Part shown: one piece after another, positions 1 to 64,000 of the stretch
Numbering within the stretch: position 1 is the first letter of the stretch
Layout: each line of letters starts with the position of its first letter
NCBI GenBank assembly: GCA_934183165.1
Contig: CAKPRZ010000001.1
Location: forward strand, 119,833 to 183,832
Direction of reading: 5' to 3'
Origin: an uncultured Bacilli bacterium
GTDB lineage: Bacteria > Bacillota_I > Bacilli_A > RF39 > UBA660
Length of the DNA stretch: 64,000 nt
Notes under the pieces: model-generated
Seen by the model: the letters and a program-made list of their open reading frames with translations, nothing else
What the model was told of the DNA's origin: nothing
Databases searched by the model: none
Made by a program: the position numbers and the translations under genes

Positions 1-281
1 TCTTTCATAAAAAAGTATTTTCCATACTTTTTAGCGAATTCTTTTCCACCAAAGTATCCCATTGCATATATTATTACTGCACAAAATACACTGCCAAAAA
101 GTCCTGTAAAAAATGCACCCCAAAATGAAAAAATTCCTTTGCCAGCCAATATTCCACCTGTTGCCAAGATTAGTTCACTAGGTATTATTATTATTACGGC
201 TTCTAAAATCATTCCCAAGAACATACCCAAATAGCCAAAATTGTTTATCAAATTTAATACATAATGCTCCAAATATATCAC
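1..281 (-). CDS. DedA/SNARE-associated (TVP38/TMEM64) family membrane protein, N-terminal part; gene runs off the window start
   Basis: My own minus-strand translation (281 down to 1) reads ...LNLINNFGYLGMFLGMILEAVIIIIPSELILATGGILAGKGIFSFWGAFFTGLFGSVFCAVIIYAMGYFGGKEFAKKYGKYFFMKE.... This has the DedA hallmark (GY-G-F...E-x4-P-x-P-x-E...G block). It is absent from the ORF track because the frame is open at the window edge. The start codon is uncertain (TTG/GTG around 272-281). Confidence 0.5.
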   Translation of the reverse strand, partial: MIYLEHYVLNLINNFGYLGMFLGMILEAVIIIIPSELILATGGILAGKGIFSFWGAFFTGLFGSVFCAVIIYAMGYFGGKEFAKKYGKYFFMK

Positions 282-388
282 CTATCAAATTATATTATTA
301 TATTTTTTTAAATATGAAACAATTGACCTATGTCATTTTATTTAATATAATTTAATGTAACCGAATATAATTAATGGAGGTTTTATTT

Positions 389-910
389 ATGACAGAAAAG
401 ATTGTTAATTTTTTATTAGGAATTTCTAGTGGATTACAAACAATTCCATTTGGGAGAGAATTAGTTGCGTTTTTTCTTTCCATGTTTCCAATTCTAGAGT
501 TAAGAGGAGGAATCCTTGCAGCTAGAGCACTAGGACTCAATCCTATCATTTCTTTTATAATTTGTTATATTGGCAATATATTGCCTGTTCCATTTATTTT
601 GTGGTTAATCAAATCAATCATAGATAAAATGCGTAATGGAAACATAAGTCTTTTCAAGAAGTTTGTTAAATGGATTGATAAGAAGGTCGATCAAAAAAAA
701 GGACAAATCGAAAAATATGGTTTTTGGGGGCTTGTACTTTTTGTTGGTATTCCACTTCCTGGAACTGGTGCCTGGACAGGATGTTTAATTGCAGCCATGC
801 TTGAAATAGATAAAAAGAAAGCATTTTTAGCAGCGTGCATTGGTGTATTAATGGCTGGAATAATCATGTCTGTATTATCAATAGGTATATTTGATGGAAT
901 TTTAGGATAA
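389..910 (+). CDS. Small polytopic membrane protein (COG2426 / small multidrug-export-like family)
   Basis: The ORF track starts at 374, but the ATG at 374 lies inside the ATGGAGG Shine-Dalgarno. The ATG at 389 is 7 nt after GGAGG and is the likelier start. The hydrophobic protein has the ELRGGI block typical of the small multi-drug export-like family (assignment tentative). Confidence 0.45.
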   Translation: MTEKIVNFLLGISSGLQTIPFGRELVAFFLSMFPILELRGGILAARALGLNPIISFIICYIGNILPVPFILWLIKSIIDKMRNGNISLFKKFVKWIDKKVDQKKGQIEKYGFWGLVLFVGIPLPGTGAWTGCLIAAMLEIDKKKAFLAACIGVLMAGIIMSVLSIGIFDGILG

Positions 911-1012
911 AATAATTATTGTAGATTTATTTATTAAAGTATATTAAACATCATAATTAAACTCATATGAAAAATTTATAATAAATTTATTGTAATTTTA
1001 CATTTTAGGTAT

Positions 1013-1039
1013 TGACATCTTAAATATATATGTTATAAT
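1013..1039 (+). promoter_or_regulatory. Sigma-A-like promoter for tRNA-Gly (TTGACA ... TGnTATAAT)
   Basis: TTGACA at about 1013-1018 and an extended -10 TGTTATAAT at about 1031-1039, roughly 19 nt upstream of the tRNA 5' end. The spacer is slightly short (about 15 nt by my count). Confidence 0.4.
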
Positions 1040-1057
1040 TTTAGATGTCTACTTGAT

Positions 1058-1131
1058 GCGGACGTAGTTTAGTGGTAGAACCTCAGCCTTCCAAGCTGAC
1101 TATGTGGGTCCGATTCCCATCGTCCGCTCCA
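1058..1131 (+). tRNA. tRNA-Gly (anticodon UCC)
   Basis: GCGGACG acceptor stem, D-arm AGTTTAGTGGTAGAAC, anticodon stem-loop CTCAGCCTTCCAAGCTGAC (loop CTTCCAA, anticodon TCC), T-arm GGGTCCGATTCCCAT, encoded CCA end. Confidence 0.85.
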
Positions 1132-1177
1132 TATTTGTGATTAGAACTTTGCTTATAGCAGAGTTTTTTTATTGCCA

Positions 1178-1209
1178 TCACATAGTCAGCTTAGAAGGGT
1201 TCTACCACT
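1178..1209 (-). repeat. Inverted partial copy (about 30 nt) of the internal part of the adjacent tRNA-Gly
   Basis: The reverse complement of 1181-1209 (agtggtagaacccttctaagctgactatg) matches tRNA positions about 1071-1104 (agtggtagaacc...aagctgactatg). A small deletion/mismatch patch removes part of the anticodon stem. Confidence 0.5.
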
Positions 1210-1247
1210 TTATATAACTACTCACCTATATTGATAAACATTAAAAT

Positions 1248-1976
1248 TTATTTACCTATCGAAACCAAATTATTTTTATATTCGATTACCTGATCAAAAA
1301 AATTAAACCATTTTATTTGAACACAAAATCTACATTTTTCATATTTAACATTATAATTTAAATTTCTAGATTGAGGCTGTATAAAAAGCGATCCAACATG
1401 TAATCCTGTAGAATTTAGATTTGCATGACTAAGTATAATACTTATAATGTCATGCTTTTTTATATAAACAAAATCATTTACTCTACCACATATAAGTGCA
1501 TCTATCTCTTCGAACCCTTTTTCTCTACCTTTTAACACAAAACGATAAATGCATTCCTTTATAAATTTCTCGTTATTAAAATATTTGTTCATTAATTCAA
1601 TATCTTGTTGGTGTTCTTTTTTGTATTCTTGGACACTTATTCTATTATTACCACTTCCATTAGTAGTACCATCTGCATATTGAAACTTTAAATACTTAAC
1701 TATAATATTCCGTGGTATTTTATTTAGAATCAAAAAGTGGATAAACTCAGAAATAGGTTCTAAATGGAAAGATCCATTATCACCTAATTTTAGACTTATT
1801 ATTTTTTGAATGAAACCTATTGTGACAAAGAAATCACCTTTTGACTTTGTATAATTCTCTCTTGCATATACAACACTATCGTCATCTATATTATCAAATA
1901 AATCATATAACATATCTTGCATAAGTGGATTTAATTCTCCTACTCTTCTATTATTCAAATAATAAACAAATGACAA
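1248..1976 (-). CDS. Hypothetical soluble protein (242 aa), no family recognised
   Basis: Long ORF with coding-like composition; no motif I can name. Confidence 0.45.
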   Translation of the reverse strand: MSFVYYLNNRRVGELNPLMQDMLYDLFDNIDDDSVVYARENYTKSKGDFFVTIGFIQKIISLKLGDNGSFHLEPISEFIHFLILNKIPRNIIVKYLKFQYADGTTNGSGNNRISVQEYKKEHQQDIELMNKYFNNEKFIKECIYRFVLKGREKGFEEIDALICGRVNDFVYIKKHDIISIILSHANLNSTGLHVGSLFIQPQSRNLNYNVKYEKCRFCVQIKWFNFFDQVIEYKNNLVSIGK

Positions 1977-2103
1977 TTCATTTTTTATTCCAATATTTAA
2001 TATAAATATTCACCTCCCAACTAGATTATTAAACAAAAAAAGAAAAAATCATCAAAACAATAAAAAAAATTAGCATATTTAATGCTAATTAATGTAAAAC
2101 ATC

Positions 2104-2340
2104 TTACTTTCTTATTGTATATATTTCGTCAAGATTAGTAGGTGTTACCACTTCAAATTTCGATATATCAAGACTATTATCGCTTTTTTCAGATCTCTTT
2201 GACACTTTTTTTGGATAACTTCGATCTAAAATATCACGCAATACGCTTAACTGTTCAGGTGTTAGCATATCTATTATTGCATCTATTGCATTAATCATGT
2301 TATGTAACTCTTGCTTTGTTTTATCATTATCTGTAATCAT
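2104..2340 (-). CDS. Small hypothetical protein (78 aa); weak Spo0E-like helical phosphatase resemblance (QEL..MI block)
   Basis: ORF has a plausible upstream RBS context. The Spo0E-like call is only a weak motif impression (KTKQELHNMINAIDAII). Confidence 0.35.
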   Translation of the reverse strand: MITDNDKTKQELHNMINAIDAIIDMLTPEQLSVLRDILDRSYPKKVSKRSEKSDNSLDISKFEVVTPTNLDEIYTIRK

Positions 2341-2476
2341 TTAAAAATCCCCCTTTAAAAAGATAATGGACTAATTATACCACAACTTTAGTTATTTTGC
2401 AATTTTTATTTTCTTTTAAAATAAGTTGTAATTTGTATACAATAATATATATAATATAGTAAAGAGGGGATGCAGT

Positions 2477-3559
2477 ATGTCAACTATTAAAGATTATTTA
2501 AAATATTATAAAAACTCAACATTTGATGAATATAAATTTAATGAACTTGATAATATTCTTTTTTCAGAACTATCTTATATCAATTGGAAAGAAATTGTAT
2601 CAGCTGGTATAAAGAAAATAAAGTTAAATGACGCTATTAAAATATATCTAGATAACCTTTCCAATACAGAAAAAGAAAAAATGTCACCATTTATGAAAAG
2701 CAACATTGATAACCTTGAAATCATTAAAGATTCAATTAGATATAAACATTGTTATCTATCAAATTTCATAAACGATGTTAATGATAAAAAGCAATTTGGA
2801 GCCCTATGTATAATGTTCAATGAGGAAGATTGTTATGTTGGGTTTAAAGGCACTGATTCAACACTAGTTGGTTGGAAAGAAGACATGGCTCTTGGGTACA
2901 CATTCCCTACTCTAGCACAAGTTGATGCCATCAATTATTTAAATCAAGTAATAAGTTGGAAAGTTAAAAACGTTTATGTTGGTGGGCACTCCAAAGGTGG
3001 AAATTTAGCCATGTGTGCATATATGTATGCACATAAAAAAGTAAAGAAAAAAGTAAAACAAGTTTTTAACAATGATGGACCTGGCTTTAGAGACAAAGAA
3101 TATAAATCTAATGAATATCAAGATTTATTATTAAAACTCAAAATGTTTGTTCCAGAAGGAAGTATTGTAGGGATTTTATTAAATAGTCCACCATATTTTA
3201 AAGTAGTTAAATCTACTAATAATGGACCATATGAACATGATTGCAATACATGGATGTGTTTTGGTTCTTTCTTTGTTGAAGGTATTCAAAGCAATATAAG
3301 TAAGAAATTTAAAGAAAAAACAGATGAATTTATTAATAATTATACTGATTCAAAAAAAGAAAAATTAGTAAATAGTTTCTTTAAAGTACTAGAAGAAGCT
3401 AATATCAAAAGTTTTAATGAAATATCATCTATGCAATGGAACCAATTTGTAGAAATAGTAAAAGGTATAAATGATATTGATGCTAAAACTAAAGATCTTT
3501 TCTTGGATGTATTTAAAAACTTTATTATGAAAAGGAAAGATAAAGATAAGAAAAAATAA
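2477..3559 (+). CDS. DUF2974 / Mbeg1-like alpha/beta-hydrolase (lipase class-3-like)
   Basis: GGHSKGGNLA nucleophile-elbow block (GHSxG) within a 360-aa protein, plus family-typical N-terminal layout. RBS AAAGAGGGGA precedes the ATG. Confidence 0.7.
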   Translation: MSTIKDYLKYYKNSTFDEYKFNELDNILFSELSYINWKEIVSAGIKKIKLNDAIKIYLDNLSNTEKEKMSPFMKSNIDNLEIIKDSIRYKHCYLSNFINDVNDKKQFGALCIMFNEEDCYVGFKGTDSTLVGWKEDMALGYTFPTLAQVDAINYLNQVISWKVKNVYVGGHSKGGNLAMCAYMYAHKKVKKKVKQVFNNDGPGFRDKEYKSNEYQDLLLKLKMFVPEGSIVGILLNSPPYFKVVKSTNNGPYEHDCNTWMCFGSFFVEGIQSNISKKFKEKTDEFINNYTDSKKEKLVNSFFKVLEEANIKSFNEISSMQWNQFVEIVKGINDIDAKTKDLFLDVFKNFIMKRKDKDKKK

Positions 3560-3565
3560 AAATTT

Positions 3566-3603
3566 AAAACTCAAGTTAATTAATCAAACTTGAGTTTTTT
3601 TTA
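3566..3603. terminator. Bidirectional rho-independent terminator between convergent genes
   Basis: aaaactcaagtt-aattaatca-aacttgagttttttttatt: perfect 11-bp stem flanked by an A-run and a T-run. Confidence 0.7.
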
Positions 3604-3611
3604 TTATATTT

Positions 3612-5408
3612 CTATATAGCTTTACCATTAACAAATAATTTATATCCATTAAAATTAATATTACTGTTTGTTTTATCTTTATTATTTAATTCTGTAATAT
3701 AAGTATCTTTAGTTAAAGTTATTGATGATGTACTGTCCAAAGATAATTTAATTTTCTTTGCAGTATTGTCACTATTAATTGCTCCTTTATAAGAAGATTG
3801 ATTAGTAAGATTCATTTCTAATGTTGATATAGAGTCTACAACAATATCTCCGGATATTTTTTGATTATCTAATATAAGATTTACTATTCCTCCATTAGAA
3901 CCATTATTTCCCCAAGAGTCTTTTTGTATCCTTAAAAAATTACCAGTTTTATCATTATTTATAATTGTATTGTTACTTAATGATATTGTTGCATTGGTAT
4001 TAGTAACATAGAATGAATCTCCTTTATTGGTTGTAATTGTACTGTCTTTTGATGTGAACTTAGCTTCTCCATTTGCTGCATCACCACTCATTGATTGATA
4101 TAAAAATATATTCTTATAAGTTGTTGATTGTCCATTTAATGTATTATTAGTATCAATTAGTTCAACATTATCTAAGGTAACAGAGTTTTTTCCTTCTATT
4201 ACAACACCTTCAGATGCTTTAGATATCAATTTAGCATTTTTTACAGAAACATTTGCTGTTGAGTAAATTGCTGGAGAGCCTTTTCCTGTTGTTGTATAAG
4301 TTCCTTTATCTACGGAAACAGTTCCACCACCTCTATCTGTTCTAATGGCAGCTGATGATGTTCCAGCAGTATTTATTGTTAAGTTGTTAGCATTTAATAC
4401 ACCTCCACCAGTAGTCATTATTCCTCCAGAATTATCTTTAGAAGTTGTAATAACAGAATCGCTTATTGTAAGAGTTGTTCCATCACTAGATGAATTGTTC
4501 GTAGTCGCACTTCCTCCATAACTGAAAACACCATTAGCTCCTGTCGCATCAGTTGTAACTTTAATATTATTAATAGTTAATTTCGCACCATTTCTTGCAA
4601 TTATAGCCGAATTAGTTCCGTAAAAACTAGTGTTATCACCACCATCTGAATCTCCTGTTTTTGAAACAGTTATTCCTGATAGTGATGCTGTAACTTTTGA
4701 AGCCGATATTGAGTTTTGATCTTTTGTTGTTGAAGTATATTCACCTTCAGTTATGTTTTCATTATCTTTAAGTTCTTTTGAAGATGAATATGATGCTTTA
4801 TTATTTTCGTTATTATTAAATGTTAAATTTGCTTTTGTAGAATTATTATTTAAGAAATATTTTTTAGTAAGTTTTAAATCTATAAAAGTTAGTAAACTTG
4901 TAGAAAGGATTGTAATTAATATCAATATAATTATTTTATCTTTATTATAATAAGTTTCTTTTATACTTTTTTGGTTTAATTTTGACATAACAAGATGAAC
5001 TACTAATATTGATAATAATAAGGATTCTATACCAAATATAATGAAGTAGCAAGTTGGTAAATTAGTAGTTGAATTTTTCATATCAGGTGGTGTATTATCT
5101 GGTTTTTCCATTGGTTGTTGATTTTTATTTTCCTGTTCATTATTTTGGTTATCAGTTACAGTGAAATTTTTAGATTTTTCAGTTGTAGATTTATTATCAC
5201 TTGACTGATTATTATTTGTATTATCGTCTGGTTTTTCTGGTGGTTGGTTACTGTTATTATTGCTTGGTTGAGTCATATTATTTGGTGGCTGATTTCCATT
5301 ATTAGTAACTTTAACATTATTTTTAGCATAAAACATGGTGAAAATCATACTTGCTATTAAAGCTACAATCAAAACGATTATTATTATATTTTTATTTTTT
5401 TTATTCAT
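3612..5408 (-). CDS. Surface protein with two TM segments, an Asn/Gln/Pro-rich disordered spacer, and C-terminal parallel beta-helix-like repeats (adhesin-like)
   Basis: N-terminal TM, then about 100 aa of N/Q/P/T-rich low complexity, a second TM, then a repetitive Gly/Thr/Ser/Asn-rich region with a periodic pattern typical of right-handed beta-helix passengers (e.g. GGIMTTGGGVLNANNLTINTAG). Confidence 0.55.
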   Translation of the reverse strand: MNKKNKNIIIIVLIVALIASMIFTMFYAKNNVKVTNNGNQPPNNMTQPSNNNSNQPPEKPDDNTNNNQSSDNKSTTEKSKNFTVTDNQNNEQENKNQQPMEKPDNTPPDMKNSTTNLPTCYFIIFGIESLLLSILVVHLVMSKLNQKSIKETYYNKDKIIILILITILSTSLLTFIDLKLTKKYFLNNNSTKANLTFNNNENNKASYSSSKELKDNENITEGEYTSTTKDQNSISASKVTASLSGITVSKTGDSDGGDNTSFYGTNSAIIARNGAKLTINNIKVTTDATGANGVFSYGGSATTNNSSSDGTTLTISDSVITTSKDNSGGIMTTGGGVLNANNLTINTAGTSSAAIRTDRGGGTVSVDKGTYTTTGKGSPAIYSTANVSVKNAKLISKASEGVVIEGKNSVTLDNVELIDTNNTLNGQSTTYKNIFLYQSMSGDAANGEAKFTSKDSTITTNKGDSFYVTNTNATISLSNNTIINNDKTGNFLRIQKDSWGNNGSNGGIVNLILDNQKISGDIVVDSISTLEMNLTNQSSYKGAINSDNTAKKIKLSLDSTSSITLTKDTYITELNNKDKTNSNINFNGYKLFVNGKAI

Positions 5409-5566
5409 TTAATCATCTCCTCAATTTAAATATACTAAATATTTGAATATCATTTTGACATATTTTGTTTTATTATCACTTTTCCTTTCATGAGTATATC
5501 TTAGTATAATTTTATTAAATGAAAATTAATTAAAGAAAAAAAGTTTTAAAATTAAAACTTTTTATA

Positions 5567-6646
5567 CTACTGATATTTTTCTATCTTCTCTACTTTTAAG
5601 GCAAAATATGGAATATCTTTACCTTTTTCTTTTATGAATAATGTGAATACATCATTAACATCTAAATTTCTTGAAACCTCATGAATTGCTGATGTTGTTT
5701 TTGTCATATCGATAGCGGATTCACTTTTTATTTTTCCACCTGCCTCATCCATCTTAAAGCTTATACTTTGAATAGCCTTTTCAATTATACATGTATCTCC
5801 GTCAAAAGCTATAAATGGTTTATTGGCCAGTTCTATATATTCTTTTTTTATATCAAATTCCATAAATGGGGCTTTAAAAGAATCTTCACTAGTAAATTTA
5901 TGATTTCCAGTATATTTTTTACTTTCACTAATCATATTGTTATACATTCCTTTGAATGTTGAACCTTTTGGATTTTTATAAAAGATAACACTGTCACCAT
6001 CTTTAGTAGCAATTGATACCGCAAAATCATCACTATTATTATAAAATAAGATTTCAAGTTGACTACGTACATTACTTTTTGCATTCTTTGAAATACCAAA
6101 ATATTTAATATTTTTATATTTTCCAAAGGTTGATTTACCCATTTTTTTAAATTTATATTTGTACTCAAATTCTCTATATAACATTGAATAAAAGAAATAT
6201 CTTTTTACATTCATATTATTTTCATTATTTAAATTATCTTGATCCCAATTAAAATCATTTAATATATCACTTGTCTGATTAAACTTATCTTTGATGCCTT
6301 GTTCTATTTCTTTTTTTAATTCTAAACTCTTTAAACCATATTTTTTATAATAGTATTTGCTAGAAATCATATTTTCATTAAACTCTTCTTTATTAAGATT
6401 TTTAGCCATTTTTTCTTGAGGTGAAAATTCAATATCTTGTTTAACAACTTCATTTTTCATATCGTTCCATACAAGTTGAAAACTACCACACCAAGCAGTA
6501 TCACTGATCACATCATCTAAAAGTGTTGGTACTATTGTAATATCTTGATTATATTTTTTAGAATGATTGTTTTGAAACAAAATAAAATAGGAAATTAATA
6601 TTAAACCTAAACATATAAAACCAATAATTAATATTCTTTTTTTCAT
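5567..6646 (-). CDS. Membrane-anchored secreted protein (359 aa); possible divergent serpin-like fold (low confidence)
   Basis: N-terminal signal-anchor. The C-terminus (FKMDEAGGKIKSESAID...FTLFIKEKGKDIPYFALKV) loosely resembles the serpin hinge / C-terminal F-x-x-D-x-PF-x-F-x-I motifs. Confidence 0.4.
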   Translation of the reverse strand: MKKRILIIGFICLGLILISYFILFQNNHSKKYNQDITIVPTLLDDVISDTAWCGSFQLVWNDMKNEVVKQDIEFSPQEKMAKNLNKEEFNENMISSKYYYKKYGLKSLELKKEIEQGIKDKFNQTSDILNDFNWDQDNLNNENNMNVKRYFFYSMLYREFEYKYKFKKMGKSTFGKYKNIKYFGISKNAKSNVRSQLEILFYNNSDDFAVSIATKDGDSVIFYKNPKGSTFKGMYNNMISESKKYTGNHKFTSEDSFKAPFMEFDIKKEYIELANKPFIAFDGDTCIIEKAIQSISFKMDEAGGKIKSESAIDMTKTTSAIHEVSRNLDVNDVFTLFIKEKGKDIPYFALKVEKIEKYQ

Positions 6647-6690
6647 AACCTACTCCTTTAATAAAATATATCATAAAAAGCTAGTTAATG

Positions 6691-7911
6691 CTATTTTTTT
6701 AGTATTACTTTAAATGTTGTTTTATTATCTACAGACATAGCTGATATTTTTCCATTATGATTAGTGACGATGTTTTTAGCAATTGCTAGTCCTAATCCAT
6801 ATCTATTTTCTTTTCTACTACGTGATTTGTCTACCCTATAGAATCTTTCAAATATTTTTTCTCCTTCACCAACAGGTATTTGACTTCCGTAATTTATAAC
6901 TTCTATAATGATATCATTGTTTTGTGAATGTAAATTCAAAGAAATGTTTTTGCCTTTACTAGAGTGTTCAATAGCGTTATCTAAAAGAATTTCTATTAAT
7001 TGTTTTATACTGTTTTCATCGAATTTTAATATAATATTATCCTGAATCTGATATTTTAATTTTATATTTTTTTCAAAAGCACGAACCTCAAAGGTCAAAA
7101 CTGAAAGTTCAACAACCTTAGATAGATTTGCTTCTTTCATTTCTAATAATTCTGTCTTTTCACTAGAGGCTAAACTAAGTAAATCTGTTATTAATAGATT
7201 CATTCTATTTGATTCATTTTTAATATTATTTATCCATTTAAGTTCTTTTGGATTTTCTTCTAAAGCTTCACTTGATGCAATTATTACAGAAAGAGGTGTT
7301 TTTAACTCATGAGATGCATCTGTTATAAATTGTTTTTGGTTTTCAAAAGATTTCTTAACGGGAATTATGATCCAATCAGTTATTATTTTTGATATAGCAA
7401 AAGCAATAATCTCTAATATTAATAGTATTAGCAACGATAAGCCTAAACTATTTTTAAGATTTGTTTTAATATTATCGTTATCGAATATGATTAAAGCATT
7501 ATCTTGTGAATAAATATAAGAGTAATCACTAAAATATAGATTATTAACATGAGTTTCATCTTTCTCGACTTTAGAAAGTACTTTTAAAGCATATTTTTCA
7601 ATGTTTTTGTTTGAATCTCCCATATTTGAGTGATCTATAACTTCTTTTATGTTGTTTTTCTCATCTATTAAAACTGTATAAATAACAGAGTCTAAAACCA
7701 TAATATTTTTAGTGTCATTTTCTTTAGGAGGAGGGACATCATCTTTATCGTTTATTTTTTGATTGTTGTCAAGCATTACGTTCATACTATTTATTATGTT
7801 ATTTTTGTTTTCAATGTATTTTTGAAAATTAAAGAAAATAACTAATGAAATTATTGTAATACTAAATATTAAAAATATTGTGTAAAAAACCTTATTTTTT
7901 AGTTTATCCAT
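6691..7911 (-). CDS. Two-component sensor histidine kinase (2 TM, HisKA + HATPase_c)
   Basis: Signal anchor and second TM; H-box TDASHELKTPLS; N/G boxes (NAIEHS, VINYGSQIP, GLGLAIAK). Confidence 0.85.
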   Translation of the reverse strand: MDKLKNKVFYTIFLIFSITIISLVIFFNFQKYIENKNNIINSMNVMLDNNQKINDKDDVPPPKENDTKNIMVLDSVIYTVLIDEKNNIKEVIDHSNMGDSNKNIEKYALKVLSKVEKDETHVNNLYFSDYSYIYSQDNALIIFDNDNIKTNLKNSLGLSLLILLILEIIAFAISKIITDWIIIPVKKSFENQKQFITDASHELKTPLSVIIASSEALEENPKELKWINNIKNESNRMNLLITDLLSLASSEKTELLEMKEANLSKVVELSVLTFEVRAFEKNIKLKYQIQDNIILKFDENSIKQLIEILLDNAIEHSSKGKNISLNLHSQNNDIIIEVINYGSQIPVGEGEKIFERFYRVDKSRSRKENRYGLGLAIAKNIVTNHNGKISAMSVDNKTTFKVILKK

Positions 7912-7912
7912 T

Positions 7913-8587
7913 CTATACCTCTACCCTATATCCAAGGCCTCTTAATGCTTTGATATTTACACTTGAACCAATTGCCTTTAATTTTTTTCTTATAAATGAT
8001 AAGTAAACCTCTAAATTATTTGATTCTGTATCACGATCAATACCCCAAACTTTATCATATATTTGATCTTTTGATAAAATCTGATTTGGATTGTTCATAA
8101 AATACTCCATTAAAAGAAATTCTTTACACACTAATTCAACAGTTTCATTTGTTTTAATGCAAGTTAGTTTTGATGATTTAGTATTTAATTCTAGGTCGTT
8201 AAAAATAATTACATTATCATTAGCTTTATCAGTTCCCCTTAACTGAATATTTATTCTTGCAACTAGCTCTTCAATATGAAATGGTTTAGTTATATAGTCA
8301 TTGGCGCCACCATTTAATCCTTGTAATTTATCATCAAGCATCGATTTTGCTGTAAGCATAATAATTTTACTATTTATCTTTTTTGTTTTAAGTTCTTTTA
8401 ATACTTGAAAGCCATTTTTTTCTGGCAACATAACGTCTAATACAATTAAGTCATACACTCCAGTCAAAGCAAGGTAACTTGCCTCTTCTCCGTCATGAGA
8501 AACATCAACTATATATTTTTCTTTAATAAGTTTTTCTCTTATTATTTCAGCAAGAGAATATTCATCTTCAACAACTAAAATTCTCAT
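7913..8587 (-). CDS. OmpR-family response regulator
   Basis: Receiver domain (MRILVVEDE...DLIVLDVMLP...) and winged-helix C-terminus (GYRVEV end). Its stop abuts the start of the kinase gene. Confidence 0.9.
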   Translation of the reverse strand: MRILVVEDEYSLAEIIREKLIKEKYIVDVSHDGEEASYLALTGVYDLIVLDVMLPEKNGFQVLKELKTKKINSKIIMLTAKSMLDDKLQGLNGGANDYITKPFHIEELVARINIQLRGTDKANDNVIIFNDLELNTKSSKLTCIKTNETVELVCKEFLLMEYFMNNPNQILSKDQIYDKVWGIDRDTESNNLEVYLSFIRKKLKAIGSSVNIKALRGLGYRVEV

Positions 8588-8630
8588 AAAATCACCTTCT
8601 TAAAGATATTATTAATTTATTAAACTAAGA

Positions 8631-10229
8631 TTAAATTTTGGTTAAATTAGTATAGTTGTCATAATTTCCTAAATATTTAGTCACCTTTTTATCTTTTATT
8701 TTCATAATATGAGTAGCAATTTTATTTATAAAATATCTATCATGTGATACAAACAAAATAGTACCATTAAATTCTTTTAAAGCTTGTTCCAACATCTCTC
8801 TAGTATCTATATCTATATGATTTGTTGGTTCATCTAATATTAAAAAGTTATAAGAATCCTGTATCAAACAAAATAGTTTTAATCTTACTTTTTCTCCACC
8901 AGATAAATATTTAATTTTTTTATTAATGCTTTCACCTGCAAACAAATATTTAAATAGTGCGGCTCTTAAGTTCGATTCATATCCTATAAAGTATTTTCTA
9001 GCTTCTTCCATAACTATTATATTGTCATCATCAAAATTTATTTCTTGCGGAATATATCCTATTTTAACATTAGCCCCTAATTTTATGTTGGTATTTCCTT
9101 TTAAAATTTCTTTTATAAGTGTTGATTTTCCACAACCATTTTCACCTATAATACAAACCCTTTCTCCATAAAACAAATCAAATTTAGCTCTATTTAATAA
9201 CTCTTTTCCAGAAATTGAAAGATCCAGTTTATTTGCTTTAATTACATCTCTACTAGAATTTTTAACATTTTCAAAAGTAATTGGTAAATTTTTCTTTTCT
9301 TCTGGCTTATCTAATTTATCCATTTTTTCCAATCTTTTTTTAATACTAGCGGCTCTTCTATAAAAGATTTCCCCTCCTGAATCACCACAAAGTCTTCCGT
9401 ATTCATATAAACGTTTTATAGATTTTTCCATTGCCTCAATTTTCTTTTGTTGATTCTTGTAATTTTTAAATTCTATCATTAAACGATTTTCATTTTCCTT
9501 GATAAAGTATGTATAATTACCATGATAAACTTCAATACCTCTTTTGGTAATTAAAAAAATCTTACTAACAACATTATCTAAAAAATATCTATCATGTGAC
9601 ACAACTATTACTGTTTTTTTATAATTATTTAAAAACTTTTCTAACCACTCTACTCTTTTTATATCCAAGTGATTAGTTGGTTCATCTAAAAGTAATATAT
9701 CTGGTTCTTGTAACAGTAGTTTTATCAAAGATAATATTGTTTTTTCACCACCTGATAAAGTATTAAAATTTCTATTTAACATTTCATCAGTTATTTCAAA
9801 TGCAGATAAAATTTTATCAATTTTGGTTTTATATTCGTAACCACCTTTATTAATAAATTCATCTTGTAATTTAGTGTATTTTTCTATAACTGAATAATCT
9901 GAACTCAATAAAGATTCTTCATATTTGTTTAGTCTTTTTTCTATTTTAATTATTTCTTCAAAAGCTCCATAGATAAATTCTTTGACATTTATATTTTTTA
10001 TAGATGGAAGTTGTTGTAAAAATCCAATACTACTACCATTTCTAATTGAAATATTTCCTGAATCTTCTTTTTCTATTCCAGATATAAGTTTTAATATTGT
10101 GCTTTTTCCACTACCATTAGATCCTATTAAGCCAATTTTTTCTCCTGTTTTTACTGTTATATCTATATCATTTAGAACATGATTAGTCCCGAATGATTTG
10201 TTTATTTTATTTAAATTTATTTCTATCAT
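8631..10229 (-). CDS. ABC-F family ATPase (two ABC domains, no TMD; translation-factor / ribosome-protection type)
   Basis: Two Walker A sites (GSNGSGKST, GENGCGKST), two LSGGEK signatures, about 70-aa interdomain linker. The ORF-track start at 10310 adds 27 unlikely residues. The ATG at 10229 is preceded by GGAGG and gives MIEINLNK. Confidence 0.85.
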   Translation of the reverse strand: MIEINLNKINKSFGTNHVLNDIDITVKTGEKIGLIGSNGSGKSTILKLISGIEKEDSGNISIRNGSSIGFLQQLPSIKNINVKEFIYGAFEEIIKIEKRLNKYEESLLSSDYSVIEKYTKLQDEFINKGGYEYKTKIDKILSAFEITDEMLNRNFNTLSGGEKTILSLIKLLLQEPDILLLDEPTNHLDIKRVEWLEKFLNNYKKTVIVVSHDRYFLDNVVSKIFLITKRGIEVYHGNYTYFIKENENRLMIEFKNYKNQQKKIEAMEKSIKRLYEYGRLCGDSGGEIFYRRAASIKKRLEKMDKLDKPEEKKNLPITFENVKNSSRDVIKANKLDLSISGKELLNRAKFDLFYGERVCIIGENGCGKSTLIKEILKGNTNIKLGANVKIGYIPQEINFDDDNIIVMEEARKYFIGYESNLRAALFKYLFAGESINKKIKYLSGGEKVRLKLFCLIQDSYNFLILDEPTNHIDIDTREMLEQALKEFNGTILFVSHDRYFINKIATHIMKIKDKKVTKYLGNYDNYTNLTKI

Positions 10230-10472
10230 ATTATATCCTCCATTTAAAAAAACTATATAGACGCATCTATATAGTCCATATATACAGATGCAGGCACGAC
10301 CAAAACTCACACCTACATCCTTATTTAATTAGAAAGATATAAGTGTGATACTATTTACATACATGATCTTTTTACCTACATAATTCATAATATCACCTTC
10401 CACAATTAATATATTATAATTAAAAGTTAAAGTCAATAAAAAAAGACCAATGTATAAACATTGATCTTACTA

Positions 10473-12002
10473 CTAGCATTTATTGCTGATTGAGTAAATA
10501 CTTGTCGTTTTATGTCCTAACAGTGTTTTACAACTACTATCTGCATATAAGTAAACATCTGCATATCTATGTTCATAATAAACTTTTCTATCAACTGTTA
10601 AAGTAAATCTCTTAGTTTCAAATGAACCAATTTGTGAACAAGGTTGAACATATAAATTTTTTCGTCTTCCACTATAACTACCACGAGTAATGAATGTATA
10701 ATATGCTACAGTACCAGTTCTATTTTGGTATTGAACTGTTGGAGATGTTTTAGAAGTATAACATTTTTTTGCTGGTTCTGATAATTGTAGATAGGTTGTA
10801 CTGAATTGTTCAGTTTTAGCAGGAGCCTTTATATATTTATATAAATCTGTAGTAACTGATTTAACCATATTTTTACAAGCACCATCTGAATATAGATATA
10901 CAACTGCATAACGATTATTTAATTTATTAGATATATCAAGAGTAAATGTTTGATCTTGTCCTCTTTTTATTGTTGAACAATTATTTGCGTAGTTTAGTTT
11001 TCCATTTGCGAAAGTATTTAATCTATAGAACATAACACTACTATCACCATTATAACTATATTTTAGTGTAACTCGTTGATTTGAAGTATAAATATATGTA
11101 TTTGGACCAGTTACTTTTAAAGTTGTTGGTTTAGCTGGTGTTGAAACTGTTGATGCATTGAAAGTATATGTTTTACTTTTCTTTTGATCCAGTTTTTTAG
11201 TACAACTACTATCAGAATATAAAGTAATTACCGTACTCCTTGCTCTATTATTTTTACCTACAGATAGGCCAATATTTTTTGTTTCACCTTTTTTGATTAA
11301 TGAACAATTTTGTTTATAACCAGCAGTTGAATAATTATAATTTGTAAATTTATAATATAAGTTTCCGTTATCGTTGTGTTTGAATTTTACTGTTTCTACA
11401 CTTTCTTTATTATAAACAGTTGGACTATTTTCAATTAATGTTAAAGTTGGACCACTATTATATTTATCATTAGTAACATTGTTCCAATTTACTTTATAGT
11501 CTTTGTATGCCCAACCAATGGCGTTATTAACTAAATAACCATTTGGCTTCCAAGATGAAGGACTTCCTTTAAGTTTATGATTTGTTCCTTGATTTACACG
11601 AACTAAAATCCTATATGTATCAACATTTACTATTATTGCAAAGCACACTTTTGTATTTTTAGCTACAGTTTTACTATTGTTATTATAATCAAAGTACTTT
11701 TTAATTAAAGCCTTTTGAAAATATCCCGTTGAAGGATCTTTATAGTAAACATGTACTGCCCAATATTTTTCATTTAATGGGGCTTCTACTTTGTAACAAT
11801 TTTTCTCTTGTTGGGTTACAGTAAATTTTCCTGCAACAGCATTCTTACTAGAGCCATCTATGTTACCTAAACGTCTAACTACAAGAAATGATACACCTCC
11901 AATTAATAAAATTATTACTGCGATGATACTAGCTATCACTATTTTTCGTTTTTTTAATGTTTCGTTTGAGTGTCTACCCACCTCATTTTTAAATAAACTC
12001 AT
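10473..12002 (-). CDS. Membrane-anchored extracytoplasmic protein with a conserved N-terminal FKNxVGRxSNETxKxRK motif and three tandem Cys-pair repeat domains (paralog of 18143..19213)
   Basis: N-terminus MSLFKNEVGRHSNETLKKRK, then a TM. Repeated about 90-aa units each contain CS-IK-G...FTL and VYLY-D-SCK. Confidence 0.6.
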   Translation of the reverse strand: MSLFKNEVGRHSNETLKKRKIVIASIIAVIILLIGGVSFLVVRRLGNIDGSSKNAVAGKFTVTQQEKNCYKVEAPLNEKYWAVHVYYKDPSTGYFQKALIKKYFDYNNNSKTVAKNTKVCFAIIVNVDTYRILVRVNQGTNHKLKGSPSSWKPNGYLVNNAIGWAYKDYKVNWNNVTNDKYNSGPTLTLIENSPTVYNKESVETVKFKHNDNGNLYYKFTNYNYSTAGYKQNCSLIKKGETKNIGLSVGKNNRARSTVITLYSDSSCTKKLDQKKSKTYTFNASTVSTPAKPTTLKVTGPNTYIYTSNQRVTLKYSYNGDSSVMFYRLNTFANGKLNYANNCSTIKRGQDQTFTLDISNKLNNRYAVVYLYSDGACKNMVKSVTTDLYKYIKAPAKTEQFSTTYLQLSEPAKKCYTSKTSPTVQYQNRTGTVAYYTFITRGSYSGRRKNLYVQPCSQIGSFETKRFTLTVDRKVYYEHRYADVYLYADSSCKTLLGHKTTSIYSISNKC

Positions 12003-12065
12003 TTTAAATCTACTTTCCTATCTTATACTACTATTATAACCGCACTTACAAGTATTTTGATAAAT

Positions 12066-12094
12066 AAAAAGTTGACAAGATGCCAACTTTTTTG
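12066..12094. terminator. Palindromic hairpin with flanking A/T runs (terminator for the 12119 gene)
   Basis: aaaaagttgacaagatgccaacttttttg: 8-bp stem, A-run before and T-run after; usable in either direction. Confidence 0.5.
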
Positions 12095-12118
12095 TTTGAT
12101 TTACATTTTTATTTACAT

Positions 12119-13171
12119 TTATTTGACAAATGGTTTTAATTCTCCCATTTGAGATGTTGCAACAAATCCAGGATTAGCTTTAATAACATCAGGAATTCTA
12201 TTTACTATACTAGCACATGTAAGTTCTACTGTATTTGGTCTTGTTATAACTAAATTAGTGTTTGGTTCACCATATACAGTCCAGTCGTTTTTATCACAAT
12301 CTTCACTTGCATAAACTTTTCCGATACATTCTGTTTCGATTGTTATTCCTTCTTCTGTTTCAGTAGTAACTATAGCACTCATGCCAGTTGCATCACCACT
12401 TTTAACTGTCATCCCTAAAGTAGAAGATTCGATATCGTGACTGCAAGTTTGTGGAACACACTTTTGAGTTTGATTAATAACTGTTAATCCTAATTTATCG
12501 CAAAGCCATCCATTAACATTCCACATATAGCTTGGTAAAAATTCTCCTTTTTCTATTAATTTTTCTCTTGCTTCTTTAGAAATATTATCAGCCGATGCTA
12601 CTTCTTTTTCAAACTCATCAAGAGTAAGTCCTGCACCATGAGCCTTAGCAAGGGCAATACCATAGTCTTCAACATTATATGAAGAACTTCCTTTTATTTT
12701 TGTAATATTATGAGTAGCTCCTGCTAAAGTGGTTATTAAATTTCCCCAAAAAGCATCTTGATATCCACTACCTGTAATTGTGCAATTATTTTGTTTTGCA
12801 AGCTTATCAATTTCCTCGGTTAATTTCGGATTAGAATTAGCTGGGAAAAAAGCTTCCTCACATGTAGTGATTGCATTAATTCCAAGACTTGCACATAATT
12901 TTAAAACATCAGCAACATCATTCATTAGACTCATTGTAGTTACTATACATATATCTGGTTTAGTATCTCTTAGCATTGATTCCGCACCATTAACATCAAC
13001 TATTTTTATTCCATAATCATCTGTCCCCATAATACTACCAATATCTTTACCTATAACATTTGGATTCACATCGATTGCGCCAACTATTTTTCCTCCATTG
13101 TCTAATACATATTTCATAGTATATTTAGACATTTTTCCACAACCATATTGTACAACTTTTATATCTTTCAT
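12119..13171 (-). CDS. NAD(P)-dependent dehydrogenase, DapB-like N-terminal Rossmann fold (2,4-diaminopentanoate dehydrogenase / native amine dehydrogenase family)
   Basis: KVVQYGCGKMS Rossmann start. Overall length and layout fit the DapB-like amine dehydrogenase family. The start moves to the ATG at 13171, preceded by GGAGGAGA, which also removes the overlap with the upstream ORF. Confidence 0.5.
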   Translation of the reverse strand: MKDIKVVQYGCGKMSKYTMKYVLDNGGKIVGAIDVNPNVIGKDIGSIMGTDDYGIKIVDVNGAESMLRDTKPDICIVTTMSLMNDVADVLKLCASLGINAITTCEEAFFPANSNPKLTEEIDKLAKQNNCTITGSGYQDAFWGNLITTLAGATHNITKIKGSSSYNVEDYGIALAKAHGAGLTLDEFEKEVASADNISKEAREKLIEKGEFLPSYMWNVNGWLCDKLGLTVINQTQKCVPQTCSHDIESSTLGMTVKSGDATGMSAIVTTETEEGITIETECIGKVYASEDCDKNDWTVYGEPNTNLVITRPNTVELTCASIVNRIPDVIKANPGFVATSQMGELKPFVK

Positions 13172-13184
13172 TTTATCTCCTCCT

Positions 13185-13562
13185 CTAACATTTAAATCCA
13201 TCATTTTCTAATTTCTTGATGAATTTATCTTTTAATATATCCTTATTATTATCTAATTTTTCATAATTATAAATAATTATTTGCTTTGATTTACATACTA
13301 TTTTTACATCATCATTAATACTTAGTTTTTTTAGTTCACATATTTTGCTAGTATCATCAGAATTTGAAAAATCCATTGTAGCGGTTGCTGTTGATATTTT
13401 ATTATCAATAACAGAAGCATTTATATTGACTTTATACTTAATTCCATCAGAAGAATTATTATAACTTTTTTTACAATTCAAGTTTTTATTACCACAACCT
13501 GATGCAACAACAAGTAAGATTAAAATTGAAATCAAAATTAAGTATTTTTTCATATTATTCAT
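13185..13562 (-). CDS. Small lipoprotein (lipobox LVVASGC)
   Basis: Signal peptide and cysteine lipobox, 125 aa. Confidence 0.5.
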   Translation of the reverse strand: MNNMKKYLILISILILLVVASGCGNKNLNCKKSYNNSSDGIKYKVNINASVIDNKISTATATMDFSNSDDTSKICELKKLSINDDVKIVCKSKQIIIYNYEKLDNNKDILKDKFIKKLENDGFKC

Positions 13563-14145
13563 CTCCCATTTTTATTAAGCTAGTATATATAGTTAAATAA
13601 AATATCGACAAAGTAAATCCTGATAAAACATCTGTAATATAATGCGCTCCAAGATATATTCTACTAAAACCAATTAATAGTATGATTAAAGATAAACAAG
13701 TAATTAGTAGAATTTTTACTTTTTTATTTAAATTACTACTAAATACCAAGTATATCAACAAACCATAGAAAGCCATACTAACCATAGCATGTCCTGACGG
13801 AAAACTATATCCACTAAATTTTCCGTCTCCTATAACTGGTCTAGGTCTTTTAATAACATTTTTTAATAATTGATTTAACAAAGCAATTACTGCTAGATTA
13901 ATACTAGTATATTTAAAATACTTTTTATTTTTTAATATTAACAACATAAGAGTAATAATGATTAGAGTATACCAATCACCTAGTCTTGTTAAATAGCTAA
14001 ATATTGTTATTGCATTTTTACTTCTATCAAAAATTATTCCATCAATAATGTTGTTTTTACTAAAAAACACTATAACTATCAAAGTAATAAACATTAGTAC
14101 TGATATTGAAGCAATAATAACTTTGGGTTTATTTATTTTTAACAT
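13555..14145 (-). CDS. PAP2-family phosphatase (undecaprenyl-pyrophosphate / lipid phosphatase type)
   Basis: All three PAP2 motifs: KxxxKRPRP, PSGH, SRIYLGAHYITD; polytopic. Confidence 0.8.
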   Translation of the reverse strand: MLKINKPKVIIASISVLMFITLIVIVFFSKNNIIDGIIFDRSKNAITIFSYLTRLGDWYTLIIITLMLLILKNKKYFKYTSINLAVIALLNQLLKNVIKRPRPVIGDGKFSGYSFPSGHAMVSMAFYGLLIYLVFSSNLNKKVKILLITCLSLIILLIGFSRIYLGAHYITDVLSGFTLSIFYLTIYTSLIKMGDE

Positions 14146-14152
14146 ACTAATT

Positions 14153-15151
14153 TTATTTACTGCTTTCCTCTACCGCTACTGCAACTGCAACTGTTGCACC
14201 AACCATTGGATTGTTTCCCATTCCTATAAGTCCCATCATTTCAACATGTGCTGGAACACTTGAACTTCCTGCGAACTGTGCATCGCTATGCATTCTACCC
14301 ATTGTATCAGTCATTCCATAAGATGCAGGTCCTGCTGCCATATTATCTGGATGAAGTGTTCTTCCTGTTCCTCCACCTGATGCTACTGAAAAATATTTTT
14401 TACCCAATTCAATGCATTCTTTCTTATAAGTACCTGCAACTGGATGTTGGAAACGAGTTGGATTAGTTGAATTACCAGTAATTGATACATCAACTCCTTC
14501 TAGATGCATTATAGCAACGCCTTCTCTTACATCGTTTGCTCCATAGCATCTAACTTTACTTCTTTCCCCATCTGAATATTTTATTTCTTCTAAGACTTTA
14601 ACTTTTCCTGTAAAGAAATCAAAGTCAGTTTTAACATAAGTAAATCCATTAATTCTTGAAATAATTTGAGCTGCATCTTTTCCTAATCCATTTAAAATTA
14701 CTTTTAATGGTTCTTTTCTTACTTTATTTGCACTTTTTGCTATACCTATAGCTCCTTCAGCAGCCGCGAAAGATTCATGTCCTGCTAAGAATGCAAAACA
14801 TTTTGTATCTTCAGATAATAACATTGCAGCAAGATTACCATGTCCAAGTCCAACTTTTCTATCATCTGCAACACTACCTGGTATACAGAAAGCTTGTAAT
14901 CCTTCTCCTATTGCACGAGCAGCCTCATGTGCTTTTAAACGATTTGATTTAATCGCAATTGCTGCACCAAGTGTATATGCCCAACATGCATTTTCAAAGC
15001 AAATTGGTTGAACACTTTTTACTATTTCATAAGGATCAAAGCCTCTATCCTTACAAATTTGTCTAGCATCTTCAAAATCTTTAATATCATATTTTTCCAT
15101 AACTGGTTTAATTTGTTCTATTCTTCTTTCATAACTCTCAAATAATGCCAT
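14153..15151 (-). CDS. Conserved hypothetical Gly/Ala-rich protein (332 aa), probable partner of the IscU-like protein upstream
   Basis: Tightly linked (11-nt gap) to 15163..15852. Contains an SVASGGGTGRT glycine loop and an Ala/Gly-rich C-terminus. No PLP-lysine motif, so it is not a NifS-type desulfurase. Confidence 0.45.
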   Translation of the reverse strand: MALFESYERRIEQIKPVMEKYDIKDFEDARQICKDRGFDPYEIVKSVQPICFENACWAYTLGAAIAIKSNRLKAHEAARAIGEGLQAFCIPGSVADDRKVGLGHGNLAAMLLSEDTKCFAFLAGHESFAAAEGAIGIAKSANKVRKEPLKVILNGLGKDAAQIISRINGFTYVKTDFDFFTGKVKVLEEIKYSDGERSKVRCYGANDVREGVAIMHLEGVDVSITGNSTNPTRFQHPVAGTYKKECIELGKKYFSVASGGGTGRTLHPDNMAAGPASYGMTDTMGRMHSDAQFAGSSSVPAHVEMMGLIGMGNNPMVGATVAVAVAVEESSK

Positions 15152-15162
15152 ATTACTACCTC

Positions 15163-15852
15163 CTAATTTTCTCTTGGATCCACTTTTTTTACAGCTTCAT
15201 CAAAGCGTCCATAAGTACCTGTAGCTTTTTCTATAGCTTCTTTAGGATCTATTCCTTTTTTAATGTTTTCCATCATTTTACCCATATTTACATATTTATA
15301 ACCAATTATTTGATTATCTTTATCAAGTCCAAGTTCTAACACATAACCTTCAGCTAATTCTAAATATCTTGGACCTTTTTCTAATGTTGAATAGATTGTT
15401 CCTACTTGGCTTCTAGTTCCTTTACCTAAATCTTCAAGACCTGCGCCAATAGGAAGACCACCTTCTGAAAAAGCTGATTGACTTCTACCATATACTATTT
15501 GTAAGAATAATTCTCTCATAGCTGTATTGATAGCATCACATACCAAGTCAGTATTTAAGGCTTCTAAAATAGTTTTACCAACTAAGATCTCACCTGCCAT
15601 AGCAGCTGAGTGAGTCATACCAGAACAACCAACTGTTTCTACTAAAGCTTCTTGGATTATTCCATCCTTAATATTTAATGTTAACTTACAAGCACCTTGT
15701 TGTGGAGCACACCAACCAATTCCATGAGTTAACCCAGAAATATCTTTTATTTCTTTAGCTTTAACCCATTTACCTTCTTCTGGTATTGGTGCAGGACCAT
15801 GGTCAACACCTTTTGCAATTTTGCACATTTCTTCTACTTCTTTTGAATACAT
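15163..15852 (-). CDS. NifU/IscU-like Fe-S scaffold domain protein with N- and C-terminal extensions
   Basis: The central region aligns by eye to IscU (GWCAPQQGACKLTLNIKDGIIQEALVETVGCSGMTHSAAMAGEILVGKTILEALNTDLVCDAINTAM). All three cluster-ligand Cys positions are conserved. Confidence 0.55.
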   Translation of the reverse strand: MYSKEVEEMCKIAKGVDHGPAPIPEEGKWVKAKEIKDISGLTHGIGWCAPQQGACKLTLNIKDGIIQEALVETVGCSGMTHSAAMAGEILVGKTILEALNTDLVCDAINTAMRELFLQIVYGRSQSAFSEGGLPIGAGLEDLGKGTRSQVGTIYSTLEKGPRYLELAEGYVLELGLDKDNQIIGYKYVNMGKMMENIKKGIDPKEAIEKATGTYGRFDEAVKKVDPREN

Positions 15853-15875
15853 TTTTACACCTTCTTTATTATTAA

Positions 15876-16385
15876 TTATTTTCTATTATATTGTTGCCAA
15901 TCAAAAGCCAAAGTAACTCTTTCAAATTTTGTATCCAAGACTTGTTTCTTTGGATTATATTTAACTGTTACTTTAACATTTTTTGATTCCCCTCTTTTTA
16001 AAACATCTCCCACGGATAAACCTTTCATACTACATTCTAAATAAGGATTATCTCTAGGAATAAAATAAGTATTAGTTAACCTAGCATCTAAATTACCAGC
16101 ATTTTTTATAGTAACACTATAGGTAATAGTATCACCTATTTCCTTAAAACCTGCATAAAACTCTATATCATAACTATTTAGTTTAGGAGGTTTATAGTTA
16201 TAGGCTTCACCTAGTGTCTTTTCTGTATTGATACTTTCAAATTTAACATTCCACTTGGCATGTTCTATCTTTACATTACCTTTAATTACCATTGCATGAA
16301 TAAGAACAAAATAACCAATTGCTATAAAACAACACAAAAAAATAATTAAAATAAGTAGTAATTTTTTTCTTTTGTTAAAACTCAT
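15876..16385 (-). CDS. Membrane-anchored secreted beta-sandwich-like protein (169 aa)
   Basis: N-terminal signal anchor; YSVTIKNAGN-type strand pattern reminiscent of Ig-like/DUF4352 lipoprotein domains. Confidence 0.4.
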   Translation of the reverse strand: MSFNKRKKLLLILIIFLCCFIAIGYFVLIHAMVIKGNVKIEHAKWNVKFESINTEKTLGEAYNYKPPKLNSYDIEFYAGFKEIGDTITYSVTIKNAGNLDARLTNTYFIPRDNPYLECSMKGLSVGDVLKRGESKNVKVTVKYNPKKQVLDTKFERVTLAFDWQQYNRK

Positions 16386-16432
16386 ATCAACACCACTTTC
16401 TATACTACATTTTAATTATAAACAATATTTTT

Positions 16433-17680
16433 TTATAAATCAAGTATTGGTAAAACAATATCAACACTAGTTCCTGAACCTTTAGCTGATGTATAAATTA
16501 ACTTACCTTCATGTAGCTCTATTATTTCTTTTGATAATAGTACGCCAAGTCCTGTACCTTTCAATTTAGTTGTATAAAAAGCTTTTCCTATATTATTTAG
16601 TTCTTCCATATCCATACCTATTCCATCATCACTTATTGTTATAATATAGTTTCCATCTATCTTTTTAGTTCTAAGTTTTATACTAGGCTTTTTGCCTTTT
16701 TTCTTAGCTTCGATTGAATTTTTAAAAATATTTACTAACACTTGTTTCAATCTATTATAATCACCATTTATATATACTTCTTCATCTTTAATTTTAAAAT
16801 TTGTTTTAACTTCTTTATTTTTAAATAATGATGATAAAGAGCTTACTGTATCTTCCAGTAAATAATTAACATCCATAATATTTTTATTAACTTTTACCTT
16901 TGTATAATCTAAAAAGTCATCCATAAGTACTAAAGTTCTTTCAATTTCTCCTTTAATTATATTTACATATTTTATTGATGATATTTTATTATCAAGATCT
17001 AACATATCCAAATACCCTTTACAAACTGCGATTGGATTTTTTATTTCATGAGTTAATTTAAATAAAGAGTTGCGTAGTGTTTTTTCTTTTTCAAGAGATT
17101 TTAATGAGTTATTCAAATCAACTAACTCTTCACCTTTAGATAATAATGCATAACAAAGACTAGCAAAAGAATAAAATAAGATAATATAAATGAAAATATG
17201 AGTAAAAATAGTAAATAATTTAGCATCCATATTGTTATAGAACATATAAAATGAAAAGAATAAAGCCTTAATTAAGGTAAAATAATTTATAAATTGCATT
17301 TCTTCTATATTTTTCTTAGATTCACATAAATAGAATAAATAATAACATATATATTCAAAAATAATAACTATAACATTGAAATTTAAAGTATATGAAAAGT
17401 ACACTACTAATAACCCTGACAAAAATAAAGCATAATTCTTTTTACCTTTAAGATACGCAAATAAAATTGGAATATTAAGAAACAACATAACATAATTTCC
17501 GTTTTTATCACCATTTAACTTAATAATTAAAAAAATGGTAGATACTAGAATAATTTCATAAATTGAATCATCAAACATATTATTCTCGCTACCATTACGA
17601 TAAACCAAGAAAATTAGGTAAATAAATACCGGAAATAAAATACTAATAGTATTAATAAAAATAGTATCAAAAAAACTCAT
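16433..17680 (-). CDS. Orphan sporulation-type sensor histidine kinase (multi-TM sensor, HisKA with HEIKNP box)
   Basis: At least six N-terminal TM helices. H-box LTHEIKNPIAV, the HE[IL][RK]NP type seen in Spo0A-phosphorylating kinases. HATPase_c has DDGIGM and GTGLGV. No cognate response regulator is adjacent. The start shifts to the ATG at 17680 (the ORF-track start is a TTG). Confidence 0.75.
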   Translation of the reverse strand: MSFFDTIFINTISILFPVFIYLIFLVYRNGSENNMFDDSIYEIILVSTIFLIIKLNGDKNGNYVMLFLNIPILFAYLKGKKNYALFLSGLLVVYFSYTLNFNVIVIIFEYICYYLFYLCESKKNIEEMQFINYFTLIKALFFSFYMFYNNMDAKLFTIFTHIFIYIILFYSFASLCYALLSKGEELVDLNNSLKSLEKEKTLRNSLFKLTHEIKNPIAVCKGYLDMLDLDNKISSIKYVNIIKGEIERTLVLMDDFLDYTKVKVNKNIMDVNYLLEDTVSSLSSLFKNKEVKTNFKIKDEEVYINGDYNRLKQVLVNIFKNSIEAKKKGKKPSIKLRTKKIDGNYIITISDDGIGMDMEELNNIGKAFYTTKLKGTGLGVLLSKEIIELHEGKLIYTSAKGSGTSVDIVLPILDL

Positions 17681-17758
17681 ATTAAACCTTCTTTCCAATA
17701 AGATTATATGAGTTTATTTTGTCATAATTTGTCGAATAATGTCTTTTTTTAGCAAATT

Positions 17759-18070
17759 TTATCTTAAATCGTCGATATATTTTTTCAATTGTTTAGAGTT
17801 TGATCCAAGTATTATCTTTAATTGATTATCAATTTCAACAATACCTTTAGCACCTAATTTTTGTATTCCTTCTTTATTAACAATAGAAATATCTTTTAAA
17901 GTTGCCTTAAATCTTGATAAGTTAACTTCTGTTTTGATTATATTTTCACGACCACCTAAATAATCAACTAATTTGTTCATATTTAAATGAGCATCTTTCC
18001 TTACTGATTTTAATACTGCCAAAAGAATTATTACTAAAACTGCTATGATTATTAAATATTCATATTTCAT
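17759..18070 (-). CDS. TM-anchored PTS EIIB(Glc)-like domain lacking the phospho-cysteine
   Basis: N-terminal TM, then LVDYLGGRENIIKTEVNLSRFKATLKD, matching the EIIB LGGkeNI....C.TRLR motif. The catalytic Cys is replaced (N-L-S-R-F). Confidence 0.5.
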   Translation of the reverse strand: MKYEYLIIIAVLVIILLAVLKSVRKDAHLNMNKLVDYLGGRENIIKTEVNLSRFKATLKDISIVNKEGIQKLGAKGIVEIDNQLKIILGSNSKQLKKYIDDLR

Positions 18071-18120
18071 ACTATCACCATAATAAGTATACTATATTCA
18101 TATTTAAAATGACAAGTTTT

Positions 18121-18157
18121 TTTATAAATTAAAAAAACAAGCTTATTCAGCTTGTTC
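18121..18157 (-). terminator. Rho-independent terminator overlapping the stop of 18143..19213
   Basis: Stem aacaagct / agcttgtt with loop; on the minus strand it is followed by a T7 run. Confidence 0.55.
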
Positions 18158-19213
18158 TGCACTACTATAGCGATATCCGTTTGTTACACCTATCTTACCA
18201 TTATATTGATCTTTTGAACAGTCACTATCTTTGTATCCAGCTATTTTAGAATATACTGTTTCACCATCATTCCTTAATTTTAAAGTAAACATCTTTGTTT
18301 GCATATATTTGATAGAATAACATTTTGATTCACTTCTTAATGTATCTTCTTCACTATCATCAGATTTAACATATTCTTCTATTTTATAGTAAGTTGGATA
18401 TTCAAGTCCCCATATAGATACGTTTTTCTTTTTCTTAATCATACTAATTGCTAAAGTTTTAGGCTTTGAAAACTCTTGAATAGTAGGCCCAATTACCTTA
18501 ACTTTATCAGTACCAGTGTCATATAAATCACACTTATCGTCACTTCCAGGGAAAGTTTGACAAATCTCTTCCATTGTATCAGCTATTATATAATCATTAT
18601 TATGAACTGTAAAATCTTTATATATCCAATTTGTTGAAGAATTATATTGCCAATTTTTATTTGGTCTATATGTATACGGACTAATTCCTTGATATGGTTT
18701 ATCATTAGCACCTTTTGTTGCTTTAAGATATACTCTTACTGAGTAGCCATCAATAGCATTACCATATGAAGCATCTTGTGTACTTATCTCACTTTCAATA
18801 TTTTCTTCACTATTTTCAACATCTGAATTTCCATCTTCACTATAAACTAAATTAAGCAAATCAGATGCACATATTTTTTGCTTCCTCACTTTATCATTGT
18901 AGTGATCTTCACTAAGCAACTCATTTTGATATTTGTCTTCACCTGGAGCTTTGTAATATACTTGAATTCTCCAATTTTTAAATATTACAGGTGCTTCTAT
19001 TTGAAGACAATCTTTATCTGTTGAGCTTTCAGCAAACTTAACAATTCTTGCATCTTTAGATTTTGAATTAATATCTTTTTCTTTAAATTTTTTATATGAT
19101 AAAAATCCTCCACCTAGTATTACTGCTACTGCAAATAAAGTCATTGTTACTTTGAACATTTTTCTTCTTTTGATAGTTTCATTAGATGGTCTACCTACTT
19201 TGTTTTTAAACAT
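18143..19213 (-). CDS. Membrane-anchored extracytoplasmic protein, paralog of 10473..12002 (FKNKVGRPSNETIKRRK N-terminus, one Cys-pair repeat)
   Basis: N-terminus MFKNKVGRPSNETIKRRK plus TM. Shares C-x-[VI]-EAP and VYYK-P blocks and one CS-IK...FTL...YKDSDC unit with the paralog. Confidence 0.6.
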   Translation of the reverse strand: MFKNKVGRPSNETIKRRKMFKVTMTLFAVAVILGGGFLSYKKFKEKDINSKSKDARIVKFAESSTDKDCLQIEAPVIFKNWRIQVYYKAPGEDKYQNELLSEDHYNDKVRKQKICASDLLNLVYSEDGNSDVENSEENIESEISTQDASYGNAIDGYSVRVYLKATKGANDKPYQGISPYTYRPNKNWQYNSSTNWIYKDFTVHNNDYIIADTMEEICQTFPGSDDKCDLYDTGTDKVKVIGPTIQEFSKPKTLAISMIKKKKNVSIWGLEYPTYYKIEEYVKSDDSEEDTLRSESKCYSIKYMQTKMFTLKLRNDGETVYSKIAGYKDSDCSKDQYNGKIGVTNGYRYSSAEQAE

Positions 19214-19424
19214 TATATTTACCTACCTTTCTATCTTATATTTAAATAATACAATATCAATTAACAAATAGTCAATTAAATGATTCCTCTAATTAACTTA
19301 GTTTACACTTATTAGACATTAATAAATAAGATATGATATGAATATGATTTAGTATAGGTATTAATACAACACCAAGTTTTAATTTATGAATATCTTATAA
19401 TAGAAAAAGAAAAGGAGTGATTAT

Positions 19425-19841
19425 ATGGTGGAATCTAATAATCAATGTTGCTTAGGAAAAATATTAAAATTAATAGAAAAGCTTCAAAGAAGTTGTGAAT
19501 GTCAAGAAGCAACTGACAATAGTTGTTTAAAACCCTTTTTAGGAGTTCCAATTACTGTAGAATGTTATAATACTAGACCAATTACTTTTTATGGATGTGA
19601 TAACAATTTAATTAATGTTGATTATGAAGTTACAATTGATGGTGTTACATCGACTGGTACAAGTAGTATTTTTAGAGTTGAACGAGTTGAAGGATGTTGT
19701 TGTGTTGTTAGTATTTTAATAGCAAATCCTAATACATCAGAAACTAATAGACCTTACATTACCACTAACCAAACAGCCACTATTAATTTAGATTGTGTAT
19801 GTGCAATTAAATGTTTAGGCGATACTATCGTTGATTTATAG
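19425..19841 (+). CDS. CotY/CotZ/ExsY-family cysteine-rich spore coat / exosporium protein
   Basis: Alignment by eye to Bacillus CotY/ExsY: C-LKPFLG, NTRPI, FRVERVEG-CC-V, LDCVCAIKCLGDT. RBS AAAGGAG. Confidence 0.8.
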   Translation: MVESNNQCCLGKILKLIEKLQRSCECQEATDNSCLKPFLGVPITVECYNTRPITFYGCDNNLINVDYEVTIDGVTSTGTSSIFRVERVEGCCCVVSILIANPNTSETNRPYITTNQTATINLDCVCAIKCLGDTIVDL

Positions 19842-19856
19842 AAGGGAGGTTTTGAT

Positions 19857-20270
19857 ATGTGTTGCGAGAACAACAATAATAAAAGCAATTGCCTAGCTAA
19901 TATTTTAGAAACAATCCTTTATCTACAACAAAAACATGATGAATGTGATGAAGATAATAGTTGTACTAGACCATTCTTAGGGCCAGCTAATAACATAATA
20001 TGTTTAAATACTAGATTGATTAGTTTATACAGTTGCTGTAATAATACTTTATGGACTATGCCTTATACTTTAAATGGTACTAGTGGTACAAGTTCTGTTT
20101 TTAGAATAGAAAGTTTAGATAATGAATGTGCAACATTCAGGGTTTTAGCACCAAATTCTGATACATCATCTAGTTTCCCATATGTTGCAACAGAAGATTA
20201 CTTTACAATTAAACTAAGTTGTATTGGCGTAATTAAATGTTTAGGAGATACAAGTATTAGTGGAATATAA
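19857..20270 (+). CDS. CotY/CotZ/ExsY-family spore coat protein, tandem paralog
   Basis: Same motifs (CTRPFLGPA, NTRLISLY, FRIESLDNECATFRVLA, LSCIGVIKCLGDT). RBS GGGAGG, 15 nt after the upstream paralog. Confidence 0.8.
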   Translation: MCCENNNNKSNCLANILETILYLQQKHDECDEDNSCTRPFLGPANNIICLNTRLISLYSCCNNTLWTMPYTLNGTSGTSSVFRIESLDNECATFRVLAPNSDTSSSFPYVATEDYFTIKLSCIGVIKCLGDTSISGI

Positions 20271-20294
20271 AAAAGCTTCATTTGAAGCTTTTTT
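20271..20294. terminator. Bidirectional terminator between the cotY-like pair and the convergent T4SS operon
   Basis: aaaagcttca-ttt-gaagctttttt: perfect 8-9 bp stem with A-run and T-run flanks. Confidence 0.75.
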
Positions 20295-20299
20295 CATAT

Positions 20300-22519
20300 C
20301 TAATCGTCAAAGAAGTCATCGAAGAATCTATCTTCATTAACCTCATCATCCAAAGAAATAGTTGGTACATCTTTTTTGATTTCTCTTTTCTCTTCTACAA
20401 CTTTTTCTTCTTGTTTTATTTCCTGTTTTTCTTCTATTTTTTCTTCAGGTTTCTTTGGCATAATTCTAGAATTTATATCATTTGAAATAATACTATTAAT
20501 TCTATCTTCCATTGCTTTAGCATCAAGTTTGGCAGGTTCTTTTAGTGGAACAGGTTTAGCATTTTCTTTCTTAGCTTGTTCTTCTAATTTAGCCTGTTCT
20601 TTTTCTTCTGCTTCTAATGCTGCAATCTTGGCATCTATCTTCTTGACTAAATCATCAATATTTAAATCCCCTCCACCATTTGGTTTAGGTTTATTAAATG
20701 GATTGACATCATCACGATCTGCTTTAGGTCCAAAAAGTCCTGGAGGAGGTCCAAAAGGATTAGCTCCACCAAAGCCTCCTGGCATACCACTATCATTCAT
20801 CATATTTTTTAATTTTTCTTGACGTTTTTCTTTTACAAATTCACGCATATCAAATACTTGTACTGGTTTCTTTTCACGTGTTGGATATGTAGCTTTTGGA
20901 AATTTTTGACCAAAATTCATTTTAAAATATGGAGTGAATTTAGTCTTAAATGGTTGCATACGTATTCTTAATATAATTGTTTCAAATTGTTTCATACGTT
21001 GTAAATCAGAAACTGTAACAAGTGGTGTTGAAGCTGTTTTATCATCTTTTTTAGATTTTACTTCACCACACATTTTACTAATTTCTTCAAGTGCTTTTAA
21101 TTCTGTTGTAATAAGGTAAATTATATTACCACAGTTACCACGAATGGTTTCAGCATTTTCTTTTCCATACACTTGATCTAGCTGAGCAAAGTTCTGGATA
21201 ATCATCGTAAATCTAATACGTCTAGAACGTGCTGCTGTAATCATTGTTGTTATATCTTTAAGCGGTGGCATATTAGCAAACTCATCTAATAAGAAGTTTG
21301 TTCTTACAGGTAATTGACCACCATGTTTTTGGGCTACTGAAATTAAAGTTTCATAACATTGCTTTAATAAAATTGTAACTAATGAGTGATATGTTTTTTT
21401 CTCATCTTGAATAACAATAAACAAAGCTGTAGGTTTTTCACCAATCTCTTCTAGATTAACATCACTATATGCAAGCATTTCAGATAAGTTTTCACGAGAA
21501 GCAAATAATTTTATCTTTTGCTTAAATACTGCAATGATACTTCCCTTTGTTTCATTTGGAGCCATAATAGTTCCGCTAGCATTAACATAAGCGGCTGAGG
21601 CAGGATCCTTAAAAGAAAAATATTCTTTGGCATAAGTAGATCCTCCACATTTTTCTTCACCTACAGTTGTCATCAAACTTATTGTATTAATATTTACTTC
21701 TTCTGGTTTGGCATCTTCAAACATTCCAAGTGCTAGACCTGAGAAATAATCTGCAGATGTTTTTTCCCAGAATGGGTCAGCATTACCACTATTTTCTTCA
21801 TAAAGTATATTAGCAGCCAAGTCATCTAGAAGTTCTATTGCTTTATCCTGATTACCACTTTTATACATATTATAAGGCAATGTTAATGGATTCCATGCAT
21901 TACCTTGTTGAGGATCACGAAAGTTTAGAACTAATATATTATATCCTCTGCTTTTAAGCATATTTGCTGTTTTTTCATATATTTCACCTTTAGGGTCAGT
22001 AATAATCATTGATTCTTTATGCTTTGCTAAAAGTTCGACTGTAGGGAAAATAACAGTTTGTGTTTTACCTGAACCAGTAGCACCAATAACTAGGTTATGA
22101 TATTCACCATCATCAACCCATATTTCATGATCTTTTAAAATTAATGGAACACCAGCAACAGTAGAATTTTTAGCATTAGGATCAACATACTTTAATTCTT
22201 TTTTCATTTCTTTATCTTTAGCCCATCTTGAATAACCTTTATCTTTTTTACTAGTTGTTATACCAAAGCCTTCTTCTCTTTCGAAAAAGTAAGAACTAAC
22301 TGAAACAAAGATTCCTGCTAAAAATAAAATATAAAAAACCATAGTTGTTGTGATATTTTTTGCTGAAAAAGCAGGAAGAGGATTAAGTCCATAAAAATGT
22401 CCTTCATTTGCTAAAACAGGAATATTTAAAACACCTAATGCAACTACATACAAAAGAAATATTGCAAAAATAACAAAAATCAAAATATCCTGAGGTTCTG
22501 CTCTAAACTTTAACTTCAT
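20300..22519 (-). CDS. virD4: Type IV coupling protein (VirD4/TraG/TcpA-like ATPase)
   Basis: Two N-terminal TM helices, Walker A GATGSGKTQT, the T4CP-typical ITDPKGE block, and an acidic C-terminal tail (DDFFDD) with a Pro/Gly-rich and Lys/Glu coiled segment. Confidence 0.85.
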   Translation of the reverse strand: MKLKFRAEPQDILIFVIFAIFLLYVVALGVLNIPVLANEGHFYGLNPLPAFSAKNITTTMVFYILFLAGIFVSVSSYFFEREEGFGITTSKKDKGYSRWAKDKEMKKELKYVDPNAKNSTVAGVPLILKDHEIWVDDGEYHNLVIGATGSGKTQTVIFPTVELLAKHKESMIITDPKGEIYEKTANMLKSRGYNILVLNFRDPQQGNAWNPLTLPYNMYKSGNQDKAIELLDDLAANILYEENSGNADPFWEKTSADYFSGLALGMFEDAKPEEVNINTISLMTTVGEEKCGGSTYAKEYFSFKDPASAAYVNASGTIMAPNETKGSIIAVFKQKIKLFASRENLSEMLAYSDVNLEEIGEKPTALFIVIQDEKKTYHSLVTILLKQCYETLISVAQKHGGQLPVRTNFLLDEFANMPPLKDITTMITAARSRRIRFTMIIQNFAQLDQVYGKENAETIRGNCGNIIYLITTELKALEEISKMCGEVKSKKDDKTASTPLVTVSDLQRMKQFETIILRIRMQPFKTKFTPYFKMNFGQKFPKATYPTREKKPVQVFDMREFVKEKRQEKLKNMMNDSGMPGGFGGANPFGPPPGLFGPKADRDDVNPFNKPKPNGGGDLNIDDLVKKIDAKIAALEAEEKEQAKLEEQAKKENAKPVPLKEPAKLDAKAMEDRINSIISNDINSRIMPKKPEEKIEEKQEIKQEEKVVEEKREIKKDVPTISLDDEVNEDRFFDDFFDD

Positions 22520-22533
22520 AATTAACCTTCTTC

Positions 22534-23256
22534 CTATATTCTATTGTTTTTACTGGCTTTTTTTCTAAAGATTATTATAACAATAAATGCCAAAATTGCA
22601 AGAGAAATAAAAATTGTCAATACTATTGTAATCTTATTTTCATAATTAAAAACATATTTATCTTTATATAATTCTATATAAATACCAGCATTATCTTTAT
22701 TTGCTTCTGTAAAAGTCCAATAATAATTATATCCATCAACTCTACTTGCATTATTCGATTTAACCTTATGATTGGTTTTTAGATGAATTGTTATTGAATC
22801 TACATTGTCATAAGAAAGACAATTTATTGTATCATTAGTAGATAATATATATAATTCATTACTATCTAAAACATTGAAATATCTATAACAGCTATTAATT
22901 ATATTAGAATACTTATAATTACTAAAATCATATATATAATTATAAACTATTCCTAATTCTTTTTTATTATCTACCTTTTTCTTTTTATAAAATGTATTAG
23001 CATCATTACTTAAAGCTGGGAATGAACTACTAAACGATCTATTAACATATTCACGAAATGTTATCAATTTATCAGTTGAGGAATCAGTACCTTTAGTACT
23101 ACCGGTCAATTCTTTATCCCATTTATAACTATCGGTATCTATCATAGATGTTTTTTCTTTTATTTTATCGTTTACTATTTCAACTTCATAATTTGCAGAA
23201 CATCCAGATAATAAAACTACTAAAGACAAAATAATTAGTATACTAATTTTTTTCAT
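22534..23256 (-). CDS. T4SS-associated lipoprotein with an additional C-terminal TM anchor
   Basis: Lipobox LLSGCSANYEV; C-terminal hydrophobic helix and a basic tail. The start moves to the ATG at 23256, preceded by AAAGGAGA. Confidence 0.5.
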   Translation of the reverse strand: MKKISILIILSLVVLLSGCSANYEVEIVNDKIKEKTSMIDTDSYKWDKELTGSTKGTDSSTDKLITFREYVNRSFSSSFPALSNDANTFYKKKKVDNKKELGIVYNYIYDFSNYKYSNIINSCYRYFNVLDSNELYILSTNDTINCLSYDNVDSITIHLKTNHKVKSNNASRVDGYNYYWTFTEANKDNAGIYIELYKDKYVFNYENKITIVLTIFISLAILAFIVIIIFRKKASKNNRI

Positions 23257-23266
23257 AGAATCTCCT

Positions 23267-25702
23267 TTACTGTTGTGGCATATCATTTGATGGTGTACCA
23301 AAACTACAATTCATCTTATTTCTAGAACAGAATTCCGTAATATTGATATCTTGGTTAACATCTTGGCCTCTAGCATTAGAAATATTGAAGTGTAAATGCC
23401 ATCCCGTTGAATTACCAGTACTTCCCATATATCCTAAGAATTGTCCTATCTGAACTTTATCGCCATTTTTAAGCTTAGGATCAATTGCATCAAAATGCCA
23501 ATATGAGAATGTATATCCTTTATATGGATCAGAATTATCAGTAACTTTTATTACAACTGCCATACCATTACATCCTGATACTCTTCTTAATGTTGTATCG
23601 GCATTACTATGTCTAGTATCAGAGCAATAATACTTAGATCTATCATTTTGAAGTAAAGTAATTGTACCACTATGGGCAGCAACAATTGGTATTTTAGTAC
23701 ATTTTTCACGACCACCGCCTGAACAAGCAATATCTAAAGATCCATGATATCCAGTGAAGTAATAGTATCCACCTGTAACTGTTAAATTACTAAGTGGAGT
23801 ATTCAATGGCAAAATACTAGTTGAATATATTCCTTTAGTACCTAATTGGATTCCACCAGCTACGCCTAGACCCATTTGAGTAATTTGAACACCATCACTA
23901 TAGAAGAATTTAAGTATTTCATCATACTTTTTACCTTGCTTTGCCATTTGATAAGATACTAACTGACTCATACCATTAGCATGTCCTTGACCAGTAGTAA
24001 TTCTACTATATTGAGATGAATCACTTAATGTTACTTTATGAGTTTCTCCTTTTGGCAATTTTTTATAAGTTACACTATAAGTACCATCAGCATTTCTTGT
24101 AGCATCAGGACAATCTGAATCTGCATAACAAAAAGAGTCATATTGAGCAGAAAAGTATTTGCCATTATAAGTTAAAACCATTCCCGCTGTTTCATTAGCT
24201 GCTTTTAAAGATAATGGAGCTTGTTTTTTTACATACTCAATATCATGAAATGTTTGAGCATTTGTACTGTTTTCTATAGGCTTAGTACATCCAGCAGTAT
24301 AATTAAGAGCATATGTTCTAGCCGCAATAGCTTGAGCTTTTAAAGCTTCTAATCCACCATCTTGGTATGCTTCATGAGCTACAACACCAGCAACATACTC
24401 CTCTAAATCCATAGTACCAACACCAGTTACAGTAATACCATTAGGACACAAGTTAGAAATTATTCCTCCATTTAGAGAATCAGCCTTTAAGTCTTTGTAA
24501 TACAAATAAATAAAACTGATTATTTCCTCTTTTTTATCTGCTAATTTATCACCGCTTAATCCTTCTATATATTCTTTATAATAATCTTTTACAAAGTCTT
24601 TATATAACCATTGAAAAAATTTACTTCCAGTATTTTCAGGATCATTATAATTTCCTTCTGTTACATCATTCCCGCTATCAGAAATAGCATTATTTACTTT
24701 TTTTATGTATTTTCTAACTTTTGACTTTGACAGTTTAGCAATACCATTTTTATCTACATCTTCAAAACAATCACCATTTTCTTGATCCTCATCACTACAT
24801 GTATCAGTTGATTCGGAATCGTCTTTTGAATAATCATCATTGTCATTTTTATACCCAACTAAAACAGCAACAACCATTTCTTTATCGGTAGTAACCATAC
24901 TATTTATCTTATTATAGAAATATTTATATTCTTCACCTACTGCTTCTTCACCTTGAGCACTACCAAATGCCTCACCCTTAAAGAAACTCATACTATCAGT
25001 AAATTTAGAAATAACACTAATAGATATCATTGATATAGTAAAAAATGTAACCAGTACAGGTATAAGATAAATAATAAGTTTTTTCTTAACCGTACTAGAA
25101 ATTACAATTTCTACAAGCTTTTTTGTTCCTGCAGACAAAGCAGATATGGGATTTGACGCCGCACGAGCAGCCTCAACCGCTGGCTTTCCTTTTGAAGTAT
25201 CAAGCATTTTTTCTGCCACTTCACCAGCACCAGGAGCAGCAGCATTAACTGCTGCCTTAACTCCTTTTTTAAATGCCATCTCATTCAATTTTGCTTTTTT
25301 CTCTTCTACAACTCTTTTTGGAGCATTTACTTTATCCTGAATAGCTTTCTTTTTTGCTTGTAATTGTTGTTGTTTTTTCTTTACTGATTCAGGGACCATT
25401 TTATTGGCAGCATTTTTAATACCCGCCTTTGCTTTATCTTTTGTTGCGCCTATTTTTTCATTTACTTTATTTGAAATAGCATCTTTTGCTACTCCACCTA
25501 ATCCATTTGCTTTATAACTATTTATAAAGTTATTAGCTTTAGCTGCGTTAGATAATAATCTTGAACCTAATCCTTGCTTTTTTTCAGAAGAATTATCCTT
25601 TACTGAATCAATATCATCTGAATTATATGGATTTAAATTAGTATCACTTTGAGGAACATCTTGTTCTAATTCCTTGTTTTGATCATTCAAGATTATCACC
25701 AC
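23267..25702 (-). CDS. Conjugation-type cell-wall hydrolase: Lys/Ala-rich cytoplasmic N-terminus, TM, SpoIID/LytB-like domain, C-terminal M23 peptidase (VirB1/PrgK/TcpG analogue)
   Basis: VAHEAYQDGGLEALKAQAIAARTYAL (SpoIID/LytB block). M23 motifs: SLDIACSGG...(HxxxD region) and GSTGNSTGWHLHF. Probable GTG start. Confidence 0.75.
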   Translation of the reverse strand: MVIILNDQNKELEQDVPQSDTNLNPYNSDDIDSVKDNSSEKKQGLGSRLLSNAAKANNFINSYKANGLGGVAKDAISNKVNEKIGATKDKAKAGIKNAANKMVPESVKKKQQQLQAKKKAIQDKVNAPKRVVEEKKAKLNEMAFKKGVKAAVNAAAPGAGEVAEKMLDTSKGKPAVEAARAASNPISALSAGTKKLVEIVISSTVKKKLIIYLIPVLVTFFTISMISISVISKFTDSMSFFKGEAFGSAQGEEAVGEEYKYFYNKINSMVTTDKEMVVAVLVGYKNDNDDYSKDDSESTDTCSDEDQENGDCFEDVDKNGIAKLSKSKVRKYIKKVNNAISDSGNDVTEGNYNDPENTGSKFFQWLYKDFVKDYYKEYIEGLSGDKLADKKEEIISFIYLYYKDLKADSLNGGIISNLCPNGITVTGVGTMDLEEYVAGVVAHEAYQDGGLEALKAQAIAARTYALNYTAGCTKPIENSTNAQTFHDIEYVKKQAPLSLKAANETAGMVLTYNGKYFSAQYDSFCYADSDCPDATRNADGTYSVTYKKLPKGETHKVTLSDSSQYSRITTGQGHANGMSQLVSYQMAKQGKKYDEILKFFYSDGVQITQMGLGVAGGIQLGTKGIYSTSILPLNTPLSNLTVTGGYYYFTGYHGSLDIACSGGGREKCTKIPIVAAHSGTITLLQNDRSKYYCSDTRHSNADTTLRRVSGCNGMAVVIKVTDNSDPYKGYTFSYWHFDAIDPKLKNGDKVQIGQFLGYMGSTGNSTGWHLHFNISNARGQDVNQDINITEFCSRNKMNCSFGTPSNDMPQQ

Positions 25703-25719
25703 CTAACTTCTTTTATAGA

Positions 25720-27513
25720 TTATAGACCTCCACCTTCACCAAATGAAGATAATTCTTCAGGAGTAACTACAACATTAATTCTCATTCTACGATTACCACA
25801 TACAAACAATGCTTCACCTTGAGAATACTGTTTTATACTTTCTTTTTCATTATCATTTAAATCGATTAACATAGCCAAGTCCTCTACAGCTTGTTTCTTT
25901 AATCCCATTACTAGGTAGTAAGAAGCATTATCAAATATTGCTTTGCCTTGCATTAATACATCTGGTGCTGCAAAGTCACTAGGTTGCTGTGTAATAATTA
26001 TTGACCCTGTATTATATTTACGCGCACGTCTTTGTACTTGAGCTAAGAAATCAGCTCCAAGTGAATTATGTTCACCAAGTAAAACATGTGCTTCATCAAC
26101 CATTAATACAGTATCAACATCTCTATCAAGACATAATCCCCAAGCATATTTTAATATATTAAAGAATAATGCATTCTTAACATTTGATTCCGCATTCATA
26201 AGCTCTTTTATATTAAATACTATAAAATCACTTTCATGAGAAATCGTTGTATGTCCATCGAAATAATATTTTAATTCTTTTGTTAATGGTCTTACTTTTA
26301 ATTCAAGTTTTTCTAATATATCTCTTTCATGTGTATGCTCTGGCATAGAAACCAAGATTGCTTTTATCGTTTCATATACATCAGAAAATGTTGGATAGTC
26401 ATTCGGACCAAAATCATAGAAATTGGTATTAAAGTCCACTCCAAATCTTTTGTATGTATCTTGTACGATTTCACTAAACAACGTTAAAACATCTTCTTCT
26501 ATTGATGGATCATAATATTTCATAAAAGCCTTTAAAAATTGTAAAGCACGAGTTAAAACAGTATAACCAAGTCCTTGTTTTATTTCTTCTTCATCAGCAT
26601 CTATTACAATTTGAAGTGGATTTATCATACCGTATTCTCCACCCTTACCTAAGTCAATTGTATCTCCACCAAAAGATCTAGCCATTTCACCAATTTCATC
26701 TTCTGGATCTATTGCTACTATCTGACAACCATTTCTTATATGTCCACGAAGTAATAACTTAGCTGCTGTTGATTTACCAGAACCAGACGTACCTAAAAGA
26801 ATCATATTAGCGTTATTTCTGTTATTTTCTTTTTTGATTTTATATAAAAATTGATTAAATAAAATTACACCACCTGAGAAGTCAACTCCTAAAAGTGTTG
26901 AAAGTCCAGGATCTTTAATACTATCAAAAATAAATGGATACATGGCACCTAACGTAACTGAAGGAATTGGAGTACCAATTCTATCTTCAATATCTTGTTT
27001 AGGGAATATTGGAAGAATTGATTTTAAAACTTTTTCTTGTTCAAATCTAAGAGAAACTGCTCTCAATTCCATTGCATCTAAGTAATTCTTAACATTTACT
27101 TTTTTCATTTCTAATTCTTCCTTAGTATCAGCAACAATCATTATATGCATTTGAAAATCAAATATTTTTGATTGACTTGATGCTAACATAGAAACAAAAT
27201 ATTCAAGTGATTCATAGTCAACTCTTATTCTTTCTTGAATAGTCCTATCTTTTTCATTTTGATAATTTACTTTTAATTCAGCAATTTGTTTATTAAGCAT
27301 TTTAGCAAGTGTTGAAAAAGGAACAGGAATATGTTTAATAACAACTTTTATTCCTGGCATAGTTGTAAGTGTTGATAAATAACCAGGAGAGATAAATTTA
27401 GGATATGATACAACTGTTAAAAGAGTTGCATATTTATCACTAATAAAGAAATCACTAGGATTGAAGTGTAATCCTTTAGGAGCAATTTGAGATTTAAATT
27501 TCATTGTACTCAT
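25720..27513 (-). CDS. virB4: VirB4/TrbE/CagE-family conjugative ATPase (C-terminal two-thirds)
   Basis: Walker A LLGTSGSGKST. VirB4-typical DEAH-like block LMVDEAHVLL. C-terminal RRARKYNTGSIIITQQPSD. Its ATG overlaps the stop of the upstream ORF (ATGA). Confidence 0.85.
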   Translation of the reverse strand: MSTMKFKSQIAPKGLHFNPSDFFISDKYATLLTVVSYPKFISPGYLSTLTTMPGIKVVIKHIPVPFSTLAKMLNKQIAELKVNYQNEKDRTIQERIRVDYESLEYFVSMLASSQSKIFDFQMHIMIVADTKEELEMKKVNVKNYLDAMELRAVSLRFEQEKVLKSILPIFPKQDIEDRIGTPIPSVTLGAMYPFIFDSIKDPGLSTLLGVDFSGGVILFNQFLYKIKKENNRNNANMILLGTSGSGKSTAAKLLLRGHIRNGCQIVAIDPEDEIGEMARSFGGDTIDLGKGGEYGMINPLQIVIDADEEEIKQGLGYTVLTRALQFLKAFMKYYDPSIEEDVLTLFSEIVQDTYKRFGVDFNTNFYDFGPNDYPTFSDVYETIKAILVSMPEHTHERDILEKLELKVRPLTKELKYYFDGHTTISHESDFIVFNIKELMNAESNVKNALFFNILKYAWGLCLDRDVDTVLMVDEAHVLLGEHNSLGADFLAQVQRRARKYNTGSIIITQQPSDFAAPDVLMQGKAIFDNASYYLVMGLKKQAVEDLAMLIDLNDNEKESIKQYSQGEALFVCGNRRMRINVVVTPEELSSFGEGGGL

Positions 27514-28058
27514 AGAGCCACCACCGTTCCAAATTCAGTTGTTGAACCACCATTTAAGAAGTTATCTAATATAACTCTTAAATCATCATTAGTTGTTTGA
27601 CTAGCAACTAATCCACAACCAGATAATCCATTAATTAATAATCTTACTTTTTTCTGCATTATTTCAGGATTTTTTTCTTTAAATAAGATGTAATATTCTG
27701 TATCAACAACATTGTTATTCATGAAGCTATTACCTTTATTTATATCTTCCATTACTAGCTTTCTAATTGCATTTGATTGACTTTGGTTATATAAAAGTTG
27801 TAATTGTGATAGATAAACAGTAATATCTACTGGTCTATCCGCACATATTAACCAAAATTCGAAATCAAGCTGATTATAAAAGTTTTTTAATCCTGTCAAA
27901 ACATTTGCTTGCGATTGTTCATCTAATATGAATATATTACGAGGCATTATTTTAACGCCTGTAACATTCAACTTATTTTCTAGAATAATAACTCCATTAT
28001 TAATTGCTTTAACTGGAACCCAATCTTCTGTATATTTACTACTCATCGTCTTTGCCAT
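27510..28058 (-). CDS. VirB4 N-terminal-domain-like protein (separate ORF, translationally coupled to virB4)
   Basis: 182 aa. The sequence VKAINNGVIILENKLNVTGVKIMPRNIFILDEQSQANVLTGLKNFYNQLDFEFWLI resembles VirB4/TraC N-terminal regions. Stop/start overlap TCAT/ATGA with the next ORF. The 182 + 597 aa total approximates a full-length VirB4. Confidence 0.45.
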   Translation of the reverse strand: MAKTMSSKYTEDWVPVKAINNGVIILENKLNVTGVKIMPRNIFILDEQSQANVLTGLKNFYNQLDFEFWLICADRPVDITVYLSQLQLLYNQSQSNAIRKLVMEDINKGNSFMNNNVVDTEYYILFKEKNPEIMQKKVRLLINGLSGCGLVASQTTNDDLRVILDNFLNGGSTTEFGTVVAL

Positions 28059-28362
28059 TTAAACAACACCAACCTCTCCATATATATCTTCTTCTATCTA
28101 CAAAATAAAATTTGTATATGTTATTTATAACAACCATTATATTATGTTGATTCGGAACTGGTAAAACCAAAAATCCTGTGATTATTGCAGGAGATAAAAC
28201 TCCTATTGCTACTACTGCTTCACTGATATTACTTTGGAATATCAAAAGTAAGATTAATGTAGTAGCAACACCTGAACCAAATACAATCAAATCTATTGGT
28301 CTAAAAAAGCCAAATATAAGTTTTCCCCTTTTCGAGTTAGCGGGGATTAAATATCCATTCAT
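28039..28362 (-). CDS. VirB3/PrgI-like small two-TM protein
   Basis: 107 aa, two hydrophobic helices, positioned immediately upstream of virB4 as in Gram-positive T4SS loci; RBS GGAGTG. Confidence 0.4.
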   Translation of the reverse strand: MNGYLIPANSKRGKLIFGFFRPIDLIVFGSGVATTLILLLIFQSNISEAVVAIGVLSPAIITGFLVLPVPNQHNIMVVINNIYKFYFVDRRRYIWRGWCCLNGKDDE

Positions 28363-28379
28363 CTATTATCACACTCCAA

Positions 28380-30335
28380 TTATTTTCCTCTTTTGATAGC
28401 ATCTTTATTAGCTTTGTATCTTCTAGCTTTATCAGGACTAACCTTAGCTCTAACAGTAGCTCCTTGTTTTGTAAGATTATCAGAATGAGCTTTAGTAACA
28501 TCACTTGCATTTGCAACAACTGCAATCGAATTTCCGTCAGAAACAGCATCCATATTGGTTCTGTAATCCTCAAAAGCAGCATCAATTGTAGCATTACTGC
28601 CCAAGCTATAAGTTGATAAATATGTATCAGAAACAGCATCAGAAAGGGATTTATATATTGAACCGGCTGTAGTCATATCATAACTACTACCATTAAAACT
28701 AACAGTGGTTAAACCATTGCGAGCAGCATTTTCATATGCATCCTTAAACAAAGCATGTTGACCATTGCTAAAGCCCATTACATGTGATGCACCAGTGCTA
28801 TCTTTATAACCAACATTTCCGACATTCAAACTACGATTAATAAAGCCTTTATCCCTTGCTGTATCTCTAATGGTTTTCAAATTACCAGCTGCTGCGTTCA
28901 AGTTTTTTGCATCCTCTAAATCTCTATCAACACCACTTTGTATACCAAGCATATCTTGGCCACGTGCACCCATACGACCCAACCAAGTTGAACCAGCAGA
29001 AGCAGCAGTAACTTTTCGCTGATTTATAGCTGATTGAGACTGCATAGCACCTCCAATGCCTTTAAATGGATTGCCTTTTGCAGCTCCTTTTGCACCTTGA
29101 GCTGTTCCTCTAAATGCACCAGCAACACCACCACCAAGGCCTTTCATTGCACCCATAAATCCATTTTGACCAGCAGCCTTTGCTGAAGCAATACCACCAG
29201 CAACACCACCAGCAAAGCCAGTTACACCACCAGCAATTGCACCAGTAGCTGCTCCAAGTGCTTTCAAACCACCAAAGATTCCTCCACCACCAGAGTCCTT
29301 AATACCCATAGCGTCTTTTATAAACTTTGGTGCATCTTTAGCAAACTTAAACAAACCAATTGTTAAAAATATTATTAAGAAGCTTCTAGTCATAAAACTA
29401 GTATGAGCTTTTATCTGTGTCCCAAAAATACCATTCTCAGTAAATAAATTACCTATTAGTAGCATCAATAGATAAACCGTACCAACTTTTATAAAAACGT
29501 CTAAATACGTAGAAATATACATTTTTAACCAAGATGAGAATGCGCCATCCTTAGATGCTTTTGGATCTATATATGACATTATAGGAATTGGAGCTATCAT
29601 CTGCAACACCATAATTTTAAACACCCTTACTGCGACGTCAATAGCTATTCCTAATAAAATCACTACTAACATAATTCCAGCAACAGTGGTCAATGGCCAC
29701 ATATATTTATAATCAAATTTGCCAGAATCATTAATATTTATAGAATTTTCAAAAGTATCAAAATCAGAAATGGCTGCTTTTAATCCCGTTTCACAATTAG
29801 ATTTACTACTTTCACAATCAGTCTTATAATATAGGCTTCCCAGCATCATAAGTGCTATAGATTCACCATCACTACCACTATTCTTATTGACTTCATTACT
29901 ATCCACACCCAACACAACTTGTGGTAAGGTTTTTAATACACCTCTTTGTAAAACATTTAATAATGTTCCTTTACTACCACCCGGAACTGTTATTTCCTCA
30001 AAGAACAATATTGGTACAAAAATAATTAGTACTAGCATAACAATAGTTCTAGAGATTAATTTACCAACTCCCTTTTCTTTATCAGTCATAGCATCAGGAT
30101 TAACGATGTATTGAATAAATGAAAAAGTAAGTTTAAACACCATAAATATGGCTAATACAACATAAATTCTTCTATATATAGTATTTACGAAGGTTGGATT
30201 AGCAAACAAATCAGATAAATTCAAAATTCCTTCTAATGTCCATCCAATTAGTTTATAAATAACAGCATCTATAGCTGCAAAAAAAGGTCTTATAAGCTTA
30301 TTAAACCAATTTACGCTATCGAAAGTAAAAATCAT
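28380..30335 (-). CDS. VirB6/TrbL-like polytopic T4SS channel protein with a Gly-rich segment and a C-terminal soluble domain
   Basis: At least six TM helices in the first 330 aa. Gly/Ala-rich stretch GGGGIFGGLKALGAATGAIAGGVTGFAGGVAGGIASAKAAG, as in TrbL. About 230-aa hydrophilic C-terminus. Confidence 0.55.
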   Translation of the reverse strand: MIFTFDSVNWFNKLIRPFFAAIDAVIYKLIGWTLEGILNLSDLFANPTFVNTIYRRIYVVLAIFMVFKLTFSFIQYIVNPDAMTDKEKGVGKLISRTIVMLVLIIFVPILFFEEITVPGGSKGTLLNVLQRGVLKTLPQVVLGVDSNEVNKNSGSDGESIALMMLGSLYYKTDCESSKSNCETGLKAAISDFDTFENSININDSGKFDYKYMWPLTTVAGIMLVVILLGIAIDVAVRVFKIMVLQMIAPIPIMSYIDPKASKDGAFSSWLKMYISTYLDVFIKVGTVYLLMLLIGNLFTENGIFGTQIKAHTSFMTRSFLIIFLTIGLFKFAKDAPKFIKDAMGIKDSGGGGIFGGLKALGAATGAIAGGVTGFAGGVAGGIASAKAAGQNGFMGAMKGLGGGVAGAFRGTAQGAKGAAKGNPFKGIGGAMQSQSAINQRKVTAASAGSTWLGRMGARGQDMLGIQSGVDRDLEDAKNLNAAAGNLKTIRDTARDKGFINRSLNVGNVGYKDSTGASHVMGFSNGQHALFKDAYENAARNGLTTVSFNGSSYDMTTAGSIYKSLSDAVSDTYLSTYSLGSNATIDAAFEDYRTNMDAVSDGNSIAVVANASDVTKAHSDNLTKQGATVRAKVSPDKARRYKANKDAIKRGK

Positions 30336-31603
30336 TTAATTACCTCCTCGCAATTAGAAGCATTTTTATCAAAATAACTAGAATCAATCCAGTTAATCAT
30401 TACGCTAACTAAAAGAGGTATAAAGAATAATGCAACAGCAGCAACTGCACGCTTAATTGCTTTAGATGTTGCTTTTTTCATAGCATCTTGATCTTGTGAA
30501 ATAACAGCTTGTCCAAAGTCTACAGACATTAATATAATCAATAATATAGGTGCACCTATTCTTACCCATTTTAAGACAAGTTGAATTACTGCTTTTAAAT
30601 CTTCATCTATTAAGTGACCACAATTAATAACAGTTGTCCCAGGATTATAAGCAGTAATAGTTGCTGATTTTGTAATATTCTTATAAAGATTTTTGGCACT
30701 TGTAGCATTTCTTGTAGCTTCCTTTTTTTGTTCCTTTGTTAATTCAGTAGATGTATTTACAATTTGTTGATAATGATTAAGTGCTTCATTTAATTGATTA
30801 AGTTTCTGTTGTGTTTTTTCATTATTATTATCGACTAAAAAAGCACAATACTTAGGATAATTTTGGTCTCCTATTTTTGTATAGTAATTACTTGCAATAG
30901 TATTATACATAGCATTGATTTTTGCTATTTCTATTGCTGCTGATGTACCATTAACATTGTTTTTTTTAGACAATTGATCTATACTAGTATTAATTTTTTT
31001 TGAAATATCCTTATTATTAGAATCCTTAACAGTATATCTTAATTCAAAATTACCATTATTTACTACGTTTAATAAATTAGAACCTCCAGCAGAGCATGAT
31101 TTTAATGTTTTATCATCACCAATTTCTAAGGGAGTATATATTTTTGCTTTATATTTATTATCAGACATTTTTACACTTGCATCAGAAACATTAAAATAGA
31201 CTTCCCCGTCTGCTCTATGATTTGTAGCTACTGAAAAAGTAGAATTGTTATCCCTATTTAAGTAAAGCTTAGAAGGACAATAAAATGTTTTTACACTACT
31301 ATCATAAACAGTTAAAGAAGAAGGCGAATCATGACATTCACCCCTAGTGAAAGGCATGTTTATAGCATCCGAATGTAAATATCCTAAAGAACATGCCGCA
31401 ACAGCCTCACCATTATCATAAAGCCATAACGATAACACTTTACCATTATCATACTGATATATTTCCCACTTTGTATCAGACATAGGAATAGCAGTTTTAT
31501 ATACACACTCACCCACTTTAGTTTTAGCAAACACCTCTTTATTAAAAGCTAAAAAGCTAACCATAAATACAAAAATCAACACCAAAGCTTTCTTTAATTT
31601 CAT
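30332..31603 (-). CDS. Secreted protein with C-terminal two-TM VirB2/pilin-like membrane domain (paralogous to 32915..33277)
   Basis: Signal peptide (AFNKEVFA), about 330-aa extracytoplasmic region. C-terminus: LKWVRIGAPILLIILMSVDFGQAVISQDQDAMKKATSKAIKRAVAAVALFFIPLLVSVMINW, which aligns with the 120-aa ORF. Confidence 0.55.
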   Translation of the reverse strand: MKLKKALVLIFVFMVSFLAFNKEVFAKTKVGECVYKTAIPMSDTKWEIYQYDNGKVLSLWLYDNGEAVAACSLGYLHSDAINMPFTRGECHDSPSSLTVYDSSVKTFYCPSKLYLNRDNNSTFSVATNHRADGEVYFNVSDASVKMSDNKYKAKIYTPLEIGDDKTLKSCSAGGSNLLNVVNNGNFELRYTVKDSNNKDISKKINTSIDQLSKKNNVNGTSAAIEIAKINAMYNTIASNYYTKIGDQNYPKYCAFLVDNNNEKTQQKLNQLNEALNHYQQIVNTSTELTKEQKKEATRNATSAKNLYKNITKSATITAYNPGTTVINCGHLIDEDLKAVIQLVLKWVRIGAPILLIILMSVDFGQAVISQDQDAMKKATSKAIKRAVAAVALFFIPLLVSVMINWIDSSYFDKNASNCEEVIK

Positions 31604-31652
31604 AAAAAACCTCTCCCAACTATTTATCTACTAATATCAGTATAACATAAAA

Positions 31653-31686
31653 ATAACAATAGAAAAAGTAATTTCTATTGTTATTT
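31653..31686 (-). terminator. Intra-cluster hairpin (possible attenuator or partial terminator)
   Basis: aataacaatagaaa-aagtaa-tttctattgttatt, then a T-rich tract on the minus strand, lying between the 32823..31696 gene and the 31603 gene. Confidence 0.35.
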
Positions 31687-31695
31687 TATGTTTTA

Positions 31696-32823
31696 TTATT
31701 TAATTAAATATGGATCAGTTTCAGTACCAGTTCCACCAGCAAATATTACATTCTTGTTAAGATTAGTAACTAGTCTAGCTGTTTTTAAACTTGATAATTT
31801 TGATGATGTAGAATTATTATAAATACCATAACCTATATAACTTTTTTCTGATGAAGTTGTTAATAACCAAAAACTTCTATTATACTTTAATAAATAATTA
31901 TAATTACTACAATTATAACTATCCAACCTTTTACAATTAGTATCTAAACTTGCATTAATAAAATCATATACAGTCAACAAACTAAGAGGTTCATTTTGCA
32001 ATATATTTCTACATTCTACACTGCCATCGTTCTTTGTCTCACTTAATTTTCTACTTCCAACGCAAATATCTTTAAAAACTATTTTTTCTTTTACTATATC
32101 AGAAAGTGTACTTGAATTATAATAGTCAGAAATATTTCTTCTAATAATACTCTTATAATAATCATTTATACCAGCATTTTCATTCTTAGTATTATTATAT
32201 CTATCATCCCAAACACTACTTAATCTAGTCTTTTTGTCATTTTCTTGTATAATTTCTAAACTGTAATCACTATTAATTTTTACTATACGCCACAAAAATT
32301 CATCTAATTTTATAAAATTATTAACATAATCTCCTCTAAATACATAAACAGTTTCTTTCCCTTTAGTTTTAGTCGAGTATTGTTCTTTTTTATATAAGCC
32401 ATCATCCTTTGATACTACCTTACTGATTAATTCTTCATACAAATAAGTAGTAGTATATTTATCACCACAATTTAAATATGGTGAATAATTGTAATAATCT
32501 CCCGATTTAGTAACAATTACTTTACCACTACATGCTACATTCTTATCTTTCTGGTATTTGGATAAATCTTTAATATAACCTTCTTCTTTTAATAAAGAAG
32601 CATCAACCTCAACTTCATCATTATCATTAAGTGGCAATGCATCTTTTTTGTTTGCATAATATTTTCTTGCACCAGAAACCAATTTAGATTCTATTTCTGA
32701 ATAACTTAATGAACTGTTTTTAATCATTCCAACAATCAATACTATTATAACTATCAATATAATTGCACCAATACCAATTCCAAAACTTATAAGCATTTTT
32801 TTTGCTTTTTCATCAATCTGCAT
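31696..32823 (-). CDS. Bitopic T4SS-associated protein (N-terminal TM, about 340-aa external domain); candidate VirB8/TcpC-position component
   Basis: The start moves to the ATG at 32823, 6 nt after GGAGG (MQIDEK...). Single TM ISFGIGIGAIILIVIIVLIVGMI. No recognisable catalytic motif. C-terminal GGTGTETDPYLIK. Confidence 0.4.
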   Translation of the reverse strand: MQIDEKAKKMLISFGIGIGAIILIVIIVLIVGMIKNSSLSYSEIESKLVSGARKYYANKKDALPLNDNDEVEVDASLLKEEGYIKDLSKYQKDKNVACSGKVIVTKSGDYYNYSPYLNCGDKYTTTYLYEELISKVVSKDDGLYKKEQYSTKTKGKETVYVFRGDYVNNFIKLDEFLWRIVKINSDYSLEIIQENDKKTRLSSVWDDRYNNTKNENAGINDYYKSIIRRNISDYYNSSTLSDIVKEKIVFKDICVGSRKLSETKNDGSVECRNILQNEPLSLLTVYDFINASLDTNCKRLDSYNCSNYNYLLKYNRSFWLLTTSSEKSYIGYGIYNNSTSSKLSSLKTARLVTNLNKNVIFAGGTGTETDPYLIK

Positions 32824-32914
32824 GTTAACCTCCATAATTATTATCAATAATTATATGATATCTCAAGTTTTATGTTTAATCAAGAAATATTAAAAAAAAA
32901 AGACTAATGAAATT

Positions 32915-33277
32915 TTATGAGTCCTCATTAGCATCATTCCAACAAGCAAGCCAGTTGTTGTTACCTCTTTCTTGTCCTTCACCAGCTTCCGCGTTAGAAT
33001 CACCTGTTTTACCAAGCCAACTGAATACGACAGTAACAAGAGTAGTAACAAAGAATACAGCTACTGCCATAATTGCTCTTTTAATTAATTTACCTGTTGC
33101 TCCTTTAATTTCTTTATCATCTTGTGACATAACAGCTTTACCTAAGTCAATAGTTCCAAACAAAATCAAAAGAATTGGAATACCTATTTGAATTACAGGA
33201 AAAACACCTTTTCTTATAAACTTAACTACTGGTAAAAGCCCCCCACAGTTATCCATAATTTGAAATAAATCTAACAT
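32915..33277 (-). CDS. Small two-TM VirB2/TrbC-like (pilin-topology) T4SS protein
   Basis: 120 aa with two helices separated by a short loop: GIPILLILFGTIDLGKAVMSQDDKEIKGATGKLIKRAIMAVAVFFVTTLVTVVFSWL. Homologous to the C-terminus of 30332..31603. RBS GGAGGAA. Confidence 0.45.
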   Translation of the reverse strand: MLDLFQIMDNCGGLLPVVKFIRKGVFPVIQIGIPILLILFGTIDLGKAVMSQDDKEIKGATGKLIKRAIMAVAVFFVTTLVTVVFSWLGKTGDSNAEAGEGQERGNNNWLACWNDANEDS

Positions 33278-33347
33278 TTTTAATTCCTCCTAAATCTACA
33301 ATAAATATATCAATATTTAACATTAATGTCAATATTTATTGAGTACA

Positions 33348-34310
33348 TTATTTTCTCCTAACAAGACCTAATCTTGCTAAAAGGTTTATTATGCTATCTT
33401 GTCTACTACGATCATCAAAAGGTGGTATAACATCAAATAATCTTGAACCACATTCTTTTTCAAATTCTCTAATATCACTTTTAGTTAAACAACATTTATT
33501 CAAAACAATCTTTTTTCCAGCTATTCTTGAAAAAATCATCCTGTTTTTCATCATAAGTTTATTCATCTTTATTAATGATGGTTCAACTAAATATAATACA
33601 TCAGTACATAAATCTGGTTCAGCATCATTCAAATCAACTAATACTACCTGTGAATTTATTTTTAATAATAAACCAGATAATCCAGTTTTATTAGTTGATA
33701 GCATTTCTTTATCATTAAAGTATAAAAAATCTTTTTTATTAACTTCAACTGCAGTTGCACTTATTTTCTGATTATTAACAAGTTCTTTATACAACATATA
33801 AGTAAGTGTTGTAGCACCTGCTCCTTCAGTAACATTTTTTATACCTATTACTATTTTCATTTGTCCAGAATTACCTGTATTACTTGGTGCATTGCCTTGC
33901 ATTACCGGTACTACTGGAGGTGGTGCAGCATCTATTTGATGAAGATGTGCAACATCTTTATATGAATTAGGGTGTTGTAGTAAATATAAAACTCCTTCCG
34001 AGTTAGTAGTAAAGTTATAAAATCCCATTGAGATTAATTTAGATAAAAAATAACTACTAGCCACCTCTGTTGAGGAAGGAATAATTAATATTATTTTATC
34101 AACAGGTAATCCAATTGATAATTTTTGATAAGTTAAAATATTAGTATAGTCTTTTAATGCTGTAACATCGATAATCATGCGTGAAAAAAAGAAGTTAGAA
34201 AAATTAGCTATAATCTGTTCAACATCAAATTCACCATGAATAGATTTTATAACTTCAACATTTAAACTATTGGTAATATTATCCTGTTGATTAGATATTA
34301 TAACATTCAT
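33348..34310 (-). CDS. TadZ/CpaE-like protein: N-terminal pseudo-receiver-like domain plus MinD/ParA-fold domain with a degenerate Walker A
   Basis: The C-terminal domain begins KIVIGIKNVTEGAGATTLTYML in place of the deviant Walker A KGGxGKTT, so the P-loop lysine is lost. Compare the canonical TSMKGGVGKTTT in the locus-2 homolog at 52638..53429. Confidence 0.5.
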   Translation of the reverse strand: MNVIISNQQDNITNSLNVEVIKSIHGEFDVEQIIANFSNFFFSRMIIDVTALKDYTNILTYQKLSIGLPVDKIILIIPSSTEVASSYFLSKLISMGFYNFTTNSEGVLYLLQHPNSYKDVAHLHQIDAAPPPVVPVMQGNAPSNTGNSGQMKIVIGIKNVTEGAGATTLTYMLYKELVNNQKISATAVEVNKKDFLYFNDKEMLSTNKTGLSGLLLKINSQVVLVDLNDAEPDLCTDVLYLVEPSLIKMNKLMMKNRMIFSRIAGKKIVLNKCCLTKSDIREFEKECGSRLFDVIPPFDDRSRQDSIINLLARLGLVRRK

Positions 34311-34334
34311 TTTCTTCCCTCTTTCTTCTTTTTA

Positions 34335-34811
34335 TTAAGGTGCTACTGCACCACCAACTAATACATTAGAATAAGTGTCCTCGCCACTATATCCATTATT
34401 GCAGTTTGCTATTCCAAGACCTCCAAGATCTTTTACATAGTTTCCCGTTTCAATCGTTTTTGTCTCGCCACTAACAGGAATTTTAGGGTTAAATGCTTTA
34501 CCAAATATATTTCTATCCATTTGCATATAAACAATAACTTTTACAGTGAACCCGATTCGTTCACTACCTCTATAAACCTCTTTGTAGCAAGCTTTGATAT
34601 CTCTTCCACTATATACGCTGCCCTTACCGACCATGTAATTAGCAAGTGTGTCTTTATCTACGCCCTCATTCTGTTCGATATAATTAATCATATCATTTTT
34701 TAATCTAAAAGTTTGCCCATAGCTTATGAAAAAGGCTACCATAATAATAAATATTAATATTATTCCGGCAGCTAAACCCATAAGTAAGGCTCCACCCGTG
34801 GCCTCTTTCAT
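34335..34811 (-). CDS. Pilin-like / TadE-TadF-like pseudopilin with MKEATGG leader
   Basis: N-terminus MKEATGGALLMGLAAGIILIFIIMVAFFI (short polar leader plus hydrophobic helix), 158 aa. Shares its first 6 residues with the adjacent 61-aa pilin candidate. Confidence 0.45.
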   Translation of the reverse strand: MKEATGGALLMGLAAGIILIFIIMVAFFISYGQTFRLKNDMINYIEQNEGVDKDTLANYMVGKGSVYSGRDIKACYKEVYRGSERIGFTVKVIVYMQMDRNIFGKAFNPKIPVSGETKTIETGNYVKDLGGLGIANCNNGYSGEDTYSNVLVGGAVAP

Positions 34812-34826
34812 CTTATCACCTTTTAA

Positions 34827-35012
34827 TTACTTAATTAAACTATAATCAATATATGTAGTACTTCCAATATTTCTAACTTCAATATTATTAACTTCTTTTT
34901 GAATTTTGTTGTTAATTAAAGGCCATATAACTGTTGTTCCTAAAGCTAAAACAGCTATAATACCTACAATAACAACGATAGTCATTGTCATATCTCCAGT
35001 CGCTTCTTTCAT
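34827..35012 (-). CDS. Flp-type major pilin candidate (61 aa)
   Basis: MKEATGDMTMTIVVIVGIIAVLALGTT..: pilin size and topology, strong RBS AAGGGAGAG, preceded by a 120-nt intergenic region. Confidence 0.45.
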   Translation of the reverse strand: MKEATGDMTMTIVVIVGIIAVLALGTTVIWPLINNKIQKEVNNIEVRNIGSTTYIDYSLIK

Positions 35013-35133
35013 AAAATATTACTCTCCCTTCTACTATTACATTATTATTATAACCAAATTTTTTTTATTTTACAATAGTTTTGTGTTAACTTTACACTAT
35101 TAAAAAAGTGAACATTACAGTCCACATTAATAA

Positions 35134-35922
35134 TTAAAAACTAAACATAAATAACATTGAGAACATAAGTACAAGTAACATACCTCCACCAGTTACAACT
35201 AGCATTATCATAGTTCTTCTTTCCATCCAATCAAGTCTGGATTTATACTTAACTTCTCTTGCTTTATTTTGAAGTGATGAAACTGATTTAGAAAAAAGTA
35301 CTAATTGTTGATGTTTATTCTCTTGTGCTCCTAAACTAAGTCTATATAAAAGTCTCATCATACGCATTGAATCTTTTACTGGATATTCAATAGCAAAATC
35401 CATATATGGTTGAATTGATGAATCACCTGCATCTATTTTAGCAACCATCTCTCTTAACCCTTTTTTAAATATTTCTGGAGCTTCTTCAATAGATCTTGAT
35501 AACGCTACTGGAACAGTATAATTTTGACAAAGAATTTCAAGTCCCTTTAAATAATATGGTAACATTTGATCTACTTTTTGCATCTCTTGTTTATAATATT
35601 TTTTTAAGGAAAAATATGGAATTTTATATACTATAAAAGTACCACCTAATATTTTTAAAATACTCCATACACTCATATTAGTTATATAAAATAATGTCAT
35701 TAAAAGAAGAACATATCCTGAAAGTCTTATTCTTTTACTATATAAAATATTAGGATCAGCATCAGATCCATATTTAGCATTAACTAAGAAATTATAATCT
35801 TTTTCTCTTAAATAGTTAACACTTGAGTCACTTGATATAATAAATTTTTGTAATGTTGTTTTATTATTATAAACAACTATAAATAATATTAAACCTAATA
35901 CAATAAAAATTTCTATATTCAT
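35134..35922 (-). CDS. tadC: TadC-like inner-membrane platform protein (GspF/T2SSF family)
   Basis: Polytopic 262-aa protein; start overlaps the stop of the upstream TadB-like gene; position and size as in tad loci. Confidence 0.55.
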   Translation of the reverse strand: MNIEIFIVLGLILFIVVYNNKTTLQKFIISSDSSVNYLREKDYNFLVNAKYGSDADPNILYSKRIRLSGYVLLLMTLFYITNMSVWSILKILGGTFIVYKIPYFSLKKYYKQEMQKVDQMLPYYLKGLEILCQNYTVPVALSRSIEEAPEIFKKGLREMVAKIDAGDSSIQPYMDFAIEYPVKDSMRMMRLLYRLSLGAQENKHQQLVLFSKSVSSLQNKAREVKYKSRLDWMERRTMIMLVVTGGGMLLVLMFSMLFMFSF

Positions 35923-36815
35923 TATTCAGCCCCCACATTCTCATTATAATATTTTTCACCAGAAAGTAAGAAATATGAATTAATCCATAATAATGCATGA
36001 AGGGCAACCTTTACAATTATATTATCCTGAATTTCAATATATTTATCAACTCCCAAGATTCCTTGAATAAGTACAACCATAAAATATAAAACTAATCCAA
36101 AGGTAATAAATTTACTATGGAAATTTTTTCTATCAATTCTATCCGCATATACTCCTTCAACTAATTGGTCAATATCAAGTAACATATTTTCTAATATATC
36201 ATTCGAATCTCTAGAACCTTCTTTAGTTATCTGTAAAAATAATTGATGCATATTTTTAGACATATAAAAGTCATATTTTGAGTTCATATAATTAATTGAT
36301 TCATGGACATCCCCATTTTGATACGCTAAATCTATCATCATTTTAACATCTGATTTAACAGGATCTTCTAATACTCCAGAATTATATACTCCTTCTAATG
36401 CTTTTACAAAACTTTGAGTAATTTGAAATTCCATAATAGTATTAGTTGTATATGTCTGAATCTGTTCAAATATAAATTCACTATATAGTCTTTTACATCT
36501 TAAATATGACAAATATGGAATTAATATAAATACAAACAAGCAATATACTATTGAAACAACAATGTTATAGAAATATAAATAAGTAATTAAGAATGTACCA
36601 CCTATAAATATTATAAATTGTATTAAATATTCTTTAGGTGTCATCTCCATTCCCATATCTTTTATTTTCTTACGCATCATTTTAAATGAATATGGTGCAT
36701 ATTTTTCATATAGATTAGTACCAGTATTATTGATAAATTTATAGAATTTTTCACCACTTCTTAAATAGTTAACAACTATAAAAAGTAATATTGCACCTAC
36801 TATTAAGTACTCCAT
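35922..36815 (-). CDS. tadB: TadB-like inner-membrane platform protein (GspF/T2SSF family)
   Basis: Polytopic 297-aa protein immediately downstream of the CpaF-like ATPase. Confidence 0.55.
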   Translation of the reverse strand: MEYLIVGAILLFIVVNYLRSGEKFYKFINNTGTNLYEKYAPYSFKMMRKKIKDMGMEMTPKEYLIQFIIFIGGTFLITYLYFYNIVVSIVYCLFVFILIPYLSYLRCKRLYSEFIFEQIQTYTTNTIMEFQITQSFVKALEGVYNSGVLEDPVKSDVKMMIDLAYQNGDVHESINYMNSKYDFYMSKNMHQLFLQITKEGSRDSNDILENMLLDIDQLVEGVYADRIDRKNFHSKFITFGLVLYFMVVLIQGILGVDKYIEIQDNIIVKVALHALLWINSYFLLSGEKYYNENVGAE

Positions 36816-36832
36816 ACTTCACCTTCTTTCAA

Positions 36833-38107
36833 TTATTCACCAGATCTTAATTTATCCATATCTACTCCTTGACCTTCTAGGTATTCAAGTAAATATTTAC
36901 TTACAGGATTATATGTTTCAACTCCTGAAATAGTTTTTTTATAAATAGTGTTAGATCCAATTTCATTATTTTCATCTACATAAAATTCAGTAACTTCTGC
37001 AACTTCTCTTACGAAACGTTTTTCACTAGGAGAATATCTACCTCTTACCATAACTCCTAATTGAACATATCTATATATTGTTTTTAAGAATTGTTCAACA
37101 TCAATATTAGATTCAAGTAAGCTATACATACGATGAGGTATACTTACAGCTTTATCAGCATGAATTGTTGATAAAATATTATGTCCTGAAGAAATTGAGT
37201 TACGAACAGCAGTAACAGCTTCAGCACTACGAACTTCTGATAGTAATATCCATTTTGGATTTTGTCTCATACAAGTAACCAAAACATCAGAGTATGATGC
37301 GATATTATTTGTTTTCATAGCTACAATATCACGTTCAGGAAATATTCTATCTAAGTGAAGTTCTAGTGTATCTTCTATTGTAATTATTTTTTCATTATAA
37401 GCAGTATGACTAGCTAAATATTTAACAAGTTCTGTTTTACCACTACCAGTCTCTCCACAGACAATGATATTACAATGTCCTTCTACTGCATGAATTAAGA
37501 AATTATGAATATCTAGATTGATATATTTTTCTCTTAAGATTTTATCTTTTTCTAGTCTTATTTTAGCTGGTGTTTTACGGAAAACTGCCGCTACTCCATT
37601 TCTAGCAATCGAGTGATGAACAAAGTTCATACGAAGTTCAGCGCTTTCTGAGTCAAGGAATGGATGAGCAGTATTAAATGACTTACCCATTATGTTTGAA
37701 CATTGAAAAGCTATTTTTTCAATTAAAGCATTATTAACTCCTGGTTCATCAACTCTAAAAACTCCTCTATCAAGAGTTTTCAACCATAACTGTCCACCAT
37801 TACTATAAGAAATATCTGTAACATTATCGTCATCTAAATATTTCTTTAATGGTCCAAAGTCCATACTTGAGAATATTGCTTCTTCTTCAATTCTCTCATC
37901 AGCATTTAGATTAATTTCTTTTTTTATGTCTGTATTATTAGTAGTATTTACTTGCTGAGGTGTTGGTTGAACTTGTTGTACTGGTGTTCCAGCATTTGTA
38001 TTAGTTACATTTTGTTGTGTAGGTACTTGCTGTGTTGTTGTGTTATTTACTACATTATTATTAGTCGTACCATACCCCATTCCATTTAAGTTCATCTCTG
38101 GATCCAT
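36833..38107 (-). CDS. tadA: CpaF/TadA-family secretion ATPase (VirB11/GspE superfamily) with an N/Q/T-rich N-terminal extension
   Basis: Walker A GETGSGKT. Asp box IITIEDTLEL. His box and Walker B regions in the usual GspE-family order. First about 60 aa are low-complexity (NNVVNNTTTQQVPTQQNV...). Confidence 0.85.
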   Translation of the reverse strand: MDPEMNLNGMGYGTTNNNVVNNTTTQQVPTQQNVTNTNAGTPVQQVQPTPQQVNTTNNTDIKKEINLNADERIEEEAIFSSMDFGPLKKYLDDDNVTDISYSNGGQLWLKTLDRGVFRVDEPGVNNALIEKIAFQCSNIMGKSFNTAHPFLDSESAELRMNFVHHSIARNGVAAVFRKTPAKIRLEKDKILREKYINLDIHNFLIHAVEGHCNIIVCGETGSGKTELVKYLASHTAYNEKIITIEDTLELHLDRIFPERDIVAMKTNNIASYSDVLVTCMRQNPKWILLSEVRSAEAVTAVRNSISSGHNILSTIHADKAVSIPHRMYSLLESNIDVEQFLKTIYRYVQLGVMVRGRYSPSEKRFVREVAEVTEFYVDENNEIGSNTIYKKTISGVETYNPVSKYLLEYLEGQGVDMDKLRSGE

Positions 38108-38116
38108 AATATCCCT

Positions 38117-38980
38117 CTATTCTTCATTTAATTTTGAATTTTTTTCTATTTCATTTATATCGATATCTTTAGTTTTGTCTTCAATATAATTTTGTAACTG
38201 TTCACTTGTAATAGTAGCAACTACTTTTTCACCATCTTCAGATTCATATTTTTGTCCTCTTGGAACAATAATAAATTCTATTTCAGCTACTCCACTTAAT
38301 TTTGAGAAGTATTCAGCTTTTTTCATAAGTAAAGCTTGTTCTTCTGGTACAGAGAATAATACACTAGCAGGTTCTCTTGTTTCATCTGAACCAAATACGT
38401 TTTTTCCATCAGCAGTTTTAACAGCTAATATTTTAATTTTATTAATTAATTTACCAACAATAATTTCATTATCTGTTTTCTTATTGTTAGAATCTTCTGG
38501 TAATACACCAACTGTTCTAACATATAAATCAAAGTAATCACCTGGCACTAAAGAGTTATAATAACTTGTTGCCATATTTACTTTTAAATATAATAATGTT
38601 TCTCCATCTGGTATATCAAGTAGAGCTGATGTTGGTAGGTTATCTTTTGTTGTTATCGCATTCTTATAGAAGAAGCTTCCAGAGTATATAGTTGACTCTA
38701 ATTTAGCATACTTACCTATTACATCTGCTGATTGTGTAAATATAACATCTTTATTTACTGCATCTGCAGCTATTGTCATAGTACCTACCATTTCTGAAGT
38801 TATTTTTGTTTGTGGACTTATAGTTTGTTTTGCATAAACTACTTTTACTGGACTAGTAGCAGCATTGATTCTAAAATTATAGAAAATAACTAATATAACT
38901 CCTATTAAAATAAATGCAAGTGCTGTTACAAAGTTTTTGTTACTAAAAGCTTTTTTTAGTTTCATCGAAAAATTATTCAT
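38117..38980 (-). CDS. cpaB: CpaB/RcpC-like Flp pilus assembly protein
   Basis: N-terminal TM, then a SAF/beta-rich domain; size and position upstream of cpaF match tad loci. Confidence 0.5.
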   Translation of the reverse strand: MNNFSMKLKKAFSNKNFVTALAFILIGVILVIFYNFRINAATSPVKVVYAKQTISPQTKITSEMVGTMTIAADAVNKDVIFTQSADVIGKYAKLESTIYSGSFFYKNAITTKDNLPTSALLDIPDGETLLYLKVNMATSYYNSLVPGDYFDLYVRTVGVLPEDSNNKKTDNEIIVGKLINKIKILAVKTADGKNVFGSDETREPASVLFSVPEEQALLMKKAEYFSKLSGVAEIEFIIVPRGQKYESEDGEKVVATITSEQLQNYIEDKTKDIDINEIEKNSKLNEE

Positions 38981-38995
38981 ATTCCATCTCCCTTT

Positions 38996-39478
38996 CTAAT
39001 CCTTTGTTTCTAGTATTGATGTTAATTTAGTTGTTATGATCGTATTATCGTCGCCTGTTTTTCTACCTCTAAATAACTTTCTTACCCAAGAATAATTTTG
39101 TTTTGCTTTAACCTTTAAACTTACTTTAGCTGGACACTCTTGAACTTTATAAATTTCAACAGTATAATCTGTGTTCTGAGCTGCAACTTCAGAAAATCTT
39201 CTAGCAAAGTTTTCAACAAATTTTTCTGTTACTATTCTTATTGTACCAGGTTGTCCTGAATCACAATCAATAGTATTTATCTTATCCACCTCATCTTGAG
39301 TTAAGCCTATTTGATAAGCAACATCATCAACTGAATCTAGCATAGCGTTTTGTGTTGCTTCTTTTAAAAGATAATAATCATGTTCATCTTTTACACTAAT
39401 ATTACCGAAAAGCATAAGAAGTGCAGCAGCAACTATGCCTAATATCAAGAATAAATATCCCCACATTGACTCTGACAT
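38996..39478 (-). CDS. Membrane-anchored pseudopilin-like protein (TadG/TadE-position)
   Basis: The start moves to the ATG at 39478 (GGGGG RBS; the ORF-track start is a TTG). N-terminal hydrophobic helix WGYLFLILGIVAAALLMLF, then about 130 soluble aa. Confidence 0.4.
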   Translation of the reverse strand: MSESMWGYLFLILGIVAAALLMLFGNISVKDEHDYYLLKEATQNAMLDSVDDVAYQIGLTQDEVDKINTIDCDSGQPGTIRIVTEKFVENFARRFSEVAAQNTDYTVEIYKVQECPAKVSLKVKAKQNYSWVRKLFRGRKTGDDNTIITTKLTSILETKD

Positions 39479-39480
39479 AA

Positions 39481-42363
39481 TTAATCTGCCCCCTTCCAAT
39501 AATCTTCATTAACTCTTGTAAAGATTGATGTATTATTATCTACATAATCACTCCTAAAGAATGACCCATTTGTTTCATATTTACCAATAAAGTCAGCATA
39601 TACATTTTTACCTGAATCTTTTGTATCTTGCTTTATTCTTTTAATATTATCAGCACTCAAATTTATTACATATATAGGCTGTTCATTATAATCATTATCG
39701 TCTACTGTATATTTTTGTTCGTAACCTTTCCAATTAGTACCTGCGTTACGCTTTGGAAAAGCATTAAACTTAAATGTAGGATTATCACTTTCACCTAAAG
39801 CTATTGGTCTATAAGTATAACCTTCACCAATTTTAGTAGTAGTACATGTATTTATACAAGAATCCTCAGATTTATATCCAGAATTTTCATAATTAATATG
39901 ACACCAATCTTTTATTTGTGTTGTTTGATTTGGTTTAAATTTATTTTCACAAAGTTCTTTTCCATCTTGATTACTACAATCTGATACACAGGAATCATAA
40001 CTTCCATATCCAGCTGTATCTTTATCCCAATTTTCTCTACAATATTTTTTGATGCCTGCATAATTAGCCGGTTTATATAAAACCTTACATGTTTTACTAC
40101 CAACTGGTGTCTCTTTATTTCTTATTATTACTGGACAACTAACTGTCACATTATTTCCACTAGCAGTAGTATATGTTACACTTCCATCAACTTTCTTTGT
40201 TTCGTTGTGGTTAAGAGTAATTATATCTGAATGTTCACTATTACAATTAGTAAGAGTTCTACCATTAAATTTACAACTAACACCTAAATCACTTCTATTA
40301 GTAACGTTATATTTTACTTTATATTTTTTATCTTCTATTTTTTCAAAAGATATATTACATTCTGCCGTCTCATCTTTTGTTTCATTTAAATAGTAACACT
40401 TGTTTTCCTTAATACAACTATCATTTTTTAAACTTTCTTTTGTAACTTTAACTTCTACAGGAACTTTTGTTTTTAATTTACCATCGGCATTTGTAACTTT
40501 CTTAATATAATATCCATAATAGAAAGTTTCAGCTTTGCCATCATTATTACAAGTTAAATCATCTGTACTAGAATTCCAAACAACTTCTTGTGTATTATCC
40601 TTCAAATGATAACACATTTGTGGTAATTCCCATGATGATGTGTTAGTCGATTCAAAAGTTGCTTTTAAATTTTTATTTAAATTTTCTCTAACATCCCCAT
40701 AGTTATGAATAGTTCCACTATTAACTGATTTTCTTGTGGTATCTGAAGTATTATCAATTTTCTTATGAAGTGATTTAGTATCATTCCCATTTACTGTCAT
40801 TTTGATTGTATCGGAATCATCCCATTTACATTTATAGTTTTCGTCTGTAGTACTTGTAGTCAATGTTTGAAAATTTTTAAGAGCCTTTTCAGGAACAGAA
40901 TTACCTTTTCCTCTATTGCTTCTTTTTAACGCTGCGTATTCAAATTCATATTTCTTTGTATTAAAAGTTATTGTACAAGTTTTAATACCGTTTGTATCAA
41001 CAAAGTAATTAAATCCGCCTAAACTGTTTATAAAAACCTTAGGTAATCCACTCGAATAATTTAAAGTTAATTTTTCAGTACATTCCCTTTTATAATATTC
41101 GGAAGGAATACATGTATAACTTTTTACAGTATTTATTGTTTGGCAAGTAGCACTATTAGTATTAGTACAAGTATTAGCAGAACAAGTAGAACCCCTCGGA
41201 TCAGAATATCCACAATGTTCAATACAAAACTTTTTTTTAGATGAATCAGTACTTTCTGGATCATTTTCACAATAGTTTTCAGCACATTTTAACCTAGCAT
41301 TAGTATCTCTAATTGTACCACTACAAGCAGAATTGCAACTCTGGATAATATCGGTTAATTTAAAAATTGTCATTCCTATTGCACGATTACTCCAAATATT
41401 AGCTTGATTGATTTTTTCTGCAGGTCGCAAAATATTACTATCACTACCTCCAACAATAAGGTTTCCATTTACATATACCGTACCATTTATATACATAGCC
41501 TCTGCATATCTAGCAAATACACCTGTATGATTATAAAATTGATTTAATTCAAATACCGTTCCAACATAATTTCTGTTTTCTTCAAATCCATTTGGTCTAC
41601 TACTTGCATTATTAGTAGATATTGATCCTAAAATTTCAGCAGTGAAAAAATACCTTTTCGGATTAGCTTTAATTTCATTCAATTCATTAGAAGTCAACTG
41701 ATATTTATTTTTTATTTTTTCATAACCATTAAATGTTTTTATAATACTATTATTTTTTAGATATTCTTTTCTCTTACTTTTATCATAACCATTCCCTATC
41801 CATTCTAGAAAATTAGAATTATAAATAATAGGATCTCTATTATTAGCCCATCTTAATTGATTAGTATTTCCATTTTTAAGTTTCACCAACTCATTCAATA
41901 GTGTATAATAATTGGTCAGACCTTTATACGTTGATGAGGTTAAACTAAACCTAGTACTATCTGGCCTTTTCCCATTTTTTTTATCAGAAATAACATTACT
42001 ACTTCTAGGGTCGGAAAACCTTTGTGGTTTAGTTTGCTTACCTTTTGAATCATATCCATAATCCCATGGTTTTCTTTCTTGAGTATTACTGCAAGATGAT
42101 GATGGATTTCCACAAGCTGTGTCATATCTCCAAAAATCATGACTTTGTCCTACTTTTTTGGCTGTTGTAGAGTTAACATATTTGTACAAAGTAAATCTTA
42201 AACCCATACTATTATAACAATACCCAGTACCTAGACAACTATCTGCCCAATTACCAGTACCTGCTGTATCAACAGGTTCTATTTCTATAGCTGCATAAAC
42301 AGAATTAATTCCAAATACTGTGGCAAATATTACTGTCAAAAGAAATGCTTTTAATGATTTCAC
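39481..42363 (-). CDS. Giant secreted cysteine-rich protein (960 aa); candidate pilus-tip adhesin / surface adhesin
   Basis: Cleavable signal peptide (INSVYAAIE). Dozens of Cys in CxxxC / C-x-n-C modules (e.g. CNSACSGTIRDTNARLKCAENYCEND...CIEHCGY). Asn/Thr/Lys-rich, no TM anchor. Confidence 0.6.
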   Translation of the reverse strand: MKSLKAFLLTVIFATVFGINSVYAAIEIEPVDTAGTGNWADSCLGTGYCYNSMGLRFTLYKYVNSTTAKKVGQSHDFWRYDTACGNPSSSCSNTQERKPWDYGYDSKGKQTKPQRFSDPRSSNVISDKKNGKRPDSTRFSLTSSTYKGLTNYYTLLNELVKLKNGNTNQLRWANNRDPIIYNSNFLEWIGNGYDKSKRKEYLKNNSIIKTFNGYEKIKNKYQLTSNELNEIKANPKRYFFTAEILGSISTNNASSRPNGFEENRNYVGTVFELNQFYNHTGVFARYAEAMYINGTVYVNGNLIVGGSDSNILRPAEKINQANIWSNRAIGMTIFKLTDIIQSCNSACSGTIRDTNARLKCAENYCENDPESTDSSKKKFCIEHCGYSDPRGSTCSANTCTNTNSATCQTINTVKSYTCIPSEYYKRECTEKLTLNYSSGLPKVFINSLGGFNYFVDTNGIKTCTITFNTKKYEFEYAALKRSNRGKGNSVPEKALKNFQTLTTSTTDENYKCKWDDSDTIKMTVNGNDTKSLHKKIDNTSDTTRKSVNSGTIHNYGDVRENLNKNLKATFESTNTSSWELPQMCYHLKDNTQEVVWNSSTDDLTCNNDGKAETFYYGYYIKKVTNADGKLKTKVPVEVKVTKESLKNDSCIKENKCYYLNETKDETAECNISFEKIEDKKYKVKYNVTNRSDLGVSCKFNGRTLTNCNSEHSDIITLNHNETKKVDGSVTYTTASGNNVTVSCPVIIRNKETPVGSKTCKVLYKPANYAGIKKYCRENWDKDTAGYGSYDSCVSDCSNQDGKELCENKFKPNQTTQIKDWCHINYENSGYKSEDSCINTCTTTKIGEGYTYRPIALGESDNPTFKFNAFPKRNAGTNWKGYEQKYTVDDNDYNEQPIYVINLSADNIKRIKQDTKDSGKNVYADFIGKYETNGSFFRSDYVDNNTSIFTRVNEDYWKGAD

Positions 42364-42373
42364 ACGATCACCT

Positions 42374-42994
42374 CTAAATATCTATTTTCTTCTTCTTAAA
42401 TTTTTTATAAACTAATATAACAACTACTATTCCAACAACAGAAGAAAAACTAATTAATATTATATTTTTATTTTCTTTAATAACTTCCAAGAATGTTTTT
42501 TTCTTTTTCACTTCTTTTTGCTCGCTAGATTTTAATTTTTCTGTAAATTCTTCTAACGTCATTCTATTAATGTTATACCATTTCTGACATAAAACACTAT
42601 CACTATATTGTTTACATATATCACTATTATAATATTGATTATAAGAAGGAGCTTTTATCCTAATAGTTCTTAAAACTTCTTCATTGCAATTTGTCTTATC
42701 ACTTGCGGTTATATAATATCTGTAACTACTACCTGGAAATAGTTGCCCTACAAATGATTTGTTTTTATTGTATATTTCAGAAAAATCATCAATGATTATT
42801 TTTTCATTTAAATTATATACATATAAATTAAACACTCCAACTTTTTCATTAAATTCATAAGAAGTTTCTACTTTTTTTGCTAGTTCCTTTAATTCTTTTA
42901 GCTCTTTATCAGTACACTCTGCTGCTTTAACATCAATAACACATAGAAAAGTGCAAAACACAAAAAAACAAATATTAAGAATTTTATTCTTCAT
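42374..42994 (-). CDS. Secreted Cys-containing protein with a C-terminal TM anchor and poly-Lys tail (first gene of the locus)
   Basis: Signal peptide (CVIDVKAAE), six Cys, C-terminal helix plus KKFKKKK; RBS AGGAGAG. Confidence 0.5.
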   Translation of the reverse strand: MKNKILNICFFVFCTFLCVIDVKAAECTDKELKELKELAKKVETSYEFNEKVGVFNLYVYNLNEKIIIDDFSEIYNKNKSFVGQLFPGSSYRYYITASDKTNCNEEVLRTIRIKAPSYNQYYNSDICKQYSDSVLCQKWYNINRMTLEEFTEKLKSSEQKEVKKKKTFLEVIKENKNIILISFSSVVGIVVVILVYKKFKKKKIDI

Positions 42995-43007
42995 ATCAAA
43001 CTCTCCT

Positions 43008-43047
43008 ACTATTATAATTAATATAATTATATCCCAGAATTTGTAAA
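43008..43047 (-). promoter_or_regulatory. Candidate promoter for the 42994->20300 locus (TTTACA ... TATATT/TATAAT region)
   Basis: On the minus strand: ttttacaaattctgggatataattatattaattataat, followed by the RBS of the first gene. Divergent from the thioredoxin-like gene. Confidence 0.3.
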
Positions 43048-43133
43048 ATTACAATATTATATTTACATGTAATACTTTTTTAATTATTGTATATTTTAAT
43101 TAAATGTGTTAGTATGTTTTAGAGGTGTTAGGT

Positions 43134-43544
43134 ATGAAAAATACAATTAAATTATTTGTTCTATTAAGCTTTGTAATGCTTATCACAGGATGTGGGATAA
43201 ATCCTATTAAATCAATTAGTTATAGTGATTTAGAAAAAAAATTAAATAATAAAGATACTTTTATATTAGAAGTAGTTCAAGATGGATGTCATAATTGTGA
43301 ATCATTTACTCCAAAATTTAAAAAAATATTAAATAAAAATAAAATTGATGCTTATTCAGTTAACTTAACAAGTTTATCTAAAGAAGACACTAATAAGATT
43401 GATAATCTTTATAAAGTTAGTGGTACTCCTACTGTTATTTTTATAACTAAAGGTGAAGAAAAATCAATTTCTCAAAGAATTGTTGGAGATCGTAGTGATG
43501 ATTTTATAATAGAAAAGTTAAAGATTGCTGGATATATTAAATAA
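43134..43544 (+). CDS. Thioredoxin-fold lipoprotein (extracytoplasmic thiol-disulfide oxidoreductase, CxxC = CHNC)
   Basis: Lipobox LITGCG; active-site-like DGCHNCESF; SGTPT cis-Pro region typical of the thioredoxin fold. The start moves to the ATG at 43134 (the ORF-track start is a GTG). Confidence 0.6.
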   Translation: MKNTIKLFVLLSFVMLITGCGINPIKSISYSDLEKKLNNKDTFILEVVQDGCHNCESFTPKFKKILNKNKIDAYSVNLTSLSKEDTNKIDNLYKVSGTPTVIFITKGEEKSISQRIVGDRSDDFIIEKLKIAGYIK

Positions 43545-43552
43545 ATTATTAA

Positions 43553-43591
43553 AAAAGTAACTATTAAGAATTTCTTGATAGTTACTTTTTT
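43553..43591. terminator. Bidirectional terminator between convergent genes
   Basis: aaaagtaactat-taagaatttcttg-atagttacttttt: 10-bp stem with A and T runs. Confidence 0.6.
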
Positions 43592-45087
43592 ACTTCATAT
43601 AATTTTCTATCTTTATCACTATAAACAAGATTATATTTTTTATTGTTCATACATTTATTTAAAGCATCCTGTTCATCTAATATTAGTAAATCAAAGTCAT
43701 ATGTATTTAAAAATACATCACATGACAATTTATACTTTTGTACATTATAATATTCTACAAATATATCTTTTTGTTTATTATTTTTCTTTAAGAACACTTC
43801 AGCTCTAGGATCAATATATGATTTAATACCCATATATTCAACATATCCACCATCATTATAGTCTGCATATACTTTTATTTTTTCTTTATCATAATGTTTA
43901 GTTATATAATTAACACTTTTCTCTAAACCTTTTGAAATGTATTTGTCAGTTCTTTTACTTTTTTCTAAAGTAATAGATGAAAAGATAAAAACTGAAGCAA
44001 TAAATAATACGTAGCATACTAATTTAAATACATTTATTACATGTTTAGAATATTTACTAAAATTATCTTTATATACACTAAATTCGTTTTTTACATAGTA
44101 AGCAATAGGAAAAATCCCACCAATTAAAAAGTAAGCATAACTTTTATAATGTGACAATCCTAAATAAATAGTTCCACATACTAATAATAAATATCTAACT
44201 TCCAACTTTCCTTTTTTGTATTTAGCATATATAAAGCAAAATAGGAAAATAAAAGCTATGTTGATTTTTCCTAATGCAAAAGCAAAAGATGGACTTATCA
44301 TTTCTCCTATATAATTATTTATCTCAAATACTCCATAAGAATTAAAAAGATATTTAATAGCGTCTAATCCATATGGATTAACAAGTCCACATAATAACAT
44401 TATAATTAATACTATAAAAAGATTTTTTTTAGGATAACCATCACTTTTTATAAATACAAAATCAAATTTAAATGAATTAATTAAGTATGGTAGCATAAAT
44501 AGAAACAACATAAACCATACTGATGCATGTAGATTTATAAGTAATATGGATAGTATTGGTAAAGGAATTAAATATTTATTGTTTCTTTTTCTAACATAGG
44601 ACTCCAATAAGTATAATTCTATTACTAAAATCAAATATGTAAATACTTGAGGTCTTGTTACCATAAATAATAAACTCAAAGTACTTTCAACTACAAATGT
44701 GACAATACTAGATAAATAATATTTATTATCTGATATCAACATACATAATTTATGCATGAATATCGTTATAAAAAGAAGCATAACTGCAGGTATTAAACAT
44801 AATGCCCACTTCCCTATATAATGAAAAGAAACCCAAAATATTACAGATGATAACCATTGTTGCATTACAAATGATAAATTCGAATGTATTGTAAACGGTT
44901 CTATATGAGGTATTCCATGACTCAATACATAACGCCCATGATTTAATAAAAACCAAGTATCATTATCCAAATTAAAACAATTAATGAATATTAGTATTAT
45001 TGGGATTAATAATATAAATCTAATCACAAATTTAGGAGGTTTATAACCAACAATTGTTCTTTTAATTTTGTTTAATTTATCTTTCAT
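43582..45087 (-). CDS. Polytopic membrane protein, GT-C-like glycosyltransferase / glycopolymer polymerase candidate
   Basis: About 12 TM helices and an about 140-aa C-terminal soluble domain; lies in a cell-wall glycopolymer gene context. Confidence 0.4.
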   Translation of the reverse strand: MKDKLNKIKRTIVGYKPPKFVIRFILLIPIILIFINCFNLDNDTWFLLNHGRYVLSHGIPHIEPFTIHSNLSFVMQQWLSSVIFWVSFHYIGKWALCLIPAVMLLFITIFMHKLCMLISDNKYYLSSIVTFVVESTLSLLFMVTRPQVFTYLILVIELYLLESYVRKRNNKYLIPLPILSILLINLHASVWFMLFLFMLPYLINSFKFDFVFIKSDGYPKKNLFIVLIIMLLCGLVNPYGLDAIKYLFNSYGVFEINNYIGEMISPSFAFALGKINIAFIFLFCFIYAKYKKGKLEVRYLLLVCGTIYLGLSHYKSYAYFLIGGIFPIAYYVKNEFSVYKDNFSKYSKHVINVFKLVCYVLFIASVFIFSSITLEKSKRTDKYISKGLEKSVNYITKHYDKEKIKVYADYNDGGYVEYMGIKSYIDPRAEVFLKKNNKQKDIFVEYYNVQKYKLSCDVFLNTYDFDLLILDEQDALNKCMNNKKYNLVYSDKDRKLYEVKK

Positions 45088-46647
45088 TTAACTATCGTTC
45101 TCCTTTTCTTCATGATAATCTGATTCTGTATTGACATTCCAAATATTAGATTTATCACTAATTGAATTATCAATGTTGTAAACAGCTTCAAAGGAAGTCA
45201 TCATAGAGTGATCCATATTATTATACCTATGTTGTCCATTTCTACCTACACAATATAAGTTATCAAATTTATTAATATAATCAATTAATTTATCTATATC
45301 TTTATAACTATCAAAATAAGCAGGATATGCTTTTTTTACTTTTTCAATATGATAATCCAAAATATCATCTTTATCTATAACGTTCATTTTAACTAATTCT
45401 TTTGTTACAAATTCTAATCTTTTCTTATCACTTAATTTCCAGCATTCGTCACCTTCATTACAAAAATATTCTAATCCTATCCATACTGTATTAAGTGGGT
45501 CCTTAACCATATAAGGACTCCAGTTATTAAACACTTGAATTCTCCCCAATTTACAGCTAGAATCCTGGACATAAATCCAACAATCAGGAATTATATTATT
45601 TAATGTTTTTATATTTGTTTCATTTTTTAAATTAAGTTTATCAACAAGTAATCCAACCGTTACAAAATCACGATATGGAAGATTTTTAGCAATGTTTTTA
45701 ATGTTTTTTGGAACTTTTCCATTTAAATTAACAACTAAATCTTTAAGTGGCATTGAAGAAATAAATATATCAGCTTTATACTCTATTAATTGATTTTTAT
45801 TTTTACATATTACTGACGTTATTTTATCATTATTAAAATTTATTTTTACTACTTCATTATTTTTCTTTATTTTGCCACCTAATTTTTCAAATTTGCTTGC
45901 TACTTCTTCCCAAAGTTGTCCTGGTCCATACTTAGGATAAGAAAATTCTTCAATTAAAGATGTTTCTTTTTTATTACCTATTTTTAGCATATCTTTGATA
46001 ACTGCCATAATTGATAATCCTTTAACTCTCTGACTTCCCCAATCCGCAGATATATATTTAGGATGACGTCCCCATAATTTTTCAGTATATCCTTCAAAAA
46101 ACATACTATATAATTTTTTTCCAAAGCGATTGATATAAAAATTTTCTAATGAATCTTCCTTCTTTTTGATAAAAATGCTTTTTAAATAACTAAAGCCACT
46201 TGCCATAGTTCTTTTAAATCCCATGTTAACAAATGTTTCTTTTTTCATTTTGATAGGATAATCAAAAAATTTATTTAAATAATATATTCTTGATATTCTT
46301 TGTCTTATAAGCATTACATTATCTTCTTTTTCAGGATCTTTTCCATTATCTATTAATTTCTTTTCTCTTCCTAACAACTTATCATCAAAAGATGGTTTAC
46401 CTTGTAGTGGCATAATATCATTCCAAAAATCATTTACTTGTTTGTCTTTTGAAAAGAATCTATGTCCCCCTATATCCATCCTGTTACCTTTATAATTAAC
46501 TGTTCTAGAAATTCCTCCTATACAGTTACTAGCTTCTAATATAGTAACATCATATTTACCTTTTAATTTTTCTAATTCATATCCCGCAGTAAGTCCAGCT
46601 GGTCCCGCACCTATAATTATTACCTTTTTCATTTTATTTCTCCACAA
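45088..46647 (-). CDS. glf: UDP-galactopyranose mutase-like FAD-dependent enzyme (long form)
   Basis: N-terminal [18 protein letters not shown] fold. [10 protein letters not shown] matches the UGM GYTEKQWG block. 519 aa, longer than the classical Glf. Confidence 0.6.
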
Positions 46648-47557
46648 ACAAGTTATCTATATTCTTTTTAGGGATCAATAGTTTAATATTTCTAACAACT
46701 TTTATTTCAAATTCATCACTATCTTCTTCTAATTTTTCCCCATCTATACACCAGTTTTTCTTAACATTTTTATCGTTAAATTTAATTTTCATACTACTTA
46801 CTTTATGAAAATAAAAACCTGGAACTTTAGTAATATCACTAGTAGTTAAATAATACAAACTTTTTACTATATCTTTCTTAGCTGTAATATTACATAATAA
46901 AACTTCAAATTTATTATCATCTAATTTTACATCTTTAACAAAGTCTTTAATACCCGCTACTCTTGTGGCATTAGATATGATTCCAAATGAATAAAGCCCA
47001 TTATAAACTTCTCCATCCACTTCATAAGTTATATCATATAATCTAGTCTTATTGGTAAACTCTTTAGCGCCTTCCATAAGATATGCCATATGTCCATAAC
47101 GTTTTTTTAAATTTCTACTTGTTTCATATGGTACATTCATAAATTTACCAAACCCCGCAACATAAACAAAAGGTCTACCATTTATAGTACATATATCAAT
47201 TTCTTTTTCAACACCATCTAAAAGCATTTTTATATTTTTGATAATATCTTTACCATATCCAAACATAACTCCAACATCATTGGTAGTTCCTACTGGAATA
47301 TGCGCTAAAAGGTTTCTTTTTTCTCTTTGTAAATTACCTGTCATTGCTTCATTAAATGTTCCATCTCCACCTACAGATATAACAAGATCAACAGCATCTA
47401 GTTCTCTAACCATTTTAGTAATATGTCCCTTGTATCTTGAAAAAAGAACTTCAGGTACATATTCATGTTCTAGTAATAAATCAACAAAATTTGCTAAAAA
47501 GTCTTTTCTTAATTTTTTTCCACTATTTGGGTTATAAATAATTACACATTTCTTCAT
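46634..47557 (-). CDS. DAGK_cat-family lipid kinase (YegS/DgkA-like)
   Basis: [13 protein letters not shown] glycine-rich ATP loop; 307 aa. Confidence 0.7.
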
Positions 47558-47640
47558 ATTTTATACCAACCTTCTATACCAATATATCATACTTTTTATT
47601 TCTATTCAATTTCTTGTAAACAAAAAAAGACAACCGTTGG

Positions 47641-48819
47641 TTATCTTCTATTGAGTTTATTATTAAATACCCATTCATATGTTTTTTTAGTTGAATTACC
47701 ATCACACTCATCTAAAAATTTTTCTTTAAATTTTTTTCTTTGGGCTTTATCTACTTTTTTCATCTCTATCATTTTTATTAATTCTTTACTGTTTTTAGCA
47801 ACACTTCCATAAACATAGTCACTAAATGGAAAGAAAAGTCCTCTATCGTTTGCATATTCATCTTCATCATACGCAAAATAAACAATAGGTTTTTCCATAA
47901 AGAAATAATCAAAAATTACTGATGAGTAATCAGTTACTAAAACATCAGTTATCAAAAGTAAGTCATTAATATCAGCTTCACTTGATAAATCATAATAGAA
48001 ATCTTTATACTTCTTATATTTATCGTATCCTAAAGCTATACCTTTTTCTATATTATTTGTTAAAAAAGGATGCCATTTAAATATAAATACATAATCTTCT
48101 TTACTAAATTTATTATAAATATCATCTAAGTTTAATTTTTCAATATCGTAATGAGCCTCACTAAATTGAGTACCTCTATATGTAGGTGCGAAAAGTATTA
48201 CTTTCTTATTTTTTAAGAAAGGATACTTTTTATATATTTTCTTCTTTTCGTTTTCCATATATTTTTTATTGAAAAATAAATCAGTTCTTGGAAATCCAGT
48301 AGCTTGTACCTTAGAAATATCCATACCAAAGGCATCAGCATAACACTGTCTAATGTTATTACCACTTACGATAGCTTTTGTATATCTTTTATATCCTTTA
48401 TGAATATGATTACTACTTATATCATCTCTACAATAGCCAAACTTTTTAAATGCACCTGGTCCATGCCATAACTGAACTATTTCTTGACTTTTTTTAAAGT
48501 GAAAATATGCAGTTGCGCTTACCAAGTCTTCTAAGAATATATATTTAGATGTTGCTAAGGCATAAATAAGTTTTATACTTCCTAATATTCCTCTTGAATC
48601 ACGTCTATCATGTTTTAGTATTATAACTTTATCATAACTACTAGGAATATAATCGTACATAAATTTTAAATTACCACCAAGTTCTATTCTAGTATCAGAA
48701 ATAAACAAACATTTTTTCTTTTTTACTGGTACTACTAAGAAAATAAAACTTAGTACATATATAAGACCTGCATGAAACATTTTCTTTATTTTTTTCAAAT
48801 ACTTCACTATAAGCACCAC
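47641..48819 (-). CDS. CDP-glycerol glycerophosphotransferase (TagB/TagF family)
   Basis: QLWHGPGAFKKFGY and ITDYSSVIFDYF motifs. Confidence 0.8.
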   Translation of the reverse strand: MVLIVKYLKKIKKMFHAGLIYVLSFIFLVVPVKKKKCLFISDTRIELGGNLKFMYDYIPSSYDKVIILKHDRRDSRGILGSIKLIYALATSKYIFLEDLVSATAYFHFKKSQEIVQLWHGPGAFKKFGYCRDDISSNHIHKGYKRYTKAIVSGNNIRQCYADAFGMDISKVQATGFPRTDLFFNKKYMENEKKKIYKKYPFLKNKKVILFAPTYRGTQFSEAHYDIEKLNLDDIYNKFSKEDYVFIFKWHPFLTNNIEKGIALGYDKYKKYKDFYYDLSSEADINDLLLITDVLVTDYSSVIFDYFFMEKPIVYFAYDEDEYANDRGLFFPFSDYVYGSVAKNSKELIKMIEMKKVDKAQRKKFKEKFLDECDGNSTKKTYEWVFNNKLNRR

Positions 48820-48820
48820 A

Positions 48821-49537
48821 CTAACCTAAATTACTATAAACACTTTGTACATCATCAATATCTTCTAAAGTATCAATTAAATTTTGAACTTTTATTGCTT
48901 CCTCTTCACCTAATTCAATTAAGTTACTAGCAACGAATGTTATTTCACTAGTAATAAATTCTGATACTCCTAAAGCCTCTAATGCATCTTTAACTTTAAT
49001 AAAATCTTCTGGAGTTGTATATATTTCATAATTATCATCATTAGTTATAAAATCAACTGCCCCATTATCAAGTGAAGTTAACATTGCCTCTTCTTCATCT
49101 ATTACTTTAGGTATTACAATAACACCTTTTCTTTCAAACATATAACTAACTGAACCATCTGTTCCAAGATTTCCACCTCTTTTAGTTAATGTTGATCTAA
49201 CAAGCATAGCGGTTCTATTTCTATTATCAGTTAAACAATCGACCATTAAAGCTACTCCACTTGGACCATATCCTTCATATCTAACTAATTCATAATCTTC
49301 TCCACCTGCTGCTCCTACAGCCTTATCGATTGCCTTTTGAATATTATCTTTTGGCATATTATTACTTCTTGCTTTTTCTAAAACAGCTCTAAGTCCCGGA
49401 TTATCATCTGGATTACCATTTGTCCCTTTAGCTGCCACATAAATTTCTTTGGCTATTTTTTGAAAAACTTTACCACGTGCTGCATCTAATTCACCTTTTT
49501 TTCTATGAATTGTTGCCCATTTTGAATGTCCACTCAT
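48821..49537 (-). CDS. yebC: YebC/PmpR-family transcriptional regulator
   Basis: MSGHSKWATIHRKKG...ARGKVFQK N-terminus, 238 aa. Confidence 0.85.
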   Translation of the reverse strand: MSGHSKWATIHRKKGELDAARGKVFQKIAKEIYVAAKGTNGNPDDNPGLRAVLEKARSNNMPKDNIQKAIDKAVGAAGGEDYELVRYEGYGPSGVALMVDCLTDNRNRTAMLVRSTLTKRGGNLGTDGSVSYMFERKGVIVIPKVIDEEEAMLTSLDNGAVDFITNDDNYEIYTTPEDFIKVKDALEALGVSEFITSEITFVASNLIELGEEEAIKVQNLIDTLEDIDDVQSVYSNLG

Positions 49538-49547
49538 AAATACTCTC

Positions 49548-50252
49548 CTAACTAAAATAACTAATTATTACTGGGGATAATATAAGAAGTAACAGTAATG
49601 GAATAAAAAATATTACTGAAACAACTGACACCTTTAAAGGAATTTTATTAATAACAGCTTTAGTTTTTGTTATTTGTTTATCCCTTATGTAATCTACTTG
49701 ATTATGCATACTTTCAATTATACTATTACCAAAAATATTTGATTGTGAAATATTTAAAATAATATTATTAATAGTTTCTGATGGAATTCTACCTTTTAAG
49801 TCTTCTAAAGCCTCATTAAGATCTTTTCCATATTTAACTTTACTTAATGCTATTTTAAATTCATTTGATAGTTCATTATCAATATTATTAGCCGTCAAAT
49901 CAAGAGAAGTTTTTAAATTTCTACCTGTTTCAAGTGCTAAAGTTAAAACTTCAAAAAAGTACATTGCTTCTTTATCTAACCTATCGGCTCTTCTATCTAC
50001 TTTTAAGTCAATAAATATTTTTGGTAAAAAGATATAATATGCAACTGTTACTATTGGTGCAATTATATACCCAAGTTCCAAGAAGTATAATAACATAAAA
50101 AATAGTAAAATGGAAGAAACAAGTCTTATATTTAAGAAAATAACTGCATCATAACTATTCTCATATCCTAAAAGGTTAATTCTTTTTTGATACTTATCAA
50201 TAATAGCCTTGGAATAAATTCTATAGCTTACGCCTTTTCTATTCTTTTTCAT
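49548..50252 (-). CDS. tadC: TadC-like platform protein (second tad locus)
   Basis: Polytopic 234-aa protein downstream of the TadB-like gene. Confidence 0.55.
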   Translation of the reverse strand: MKKNRKGVSYRIYSKAIIDKYQKRINLLGYENSYDAVIFLNIRLVSSILLFFMLLYFLELGYIIAPIVTVAYYIFLPKIFIDLKVDRRADRLDKEAMYFFEVLTLALETGRNLKTSLDLTANNIDNELSNEFKIALSKVKYGKDLNEALEDLKGRIPSETINNIILNISQSNIFGNSIIESMHNQVDYIRDKQITKTKAVINKIPLKVSVVSVIFFIPLLLLLILSPVIISYFS

Positions 50253-50255
50253 AAC

Positions 50256-51260
50256 TTACTCCTTCATTTTTATTATCTTTCTAATTATTAATATATAAGA
50301 TATATATATTAGTATCATAAAACTTAATATAATTCTTCCAACACTTGTTTTAAATAATGGACTAAAATAGCTTGGATTTAAAAGGACAATTATACTAGTT
50401 AAAAGAATTGGTACAGCTACTAAAATTCTATATATAGCATTAGCTGATGATGATAAAGCTCCAAGCTCTTCTTTTAATTTTTTTCTAGTAAAAGCACTAC
50501 GTTCTACTGATGCAAAAACTTGAACAATATTACCTCCTGTTTTATTTAAAACAGATAGTGAGGTTGATATATATTTTGCTTCTTCAGTATTAACTCTTCT
50601 AGCAAATCTTTCAAAAACTAAGTCCATATCAAGACCAAAACTGATATCAATATACATCTTTCTAAATTCATCTGATATTGGTCCATCCAATTCATTTGAT
50701 ACCATATATATAGCTTGCATAATACTAAGGCCAGATTTAAAAGCATTATTCATGATTATAATGGCATCTAACATAGCTTTTTCAATTTTAGCTTTTCTTA
50801 TTTTTCTTTTAGATATCCAATATATATCTGGTACAAAGAATCCTACTAAAAATACTGTCAGTACTTGTGATATTGAAATACTTTGATATCTTAAAACGTC
50901 CGATAAAACGATCAAAATACTACATAATATTGCCCAAATAAATTTAGTTGAGACATAATCCATTGGATCTTCTCTATTTATTTTTGAATAATCTAACATA
51001 TTTTCATATTTTTTACTATACTTCTTTAAGGAAGCACTTTTAACTAAAAATTTAGAAAATTTTCTTTTTAATCCTACATAAAATCTATGAAGTTTTTCTA
51101 AGAAGGGAGTCGTATTATCATTAATAGGTTCAACACAATACTTTTTAAATCTATTAGTAGTTGTAGTAGATGTATTAACACGATAAAACCATACTATAAG
51201 CCACATAAGTGATATTATTAATACCATTTGAACAATTAAGGTATTGATATCTATATTCAT
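50256..51260 (-). CDS. tadB: TadB-like platform protein (second tad locus)
   Basis: Polytopic 334-aa protein downstream of the CpaF-like ATPase. Confidence 0.55.
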   Translation of the reverse strand: MNIDINTLIVQMVLIISLMWLIVWFYRVNTSTTTTNRFKKYCVEPINDNTTPFLEKLHRFYVGLKRKFSKFLVKSASLKKYSKKYENMLDYSKINREDPMDYVSTKFIWAILCSILIVLSDVLRYQSISISQVLTVFLVGFFVPDIYWISKRKIRKAKIEKAMLDAIIIMNNAFKSGLSIMQAIYMVSNELDGPISDEFRKMYIDISFGLDMDLVFERFARRVNTEEAKYISTSLSVLNKTGGNIVQVFASVERSAFTRKKLKEELGALSSSANAIYRILVAVPILLTSIIVLLNPSYFSPLFKTSVGRIILSFMILIYISYILIIRKIIKMKE

Positions 51261-51280
51261 ACGTACCCTCCTTTTTTATT

Positions 51281-52660
51281 TTATTTTTCTTCTTTCTTGT
51301 TTTTCTTATTTTTTTCTATATTTTCAAATATATCATCTATTGAATCAATTCCACGATTTTTAATTTTTTTATAGACTTGTGGAATATAATTATATAATAC
51401 AAATTCTCCGTTTACTTCACCACTATCAGTTAATCCATTTTGATTAAAAGCAAAAATCTCTCGTAAGTTAATATTTTCACCATCAAAACCAACTATTTCT
51501 GATATTGAAGTTACTTTTCTTCTACCATCACTTAATCTTTCGACATTGACAACAATATCCAAAGCCTTATCAATATATCCTCTAATTGCCTTTAAAGGTA
51601 TATCCATCTCACTCATAAGTATCATTGTTTCAAGACGATTTAAAGCATCAGCCGCTGAGTTGGCATGAAGTGTAGTTAAAGATCCGTCATGTCCAGTATT
51701 CATTGCTTGTAACATATCAAAAGCTTCTTTTCCACGAACTTCACCAACAATTATTCTATCTGGTCTCATACGTAATGAGTTTCTAACCAAATCACGAATT
51801 GTAACTTCACCATCGTTTTCATAATTAACATTTCTAGTTTCTAGTGAAATTACATGTTGTTGTTTTAATCTTAGTTCAACTGCATCTTCAATAGTTATAA
51901 TTCGTTCATTTTCTCCAATGAAATTAGATAAAATATTAAGTAAAGTTGTTTTACCACTACCAGTACCACCACAAACAATAATATTTAATTTTCCTTCAAC
52001 ACAAGCTTGTAAAAACCTTGCCATATAAGGTGTTAATGTACCATTACCTATTAAACTATCGATACTATCAATACTTTTTTTAAATTTACGAATAGTTAAA
52101 ACAGGTCCTTTAAGTGAAAGTGGTGGAATTATAGCATTAATTCTCGAACCATCTGGCAAGTGTGAGTCAACCATAGGATTAGCTGAGTCAATAGTACGCC
52201 CTAATGGTTGAACAATTCTTTGAATAGTTCTAATTATATGTTCATCATTAATAAAAGATATTGTTTCATCTTTTAAAAGTTGTCCATCAACTTCTATATA
52301 TATTTCATTAGGACTATTAACCATTATTTCTGTAACACTATCATCATCTAGAAGTTCAGTTATTGGTCCATATCCATTAATTTCATTTTCTATTAAATTG
52401 AACAAATGATTTCTCTCTAAATTAGTTAAATCATAACCATCAGTAATAACATCTATCTCTTCATTGATATACTGTGTAAGTAACTTATCGTCAGGTATTT
52501 GATTATCAATTAATTCCTGAATAATACTATCTCTAAATTTATCTAATAGTTTTTTATCTTTAAACACATCATAATCATTTAAATCTGTACTTCTATTATT
52601 TTCACGCTCATCAATAATTTCAAATTCTTCTAACCAACTATTCTTCTTCATTTTCATCAA
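51281..52660 (-). CDS. tadA: CpaF/TadA-family secretion ATPase (second tad locus)
   Basis: Walker [20 protein letters not shown] Asp box, GspE-family architecture. Confidence 0.85.
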
Positions 52661-53429
52661 CTCCTTTTTTATTATCTTCTAGGAGCCTAGTCGCAAGAGA
52701 TAAAATACTCTTATATGTTTTTCCACTCTTAATCTTAGAAAATGCTTTAAGTAAGCTTCCTTCCATAACATACATATCGTAATTTCTAGTATACATAGAA
52801 TCTGGAATTATATAATCTATGTTATACCCTATTACTTCTCTTATATCATAATTAGAAAAATAATCTTTTCTATCATCAGCACTATTATTTAACGCTACAA
52901 CTAAATTATTTGTTTTTATATTTTTACAAATAGAGATAAATGTCCTAGTTCCTTTTAATGAAATAGCATCATTAGTAAATATATCTAGTATTGTATCGGA
53001 ATAATCAAAAGCAAGCATACTATATACATTTAAAGAATGATTAGTATCAACTAGAATTACATCATAATAATTAGCTACGCTTTCCATTAATATTTTTAAA
53101 CATTTTTTATCTACTTTACCAGCTTGTCTAGGATCTTTAGGAGAGGCCAAAAGGTCTATTTGATCTTCTATATGACATATATATTCTCCATTATTAAGTC
53201 CTTTATAACGGTTATTATTCATATCATCACATATATTATAGATACTGTTTTTTACATCAGCTTTTAGCATAAATGCCAAACTACCTGAATAAAGATCTAA
53301 ATCGATCATCAATACACTTTTTCCTAAGTTTTTATACATAGCAGCAAGTAATAAGACGGTTGTAGTTTTTCCTACTCCACCCTTCATTGAAGTCACTGTG
53401 ATAATTTTACCCTTTTTAATCTTTGCCAT
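52638..53429 (-). CDS. CpaE/TadZ-like MinD/ParA-family ATPase with a canonical deviant Walker A
   Basis: VTSMKGGVGKTTTVLLLA; 263 aa, no receiver-like N-domain. Confidence 0.7.
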   Translation of the reverse strand: MAKIKKGKIITVTSMKGGVGKTTTVLLLAAMYKNLGKSVLMIDLDLYSGSLAFMLKADVKNSIYNICDDMNNNRYKGLNNGEYICHIEDQIDLLASPKDPRQAGKVDKKCLKILMESVANYYDVILVDTNHSLNVYSMLAFDYSDTILDIFTNDAISLKGTRTFISICKNIKTNNLVVALNNSADDRKDYFSNYDIREVIGYNIDYIIPDSMYTRNYDMYVMEGSLLKAFSKIKSGKTYKSILSLATRLLEDNKKGVDENEEE

Positions 53430-53444
53430 ATTATCCCTCTTTTA

Positions 53445-53756
53445 TTAAGATACTTTTACTTTTTCTACAATTTCGTAATAATCTCTACCAATAATTTTTC
53501 CAAAAAAGCATTTAACTTTTTTTGTTATTTTTAATTCATTATCAACAATTTCTATTTGAACATCAGGTTCATTTTTATTAATAATTTCTTTTGCCTTTTC
53601 AACACTTTCATCTTCCTTTATAGTTGTGATAATATTTTCTAATCTATTTCTTTCATAATTTATATTGACTGTATCAACAACATATGCCAAAAAAAGTAAT
53701 AACACAGGCATTATAATAACAAATATAACTAATGCTTGAGCTTTATTGTTTAACAT
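53445..53756 (-). CDS. TadE-like pseudopilin
   Basis: MLNNKAQALVIFVIIMPVLLLFLAYVVD: TadE N-terminal motif (basic residue, then A-x-x-E/I-F hydrophobic helix). Confidence 0.55.
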   Translation of the reverse strand: MLNNKAQALVIFVIIMPVLLLFLAYVVDTVNINYERNRLENIITTIKEDESVEKAKEIINKNEPDVQIEIVDNELKITKKVKCFFGKIIGRDYYEIVEKVKVS

Positions 53757-54117
53757 AATAAACCACTCTTTCTACTTTAGCATTATATGGATACCCAATA
53801 ATTAAATTCAATCCTGGAGTTATTGTTTTTATTTCTTTTGATAATTTTATTGTTACATAATTAGTCTCATTGTTAAATGATAATTCTGTTTTAATATTTT
53901 TATCATTAATGCTTTTTTGAACATTTGGATATAACTCATCTATTTCGATAGTGTTTTTTAATGCATCAACTGCATCTGATAATTTATTTTCTAGTTCACT
54001 TTTAGTAATCATAATAGTACCAAAATCAATAATTGCAAACAATATCATAATAAGAACTGGTAATATTAAAACAAATTCTATTAAAGCTTGAGCCTTTTCA
54101 TTCCTCACAGATACCAT
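53743..54117 (-). CDS. TadE-like pseudopilin
   Basis: RNEKAQALIEFVLILPVLIMILFAIIDFG: classic TadE/TadF N-terminus. Confidence 0.6.
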   Translation of the reverse strand: MVSVRNEKAQALIEFVLILPVLIMILFAIIDFGTIMITKSELENKLSDAVDALKNTIEIDELYPNVQKSINDKNIKTELSFNNETNYVTIKLSKEIKTITPGLNLIIGYPYNAKVERVVYYVKQ

Positions 54118-54194
54118 CCCCTATTATCTATCATAGACAATTATATCATAGTAAAATAGAAAAAAAAAGAGAAACAGTTCTCTTAATCTTATTT

Positions 54195-55460
54195 TTATTT
54201 ATGTAATAACACTGTAGCACTATTATCAAGTTTTAACTCATCTTTAATTTTAATTAATTCTTTATAATTCATGCTTCTTATTTTATCTATTTTATCATTA
54301 ATAATTTCATTCCAAGTTATATAATCATCTATAATAACGTCAGCTAAAGTCTGAACATTATCAGAGTTCATTACTTTTGATGCTATCAAAACTTTTTTAA
54401 ATCTTTCTAATTCTTCTTCCTTTATTGAAGCATTTTTAAAGCATTTAAATATTTCTTTTGATAGTTGTTCACTTTTATCTGTCTCAGCATAGAATTCTAT
54501 AATTAAGAAATCATCAACAATCATTTTTCCAGTACTAAAATATGTAATTAATCCTTTTTCATACATTTCTTCTCTAAATTTTGAAGATGATCCAAATAAT
54601 ATACTTATAATAGCTGATATATATAAATAATATGAATATTTATTTTTGATATCTTTTAGAGATAACTTCACATCAATCGCAAGCTTTGAAGTAACAACAT
54701 TAGGCATTGCTATTTCTCTATATTTTTCATTAACTTTTAACGGTTCATTTTCTTTTATTTTTTTTATTTCTGTTTTACTAGTTCTAGAATTTAGTGTTTC
54801 ATTATTTTTTATTACTTCCATTATTTTATCTTTATCAAATTTACCAGACACTACTAGAAGCATATTACTATTTTGATAGAAAGTATTATAACACTTATAT
54901 AAATCTTCTTTTGTAATTGAATTAACAGTTTCACTATATCCTGCAATGTCATATCTAATAGGATGATTTTTAAATGTTGACTTTTGAACTTCTTCTGTAA
55001 GAACCCAATCAGGATTATCATCGTACATTTTAATTTCTTGAATAATTATTCCTTTTTCTTTTTCAACATTTTCATCAGTAAAATAAGGTGTATTAACAAA
55101 ATCCAACAAGTAATTTAAATTCTCTTCAATATTATTTACACCCCAAACAAAATAAGATGTTTTATTATAGCTAGTACCAGCATTACAACCTGTTCCACTT
55201 TTACTAAAAAATGTAAAAGGATCTTCTCCGTTTTCCTGTTCAAACATTTTATGTTCTAGGAAATGAGCAATTCCCTTTGGTGAAGAATACTTCTTGCCAT
55301 CTTCCAAAGTAAAATCTAAGTTAACTGAACCATATTTAGTTGTATAACTAATATAATAACTATTTTTTGTTTCGAAAGGAATTAATACTACTTCTAATCC
55401 ATTATCTAGTTTATCGGTATAAATCTTTTGATCAAGGCCTAAAATTTCGATTTCTTTCAT
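54195..55460 (-). CDS. M16-family zinc peptidase (active, HxxEH)
   Basis: HFLEHKMF inverted zinc-binding motif; 421 aa. Confidence 0.75.
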   Translation of the reverse strand: MKEIEILGLDQKIYTDKLDNGLEVVLIPFETKNSYYISYTTKYGSVNLDFTLEDGKKYSSPKGIAHFLEHKMFEQENGEDPFTFFSKSGTGCNAGTSYNKTSYFVWGVNNIEENLNYLLDFVNTPYFTDENVEKEKGIIIQEIKMYDDNPDWVLTEEVQKSTFKNHPIRYDIAGYSETVNSITKEDLYKCYNTFYQNSNMLLVVSGKFDKDKIMEVIKNNETLNSRTSKTEIKKIKENEPLKVNEKYREIAMPNVVTSKLAIDVKLSLKDIKNKYSYYLYISAIISILFGSSSKFREEMYEKGLITYFSTGKMIVDDFLIIEFYAETDKSEQLSKEIFKCFKNASIKEEELERFKKVLIASKVMNSDNVQTLADVIIDDYITWNEIINDKIDKIRSMNYKELIKIKDELKLDNSATVLLHK

Positions 55461-55461
55461 A

Positions 55462-56721
55462 TTATTGAGCCCCCTTAAGTAAATAAACAGTATCTACATG
55501 AATTTTAGATGCAACACGTTTTATATCTTCATATGTAACACTTTGTATTTTTTCTTTTCTCTTATCAATACTATCATAATTTAATATTTCCATTGAGTAA
55601 TAAGATGAAATGATTTGAAAAGGATTTTCTTGTTGTTCATCTAACATAGCTAAATATTGAACAGTAGCTTTATCAATATCATTTTGATCAAATTTACCCT
55701 TTTCCATATCCACTAAAGATTTTTTTATTAATGTTGTAGCTTTTTCAAAGTTTTCAGAATTAATACCCGATGTAATAAATAATATGTTATCAAGTTTATT
55801 AGCGGATGATGAAACATAGTAACACAAAGAATTTTTTTCTCTTACTTCTCTAAATAATTTAGAATCGCTTCCTCCACCCAAAATCATACTATAAAGAGGT
55901 AAAACGTAATTCCTTTCAAACTCTGTTATATCTTTAATTTTACAACCAATGCTTAATTTAGATTGTGAAATATGAGCTTCCTCCACTACCTCTTTAGGTT
56001 TTCTTCTAAATGAATCATGATATGTAATAAAATCATTTTTAGGCATTTTTATTGTACTAAATTTAAATGCTTCATTTATTATTTTTTTGGTTTCGTTAAT
56101 ATCAATATCTCCCAAAACATATATATCAATTTTACTTTTATTAATTACTTCTTTATAGTATTCATATAAATTGCTAGGAGTTATTTTTTCTAAATCTTCA
56201 AAATATCCAAAGCCATGATATGAATATACTTCATCTTTGCCCATATTTTCTAACATTCTAATTAAACTAAGTTTTCTTGTGTTTTCTTTAACACTATCAA
56301 TTTGTGTTTTAGTAATATCTTTTATAACATTAAATGAGTTAATATCAAAAGTATTATTACTTACATTAGGATTAAACACAATTTCTTTTAGAAAATCTAT
56401 GCTTTCTCTAAACATGTTATCCTCAGTATACTTTTCGTTCAAGAATGATGCATTAATTTCCATATTATATAGTTTACCTATACGATAACAATTAGAAAAA
56501 GCATTCATAGCGTACAAATCTTGTAGTTTAACACTGTATTCTTTTTTAGTTGGATATTTCTTTGTAGAATAAGTAAGAATATCTGCTAAAAAGTTTTTGA
56601 TTGTTATTTGTTCTTTTTTTACAAATGAACTAAATACTATTTTTACATTTACAGTTTTAAATTTATTAGTTTTAATCATATGCAACTTATAAGATAAAAA
56701 ATCTTCTTCATAATATTTCAT
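55462..56721 (-). CDS. M16-family peptidase-like subunit lacking HxxEH (non-catalytic partner)
   Basis: Same fold and size (419 aa), no HxxEH motif. Adjacent to the active paralog, as in YmfF/YmfH- or AlbE/AlbF-type pairs. Confidence 0.6.
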   Translation of the reverse strand: MKYYEEDFLSYKLHMIKTNKFKTVNVKIVFSSFVKKEQITIKNFLADILTYSTKKYPTKKEYSVKLQDLYAMNAFSNCYRIGKLYNMEINASFLNEKYTEDNMFRESIDFLKEIVFNPNVSNNTFDINSFNVIKDITKTQIDSVKENTRKLSLIRMLENMGKDEVYSYHGFGYFEDLEKITPSNLYEYYKEVINKSKIDIYVLGDIDINETKKIINEAFKFSTIKMPKNDFITYHDSFRRKPKEVVEEAHISQSKLSIGCKIKDITEFERNYVLPLYSMILGGGSDSKLFREVREKNSLCYYVSSSANKLDNILFITSGINSENFEKATTLIKKSLVDMEKGKFDQNDIDKATVQYLAMLDEQQENPFQIISSYYSMEILNYDSIDKRKEKIQSVTYEDIKRVASKIHVDTVYLLKGAQ

Positions 56722-56772
56722 AGTTCACCTACCCTTTATTATTTATTATAATCTTTTTGATAATTTTTATAA

Positions 56773-57480
56773 TTAAATTGTATCAAGTGCAATCTCAATC
56801 ATTGATGTTAATGCAACTTCTCTACTTTTACTATCAACTATTTCAGTTGTACATTTTGAGTCCACTACAGTAAGTAAGCAAGCTGCTTTTTTATTTAGAA
56901 CTTTGGCAATATAGAAAAGTGCAAAGCTTTCCATTTCTGTTGCTAAAATAGTCAAATCATCAGGAACTCTATTCATAATAGCTCGCCAATCAACATATGG
57001 ATCAAAAACATCACAAGTCATAACAGTTCCTTTTAATAATTTGATATTTTTTTCTAATGCTGTTTTTTCTAGTGCTTCAGTTAATTCTTTATCAGCACTT
57101 TCTAAATATTTCTTTTCTTTATTAAAGATAAAAGCGTAATTAGACTCTGTATAACTTTCAGTAACTAATATTGTATCCAATAACTTTACTTCTTCAAGTG
57201 CAGTTCCGCAAGAACCCAAACGAATTATTTTTTCAACATCATAAAATTTAAATAGTTCATAAAAATAAATCCCAGCTCCAGGCATTCCCATACCATGCCC
57301 CATTACCGTAACTCTTTTACCTTTGTAGTATCCAGTATAAGCATACATACCTCTTACTTTATTAACAAGTTTATAATCATCAAGATATTCTTCAGCAATA
57401 AATTTAGCTCGTAATGGATCTCCTGATGCAATTACAGTTTTAGCAATATCATCTTTTTTAGCTTCTATGTGTGGTGTCAT
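56773..57480 (-). CDS. deoD: Purine nucleoside phosphorylase, DeoD type (PNP/UDP family)
   Basis: 235 aa; MTPHIEAKKDDIAKTVIASGDPLRAKFIAE N-terminus and an EMES-type C-terminal block typical of DeoD. Confidence 0.8.
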   Translation of the reverse strand: MTPHIEAKKDDIAKTVIASGDPLRAKFIAEEYLDDYKLVNKVRGMYAYTGYYKGKRVTVMGHGMGMPGAGIYFYELFKFYDVEKIIRLGSCGTALEEVKLLDTILVTESYTESNYAFIFNKEKKYLESADKELTEALEKTALEKNIKLLKGTVMTCDVFDPYVDWRAIMNRVPDDLTILATEMESFALFYIAKVLNKKAACLLTVVDSKCTTEIVDSKSREVALTSMIEIALDTI

Positions 57481-57598
57481 TTCAATTCCTCTTTTCCTTT
57501 TTATTATGATAACAGTTTAACATATTTATACTAAGATAAACAGTATTGGAAGTTAACTTTTACTTTACTTTACATTAAAAAGGAAGAATAAATATTTC

Positions 57599-59860
57599 TT
57601 ATTCTTCGTCATTGTTTTCTAATTTTACTAATACTTCACGTGGCTTAGAACCATTTTGAGGCCCAATTATCCCTCTTTCTTCAAGTAAATCTACTATTCT
57701 AGCTGCACGGTTATATCCTAGTTTAAATCTTCTTTGTAATAATGATGCGCTAGCTTTGCCTTGAGTTATGACAAATTCAACAATATCATTGTATAGTGGA
57801 TCATCATACTCTTCTTCTACTTCTCTAACACTGCCTCCAGCATTTCCTTGTTCTTTGGCAACGCTAGTCAAATCCATAAAACGTTCATCGTACATTGCCT
57901 TTTGTTGTGAAACAGTATAGTTAACTATTTTTTCTAGTTCTTCATCTGATACATATGCACCTTGAACACGTTCAGGAGCATTTTCACCCATTGGTAAGAA
58001 CAACATATCACCACGTCCAAGAAGTTTTTCAGCTCCACCCATATCAAGGATTGTACGTGAATCAATACTACTTGATACCGCAAAAGATATACGCGATGGA
58101 ATATTGGCTTTTACAACACCCGTAATTACATCAGTTGATGGTCTTTGTGTTGCAATTATCAAGTGAATTCCAGCAGCACGTGCCATTTGTGTAATTCTCA
58201 TAATTGAATCTTCAACTTCTTTTGACGCAACTAACATCAAATCAGCAAGTTCATCTACAATTACAACAATATAATGCATCTTTTTTATTTTGGCATCTTC
58301 TGGCAACTTAGCATTTTCTTTTTCTACCCAATCATTGTAAGTTGCAATGTTTTTTACATTTTTCTCACTAAATAAATCATATCTAAGTTCCATCTCATGA
58401 ACAATTTTTTGTAAAGCAACACTGGCTTTTTTAGGATCAGTTACAACTGGCATCATTAAATGAGGAATACCATTATACATTGATAATTCAACCTTTTTAG
58501 GGTCAACCATTACAAGTTTTACCTCATCAGGTTTAGTTCTCATCAAAATAGAAGAAATAATGCAGTTTATACAAACTGATTTACCACTTCCTGTAGCTCC
58601 TGCTACTAATAAATGTGGTGTTTTATCAATTTCAGCAAAAACACTTTTACCCATAATATTCTTTCCAAGAGCTACTAAAAGCTTACTATTAGCTTTATTT
58701 TGTGGTATTGCTTCTAATATTTCCCTTAGTGATACAGGTTTAATCTCGTCATTAGCAATCTCTATACCAACAGTACTTTTACCAGGAATAGGTGCTTGAA
58801 TACGTACATCTTTTTTTGCTAACGCTAAAGATATTTCTCTATTAATACTTAATATTTTATTTAATTTAGTACCACTTTGGACTTCAAGTTCATATTGAGT
58901 AACACTAGGACCACTATTTACTTCAACAACTTTGGCAGTAATTCCAAAGTCTCTTAAAACATTTTCAAGTAAGACTATATTTTTTTCTATAGTAGCTTGA
59001 TTATTATTATTTTTAACTTTTTTAGCTGGAGTTAACAGACTTATAGGTGGAAGTTTATAATTTTTGTTTTGTACAGCTGTATCACTTACGCCACCTTCTT
59101 TGGTTTCAATATTAGATTTTTCTATATTATGTGCAAGTTCATCAATACTTGAGATTACTAATTTTTTATCTGGTTCTTCTGATACTTCACCACTATCATT
59201 GTTATCATTAATAATAACAGTTTTTTCCTTAACCTTTTCAGTATGTTCTTTATGTTTTGGCAATATTTCTTTACCTTTTCTATATCCATCACGAATAAAA
59301 TCAAATATAGATACACCAGTAAATAATCCAACCCCGGTTACTATAAGGACAATTGAAACAATTTTAGTTCCTGATGCATCAAATAATTTATTGAAAAGAA
59401 TCGCAAATAAACATCCAATAATTCCACCACCACTTGAATTAAACTTATTACCATCCATAATAGCGTTGAAGTTATTGATCAAATCACTTATTGTTTCTTT
59501 AAAGGTAGTAGCGACATCCCCATCATTTATCGAAACATAATTAAGATGAGAATAAACTAAAATACCTATTAAGATTATATAAATCCCTATCAAATGTGAA
59601 TTAAAAAATTTAGGCTTTTGTCTATTAATAATCATATATAAACCAATCAAAAAAATTCCTATCATAAAAACAATATTCCATGTTCCAAATAAGAATACTG
59701 AAAATGATTTAACTAATTTTCCAACAATACCTAGTGGAGAATTAAGTCCAATTCCCAAGATTGCTAATAGAATAAAGCAAACTCCATAAAGCTCATTTGT
59801 ATATGCAAACTTTTTAGTTTTATCTTCTTTTCTCTTTTTCTTTTTTGCCAAGTAAACCAC
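57599..59860 (-). CDS. ftsK: FtsK/SpoIIIE-family DNA translocase
   Basis: N-terminal TM domain, linker, motor domain with GATGSGKSV Walker A, C-terminal gamma winged-helix (RRFKLGYNRAARIVDLLEE). Confidence 0.9.
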   Translation of the reverse strand: MVYLAKKKKRKEDKTKKFAYTNELYGVCFILLAILGIGLNSPLGIVGKLVKSFSVFLFGTWNIVFMIGIFLIGLYMIINRQKPKFFNSHLIGIYIILIGILVYSHLNYVSINDGDVATTFKETISDLINNFNAIMDGNKFNSSGGGIIGCLFAILFNKLFDASGTKIVSIVLIVTGVGLFTGVSIFDFIRDGYRKGKEILPKHKEHTEKVKEKTVIINDNNDSGEVSEEPDKKLVISSIDELAHNIEKSNIETKEGGVSDTAVQNKNYKLPPISLLTPAKKVKNNNNQATIEKNIVLLENVLRDFGITAKVVEVNSGPSVTQYELEVQSGTKLNKILSINREISLALAKKDVRIQAPIPGKSTVGIEIANDEIKPVSLREILEAIPQNKANSKLLVALGKNIMGKSVFAEIDKTPHLLVAGATGSGKSVCINCIISSILMRTKPDEVKLVMVDPKKVELSMYNGIPHLMMPVVTDPKKASVALQKIVHEMELRYDLFSEKNVKNIATYNDWVEKENAKLPEDAKIKKMHYIVVIVDELADLMLVASKEVEDSIMRITQMARAAGIHLIIATQRPSTDVITGVVKANIPSRISFAVSSSIDSRTILDMGGAEKLLGRGDMLFLPMGENAPERVQGAYVSDEELEKIVNYTVSQQKAMYDERFMDLTSVAKEQGNAGGSVREVEEEYDDPLYNDIVEFVITQGKASASLLQRRFKLGYNRAARIVDLLEERGIIGPQNGSKPREVLVKLENNDEE

Positions 59861-59887
59861 CTCATTATATATTTAATTATATAGTAA

Positions 59888-59914
59888 AAGAAAAAAAAAG
59901 TCACTAGGACTTTT
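59888..59914 (-). terminator. Rho-independent terminator after ftsZ
   Basis: On the minus strand: aagtc-ctagt-gactt followed by T9. Confidence 0.55.
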
Positions 59915-59920
59915 GATTTA

Positions 59921-61018
59921 TTAATAATTTCTTCTCATAAATGGTGGATATTCATATTCCCCATCATTATCTGAATCATCATCATCGTCGACATTGATTA
60001 CTTCTTGTTCTCTATTTCTTCTTGTATTTACACCAGATTGAACATTATTGTAAAGTGGTTCTCTATTTGCTTTATCAAATCCAGTTGCAATTACAGTAAC
60101 GATTACTTCATCAGTTAAATTCTCATTAATTACTGAACCAAAAATTGTATTAATATCAGTGTTGGCAGCAGCACGAACAACTTCTGCAGCTTGTTCTGCT
60201 TCAAATAATGTTAAGTTCAATCCACCCGTAATATTGATAATAGCATCTGTTGCTCCTGAGATACTTGTTTCAAGTAAAGGAGATGAAACCGCTTGTTTAG
60301 CAGCTTCAATAGCACGTTCTTCACCCATACCAATACCAATACCAATAATAGCATTACCTGATTTTTCCATAACAGCTTTAACATCTGCAAAATCAAGGTT
60401 AACCAAACCTACAACAGCAATCAAATCAGATATTGATTGAACACCACGACGTAATACATTATCTACTTCTTTAAATGCTTCAAGCATTGGTGTAGATTTA
60501 TCAATAATTTCTCTTAATCTATCATTTGGAATAACAATTAAAGTATCTACATGTTTCTTTAATTCTTCTAGACCAGCTAGGGCGTTTTCCATTCTCTTTC
60601 TACCTTCAAAAGTAAATGGTTTAGTAACTATAGCAACAGTCAATGCTCCAAGAGCTTGTGCTATTTCAGCAACAACTGGTGCTGCACCAGAACCAGTTCC
60701 TCCACCCATTCCACATGTAATGAATACCATATCAGCGCCACTTAAAGCCTCTTCAATTTCTTTCTTTGATTCAACTGCTGCCTCTCTACCAATTTCCGGT
60801 TTAGCTCCAGCACCAAGTCCATCAGTAAGGCTTGCACCAATTTGTATTTTTTTATCAGCTTGCGAATTATTTAAAACTTGTAAATCGGTATTAGCAACGA
60901 TAAATTCTACTCCTTTAACCCCTGACTCTATCATACGATTAACAGCGTTTCCACCGCCACCACCAATACCTATTACTTTTATTTTTGCTAATTGATCCAT
61001 TTCTAGTCCGCCAAACAT
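59921..61018 (-). CDS. ftsZ: Cell division GTPase FtsZ
   Basis: [11 protein letters not shown] tubulin signature and NTDAQ-like T7 region; 365 aa. Confidence 0.95.
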
Positions 61019-61029
61019 ATATTTCCTCC

Positions 61030-62271
61030 TTAGTTATTAGTAAAATAATCAAATATTTTACCTACGATTGTATCATTATTTACATTTAACAAATTCTTCT
61101 TATTATCCATCATCATATCATCTAGTTTTGATTCATCAAACATTGAATAATTTATATCTCTCAACTTTAATTTTTCATGGAAATATTTAATAATTCCCAT
61201 AGCTGTTGAGTATTTGTTGCTTCTAATTCCTAAAGTAGTAATATTAAGAGTAGATGCTGTGATTCCTAAAACATTTTCTACTACATATCCAAAACCCGTC
61301 AATTCTGTTATACCACCTGTAACAATTATATAACTAATTTTGCGGTTTGTTAAGTTATTTATGCTTTTTTTAGCAAGTTTTAATAACTCACCAACCCTTG
61401 CTTCAACTATTTCTGATAATTCATATTGATTAATTCTAACTGATTCATCTGATACTTTTAAATCAATTATATCATTACTATCAGCATATTTTCTACTGCA
61501 AACTGAAAAATTTTCTTTTAATTCCCTAGATGTTTCTATATCAACACCATATATGTAAGAAATATCTTTATCAATATTTTTGCTACCTAAATTAATTATA
61601 TCATCTTTTATAATTATACCTTTGTTAAATATAGAAATGCTTGTTGTTTCACTTCCTATATTAATAATAGCTCCTAGTTCTTTTTCGGTGTCACGTCCTC
61701 TTGCTTCATAATAATCACCTATCGTTTTAAAAGTAACATCTTTAGCTTCAATACCACAATGCTTGCACACTTCTAAAACACTAAATAGATTTTCTCTTGG
61801 AATAGTTACAATAACTGCTTTAACACCAAGTTTTTCTCCTCTTTTACCCTTAGGATCAATAATATTAACATTATTATCAATACTAAAAACTATAGGTATC
61901 GTTGTAACCAGTTCATAATCATCATCTATTTTATCCACAATAGCACTACTTAAACAATTAACAACATCTTCGCCTGTAACAATTCCACCAAGTATATCAC
62001 AGCTTCCTTCTGCAACACTTAATTTTCTATCATTTGAAGGAACTGTCACAACAGCTTCTTCTATTCGTAATCCTATTGTAGATTCAATTTCTGATATTGC
62101 TTTTTTTAAAGATGCAACAACTGAAGGCTTATCAACAATAATACCTTTTCTAGTTCCATTATTTGGAACACTAGTAGATGCTAGAACATGAAACTTATTG
62201 TTAAAAATTTCACTAACAACAACTTTTATACTATCACTACCAATATCTATTCCAGTATAAATTTTTCTCAT
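61030..62271 (-). CDS. ftsA: Cell division protein FtsA
   Basis: Actin-fold ATPase ([18 protein letters not shown]...), 413 aa, immediately upstream of ftsZ. Confidence 0.9.
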
Positions 62272-62365
62272 ATCATCCTCTCCTAGTTTCCAGTATATAT
62301 ATACATTATACTATAATTATGAATTATTTCAAATATTATTTGTATGAAAAAAATAGGAAATATTC

Positions 62366-63064
62366 CTATTTATTTTCTTTATACATATCTAAGTTAACTC
62401 CACTTATTTTATTATATCCAAAGTATGATGCATATACGGTTAATTTATCAAATGTATAATGTACTTGATATACATATCCTTCTTCACTTACTAGTATCTT
62501 ACATTCTGCATCATTTTCTGTTTGATAATTTATATCTGTCTCTTTTAATATATCGTTTATTATACTTTTATCTACTTTTCCTTTATAAACTTTGTATTTC
62601 TTTTCTCCTATTGTCTCTTCTTTTTCTTCTTTTAAATTCCCTACTTTCTTTACTCCACTTAAATATATATCGGTATTCTCATATATTACTTTATCTACTT
62701 CTTTTAATTCTTTATTTACTATTTGATATGATTTCTTATCTTTTATTATATATTCTTCTAGTTCTTTTCCTTGTTCTTTCGTTGTATCTGTTACTTGGAT
62801 ATTCTTTTCATTATTTTGGTAATTATTTACCATTATTATTTTATTTACTCTGGTTTTATTTATTTCTCCATAGATTCTTAAATCCATTCGATAACTTTTT
62901 GTCTCTCCTATTTCTGTTTTTGTTGCATTATCTTTTAACTTTGAATCTTTTCCTTTTATTAGAACATATCCTAGTATTAATCCTATGATTAATACTAGAA
63001 TTACTATTAAATTTATCTTTTTATTATCTTTCCTTTTCATTCTTTCCTCCTTAACTTGGATCAT
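62366..63064 (-). CDS. Bitopic membrane protein upstream of ftsA; possible short DivIB/FtsQ-like protein
   Basis: Basic N-terminus, single TM, about 190-aa external domain. Synteny is the only support for the DivIB call. Confidence 0.35.
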   Translation of the reverse strand: MIQVKEERMKRKDNKKINLIVILVLIIGLILGYVLIKGKDSKLKDNATKTEIGETKSYRMDLRIYGEINKTRVNKIIMVNNYQNNEKNIQVTDTTKEQGKELEEYIIKDKKSYQIVNKELKEVDKVIYENTDIYLSGVKKVGNLKEEKEETIGEKKYKVYKGKVDKSIINDILKETDINYQTENDAECKILVSEEGYVYQVHYTFDKLTVYASYFGYNKISGVNLDMYKENK

Positions 63065-64000
63065 ACACTACTGTAGCACTTCCATTCCAATTTGCTCCTA
63101 AAGTTATTCCACTACTATCTGCTTTCTTGATTGTTATTGTTGTAAGATTTGGATTCTTATAAAATACGATTTGACCTATTCCTGTAATTTTTGATGGTAT
63201 AACAACACTTGTTAAGTTGTTTCCTCCAAATGCATAGTCTTCAATTGTTGTTAACTTACTAGTACCATCATCTATGCCCTTAAACTCCAATGAAGTCAAT
63301 ACATTGTCAGCAAAGGCATTATCACCAATTGTTACCACACTTGATGGTATAACAACACTTGTTATTTTATTTGGATTTGAATCATCACTATATTTTCTAA
63401 ATGAAGCATTTCCTATTGTTGTTAATTTGCTTGTATTGTTATCAGCACCTTCAAAGACAACATCAGTCATACCATTATCATTAAAAGCTTCTTCACCAAT
63501 TGTTACCACGTTTTTAGGAATAGTTACACTAGTCAACTGATTTTTTGCAAATGCTTGTGGTCTTATTTCTATAACATTCGAAGAAATTGTTAAATTATTA
63601 ATTTGGTTATGATAGAAAGTTCTATCTCCTATTTCAATTATATTATTTGGAATAGTAACAGTTGTTAATCGATTATAACTTAATCCATCAGCGACTATTC
63701 GTCCAACTTGTGATGGAATTTCAAACTCTGTCAATTGATTATTACTGAAATTACCTATAACTCTTAATTGGCTAGGATTATCACTTGTATTTTCAAATGT
63801 TACGCTTGTCAAAACATTGTTATTAAATCCACCTATATTGGTTACTTTCGCTGGTACCGTCAAATTTTCTAACAAATTATTTGAAAATTCTGATATTTCA
63901 GTAGCATTTTCACCAAATGTAACACTTTGAATTTGATTGTTACTAAATCCGGCAACATTTCTAACATTCGAAGGAATAGTTATATTTCCCGTTATTTGAT
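63051..64000 (-). CDS. BspA-type leucine-rich-repeat (LRR_5) surface protein, C-terminal part; gene continues beyond the window end
   Basis: Repeats of about 23 aa (NQLTSVTIPKNVVTIGEEAF, NVLTSLEFKGIDD...). My translation of 63876-64000 continues the same repeat in frame, so the true start lies outside the window. Confidence 0.7.
   Translation of the reverse strand, partial: QITGNITIPSNVRNVAGFSNNQIQSVTFGENATEISEFSNNLLENLTVPAKVTNIGGFNNNVLTSVTFENTSDNPSQLRVIGNFSNNQLTEFEIPSQVGRIVADGLSYNRLTTVTIPNNIIEIGDRTFYHNQINNLTISSNVIEIRPQAFAKNQLTSVTIPKNVVTIGEEAFNDNGMTDVVFEGADNNTSKLTTIGNASFRKYSDDSNPNKITSVVIPSSVVTIGDNAFADNVLTSLEFKGIDDGTSKLTTIEDYAFGGNNLTSVVIPSKITGIGQIVFYKNPNLTTITIKKADSSGITLGANWNGSATVVYDPS

What the first reader, a model, noticed from the sequence alone, without database searches (positions are those of the whole stretch)
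20300..42994. Single co-directional locus joining a Tad/Flp-type pilus module to a Gram-positive conjugation-type T4SS core
Twenty-three minus-strand ORFs run from 42994 down to 20300 with very short gaps. The order is: secreted anchor protein, a 960-aa Cys-rich secreted giant, a pseudopilin-like protein, CpaB, CpaF/TadA ATPase, TadB, TadC, a 61-aa pilin, a 158-aa pilin-like protein, a TadZ-like pseudo-ATPase, a VirB2-topology protein, a bitopic protein, a secreted protein with a VirB2-like C-terminus, VirB6/TrbL-like, VirB3-like, a split VirB4, a SpoIID+M23 cell-wall hydrolase, a lipoprotein, and a VirD4 coupling protein. Within the locus only one weak internal hairpin is visible (31653..31686). 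A strong terminator sits at the far end (20271..20294). Established knowledge: Firmicutes conjugation machines (Tn916, ICEBs1, pCW3, pIP501 types) carry VirB4, VirD4, VirB6-like, VirB3-like and hydrolase components but make no pilus. Tad pili are normally stand-alone adhesion loci. The nearest precedent I know is the IncI1 plasmid R64, whose type IVb thin pilus sits beside its tra T4SS and stabilises liquid matings. Inference: this may be a previously undescribed hybrid in which a Tad-type fibre and its Cys-rich tip/adhesin provide cell contact or the conduit for a VirB4/VirD4-powered translocon.
Basis: partly seen in the sequence, partly recalled or inferred. Interest (0 to 1): 0.88.

Follow-up and report, generated by a model that had tools for sequence, protein, structure and literature searches.

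The report
Chromosomal conjugation-like machine with pilus module
An uncultured low-GC gut bacterium carries, in its chromosome and with no DNA-nicking enzyme nearby, a 23-kb secretion machine related to the transfer apparatus of Bacillus pXO2/pAW63-type plasmids; the same machine is conserved in hundreds of related uncultured gut species, which suggests a plasmid transfer machine was taken over for the cell's own use.

Summary
There are 20 genes, not 23.

**HMM results**
- VirD4, the split VirB4, the SpoIID+M23 hydrolase and the T2SSE ATPase pass Pfam thresholds.
- The CpaB-, VirB6-, VirB3- and VirB2-like calls hold only at family level.
- "TadB/TadC" match no HMM. Profile-profile comparison does link them to T2SSF.
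- The ATPase is as close to VirB11 as to CpaF.

**Not a new combination.** The same two-block design, with one-to-one homologues, lies in the transfer region of B. thuringiensis plasmid pBMB67, which I place in the pXO2/pAW63 family. A similar gene mix was reported for Listeria island LGI1.

**What is new is the setting**
- The window is chromosomal (ftsA, ftsZ, ftsK).
- No relaxase or integrase was found here or downstream of VirD4 in 14 related loci.
- At least about 560 species-representative genomes of uncultured gut Bacilli/"Tenericutes" carry the ATPase family.
- VirB4 (84% median identity) is more conserved than the flanking housekeeping gene DAGK (62%).

**The two blocks are linked but separable**
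- They are usually adjacent, but close relatives carry either half alone at the same site.
- A near-consensus promoter at the junction is conserved in 73 of 84 loci, so this is not one operon.

I read it as a domesticated contact-dependent transfer machine whose substrate is unknown.

The parts
43125..43544 (+). Thioredoxin-fold lipoprotein (PedC-like, CHNC motif), transcribed divergently. Probably forms extracellular disulfides in the Cys-rich secreted parts of the system.
   Evidence: Pfam Thioredoxin. Lipobox and CxxC motif read directly from the sequence. The gene is found next to or inside the locus in distant relatives.
42374..42994 (-). Secreted 206-aa protein with 7 Cys and a C-terminal membrane anchor.
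   Evidence: Signal peptide and C-terminal hydrophobic stretch read from the translation. Homologues (23-28% identity) open the locus in 59 of 89 loci. No HMM hit.
39481..42363 (-). 960-aa secreted protein with 33 Cys. It is a poorly conserved, fast-diverging surface protein and a putative adhesin.
   Evidence: Only 24 loci have a recognisable homologue, at a median 31% identity. A large surface protein occupies the same position in pBMB67 (851 aa) and pAW63 (1416 aa, PMC1196294).
38996..39499 (-). DUF5411 protein with a pilin-like N-terminus (MSESMWG followed by a hydrophobic helix).
   Evidence: Pfam DUF5411 112 bits. The family N-terminal motif is shown. The pBMB67 counterpart scores 26 bits against DUF5411.
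38117..38980 (-). CpaB/RcpC-like protein (SAF domain), bitopic.
   Evidence: RcpC 27.6 bits and TIGR03177 35 bits, both below cut-off. RcpC hits in 23 of the 24 family members scanned. hhalign probability 99.9% to the pBMB67 SAF protein.
36833..38107 (-). Secretion ATPase of the VirB11/CpaF/FlaI group, forming its own clade. Walker A is GETGSGKT.
   Evidence: T2SSE 91 bits. VirB11 107, TrbB 96 and TadA-like 92 bits, all below cut-off. PDB profile search: VirB11 65, FlaI 56, CpaF 55 bits. 75% median identity across 89 loci.
35922..36815 (-). Polytopic membrane protein; a divergent T2SSF-like platform protein ('TadB-like').
   Evidence: No Pfam, NCBIfam or PDB sequence hit. hhalign to a 97-sequence T2SSF profile: 67.5% probability, E 5e-5, 166 co-linear columns, with controls at 2% or less. 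91.8% probability to pBMB67 hyp305. AF2 model of moderate confidence (pLDDT 67) with no specific fold match.
35134..35922 (-). Second polytopic membrane protein; a divergent T2SSF-like platform protein ('TadC-like').
   Evidence: hhalign to the T2SSF profile: 48% probability, E 1.8e-4, aligned over the equivalent region. 94.8% probability to pBMB67 hyp244. No HMM hit.
34827..35012 (-). 61-aa pilin-like protein: MKEATG leader, then about 20 hydrophobic residues. A terminator-like hairpin (35125-35108) and a promoter-like site (35075-35047) lie upstream.
   Evidence: Family alignment shows a conserved M-K-[EA]-[AS]-[TS]-G-[ED]-L-N leader. Promoter and terminator scan. No Flp HMM hit.
34335..34811 (-). 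158-aa pilin-like (pseudopilin-like) protein that shares the M-[KR]-E-[AS]-x-G-G leader.
   Evidence: No HMM hit.
33348..34310 (-). 320-aa 'TadZ-like' protein of unproven identity, with a degenerate P-loop-like stretch. It travels with whichever block is present.
   Evidence: No Pfam, NCBIfam or PDB hit. Only a weak P-loop-region alignment to ParA-type TadZ proteins. It is present in both the Tad-only and the T4SS-only arrangements.
33304..33332 (-). Sigma-70-type promoter (TTGACA, 17 nt, TG-n-TATATT) just upstream of the VirB2-like gene.
   Evidence: Best promoter match in the region, 11 of 12. 73 of 84 distinct related intergenic regions score at least 10 of 12 (shuffle mean 5.1). Exact TTGACA occurs in 70 of 84 (shuffle mean 1.0).
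32915..33277 (-). VirB2-like T4SS pilin-type protein with two transmembrane helices and a terminal Cys pair. Relatives carry 1 to 3 copies.
   Evidence: T4SS_pilin (PF18895) hits in 21 of 30 family members. Sequences. Copy number.
31696..32847 (-). Membrane-anchored protein with a long N-terminal helix and a C-type-lectin-like (DUF6273) head carrying 6 invariant Cys. Putative adhesin.
30332..31603 (-). Secreted 423-aa protein whose C-terminus is a VirB2-like pilin domain.
   Evidence: T4SS_pilin 22 bits at residues 336-401. The C-terminus aligns by eye with the 120-aa protein.
28380..30335 (-). VirB6/TrbL-like polytopic channel protein.
   Evidence: NCBIfam MMCAP2_0566 and Mbov_0396 (mycoplasma ICE) weak hits. 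TrbL_4 hits in 14 of 18 family members.
28039..28362 (-). VirB3/PrgI-like small membrane protein.
   Evidence: Position directly upstream of VirB4. PrgI hits in 4 of 24 members. hhalign probability 47% to pBMB67 PrgI.
25720..28058 (-). VirB4 ATPase as two overlapping ORFs: N-terminal part 27510-28058 and ATPase part 25720-27513.
   Evidence: TraC-like domain recorded on the N-terminal part. The split is conserved in all loci and in pBMB67 (hyp227 + DUF87). 84% median identity.
23267..25702 (-). Cell-wall hydrolase (SpoIID/LytB + M23). The catalytic modules vary among relatives.
   Evidence: Relatives carry M23 + lysozyme or SpoIID + CHAP.
22534..23301 (-). Lipoprotein with a C-terminal membrane anchor; role unknown.
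   Evidence: Lipobox read from the sequence. Recognisable homologues in only 9 loci. No HMM hit above noise.
20300..22519 (-). VirD4-type coupling protein, CD1115 family.
   Evidence: It follows VirB4 in 39 of 42 related loci. 32% identity to pBMB67 VirD4.
20271..20294 (.). Bidirectional terminator hairpin between VirD4 and the convergent cotZ gene.
   Evidence: Sequence AAAAAAGCTTCAAATGAAGCTTTTTT.

Best explanation
The locus is a chromosomal relative, without a relaxase, of the transfer apparatus found on Bacillus pXO2/pAW63-type conjugative plasmids.

**Parts**
1. A Gram-positive T4SS core: VirD4, split VirB4, VirB3-like, VirB6-like, VirB2-like proteins and a cell-wall hydrolase.
2. A divergent type-IV-filament-like module: a VirB11/CpaF-like ATPase, two T2SSF-like platform proteins, a CpaB-like protein, and small pilin-like proteins with a shared leader motif.
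3. Cysteine-rich surface proteins, a lectin-fold protein and a dedicated disulfide-forming lipoprotein.

**Proposed working (inferred, not shown)**
- The filament module and the surface proteins cross the cell wall and bind a target cell.
- The hydrolase opens the wall.
- The channel powered by VirB4 and VirD4 then moves a macromolecule. Whether that is DNA or protein is unknown.

**Setting.** In this lineage the machine is inherited with the chromosome and serves the cell rather than a mobile element.

**Shown:** gene content, homologies, co-conservation and promoters. **Inferred:** filament formation, contact, and the nature and direction of transport.
For: **Homology to the plasmid system**
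- tblastn of VirB4 against plasmids gives B. thuringiensis plasmids as the best matches, at 29.6% identity.
- pBMB67 carries a MobP3 relaxase, VirD4, TrbL, PrgI and a split VirB4. On the same strand it then has a large surface protein, a DUF5411-like protein, a SAF/RcpC protein, an AAA_31 ATPase, a T2SSE ATPase, two unannotated polytopic proteins and DUF4320.
- Pairwise matches, window to pBMB67: VirD4 5e-68, VirB4 2.5e-95, VirB4 N-part 2e-12, ATPase 6e-33. hhalign: CpaB-like 99.9%, TadB-like 91.8%, TadC-like 94.8%.

**Filament-like nature of the module**
- hhalign to a T2SSF profile gives 67.5% and 48%, against 2% or less for controls.
- RcpC hits in 23 of the 24 CpaB-like members scanned.
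- Three families share an N-terminal leader motif.

**Chromosomal and vertically inherited**
- ftsA, ftsZ, ftsK, YebC and cotZ lie in the window.
- Downstream of VirD4 in 14 related loci there are housekeeping genes and no relaxase.
- The dagk-trx flank is kept across 56-80% DAGK identity, and flank divergence tracks system divergence: rho 0.86 for the VirB4 N-part and 0.89 for TadC-like.

**Breadth and constraint**
- At least 561 matching stretches in one-genome-per-species data.
- At least 8000 TadB-like proteins, none with a Pfam domain among the 120 listed.
- Median identities: VirB4 84% and ATPase 75%, against DAGK 62%.
Against: - No experiment bears on function, here or, as far as the papers I read go, for the VirB11-like block of pXO2-type plasmids. 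The 2022 review contains no mention of deletion or mutagenesis.
- No prepilin peptidase is encoded in the window, and the pilin leader is not the Flp G/XXXXEY motif.
- The TadB-like model has only moderate confidence and gave no specific fold match.
- The 'TadZ-like' identity is unproven.
- The two halves occur separately at the same site in close relatives. About a third of species show no VirB4 within 10 kb. So the two halves may not need each other.
- A relaxase could be encoded elsewhere in the genome.
Confidence: 0.6

Rival explanations
1. Two independent systems that are merely neighbours: a divergent Tad-like adhesion pilus with its adhesins, and a separate T4SS.
For: - A conserved strong promoter starts the T4SS block.
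- L171 and L172 (ATPase at least 90% identical) have the filament block plus Z-B2-b383 only.
- L090-L094 (VirB4 92% identical) have Z-B2-b383 plus the T4SS only, at the same dagk-trx site.
- 20 of 56 species show no VirB4 within 10 kb.
Against: - Adjacency recurs over deep divergence: 32-36 of 56 and 30 of 36 loci.
- It recurs again in the distantly related pBMB67 plasmid, where both blocks lie on one strand close together. The pAW63 paper counts both within one tra region (PMC1196294).
- The TadB-like family has no plasmid-borne or stand-alone relatives outside this context.
- The window also has a separate, canonical Tad locus, so this module is not simply the cell's Tad pilus.
Confidence: 0.2
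2. The ATPase block is not a filament machine. It is a VirB11-type energising or gating module of the T4SS, with accessory membrane proteins, and no pilus is made.
For: - The best solved-structure and NCBIfam matches are VirB11.
- The literature on pAW63 and pXO2 calls it VirB11 (PMC1196294, PMC9673590).
- L104 has only a divergent ATPase (48% identity) directly before Z and the T4SS, with no TadB/C.
- There is no prepilin peptidase and no Flp motif.
Against: - Two T2SSF-like polytopic proteins follow the ATPase, as in type IV filament systems.
- A CpaB/RcpC protein is present.
- Three pilin-like families share a short charged leader ending in Gly followed by a hydrophobic helix.
- CpaF and FlaI score nearly as well as VirB11.
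Confidence: 0.12
3. An integrated conjugative element, or an integrated plasmid remnant, that still serves its own transfer.
For: - All core conjugation ATPases are intact.
- The closest characterised relatives are conjugative plasmids.
Against: - No relaxase, integrase, replication gene or transposase was found in the 64-kb window or beside VirD4 in relatives.
- The GC content matches the flanks.
- The same chromosomal neighbours are kept across species, and divergence is correlated with them.
- No plasmid match at DNA level.
Confidence: 0.06

Closest known systems
tra region of pXO2/pAW63/pBT9727-type plasmids of the Bacillus cereus group. pBMB67 (NC_009841.1) was examined here; assigning it to this family is my inference from its gene content, not something a tool result or paper states.
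   Same: - Co-directional design with VirD4 (CD1115 family), TrbL/VirB6-like, PrgI/VirB3-like, a split VirB4 and a hydrolase.
- A second block with a large surface protein, a DUF5411-like protein, SAF/RcpC, a T2SSE ('VirB11') ATPase, two unannotated polytopic proteins and small pilin-like proteins.
- One-to-one homology was shown for 8 components (PMC1196294).
   Different: - The plasmids carry a MobP3 relaxase, replication and partition genes, and transfer themselves. The window copy is chromosomal with no relaxase found.
- Sequence identity is low (23-32%).
- Block order differs: in pBMB67 the T4SS comes first and TadZ sits before the ATPase.
- The plasmid TadZ-like protein is a recognisable AAA_31 ATPase, whereas the window's is not.
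Chromosomal MPF_FATA-derived T4SS of Patescibacteria (PMC12102498)
   Same: - Chromosomal, with no relaxase in most cases, and widely conserved in a genome-reduced lineage.
- VirB4, VirD4 and VirB6 together with arrays of VirB2-like PF18895 pilins.
- The authors propose it was co-opted for a function other than conjugation.
   Different: - A different phylum.
- The terms VirB11 and Tad hardly occur in that paper, so no such ATPase or filament block is discussed there.
- Homology to this locus was not tested; this is an analogy only.
Listeria genomic island LGI1 and the pXO1 putative T4SS (PMC2834635, which cites Grynberg et al. 2007)
   Same: Reported to combine virB4, virD4, virB11 and virB5/6-like genes with cpa and tad genes in Firmicutes.
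   Different: These are mobile islands or plasmids. Their sequences were not compared here, so the relationship rests on the papers' descriptions.
Tad (type IVc) pilus, and the R64 or PAPI-1 type IVb pili that assist conjugation
   Same: An ATPase, two platform proteins, CpaB, and a small pilin with pseudopilins. In R64 a type IV pilus assists a T4SS (PMC3548315).
   Different: - The ATPase is not in the CpaF clade.
- No T2SSF or Flp HMM match, no Flp motif and no prepilin peptidase.
- The window has a separate canonical Tad locus at 49.5-54.1 kb.
Mycoplasma ICE conjugation proteins (Mbov_0397 VirB4, Mbov_0396/MMCAP2_0566)
   Same: These are the best NCBIfam matches for VirB4 (355 bits) and for the VirB6-like protein.
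   Different: Scores are below the family cut-offs (590, 70 and 90 bits). The other ICE genes are absent.

Membership tests
Tad (type IVc) pilus | TadA/CpaF-clade assembly ATPase | tested here: inconclusive
   T2SSE 91 bits. NCBIfam: VirB11 107, TrbB 96 and TadA-like TIGR03819 92 bits, all below cut-off. PDB: VirB11 65, FlaI 56, CpaF 55 bits. BLAST bits to the window's canonical CpaF-like ATPase (114) are about equal to those to the pBMB67 'VirB11' (120).
Tad (type IVc) pilus | Two T2SSF-domain platform proteins (TadB, TadC) | tested here: inconclusive
   No Pfam T2SSF hit. None of the 120 listed relatives has a precomputed Pfam domain. hhalign to a T2SSF profile gives 67.5% and 48% over the equivalent region, against 2% or less for controls. 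The fold search was non-specific.
Tad (type IVc) pilus | Flp pilin with the G/XXXXEY motif, processed by a TadV prepilin peptidase | tested here: not met
   The leader is MKEATG followed by ELNxT, with no E5-Y6. No Flp HMM hit. No polytopic peptidase candidate in the window.
Tad (type IVc) pilus | CpaB/RcpC | tested here: met
   RcpC hits in 23 of the 24 CpaB-like members scanned and SAF in 5. The window protein is just below cut-off, at 27.6 against 28.8 bits.
Tad (type IVc) pilus | TadZ/CpaE ParA-like protein | tested here: inconclusive
   No Pfam, NCBIfam or PDB hit for the 320-aa family. There is only a short P-loop-region alignment, and the Walker lysine is missing from the consensus.
Gram-positive (MPF_FATA-type) T4SS | VirB4 ATPase | tested here: met
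   AAA_10 and P-loop_TraG above cut-off; VirB4_plasma 355 and CD1110 177 bits.
Gram-positive (MPF_FATA-type) T4SS | Type IV coupling protein | tested here: met
   T4SS-DNA_transf 202 bits; conju_CD1115 304 bits against a 250 cut-off.
Gram-positive (MPF_FATA-type) T4SS | VirB6-like, VirB3/PrgI-like and a cell-wall hydrolase | tested here: met
   TrbL_4 in 14 of 18 and PrgI in 4 of 24 family members. SpoIID + M23. The window's own VirB6-like and VirB3-like proteins are below thresholds.
Conjugative element (plasmid or ICE) | Relaxase with oriT, plus integrase or replication genes | tested here: not met
   None found in the 64-kb window: most ORFs of 90 aa or more were Pfam-scanned and further ORFs were read directly, though not every ORF was covered. 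None among 42 ORFs downstream of VirD4 in 14 related loci. oriT was not searched. The rest of the genome was not available.
pXO2/pAW63-type tra apparatus | One-to-one homologues of both blocks in a co-directional arrangement | tested here: met
   VirD4, both VirB4 parts, PrgI (weak), ATPase, SAF/CpaB, TadB-like, TadC-like and DUF5411-like (weak).
pXO2/pAW63-type tra apparatus | Plasmid-borne and self-transmissible | tested here: not met
   Chromosomal context. No DNA match to plasmids. Transfer cannot be tested with these tools.

The most novel reading that the evidence does not exclude
A lineage-wide, vertically inherited composite machine, combining a T4SS with a filament module and working without a relaxase, is a core organelle of the uncultured genome-reduced gut Bacilli variously labelled Bacilli, Tenericutes or Mollicutes MAGs. 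It would have been domesticated from a pXO2-like conjugation system and would now be used for an obligatory cell-to-cell interaction, such as acquiring DNA, proteins or nutrients from other cells or delivering them. This would parallel the T4SS that Patescibacteria need for epibiotic growth.
Probability: 0.3. Interest if true: 0.85.

Novelty: new variant of a known kind. Interest (0 to 1): 0.62.

Why it matters
**For the biology of these bacteria.** The uncultured small-genome gut Bacilli are abundant in humans and livestock, yet their way of life is unknown. A 23-kb machine that they keep more conserved than a neighbouring housekeeping gene is a strong candidate for how they interact with other cells. 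Its surface parts vary quickly, and close relatives differ in which half they carry, so it may also shape strain-level ecology.

**For secretion-system research.**
- The "VirB11" of pXO2-type plasmids comes with T2SSF-like platform proteins, a CpaB-like protein and pilin-like proteins. This suggests some Gram-positive conjugation systems may build a filament after all.
- That idea can be tested in the genetically tractable plasmids pAW63 and pBT9727.

Tried and rejected
- **Megablast of the whole locus against plasmids:** no match.
- **Sequence-profile searches of the TadB-like, TadC-like and TadZ-like families against PDB:** nothing.
- **hhalign of locus families against single sequences of the window's canonical Tad genes:** negative. 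Only a proper T2SSF profile gave a signal.
- **Guess that the 383-aa bitopic protein was a VirB8/TcpC-like scaffold:** rejected. The confident model has a lectin-like head, not NTF2-like domains.
- **ICE or prophage origin:** rejected on flanks, composition and synteny.
- **Prepilin peptidase in the window:** none found.
- **Literature on RF39/RFN20 genomes:** searches turned up no description of this system.
- **Organism names from protein clusters:** none beyond 'Bacilli/Firmicutes bacterium' MAGs.

Full report
**1. What is there**

The window is about 28% GC throughout. Between 42994 and 20300 on the minus strand lie 20 genes with gaps of 0-121 nt.

HMM searches confirm the following:
- a VirD4 coupling protein (T4SS-DNA_transf 202 bits; NCBIfam conju_CD1115 304 bits against a 250 cut-off);
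- a VirB4 split into 182-aa and 597-aa ORFs (AAA_10 and P-loop_TraG above cut-off; best NCBIfam match the mycoplasma ICE VirB4 family at 355 bits, below its 590 cut-off);
- a SpoIID + M23 hydrolase;
- a T2SSE ATPase (91 bits);
- a DUF5411 protein.

The other labels needed family-level evidence. I collected 169 related loci and scanned many members at once:
- RcpC/CpaB hit 23 of the 24 CpaB-like members scanned.
- T4SS_pilin hit 21 of 30 VirB2-like proteins.
- TrbL_4 hit 14 of 18 VirB6-like proteins.
- PrgI hit 4 of 24 VirB3-like proteins.

The terminator at 20271-20294 and the AT-rich hairpin at 31653-31686 are present.

**2. How 'Tad' is the upstream block?**

The ATPase is not a clear CpaF.
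- NCBIfam ranks VirB11 (107 bits), TrbB and a TadA-like family, all below their cut-offs.
- A family profile against PDB gives VirB11 HP0525 64.8 bits, FlaI 56 and CpaF 55.

The two polytopic proteins after the ATPase match nothing in Pfam, NCBIfam or PDB.
- None of the 120 listed relatives of the first one carries a Pfam domain.
- Against a T2SSF profile of 97 sequences (the window's canonical T2SSF plus 96 representatives), hhalign gives 67.5% probability (E 5e-5, 166 co-linear columns) and 48% (E 1.8e-4). Both align over the equivalent region.
- Nine other locus families and the reversed alignments score 2% or less.
- An AF2 model of the first protein was only moderate (pLDDT 67) and matched no specific fold.

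Three families share a short charged leader ending in Gly, followed by a hydrophobic helix: the 61-aa protein, the 158-aa protein and DUF5411. The leader patterns are M-K-E-A-T-G-E-L-N, M-R-E-S-x-G-G and M-K-E-S-x-W-G.
- This looks like a class-III signal.
- It is not the Flp G/XXXXEY motif.
- No prepilin peptidase is encoded in the window.

The 'TadZ-like' protein has no detectable relatives of known function.

So the block is a divergent type-IV-filament-like module. It is not a demonstrable member of the Tad family.

**3. The other proteins**

- The 960-aa protein has 33 Cys and the 206-aa anchor protein has 7.
- The divergently transcribed thioredoxin is a lipoprotein with a CHNC motif. 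It accompanies the locus in distant relatives. I infer that it forms disulfides in these secreted parts.

**4. Distribution and context**

The window is chromosomal. It holds ftsA, ftsZ, ftsK, YebC, M16 peptidases, teichoic-acid and lipid genes, and cotZ. No relaxase, integrase or replication gene was found in 64 kb.

The exact ATPase occurs in human gut (Hadza) metagenome contigs with the same flanks.

The search used two peptide patterns specific to this ATPase family. The best 80 are almost all uncultured gut or rumen MAGs labelled Bacilli, Tenericutes, Mollicutes, Acholeplasmataceae or Erysipelotrichaceae, and they include a closed 1.26-Mb chromosome.

Median identities to the window across loci:

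| Protein | Median identity |
|---|---|
| VirB4 | 84% |
| ATPase | 75% |
| TadB-like | 62% |
| Flanking DAGK | 62% |
| VirB6-like | 35% |
| 960-aa protein | 31% |
| Anchor protein | 28% |

Where the dagk-trx flank is kept, flank divergence tracks system divergence: Spearman rho 0.86 for the VirB4 N-part and 0.89 for TadC-like.

Downstream of VirD4 in 14 related loci lie housekeeping genes (RmuC, SpoVA, tRNA synthetases, BipA, ScpA) and no relaxase.

Together this indicates vertical inheritance under strong constraint on the motors, with fast change in the exposed parts.

**5. Are the two blocks coupled?**

Evidence of linkage:
- Of 56 species-representative loci with at least 9 kb downstream of the ATPase, 32 show VirB4 and 4 more show VirB6 at the edge. 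The other 20 run into housekeeping genes after the Z and VirB2-like genes.
- Of 36 VirB4-anchored metagenome loci with at least 9 kb upstream, 30 show the TadB/C-like genes.
- VirD4 follows VirB4 in 39 of 42 loci.

Evidence of separability: close relatives show three arrangements at the same dagk-trx site.
- The full locus: the window, L001-L006 and L010.
- The filament block plus Z-B2-b383 only: L171 and L172, with an ATPase at least 90% identical.
- Z-B2-b383 plus the T4SS only: L090-L094, with VirB4 92% identical.

The flanks differ between these forms, so rearrangement at the shared Z-B2-b383 'hinge' is more likely than simple deletion. I could not check whether the missing half lies elsewhere in those genomes.

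The junction also carries a promoter (TTGACA, 17 nt, TG-n-TATATT).
- 73 of 84 distinct related junctions score at least 10 of 12, against a shuffle mean of 5.1.
- 70 of 84 have an exact TTGACA, against a shuffle mean of 1.0.
- A promoter-like site and a hairpin also precede the 61-aa gene.

So there are at least two, and probably three, transcription units. The two subunit genes each head one.

**6. Comparison with what is known**

The closest plasmid-borne VirB4 proteins are on B. thuringiensis plasmids, at 29.6% identity.

In pBMB67 the T4SS block comprises a MobP3 relaxase, VirD4 of the CD1115 family, TrbL, PrgI and a split VirB4. It is followed on the same strand by these genes:
- a large surface protein;
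- a DUF5411-like protein;
- a SAF/RcpC protein;
- an AAA_31 ATPase;
- a T2SSE ATPase;
- two unannotated polytopic proteins;
- a small protein and DUF4320.

Window proteins match their positional counterparts:

| Window protein | pBMB67 counterpart | Result |
|---|---|---|
| VirD4 | VirD4 | E 5e-68 |
| VirB4 (ATPase part) | DUF87 protein | E 2.5e-95 |
| VirB4 N-part | hyp227 | E 2e-12 |
| ATPase | T2SSE ATPase | E 6e-33 |
| CpaB-like | SAF protein | hhalign 99.9% |
| TadB-like | hyp305 | hhalign 91.8% |
| TadC-like | hyp244 | hhalign 94.8% |

What the literature says:
- The pAW63 paper describes a 42-kb co-directional tra region with VirB11, VirB4 and VirD4 homologues (PMC1196294). I place pBMB67 in this plasmid family from its gene content.
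- A 2022 review repeats this description. Its text never mentions pili, Tad, deletion or mutagenesis (PMC9673590).
- The Listeria LGI1 paper lists virB4, virD4, virB11 and virB5/6 together with cpa and tad genes, and likens the island to the pXO1 system (PMC2834635).

So the gene combination is known on mobile elements, although its filament-like side has hardly been discussed.

The closest analogue in setting is the chromosomal, mostly relaxase-free T4SS of Patescibacteria, which has VirB2-like arrays (PMC12102498). I found no paper describing the present system in gut Bacilli.

**7. Verdict**

The association is real and recurrent. It is not a new kind of hybrid, not a single operon, and not an evident conjugative element.
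- The most likely reading, at confidence 0.6, is a domesticated relative of the pXO2-type transfer apparatus that acts as a contact-dependent transfer machine with an unknown substrate.
- The mechanism is inferred from homology. Nothing here shows a filament, contact or transport.

Noticed in passing
window 49548-54117 (minus strand): A second, canonical Tad-type locus. It holds two TadE-like pseudopilins (53743-54117, 53445-53756), a ParA-type TadZ (AAA_31, 52638-53429), a T2SSE ATPase (220 bits, 51281-52660), T2SSF (50256-51260) and a second T2SSF-like protein (49548-50252; hhalign 98% to a T2SSF profile). It sits next to yebC and M16 peptidase genes. No Flp pilin or prepilin peptidase gene was identified beside it.
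   Followed up: partly
window 18143-19213 and 10473-12002 (minus strand): Two paralogous membrane-anchored proteins of 356 and 509 aa with no Pfam hit. They share an N-terminal motif (F-K-N-x-V-G-R-x-S-N-E-T-x-K-x-R-K) before a transmembrane helix. One lies just downstream of the locus.
   Followed up: no
window 43582-45087 (minus strand): A 501-aa polytopic membrane protein with no Pfam hit lies between the thioredoxin gene and an amine oxidase gene. Weak BLAST matches to it appear inside several related loci (for example L026, L039, L099, L110), some on the opposite strand, so they may be spurious.
   Followed up: no
L104:2227-4182: One related locus has a divergent 651-aa ATPase (48% identity) directly between the thioredoxin gene and the Z gene. 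It has no CpaB-like, TadB/C-like or pilin-like genes, and no VirD4 was seen within about 10 kb downstream of VirB4.
   Followed up: partly
L171:16855-17388: In the relative that has only the filament block, the gene after the lectin-fold protein is a second PedC-like thioredoxin-fold protein (weak hit), followed by housekeeping genes.
   Followed up: no
L001-L006 compared with window 28380-33277: Strains with an identical ATPase differ in the sizes of the exposed T4SS proteins: 423 or 421 versus 388 aa, 651 versus 620 aa, and 120 versus 118 aa. This points to strain-level replacement or diversification of the surface parts.
   Followed up: no
window 19425-20270 (plus strand): Two tandem CotZ-like spore-coat genes (8-9% Cys) converge on the end of the VirD4 gene. 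Related loci have SpoVA genes nearby, so at least part of this lineage appears to form spores.
   Followed up: no

Follow-up and report, generated by a model that had tools for sequence, protein, structure and literature searches.

Monoderm Patescibacteria have arrays of VirB2-like pilins, which match PF18895 or PF04956 (PMC12102498, PMC12857230); the Pfam model PF18895 (T4SS_pilin) serves as the VirB2 profile for them (PMC12102498), and PF18895-type proteins are treated as VirB2-like pilins (PMC12102498, PMC12857230). On the Enterococcus faecalis plasmid pCF10, PrgF (PrgF_B2) has been reported as an essential VirB2-like pilin in a preprint of December 2025, which found VirB2-like candidates in 95% of 174 representative Gram-positive plasmids by searching for small proteins with two transmembrane helices, a charged cytoplasmic loop and a gene near virB6 (10.64898/2025.12.18.695078). 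According to the same preprint, PrgF loop residues are accessible to label only upon extrusion of the protein, no VirB5-like tip was found in pCF10, and Gram-positive conjugative pili have never been observed by EM. Its screen covered proteins of 50-150 aa only, so forms fused to a large head lie beyond its reach. Our literature search found no description of a head fused to a VirB2-like hairpin, in agreement with the sequence-only reading of the present locus, which had called such a fusion unusual; its premise, that no conjugative pilin is known from Gram-positive T4SSs, has been overtaken by the Patescibacteria and PrgF reports.

The locus described here lies on the chromosome of an uncultured, small-genome gut Bacilli bacterium and encodes a T4SS of the Firmicute/Mollicute type. 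The window, that is, the whole 64-kb stretch of DNA that was analysed, contains two minus-strand ORFs, of 120 and 423 aa, whose positions and quoted peptides in the sequence-only reading were correct. The reading we favour, and hold to be somewhat more probable than all others together, is that this gene pair encodes the major VirB2-like pilin and a head-bearing minor or tip pilin of a chromosomal MPF-FATA-like T4SS. The features on which the comparison is based are collected in the table.

Table. Features of the T4SS locus and its surroundings (positions in the window).
Feature	Position	Strand	Basis or remarks
Small pilin-like protein (120 aa)	32915..33277	(-)	proposed major VirB2-like subunit
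Fusion protein ORF (423 aa)	30332-31603	(-)	secreted-head protein with C-terminal hairpin
Fusion signal peptide (Sec), residues 1-26	31526..31603	(-)	read from sequence; predicted cleavage VFA/K
Exported head, residues 27-327	30623..31525	(-)	AF2, relatives' variability
Fusion hairpin, residues 328-423	30335..30622	(-)	Cys328, helices 334-369 and 372-408, Cys418
Near-consensus sigma-70-type promoter	33304..33332	(-)	TTGACA-17-TG-TATATT, 11/12 matches
Accessory TM-anchored exported protein, between pilin genes	31696..32847	(-)	383 aa longest ORF; 375 aa in public gene calls
VirB6-like polytopic membrane protein, 651 aa	28380..30335	(-)	NCBIfam Mycoplasma-ICE conjugal transfer membrane protein families, E=4e-9, 9e-7
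PrgI/VirB3-like small membrane protein, 107 aa	28039..28362	(-)	weak PF12666 PrgI match, E=0.031
TrsD-like protein, 182 aa	27510..28058	(-)	NCBIfam VirB4_plasma positions 100-276, E=1.7e-14
VirB4 ATPase, 597 aa	25720..27513	(-)	AAA_10, P-loop_TraG, CagE_TrbE_VirB matches
VirB1-type cell-wall hydrolase	23267..25702	(-)	SpoIID and M23 peptidase domains
VirD4 coupling protein, 739 aa, CD1115 family	20300..22519	(-)	PF02534 E=1.9e-59
Tad-like (type IVc) pilus genes	33348..38980	(-)	adjoin pilin pair, separate unit
Exported thioredoxin-fold lipoprotein, PedC-like	43125..43544	(+)	lipobox LITG/C, active site CHNC

The two ORFs share a duplicated module, as had been proposed, comprising residues 327-419 of the larger protein and 10-100 of the smaller, in which a positively charged loop joins two predicted helices. 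Two-TM hairpins have a compositional bias that could by itself make two hydrophobic segments look alike, yet BLASTP with composition-based statistics aligns the pair with 41/93 identities (44%), 66% positives and E=1e-21, far above the expectation from hydrophobic composition. Conservation peaks in the polar loop, D-x-G-x-AV-x-S-Q-D ... K-x-AT-x-K-x-IKRA, rather than in the hydrophobic helices, and a domain HMM recovers the two genes (E=1e-38 and 2e-51). Chance resemblance, to which we assign next to no probability, is refuted by the alignment, the conserved loop motifs and Cys positions and the HMM recovery. A feature that had gone unmentioned is a Cys on each outer flank of the hairpin (C11/C112 in the small protein, C328/C418 in the fusion), a pair kept in 115/120 members of the small family, 30/30 fusion relatives and 88/90 headed cluster representatives.

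The small protein consists of a short N-tail with Cys11, a helix (15-51), the loop KAVMSQDDKEIKGATGKLIKRA, a second helix (54-93) and an acidic C-tail with Cys112. AF2 models it as a long helical hairpin of these two helices with a core pLDDT of 82-89. The net charges of N-tail, loop and C-tail (-0.3, +2.0 and -2.5) fit the VirB2 topology. The small protein has no signal peptide, unlike the VirB2, TraA and TrbC propilins with their long cleaved leaders, whereas in some short family members (for example P0195) the domain is immediately preceded by a classical signal peptide, as in VirB2 propilins. In the fusion protein, the N-terminus is a typical Sec signal peptide, MKLKKALVLIFVFMVSFLAFNKEVFA followed by KTK, which is 96-100% conserved among its six closest relatives (P0002-P0007); a signal-peptide-like N-terminus occurs in 84/90 headed representatives. 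Together with the C-terminal hairpin, this signal peptide indicates that the fusion is exported yet membrane-anchored rather than freely secreted, and, since the head precedes the hairpin, that the N-terminus of the latter must be outside.

The earlier assignment to the VirB2/TrbC fold holds in part. The predicted two-helix hairpin, the charges and PF18895 agree with it, and the VirB2/TrbC/TraA proteins (PF04956; T-pilus, RP4, F) share the hairpin, the basic loop, the placement of both termini outside and a leading position of the gene in the T4SS operon, close to virB3/virB4/virB6. A direct link to the fold was not obtained: hhalign against a genuine VirB2 alignment (PF04956) gave a probability of 0.2%, with no profile similarity, and Foldseek matched no solved conjugative pilin, a bare helical hairpin being a poor Foldseek query. 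There is likewise no detectable sequence relationship to VirB2/TrbC/TraA, and the envelope here is monoderm. Profile comparison with enterococcal PrgF gave a probability of 0.25%, again no similarity; PrgF weakly resembles Maff2 and DUF4134, not PF18895, and is a 75-aa protein without the Cys bracket. It resembles the small protein, however, in its small size, its two TM helices, its short charged cytoplasmic loop and a gene position shortly upstream of virB6, and the small protein is of the kind for which the PrgF preprint screened.

PF18895 is the sole recurrent Pfam match of the family, found in 18/28 members (best E=3.3e-7) and in 36/126 (best E=8.8e-8). The fusion matches it over residues 336-401 (E=1.3e-4) with 22.4 bits and the small protein with 13 bits, both under the cut-off of 26.6 bits; since P0026 reaches 26.3 bits at E=8.2e-6, the best members (E down to 8.8e-8) lie above that cut-off. 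All other family matches are one-offs, in which single members give stray holin-family and other hits. These stray hits, the hypervariable heads without recognisable fold, and the PedC-like thioredoxin neighbour, whose family is tied to bacteriocin maturation, could be taken to mean that the module is an unrelated small-membrane-protein family (holin, bacteriocin-immunity or toxin-anchor) whose heads are polymorphic secreted effectors placed beside a T4SS by chance. We consider this very unlikely: PF18895 alone recurs, the genes keep strictly to their place in the T4SS operon across 80 species, the domain matches of family members included no toxin or immunity domain, and polymorphic toxins vary C-terminally, not N-terminally.

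Among uncultured gut Bacilli, the locus recurs in the genomes of at least 306 species; the small protein has 840 relatives; and the domain profile matches 9,625 cluster representatives, of which the best-scoring mostly have a variable head between a signal peptide and the C-terminal hairpin. Across 80 species-level loci synteny is kept, and nearly all have one small pilin and one or two proteins with the domain at the C-terminus (122-519 aa). The genes follow the order small pilin - X - second pilin - VirB6 - VirB3 - (TrsD) - VirB4 - VirB1 - ... - VirD4, collinear with the pCF10 operon (prgF-prgG-prgH(B6)-prgI(B3)-prgJ(B4)-K...pcfC, or B2 - X - B6 - B3 - B4 - B1 ... D4). The small pilin gene thus holds the position of prgF, and the PrgI/VirB3-like gene, whose position is kept in 63/80 loci, that of prgI; PrgG, at the position of the fusion, differs in being a soluble-looking protein of 98 aa without a hairpin. 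The VirD4 proteins belong to the same CD1115 family (here NF045973, 304 bits, over the 250-bit cut-off) and the VirB4 proteins are related to the CD1110 family (here 177 bits, with 355 bits for NCBIfam VirB4_plasma). The TrsD-like protein, a homologue of the VirB4 N-terminal part (PF26593 TraC-like in public gene calls), has its own ORF in 62/80 loci. The accessory protein between the pilin genes had no family match and was detected in just 11/80 related loci.

The T4SSs of Patescibacteria (Ca. Southlakia epibionticum, TM7x) are alike in their PF18895 signal, monoderm host, reduced genome and chromosomal location, in an MPF-FATA type with VirB6, PrgI/VirB3, a separate TrsD-like N-terminal VirB4 piece, VirB4 and VirD4, and in having several divergent pilin paralogues next to each other, a type IV-type pilus system as well and no relaxase nearby. 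Here, too, no relaxase was found within the window; pCF10 differs as a plasmid with a relaxase. In contrast to the Patescibacteria arrays of 2-11 pilins, there are two (occasionally three) paralogues in a gut Bacilli host, one of which carries a large exported head; the Cys bracket is a further difference, and the proteins of this locus score under the Pfam cut-off.

Directly upstream of the small gene lie genes assigned to a Tad-like system, namely CpaB, a TadA/VirB11-family ATPase, TadB, TadC, Flp-like (61 aa), TadE-like (158 aa) and TadZ-like; only CpaB (RcpC) and the ATPase (T2SSE) are backed by family matches, the others having no match at thresholds and being named by size, position and sequence reading. 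Display of the head on a Tad fibre had been suggested, and the small gene does directly follow the TadZ-like gene, with Tad and T4SS genes side by side in most loci. That the two proteins are pseudopilins or a fibre-displayed adhesin of this Tad/Flp system is nevertheless highly improbable. A promoter, the top site within 30000-35300, sits in the 70-nt gap between the TadZ-like and small pilin genes, and a site of at least 10/12 matches precedes the small pilin gene in 76/80 related loci but in only about 6% of control windows. In one locus (L001) TadA, TadB and TadC genes were not found, and the pilin genes remain with virB6/B3/B4. The hairpin module also lacks a prepilin-peptidase leader, in contrast to the genuine Tad pilins nearby with their common leader MKEATG. 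Finally, virB6 directly follows the last pilin gene in 67/80 loci, with a gap of at most 30 nt or an overlap in 62/69; here the overlap, of the fusion stop codon with the virB6 start, is 4 nt. The promoter, the virB6 coupling and the collinearity with pCF10 place the pilin pair in the T4SS, not in the adjacent Tad cluster, and the T4SS transcription unit would start at the promoter before the small pilin gene.

The head of the fusion comprises a beta-rich hypervariable part (27-170), a middle part, three long helices (219-240, 260-284, 290-314), six Cys and, last, a flexible linker. AF2 models residues 101-310 with a pLDDT of 84-96, and the hairpin at low confidence (about 50-64). Over residues 27-170, identity falls to 36-46% for five of the six closest relatives (P0003-P0007) and is 76% for P0002, whereas the hairpin is 90-99% identical across these relatives. 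Mean pairwise identity is 61% for the small pilin, 45% for the headed-pilin hairpin and 28% for the head. Between co-occurring strains, nucleotide identity reaches 99-100% in the small pilin, the hairpin and most T4SS core and flanking genes but 91% in the beta-rich part; the head is the strain-variable part of the system. Searches of PDB and viral folds and of PDB sequences gave no match for the head, VirB5-like or otherwise recognisable; in a few relatives it contains adhesin-type modules (Big_2, Listeria-Bacteroides repeat). The tip adhesin VirB5/TraC compares with the fusion in the role proposed for the latter (few copies at the tip, for target recognition), in a gene immediately upstream of virB6 and in a partly helical exported domain; no similarity in sequence or fold was detected, and the fusion would be attached to the filament by a built-in pilin module rather than by a separate protein fold. 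A comparable logic is known from type IV minor or tip pilins (initiators of the CofB/TcpB type), in which a pilin module that fits the filament lattice carries a bulky domain, is thereby restricted to the tip and has an adhesive or initiator function; there, pilin fold and machine are different and the extra domain is C-terminal rather than N-terminal.

The T4SS context would fit equally well if both proteins stayed in the membrane and formed no filament, the hairpin being a docking or anchoring module associated with VirB6, the small protein a channel subunit, and the fusion a permanently membrane-bound factor, either a surface adhesin tethered to the T4SS or a protein spanning the cell wall. 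A C-terminal two-TM anchor suffices to display a head, the comparisons with PF04956 and solved pilins gave no similarity, and the EM record of the PrgF preprint agrees. We regard this as a serious but distinctly less probable explanation. The loop is more conserved than the TM helices, as suits a lumen-lining or assembly interface; an anchor and nothing more has no need of this. The cysteines of the bracket are conserved on the outer side, and the small gene is preceded by a strong promoter of its own, as for a bulk product. The Patescibacteria PF18895 relatives and PrgF, with its extrusion-dependent loop labelling, are interpreted as pilus-forming.

Under the pilus reading, the 120-aa major pilin would sit in the membrane as a hairpin with its tails outside and its basic loop in the cytoplasm. 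Oxidation of the flanking cysteines outside the cell would yield a disulfide tying the N- and C-tails, as head-to-tail cyclisation does through a peptide bond in VirB2/TrbC. We assume that disulfides form within the envelope of this anaerobe; the thioredoxin-fold lipoprotein, a homologue of which adjoins the locus in four cases (L001, L079, L067, L071), is a candidate oxidase for those of pilin and head. VirB4 and its TrsD-like partner would extract the pilin and polymerise it on the VirB6 platform, the loop lining the lumen. In the 423-aa minor pilin, the Sec signal peptide would export the disulfide-rich head of ~300 residues, leaving a hairpin paralogous to the major pilin. Because the N-terminus lies on the outer surface of VirB2-type filaments, the head can ride outside, and from its bulk and the translational coupling to virB6 we infer that a small number of copies start the first layer on VirB6 and come to lie at the distal tip. 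There the head may act as a partner-recognition adhesin, the role filled by VirB5 in Gram-negative systems. The gene pair thus looks like the shaft subunit and the adhesive tip subunit of a secretion pilus, of a kind only recently recognised in Gram-positive bacteria.

The C-terminal hairpin of the 423-aa fusion (residues 327-419) aligns with residues 10-100 of the 120-aa small protein at 44% identity and 66% similarity (E=1e-21, BLASTP with composition correction), and conservation is strongest in the polar loop that joins the hydrophobic helices rather than in the helices themselves. The sequence-only reading had pointed to a duplicated membrane domain and named pairwise alignment statistics as a check; on those statistics the duplication of the predicted hairpin is real and no compositional artefact. 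That reading overlooked two cysteines that flank the hairpin on its outer sides (C11/C112 in the small protein, C328/C418 in the fusion), a pair kept in 115 of 120 small-family members, in 30/30 fusion relatives and in 88 of the 90 cluster representatives that carry a head.

Topology prediction agrees with the two-helix hairpin originally described. An AlphaFold2 model of the small protein, built from the family alignment, is a single long helical hairpin (helices 15-51 and 54-93, core pLDDT 82-89). The net charges over 117 family members are -0.3 for the N-tail, +2.0 for the loop and -2.5 for the C-tail, so that by the positive-inside rule the basic loop is predicted to be cytoplasmic and both tails outside. 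Independently of the charge rule, the fusion begins with a Sec signal peptide (...VFA/KTK, the slash marking cleavage) followed by a head of ~300 residues with six Cys, and because this head would be exported, the N-terminal side of its hairpin should also lie outside. The small protein itself has no N-terminal leader; besides the fusion, a Sec signal peptide is found in a minority of short relatives, in a few of which, among them P0195, it is a classical one directly before the module, as in VirB2 propilins. A double-glycine leader at the N-terminus of the small protein (MLDLFQIMDNCGG) was considered and rejected because the fusion paralogues lack the GG and a cut at this point would take away the conserved Cys. 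A further architectural variant is the cluster representative P0191 (272 aa), in which a signal peptide precedes two tandem pilin modules.

The two genes lie in a long minus-strand array. The Tad part reads CpaB, a TadA/VirB11-family ATPase, TadB, TadC, Flp-like, TadE-like and TadZ-like, where CpaB and the ATPase are named from family matches and the others from size, position and sequence reading; then comes a promoter, followed by the small pilin, a 383-aa accessory ORF, the fusion pilin, a VirB6-like protein (651 aa), a PrgI/VirB3-like protein, a TrsD-like 182-aa ORF, VirB4, a SpoIID+M23 hydrolase (VirB1-type), a lipoprotein and VirD4. Since VirD4 passes the NCBIfam cut-off of the CD1115 family and the families closest to VirB4 are Mycoplasma-ICE and CD1110, this is a type IV secretion system (T4SS) of Firmicute/Mollicute type. 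It is collinear with prgF-prgG-prgH(B6)-prgI(B3)-prgJ(B4)-prgK(B1)...pcfC(D4) of the Enterococcus faecalis plasmid pCF10, with the small pilin in the position of PrgF, the reported VirB2-like pilin of that plasmid. The small gene precedes virB6 by 2.6 kb within one operon, and the fusion gene overlaps the virB6 start by 4 nt; across related loci, the last pilin gene is separated from virB6 by no more than 30 nt, or overlaps it, in 62 of 69. The separation of VirB4 from the TrsD-like ORF is kept in 62 related loci, so the split ORF is not a pseudogene, and it matches the TrsD + VirB4 arrangement described for the pGO1 subclass and for Patescibacteria (PMC12102498). The 383-aa ORF has no family match, terminates in the motif GTGTETDPYLIK and was detected in only 11 of 80 related loci; it looks like an accessory gene inserted into the pilin operon.

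Features of the pilin locus and its surroundings, with positions in the window
Feature	Position	Strand	Length (aa)	Remarks
Two tandem CotZ-like (spore coat protein Z) ORFs	19425-20270	+		Opposite strand, immediately downstream of virD4
VirB4	25720-27513	-		4-nt overlap with the TrsD-like ORF
TrsD-like ORF, N-terminal VirB4-like	27510-28058	-	182	PF26593 TraC-like; NCBIfam VirB4_plasma positions 100-276
ORF treated as spurious	28337-28639		100	Other frame over virB6; counterpart in no locus
Fusion (headed pilin)	30332-31603	-	423	
Accessory ORF between the pilin genes	31696-32847	-	383 (375 in public gene calls)	TM-anchored
Small protein (small pilin)	32915-33277	-	120	
Flp-like pilin gene	34827-35012	-		8260-8451 in loci L082-L084
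'TadA' ATPase of the Tad cluster	36833-38107	-		
Upstream end of the Tad genes	38996-42994	-	167; 960; 206	DUF5411; 960-aa protein; Cys-rich secreted protein
Thioredoxin-fold lipoprotein	43125-43544	+		Lipobox LITG/C; CHNC active site; also matches PF20207 PedC-like
Second T2SSE-family ATPase	51281-52660	-	459	Within 50256-54117; adjoining ORFs of 103 and 124 aa

We assign the pilin pair to the T4SS on four observations. The top promoter-like site of 5.3 kb (TTGACA-17-TG-TATATT) lies in the 70-nt gap before the small pilin gene, and 76 of 80 related loci have an equivalent site with a near-invariant TTGACA, compared with ~6% of control windows. In the related locus L001 the pilin pair stays with virB6/B3/B4, and TadA, TadB and TadC were not found in that locus. 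Finally, the neighbouring Tad pilins (the Flp-like 61-aa and TadE-like 158-aa ORFs) share the leader MKEATG/, and a prepilin leader, with its Gly end followed by a hydrophobic helix, is absent from both the fusion and the small protein. The promoter, L001 and the missing leader all speak against the earlier suggestion that the head might be displayed on the neighbouring Tad fibre. The Tad-like cluster may be functionally tied to the T4SS rather than form an independent adhesion pilus, because its ATPase scores best against the models for VirB11, TrbB and 'TadA family conjugal transfer-associated ATPase' (all below their own cut-offs). At the upstream end of the Tad genes, DUF5411 is kept in 63 of 80 loci; the 960-aa protein, which is without a family and mildly variable (96-98% identity between strains that are ~99% identical), and the 206-aa Cys-rich secreted protein, which has a C-terminal TM anchor, were detected in few loci only. 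The genes at 50256-54117 probably form a cluster of competence or type IV pilus type, which would give the genome three pilus-type systems within 35 kb.

The locus is chromosomal, with FtsZ, FtsA, FtsK and a teichoic-acid synthase (TagF) 14-30 kb away. A known plasmid system was ruled out, as PLSDB plasmids gave no match for 27000-35000 (near-identity search) or for the small protein (tblastn), and no relaxase, integrase or plasmid-gene family match was found in the window ORFs scanned. Several ORFs have no assignment, so that a relaxase of a novel type may be among them. Reading the locus as an ICE was likewise set aside: the window yielded no relaxase, integrase or flanking tRNA, its only tRNA being a tRNA-Gly at 1058, far from the locus.

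The same domain fusion, sought in other genomes as the sequence-only reading had proposed, recurs widely. A scan with one genome per species found relatives in at least 306 species genomes, and the loci of 80 of these 306 were fetched for comparison. All 80 come from uncultured gut 'Bacilli', 'Tenericutes' or 'Mycoplasmatota' MAGs of human, rabbit, ruminant, mouse and chicken origin, and include a closed 1.31-Mb chromosome; Candidatus Faecimonas is placed in Bacilli incertae sedis (NCBI). We take the host group to be GTDB order RF39. RF39 has been described as reduced and auxotrophic (PMC12306168). Gene order is conserved across the 80 loci, nearly every one of which encodes one small pilin (101-147 aa) together with one or, in some cases, two proteins of 122-519 aa that carry the module at their very C-terminal end. 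An exhaustive profile search returned 9,625 cluster representatives at E<=1e-3 (4,865 at E<=1e-10), and architecture was analysed for 140 of the 150 listed. Heads of 77-455 aa were present in 90 of these 140, with a signal-peptide-like start in 84 of the 90 and a protein end within 10 residues of the module, again in 84. Most heads have no Pfam match; one has Big_2 and one Listeria-Bacteroides repeats.

PF18895 ('T4SS_pilin'), one of two Pfam models for detecting VirB2-like pilins in Patescibacteria (PMC12102498), is the sole family that recurs across scans of the module sequences. Both proteins score below its gathering cut-off of 26.6 bits, the fusion at 22.4 bits (E=1.3e-4) and the small protein at 13 bits (E=0.11); matches at E<=0.01 come from 18 of the 28 domain sequences, and matches at E<=0.001 from 36 of the 126 cluster representatives. 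The best E-values among relatives, 3.3e-7 and 8.8e-8, lie above the cut-off by scaling from the domain relative P0026 (26.3 bits at E=8.2e-6), precomputed PF18895 matches exist for two relatives, and the pilin genes adjoin virB4/virB6 of a monoderm-type T4SS. The genuine VirB2 family gives a different result: hhalign of the domain alignment against a 28-sequence PF04956 alignment found no similarity (probability 0.2%), and PF04956 matched nothing in any family scan of window proteins, domain sequences or representatives. Profile searches of PDB sequences with the domain and with the full fusion family gave chance-level matches only. The predicted hairpin, its topology and the PF18895 matches fit the VirB2/TrbC fold proposed earlier, which finds no support in PF04956 profile similarity. 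The interpretation as a whole is partly supported, with the underlying observation confirmed. On this evidence the pair is best described as a divergent branch of putative PF18895-type VirB2-like T4SS pilins in a Bacilli host, and the head-bearing paralogue is filed as a new variant among them.

Kinship to PrgF was weighed separately. A recent preprint (10.64898/2025.12.18.695078) defines VirB2-like candidates as proteins of 50-150 aa with two TM helices, a short charged cytoplasmic loop and PrgF-like topology near virB6, for which a pilus-like AlphaFold model on pentameric VirB6 is confident (ipTM > 0.65), and the small protein corresponds descriptively in having 120 aa, two helices and a loop net charge of +2, with tails that are neutral to acidic; the fusion, at 423 aa, falls outside this size range by construction. 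Sequence comparison gives no sign of relationship, with an hhalign probability of 0.25% against PrgF and likewise no similarity to PrgG. PrgF weakly resembles Maff2 and DUF4134, not PF18895, and nearly all of its plasmid homologues are Enterococcus proteins of at least 60% identity. The 5-mer MSNDD is common to the PrgF loop (GMSNDDPR; pCF10 locus L081, 19545-19772) and the small-pilin consensus loop (AVMSNDDKEIK) at an equivalent position; it was dropped as evidence of kinship because some 5-mer is shared in 41% of shuffles. The PrgF loop residues D37, D38 and R40 are experimentally essential, and VirB2-like candidates have almost no mutual sequence homology (10.64898/2025.12.18.695078).

The head varies far more than the module that carries it. 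In the window protein its model, with pLDDT 84-96 over residues 101-310, consists of a beta-rich part and then three long helices; no relative was found in PDB or BFVD by profile search and Foldseek, and no VirB5-like fold or sequence in PDB (profile search; Foldseek TM ~0.1). In pairwise comparisons between species, the small pilin is on average 61% identical, the headed-pilin hairpin 45% and the head 28% (head median 20%). Among the six closest fusion relatives, identity is 96-100% in the signal peptide and 90-99% in the hairpin, but only 36-46% over head residues 27-170 in five of the six (P0003-P0007). The strain of the window is present in Hadza gut metagenomes, where the fusion allele is 423 or 421 aa long on contigs whose small pilins are identical. 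Such strains are ~99% identical at the nucleotide level overall and 91% in the head-beta segment, with the small pilin, the rest of the fusion and most T4SS core genes at 99-100%; the sole other hot spot is the Flp-like pilin gene (86-88%). The pattern is the one expected of an exposed recognition surface that is carried by a constant module for assembly. No gene of the locus varies more between strains than the Flp-like pilin gene.

These data suggest how the pair might work. The small protein would be the bulk pilus subunit, since it is highly conserved, is encoded by the first gene behind a strong promoter and has the size and topology of VirB2/PrgF-type pilins. The hairpin of the fusion would let it enter the same lattice as a minor subunit; such a filament could carry a head because the N-terminus of VirB2-type subunits lies on the exterior, and the bulk of the head would admit few copies only. 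Coupling of its gene to virB6 would have it made in step with the pentameric VirB6 platform, on which the first, future distal, layer would assemble. From the few copies and this coupling, a tip position of the headed pilin is plausible, and a headed tip would fill the VirB5 role. The Cys bracket would join the two outer tails by a disulfide, functionally like the cyclisation of VirB2/TrbC. We infer filament formation, disulfide, tip location and VirB5-like role alike. The thioredoxin-fold lipoprotein is an exported CxxC protein at the edge of the Tad/T4SS locus with homologues beside the locus in L001, L079, L067 and L071, and could act as an oxidase for the many conserved cysteines that the pilins and nearby secreted proteins have outside the cell.

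The premise that Gram-positive T4SSs are not known to use a conjugative pilin is outdated in light of Patescibacterial pilins and the PrgF preprint. Reviews up to December 2025 regard VirB2 and VirB5 as absent from Gram-positive T4SSs, with Patescibacteria the single exception (PMC12857230), and the pilus question in monoderm T4SSs was reopened only recently, by the Patescibacteria arrays (2023-25) and the PrgF preprint (December 2025). Conjugation depends on PrgF, whose charged-loop residues are needed for function, and transfer is blocked when these residues are labelled; small two-TM candidates lie beside virB6 in 95% of 174 representative plasmids, and a VirB5-like tip protein was not found in pCF10 (10.64898/2025.12.18.695078). 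That screen covered plasmids only and proteins of 50-150 aa, a size filter that would have excluded head-fused proteins. Our literature search found no description of a head-fused VirB2-like protein, in keeping with the earlier remark that a large head on such a hairpin is unusual. A very large unannotated family, whose 9,625 representatives include none with a solved or named relative, would offer a second solution: a pilin module joined to a signal peptide and a variable exported head, and encoded by a gene in translational coupling with virB6. If the fusion caps the pilus, it would supply the missing adhesin or tip, and its surface-exposed, strain-specific head gives a handle on what these machines touch.

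The closest known system by component set is the Patescibacterial T4SS, with PF18895-type pilin paralogues, VirB6, PrgI, TrsD-like, VirB4 and VirD4; both it and the T4SS of the window are chromosomal, with no known relaxase nearby. Whether the Patescibacterial pilins are native to monoderm T4SSs or were co-opted was left open 'given their absence in MPF-FATA' (PMC12102498), and PF18895-type pilins in Bacilli bear on this question. A wider proposal, which we consider improbable and offer as speculation, is that reduced-genome gut Bacilli (RF39-like) have a chromosomal, relaxase-less pilus T4SS like the epibiosis-essential one of Patescibacteria, with a hypervariable headed tip that selects the partner cell. 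If true, PF18895 pilins would be native to a monoderm Bacilli/Mollicute T4SS lineage that could be the source or the sister of the Patescibacterial system, and these uncultured gut bacteria would depend on direct contact with other bacteria through a T4SS. The extension of PF18895-type pilins from Patescibacteria to abundant uncultured gut Bacilli bears both on the origin of the Patescibacterial T4SS and on the lifestyle of reduced-genome gut bacteria.

Follow-up and report, generated by a model that had tools for sequence, protein, structure and literature searches.

A cysteine-rich secreted protein and its divergent thioredoxin-like lipoprotein partner gene in a T4SS-type cluster of gut Bacilli

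In the 64,000-nt stretch of DNA analysed here (the window), a protein of 960 aa that is predicted to be secreted and contains 33 Cys, hereafter the giant, is encoded close to a divergently transcribed gene for a thioredoxin-fold lipoprotein. The locus raises the question of what such a protein does, how its cysteines are used, and whether the neighbouring gene serves it.

The giant ORF, its family and its gene cluster

43134..43544, plus strand: thioredoxin-fold lipoprotein, 136 aa, with LITGC lipobox, CHNC active site and GTPT cis-Pro loop
42995..43133, no strand: AT-rich spacer of 139 nt separating the divergent thioredoxin and p206 genes, with ribosome-binding sites on both sides
42374..42994, minus strand: p206, first gene of the cluster, 206 aa, with signal peptide, ectodomain, C-terminal TM anchor and basic tail
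39481..42363, minus strand: giant ORF, 960 aa, secreted, anchorless, of an unannotated family
42292..42363, minus strand: predicted signal peptide of the giant, aa 1-24, cleaved between VYA and A (sequence and hydropathy script)
38996..39478, minus strand: DUF5411 protein, 160 aa from ATG (PF17424, 112 bits), with a pilin-like N-terminal helix
38117-38980, minus strand: CpaB/RcpC-like SAF protein, from domain matches
36833-38107, minus strand: VirB11/TadA-type secretion ATPase, from domain matches
20300..36815, minus strand: rest of the co-directional cluster, comprising the following rows
within 20300..36815, minus strand: two TadB/C-like membrane proteins
within 20300..36815, minus strand: two small MKEATG pilin-like ORFs
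within 20300..36815, minus strand: ParA-like protein
within 20300..36815, minus strand: VirB2-like 120-aa protein
within 20300..36815, minus strand: p383, with all 6 Cys invariant
within 20300..36815, minus strand: p423, with a T4SS_pilin C-terminus
within 20300..36815, minus strand: VirB6-like protein and PrgI-like protein
within 20300..36815, minus strand: p182 and p255
within 20300..36815, minus strand: VirB4 and VirD4
within 20300..36815, minus strand: SpoIID+M23 hydrolase

The first-pass annotation had placed the giant at the head of a Tad pilus operon, in a position where Tad loci would carry tip adhesins. This layout has to be revised: p206 comes first and the giant is gene 2, and the supposed pilus operon is the 5' part (the front half) of a 22.7-kb, 20-gene cluster reaching 20300, in which a T4SS is combined with a VirB11/Tad-like module, as in the transfer regions of the Bacillus cereus group. 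To our knowledge, canonical Tad loci follow no convention of placing tip adhesins at the giant's position. The cluster is chromosomal, its position is conserved, and no relaxase for it is in view. The thioredoxin gene does lie about 140 nt from the locus start as first reported, with 139 nt between its ATG and the first opposite gene; promoter-like hexamers in this intergenic region show no excess (35 versus 34.2 expected from shuffled sequence).

The GTG start of the giant ORF is preceded by the ribosome-binding site GAGGTGA, and its N-terminus (MKSLKAFLLTVIFATVFGINSVYA, with A following) resembles a signal peptide, a call made by eye and with a hydropathy script. Beyond the N-terminus this script found no second hydrophobic segment, and the LPXTG motif is absent, in agreement with the earlier description of a cleavable signal peptide and no anchor. 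The 33 Cys amount to 3.44% of residues, 2.6 times the window average of 1.30% (59 non-nested ORFs, each ≥100 aa; binomial P ~8e-7). They had been described as CxxC/CxxxC arrays, of which the CxxxC part stands: the spacing comprises four CxxxC, two CxxxxC and longer gaps, but a sequence scan found zero CxxC motifs.

An exhaustive profile search placed the giant in an unannotated family of ~106 clusters or representatives, all from low-GC gut Bacilli. Among the matches listed, relatives have 900-1500 aa and 3-4% Cys, and signal-peptide-like N-termini were found in 67 of the 71 full-length members. In the alignment of 83 sequences (mean column identity 11%), Cys dominates conservation with 18 of the 28 columns conserved at ≥90%, and at 20-30% identity 24 Cys positions are kept at 87-99%. 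Moreover, C584 and C605 are both present in 69 sequences, both missing in 8 and split in none. Retention of 24 Cys at such low identity, together with the joint loss of one pair, argues for structural disulfides in an extracellular protein. Thus, the data support an exported protein whose Cys behave as structural disulfide partners, as the first-pass annotation had proposed, and we expect that the disulfides do form. The remark that this is unusual in an anaerobe-type Firmicute has to be qualified, since Cys exclusion was described for aerobic Firmicutes: exported proteins without Cys make up 70% in aerobic but only 33% in anaerobic Firmicutes (PMC2823432).

The divergent thioredoxin-like lipoprotein and its linkage to the giant

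The assignment of the divergent gene to an extracytoplasmic thioredoxin-fold lipoprotein with a CHNC site is borne out by its ITGC lipobox and by a match to Pfam Thioredoxin (PF00085, 33.4 bits, cut-off 23.5). Its true start is probably the ATG at 43134, which is preceded by the ribosome-binding site AGAGGTG and gives 136 aa as in relatives; an alternative upstream GTG at 43125 would give 139 aa. Among solved structures PDI a-domains match best, TIGR01295 is the second-best NCBIfam match (35.7 bits; cut-off 120), and an identical protein (P0111) has a precomputed match to the PedC-like PF20207. Pfam TraF (PF13728) does not match the window protein, and only two homologues list it among their precomputed domains. 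A ResA/TlpA factor in a ccm context, which had been raised as a possibility, was not what we found: no ccm context was seen around the gene, and Pfam returned no AhpC/TSA or Redoxin (ResA/TlpA-type) match.

Where a full-length giant homologue occurs, the thioredoxin gene stands divergently beside the p206-giant pair in 15/15 informative loci, which are related and phylogenetically non-independent. The gene directly adjoins the pair in L001-L012, L022, L023 and L027-L029, and is 1.7 kb off in L014; in eight more distant loci (L015-17, L019-21, L024, L026) Cys-rich giants occur and an adjacent thioredoxin gene is absent. Because the pairing persists down to 27-30% identity of the giant, because the window-type subfamily, PedC-like throughout and with only 24 clusters among 5.8 billion, matches the locus itself in rarity, and because the far-side neighbour of the gene varies among genomes, a specific linkage of the lipoprotein to the giant is supported. 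The earlier term 'dedicated' is therefore apt for the linkage, whereas catalysis on the giant is something we propose.

As to the kind of catalysis, the lipoprotein could be a reductase or isomerase (ResA-, CcmG-, DsbC- or TrbB-like) rather than a net oxidase, a credible reading that we nevertheless consider rather unlikely. The overall architecture would be unchanged, but selected Cys would be kept reduced or wrong disulfides reshuffled, while the disulfides themselves would arise spontaneously or via an enzyme encoded elsewhere. The CHNC motif, which is neither CPHC nor CGHC and is without the His at the canonical position, is consistent with this; for TsdA, also without that His, a primary role as oxidiser has been argued against. 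The closest functional precedent, TrbB, acts as an isomerase, a client with at least 24 Cys needs isomerisation, and the scanned window ORFs yielded no reoxidising partner (DsbB, VKOR, BdbC or CcdA). However, most lineages of the family carry C-x-H-C (including CPHC), with a conserved cis-Pro; the missing AhpC/TSA and Redoxin matches count against a ResA-type reductase, as does finding neither CcdA nor DsbD nearby; and the mature domain of 113 aa is monomer-sized and has no DsbC-like dimerisation domain.

Modules, strain variability and the role of the giant

Structure prediction and repeat analysis, both suggested in the first-pass annotation, together with family alignments and strain comparison, gave the following segments.

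41644..42006, minus strand: strain-hypervariable segment, aa 120-240, overlapping a low-confidence part of the model
41212..41337, minus strand: Cys-stapled helical module 1, aa 343-384, C-x3-C...C-x4-C...C-x3-C
40120..41172, minus strand: beta-rich central region, aa 398-748, Ig-like beta-sandwiches, pLDDT mostly 80-97
39844..40089, minus strand: tandem 4-Cys helical repeat, aa 759-840, two C-x15-C-x14-16-C-x3-C copies
39730..39819, minus strand: C-terminal signature motif, aa 849-878, Y-x-Y-R-P-I...(N)xFPxR.xG.NW.G

In the AF2 model (pLDDT 77.7), CxxxC pairs sit on helices, which form Cys-stapled modules alongside the beta-sandwich domains. All six Cys of helical module 1 are conserved at ≥96%, the co-varying C584/C605 lie in the beta-rich central region, and P0006 is without one copy of the 4-Cys repeat. 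The signature motif is the most widely conserved stretch of the family. Between strains, in contrast, variability falls in the N-terminal half: strain pairs are 71-77% identical over the whole giant and 31-38% over aa 120-240, whereas neighbour genes are 98-100% identical. A hypervariable half beside near-identical neighbours fits a surface recognition head, and an adhesin function is suggested by it.

We hold it probable, though far from certain, that a chromosomal T4SS/VirB11 (Tad-like) apparatus of uncultured gut Bacilli includes the giant as an extracytoplasmic component stabilised by disulfides, the host being probably a gut anaerobe. The giant would be exported by Sec, cut after A24, and folded outside the membrane, where two helical modules stapled by Cys would form along with several Ig-like beta-sandwiches and the conserved domain at the C-terminus. 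Its ~12 conserved disulfides would be introduced or proof-read by the membrane-tethered PedC/PDI-like lipoprotein, which probably also serves p206, with 4 invariant ectodomain Cys in an alignment of 17 homologues, and p383. The C-terminal domain (YRPI...FPxR..NW) would dock to the machine, with p206 and the pilin-like DUF5411 protein as candidate partners, and the variable N-terminal half would be exposed for target or partner recognition, as an adhesin or in mating-pair specificity. Since the thioredoxin gene and the p206-giant pair form a conserved unit at the cluster front, this secretion or pilus machine appears to bring its own folding catalyst.

The giant might instead be a structural part of a wall-spanning conduit in a monoderm, such as a disulfide-rigidified stalk or channel collar, and thus the counterpart of the plasmid-encoded 851-aa protein of the pXO1-55/pBMB67 family rather than an exposed adhesin, a possibility that we regard as tentative. 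The place of the giant directly upstream of the DUF5411, SAF and ATPase genes is fixed, here and in pBMB67, and its C-terminal motif is common to that plasmid family (hhalign probability 84.7%, E 6.7e-6, 36 columns). Moreover, it is linked and in some genomes (P0020, P0033) fused to membrane-anchored p206, and fold searches returned no adhesin-specific match, only generic Ig/FN3/PKD-like ones. Such extreme strain variability beside identical neighbours would however be unusual for a purely structural part, and the family varies widely in domain content and in size, from 900 to 1500 aa.

A secreted cargo, whether effector, toxin or folded substrate of the Tad/T2SS-like module, could likewise be anchorless, hypervariable as many effectors are, and equipped with a Sec signal like two-step substrates, of which pertussis toxin and T2SS exoproteins are examples. 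We find this improbable: the fusions to p206 and the motif also present in a plasmid transfer-region protein point to a machine part, as does the invariant position of the giant, which to judge by its flanking gaps of 10 and 2 nt (the DUF5411 start lies 2 nt past the giant stop) is translationally coupled to machine genes, and toxin-domain matches are nil. Least probable of all is that the Cys are ligands of Zn or Fe-S, or are cross-linked in some other way, beside a thioredoxin gene that is a mere neighbour, since, although anaerobes need not oxidise exported Cys, CxxxC spacings can bind metals and the total of 33 is odd, the conserved core is even (24) with strictly pairwise loss, the Cys columns of the family alignment come with no conserved His, no metal-domain Pfam match was found, the protein is predicted to be extracytoplasmic rather than intracellular, and the linkage is conserved while the far flank of the thioredoxin gene varies.

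Comparison with known systems

Returning to the favoured reading of a disulfide-stabilised machine component, PilY1/PilC offer a functional analogy only: like the giant they are large, have a signal peptide, lack an anchor and are encoded beside minor-pilin-like genes, and they combine a conserved C-terminal docking domain with an adhesive N-terminal part that is variable. No similarity was detected in sequence or fold, and a beta-propeller is not predicted for the giant, whose association with a filament is putative. For the lipoprotein, MdbA/VKOR of Actinobacteria and BdbDC of Bacillus, the latter linked to ComGC, provide oxidative folding of pilins or pseudopilins. MdbA and BdbDC are, however, DsbA-like housekeeping enzymes that contain an inserted helical domain, act on a broad range of substrates and have a known reoxidising partner, whereas the window protein is a minimal, locus-specific domain with no partner seen. 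PedC/BrcD (TIGR01295, PF20207), disulfide isomerases that mature bacteriocins, are likewise small, membrane-tethered thioredoxin-fold proteins of Firmicutes dedicated to one locus-encoded, disulfide-containing exported client; but their client is a peptide rather than a 960-aa machine component, and no bacteriocin, immunity or ABC-transporter genes lie near the window gene.

The composite content of the cluster is matched by plasmid transfer regions of the Bacillus cereus group (pBMB67/pXO1-like and pAW63/pXO2-like), which have in common with it VirD4, VirB6/TrbL-like, PrgI and VirB4 proteins, and a large secreted protein followed by DUF5411-like, SAF/CpaB-like, ParA-like, VirB11/T2SSE ATPase and two TadB/C-like proteins; the pAW63 tra region was described with VirD4, VirB4 and VirB11 homologues (PMC9673590). 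The 851-aa protein of pBMB67 (PF27438) holds the giant's position, but has only the C-terminal motif in common with it: beyond the 36 columns of that motif the two cannot be aligned (blastp, E 0.88), a tblastn search against plasmids gave no match, and the plasmid protein has 10 Cys versus 33. Neither a thioredoxin gene nor a p206 gene is present in the pBMB67 region, and this plasmid carries a MobP3 relaxase while the window cluster is chromosomal.

The closest functional analogy appears to be TrbB of the F plasmid, a T4SS-encoded disulfide isomerase whose putative clients are TraN (22 Cys), TraU (11) and TraH (6) (PMC11315126). The F system operates in a Gram-negative periplasm while the window enzyme is a monoderm lipoprotein, its gene is, unlike in F, divergently transcribed at the cluster head, and no sequence relationship between the respective proteins is detectable; the giant has zero Pfam matches and therefore no TraN domain. 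Both are nevertheless conjugation-type T4SSs with their own extracytoplasmic thioredoxin-fold enzyme and Cys-rich envelope or surface parts. TraN is an adhesin that stabilises mating pairs, with recipient specificity determined by its variants, and by analogy these variants would parallel the variable head of the giant.

Gene cluster and its relatives

The first-pass annotation had described a cysteine-rich secreted protein of 960 aa (the giant) as heading a pilus operon. The corresponding ORF is in the ORF list, but p206, a 206-aa ORF lying 10 nt ahead of it, comes first, and the ribosome-binding site of the giant (GAGGTGA) stands immediately 3′ of the stop codon of this upstream gene. The features are as follows (window positions; p383, p423, p182 and p255 are ORFs named by their length in aa).

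43125..43544, plus strand: thioredoxin-like ORF as listed
42374..42994, minus strand: p206, 206-aa ORF, first gene of the cluster
39481..42363, minus strand: the giant, 960 aa, GTG start
38996-39478, minus strand: DUF5411 protein, third gene (PF17424, 112 bits)
Fourth gene, after DUF5411, minus strand: CpaB/RcpC-like SAF protein
Fifth gene, minus strand: secretion ATPase, with VirB11 as best NCBIfam match
After the ATPase, minus strand: two TadB/C-like membrane proteins
34827-35012 and 34335-34811, minus strand: two small ORFs starting MKEATG, then a hydrophobic helix
After these and before p383, minus strand: ParA-like protein, then VirB2-like protein of 120 aa
31696-32847, minus strand: p383, 383 aa, N-terminally anchored
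30332-31603, minus strand: p423, after p383, with a T4SS_pilin C-terminus
28380-30335, minus strand: VirB6-like protein, after p423
Next, minus strand: PrgI-like protein, p182 and VirB4, in this order
Last three genes, to 20300, minus strand: SpoIID+M23 hydrolase, p255 and VirD4

The 20 co-directional genes run from 42994 down to 20300 with a widest intergenic gap of ~120 nt. [quoted passage not shown] What had been called a pilus operon is thus the first half of a larger cluster of T4SS type. The ATPase scores 91 bits with T2SSE and 107 bits with VirB11, its best NCBIfam match (cut-off 250), the scores with Tad models are 27.6 bits against a cut-off of 28.8 for RcpC and 35 against 71 for TIGR03177, and the TadB/C-like proteins have no Pfam match. 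DUF5411 proteins across the loci begin with MKE(S/A)xWG followed by a helix. These N-termini and those of the MKEATG ORFs look like pilin-type leaders, yet neither a Flp pilin nor a prepilin peptidase (peptidase_A24) is found in the cluster, and the MKEATG starts do not follow the Flp motif (G/XXXXEY).

Pfam scans of window ORFs gave no relaxase or integrase domain in those scanned, and the chromosomal neighbours of the cluster (DAGK, amino oxidase and YebC) are unchanged in related contigs; the cluster may be a domesticated, non-mobile T4SS. The sole tRNA of the window is a tRNA-Gly at 1058-1131. The window has a second, more canonical Tad-like locus (49548..54117, minus strand), 5 kb upstream of this cluster and kept in the close relatives L002 and L004 (L numbers denote loci in related genomes). 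Its genes code for two small TadE-like proteins, a ParA-like protein, an ATPase of the CpaF type (T2SSE) and two membrane proteins of the T2SSF type. VirD4 is followed immediately, on the other strand, by two tandem CotZ-like spore-coat ORFs (19425-19841 and 19857-20270, plus strand) with 9.4% and 8.0% Cys. Along with SpoIID in the window and YunB and YutH in L028, these ORFs point to a lineage that forms spores.

Scanning genomes with an alignment of one sub-family (A3) retrieved 22 loci, while alignment A1 gave zero relatives. Twenty of these loci are MAG contigs with uncultured Bacilli or Tenericutes in the title, from sources including Hadza gut, rabbit and goat, and the other two are titled Clostridia and Methanobacteriaceae. 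The whole cluster is syntenic across the retrieved loci.

The giant protein and its family

The giant was said to carry a signal peptide and no anchor, and the sequence agrees. The N-terminus, MKSLKAFLLTVIFATVFGINSVYA/AIE (the slash marks the predicted cleavage site), shows the n-h-c arrangement of Sec signal peptides, and no second hydrophobic segment or LPXTG motif was found by a hydropathy script and inspection of the sequence. The protein contains 33 Cys (3.44%) against an average of 1.30% in the 59 non-nested window ORFs of at least 100 aa, an excess with a binomial P of ~8e-7. Arrays of CxxC, which had also been described, do not exist: there are zero CxxC, four CxxxC and two CxxxxC motifs, plus longer spacings.

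Firmicutes are usually regarded as avoiding exported cysteine. The exclusion has been described for aerobic Firmicutes and is weaker in anaerobic ones (PMC2823432). Hence the view that such an exoprotein is unusual for an anaerobe-type Firmicute loses part of its ground, since the exclusion is documented in aerobes and anaerobes exclude less, but it keeps the number itself, 33 Cys in one exoprotein being far above the mean of ~0.5 reported for aerobic Firmicutes, a figure for aerobes only (PMC2823432).

Searches of Pfam, NCBIfam, PHROGs and PDB by sequence or profile gave nothing significant for the giant, Filamin (E 0.042) being the sole Pfam listing at E up to 10, and the giant family as a whole has no match among solved structures by sequence and profile search. 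A word-seeded search of 5.8 billion clusters returned six relatives only, five at 71-96% and one at 25% identity. When 1.84 billion representatives were searched exhaustively with a HMMER profile, 106 proteins matched at E ≤ 1e-3, 40 of them at E ≤ 1e-30. Full-length members have 900-1500 aa, 3-4% Cys and a low-GC-style composition. Judged simply by hydropathy and charge, 67 of the 71 full-length members start with a signal-peptide-like segment; the remaining four appear N-terminally truncated. This family (~106 clusters at 50% identity, without a Pfam or NCBIfam model) here receives its first structural and contextual description.

In an alignment of 83 family sequences the mean column identity is 11%, and Cys accounts for 18 of the 28 columns conserved at 90% or more. 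Across 79 non-redundant members, 24 Cys positions, an even number, are 87-99% conserved. C584 and C605 are both present in 69 sequences, both absent in eight and split in none. As judged by the alignment, Cys is the most conserved feature of the family, in a pattern expected of disulfide partners. The alternative that the cysteines are metal ligands of an intracellular domain is rejected, because the Cys pattern is pairwise and no conserved His accompanies the Cys columns in the family alignment. We infer that the cysteines of the giant are oxidised.

The AF2 model from the 83-sequence alignment (pLDDT 77.7, pTM 0.59) replaced one from a shallow 7-sequence alignment that was unusable (pLDDT 34.6). 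Disulfide pairing was judged by co-variation of Cys presence and not by model geometry. The model gives the following order.

Right after the signal peptide: beta hairpin
aa 81-183: low-confidence stretch
Between this stretch and the first helical module: alpha/beta region
aa 343-384: helical module with C-x3-C, C-x4-C and C-x3-C
~aa 398 to 748: beta-sandwich domains
aa 759-841: second helical region, tandem repeat
After the second helical region: C-terminal domain

The repeat at aa 759-841 is a tandem C-x15-C-x14-16-C-x3-C, of which the database protein P0006 lacks one copy. The C-terminal domain bears the family signature Y-x-YRPI(S/A)L...(N/D)PFPxR.xG.NW.G and is the most widespread part of the family, also ending proteins of 1200-1500 aa.

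In strains that share 98-100% identity in DUF5411, the CpaB-like protein, the ATPase and the TadB/C-like proteins, the giants are only 71-77% identical; p206 is 96-98% identical across the same strains. The divergence lies mostly in the N-terminal ~600 residues, with aa 120-240 at 31-38% identity, while identity over the C-terminal ~360 residues is mostly 85-100%. Surface recognition proteins show this pattern, in which a variable, cassette-like N-terminus precedes a conserved C-terminus; it is the chief argument, though an indirect one, for an adhesin or specificity role over a purely structural one. In P0001, an allele otherwise 96% identical, a block at aa 361-420 (window 41104-41283) is just 65% identical; this 60-residue block in a Cys-rich loop, with Cys positions kept, looks like a local recombination patch. 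Two envelope proteins elsewhere in the cluster also vary strongly among strains: compared with L001, p423 has 32% identity and the VirB6-like protein 52%, with adjacent genes at 98-100%. This suggests several variable surface cassettes in one cluster.

The divergent thioredoxin lipoprotein

A thioredoxin-like lipoprotein with a CHNC active site, transcribed divergently at a spacing of about 140 nt, had been proposed, and each part of this description stood. The most likely start of the gene is the ATG at 43134, which gives 136 aa as in relatives, is preceded by an AGAGGTG ribosome-binding site, and lies 139 nt from the start of p206. The protein matches Pfam Thioredoxin (PF00085) with 33.4-33.5 bits against a cut-off of 23.5, and its CHNC and GTPT loop coincide with the CxxC and cis-Pro columns in 14 of 14 homologues. 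Its predicted lipobox, ...VMLITG/C, conforms to [LVI][ASTVI][GAS]C and is kept in 12 of the 14, the other two having an uncleaved TM anchor instead. Sigma-70-like hexamers and terminators between 38900 and 43700 occur at the frequency of shuffled sequence; with the hexamers at that level we make no claim of a shared divergent promoter.

Among solved structures the best matches are a-domains of PDI, not ResA, TlpA or DsbA. PF20207 (PedC-like) is precomputed for P0111, a database protein 100% identical to ours, and for all 24 homologues, and was not returned by a local hmmscan (E ≤ 0.1). As a PedC/BrcD isomerase (TIGR01295), the protein scores 35.7 bits, far under the equivalog cut-off of 120, and a bacteriocin operon is rejected as its setting: the gene lies beside p206, the giant and a 501-aa membrane protein, with neither an ABC transporter nor a bacteriocin gene nearby. 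The F-like TrbB/TraF family (PF13728) does not match the window protein and is listed, as a precomputed entry, only for the database proteins P0122 and P0124. Membership of the DsbA/BdbD/MdbA class, whose thioredoxin fold carries an inserted alpha-helical domain, is opposed by a mature protein of only ~113 aa with no DSBA or Thioredoxin_4 match. A ResA/TlpA/CcmG cytochrome-maturation factor, the reading against which the first-pass annotation had measured its own, is dismissed, as Pfam and NCBIfam gave no AhpC-TSA or Redoxin-type match and neither the thioredoxin-carrying loci nor the related ones showed a ccm, resBC or ccdA context.

The active site is C-x-H-C in most lineages of the family (CPHC, CSHC, CTHC and CRHC), the exceptions being CSAC in L014 and CHNC in the window. 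A His before the second Cys is common to DsbA, MdbA and PDI and is tied to oxidising potential (PMC9974433). At the level of the family an oxidase or isomerase role is thus favoured, and the CHNC variant may act in either direction. The window ORFs scanned yielded no DsbB, VKOR or CcdA redox partner. The convergent 501-aa membrane protein was considered as a partner and rejected because it is missing beside the thioredoxin gene in L028, L029 and L005-L012.

Gene neighbourhood points strongly to the giant. The thioredoxin subfamily comprises 24 clusters in 5.8 billion. By ORF and BLAST analysis, its gene is divergent and directly upstream of p206-giant in L001-L012, L022 and L023, and one gene away in L014. 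Three further homologues (65%, 62% and 49% identical) that were looked up blind are all divergent from a p206-like gene, with a giant (908-950 aa), DUF5411, RcpC and ATPase genes next in line, and the neighbour on the far side differs in each. With these three, the gene adjoins p206-giant in 17 of 18 carrier loci, which are not independent samples. The gene is present in all 15 informative loci with a full-length giant homologue. With the other flank variable, the lipoprotein gene appears specifically linked to the giant. Eight more distant loci have no adjacent thioredoxin gene, and their giants still contain 12-38 Cys; in six of these eight a membrane protein of ~530 aa upstream of p206 replaces it. 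This protein (525-540 aa, N-terminus ...RKPYAF(F/L)IKHFKL...) is immediately 5′ of p206 in L015, L016, L020, L021, L024 and L026, and in L014 (750-2345) the same protein lies between the thioredoxin gene and p206.

Proposed role and comparison with known systems

Other cluster proteins could share the helper. p206 has a signal peptide, an ectodomain with four invariant Cys and a C-terminal TM anchor; it gave only chance-level matches (PgtP in NCBIfam, phrog_17396 in PHROGs) and none in Pfam. In ten homologues at 35-41% identity, none of the six Cys of p383 is lost, and p383 is likely another disulfide-bonded client. The invariant Cys of p206 and p383 imply that the thioredoxin may serve several extracytoplasmic parts of the machine. 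The database proteins P0020 and P0033 are natural p206-giant fusions of ~1,220 aa in one polypeptide, in which the TM helix of p206 and the signal-like helix of the giant form a hairpin with both ectodomains outside; such fusions argue for physical association. The p206/giant module is also duplicated, by gene content, in L019 (7866-13049; tandem p206-like and giant-like pairs of 228 aa + 627 aa and 226 aa + 611 aa) and in L020 (8154-12688; two giant-like + DUF5411 pairs).

In the most likely picture, drawn in silico, the giant, p206 and p383 would be exported by Sec and folded oxidatively at the membrane surface with the aid of the tethered PedC/PDI-like lipoprotein, and the giant would dock by its conserved C-terminal domain with the variable head exposed. 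Equally putative are the function of the giant as an adhesin, the proteins it docks to, and DNA or protein as what the system transports. Its hypervariability among strains makes the giant a candidate for the factor that sets partner specificity when uncultured gut bacteria engage in horizontal exchange. The giant and its lipoprotein would also be a compact genetic test case for enzyme-assisted disulfides in a low-oxygen Firmicute. Taken as a single claim, we consider it rather unlikely that an uncultured, probably anaerobic gut Bacilli lineage has a non-mobile chromosomal T4SS/Tad hybrid with a disulfide-held hypervariable giant as recognition head, folded outside the cell by its own minimal PDI-like lipoprotein without a DsbB- or VKOR-type partner. 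If true, an anaerobic Firmicute would have a self-contained extracytoplasmic disulfide system that is coupled to strain-specific exchange of DNA or protein between cells.

The nearest plasmid relatives of VirB4 are on Bacillus thuringiensis plasmids of the pBMB67 type, with 30% identity for VirB4 and 33% for VirD4. Transfer regions of the B. cereus group contain VirD4, VirB4 and VirB11 homologues (PMC9673590). Like the window cluster, the pBMB67 region has VirD4, TrbL-like, PrgI and VirB4 genes, and it shows the order 851-aa secreted protein, DUF5411-like 134-aa protein (26 bits), SAF, AAA ATPase, T2SS/T4P/T4SS ATPase and two TadB/C-like proteins. In the searchable literature DUF5411 appears in one paper only, in a predicted secretion operon in Clostridia (PMC9523054). 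The 851-aa protein is a member of the pXO1-55 family (PF27438), named "conjugal transfer protein" in some records, for which no functional data were found in the literature. It has only 10 Cys against 33 in the giant and is not alignable with it (blastp E 0.88), and a tblastn search of 72,556 plasmids with the giant as query gave no match. Its C-terminus, however, bears ...FIRRSVNPSNPFPDKVGWNWQGKE..., and hhalign of the two family alignments (A4 vs A5) gave a probability of 84.7% and an E of 6.7e-6, over 36 columns only. Gene position matches as well, both proteins being upstream of DUF5411, SAF and ATPase. We read this as a probable shared docking motif in positionally equivalent proteins, which may or may not be homologous over their full length; it ties the giant family to an uncharacterised plasmid protein of the pXO1/pBMB67 type.

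The closest functional precedent for the thioredoxin-giant pair is TrbB of the F plasmid, a T4SS-encoded disulfide isomerase with the putative clients TraN (22 Cys), TraU (11) and TraH (6) (PMC11315126). The two systems have no sequence relationship and different cell envelopes, and the giant is not a TraN, having no TraN Pfam domain and no significant match to any Pfam family. If the proposed picture is true, the Gram-negative principle of a machine-borne disulfide isomerase for Cys-rich surface parts would reach single-membrane bacteria. PedC is a dedicated thioredoxin-fold helper already known in Firmicutes, and in Actinobacteria the housekeeping oxidoreductase MdbA is required for pili (PMC9974433). 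The principle is therefore already known from these systems, and what is new is a variant resting on an uncharacterised protein family.
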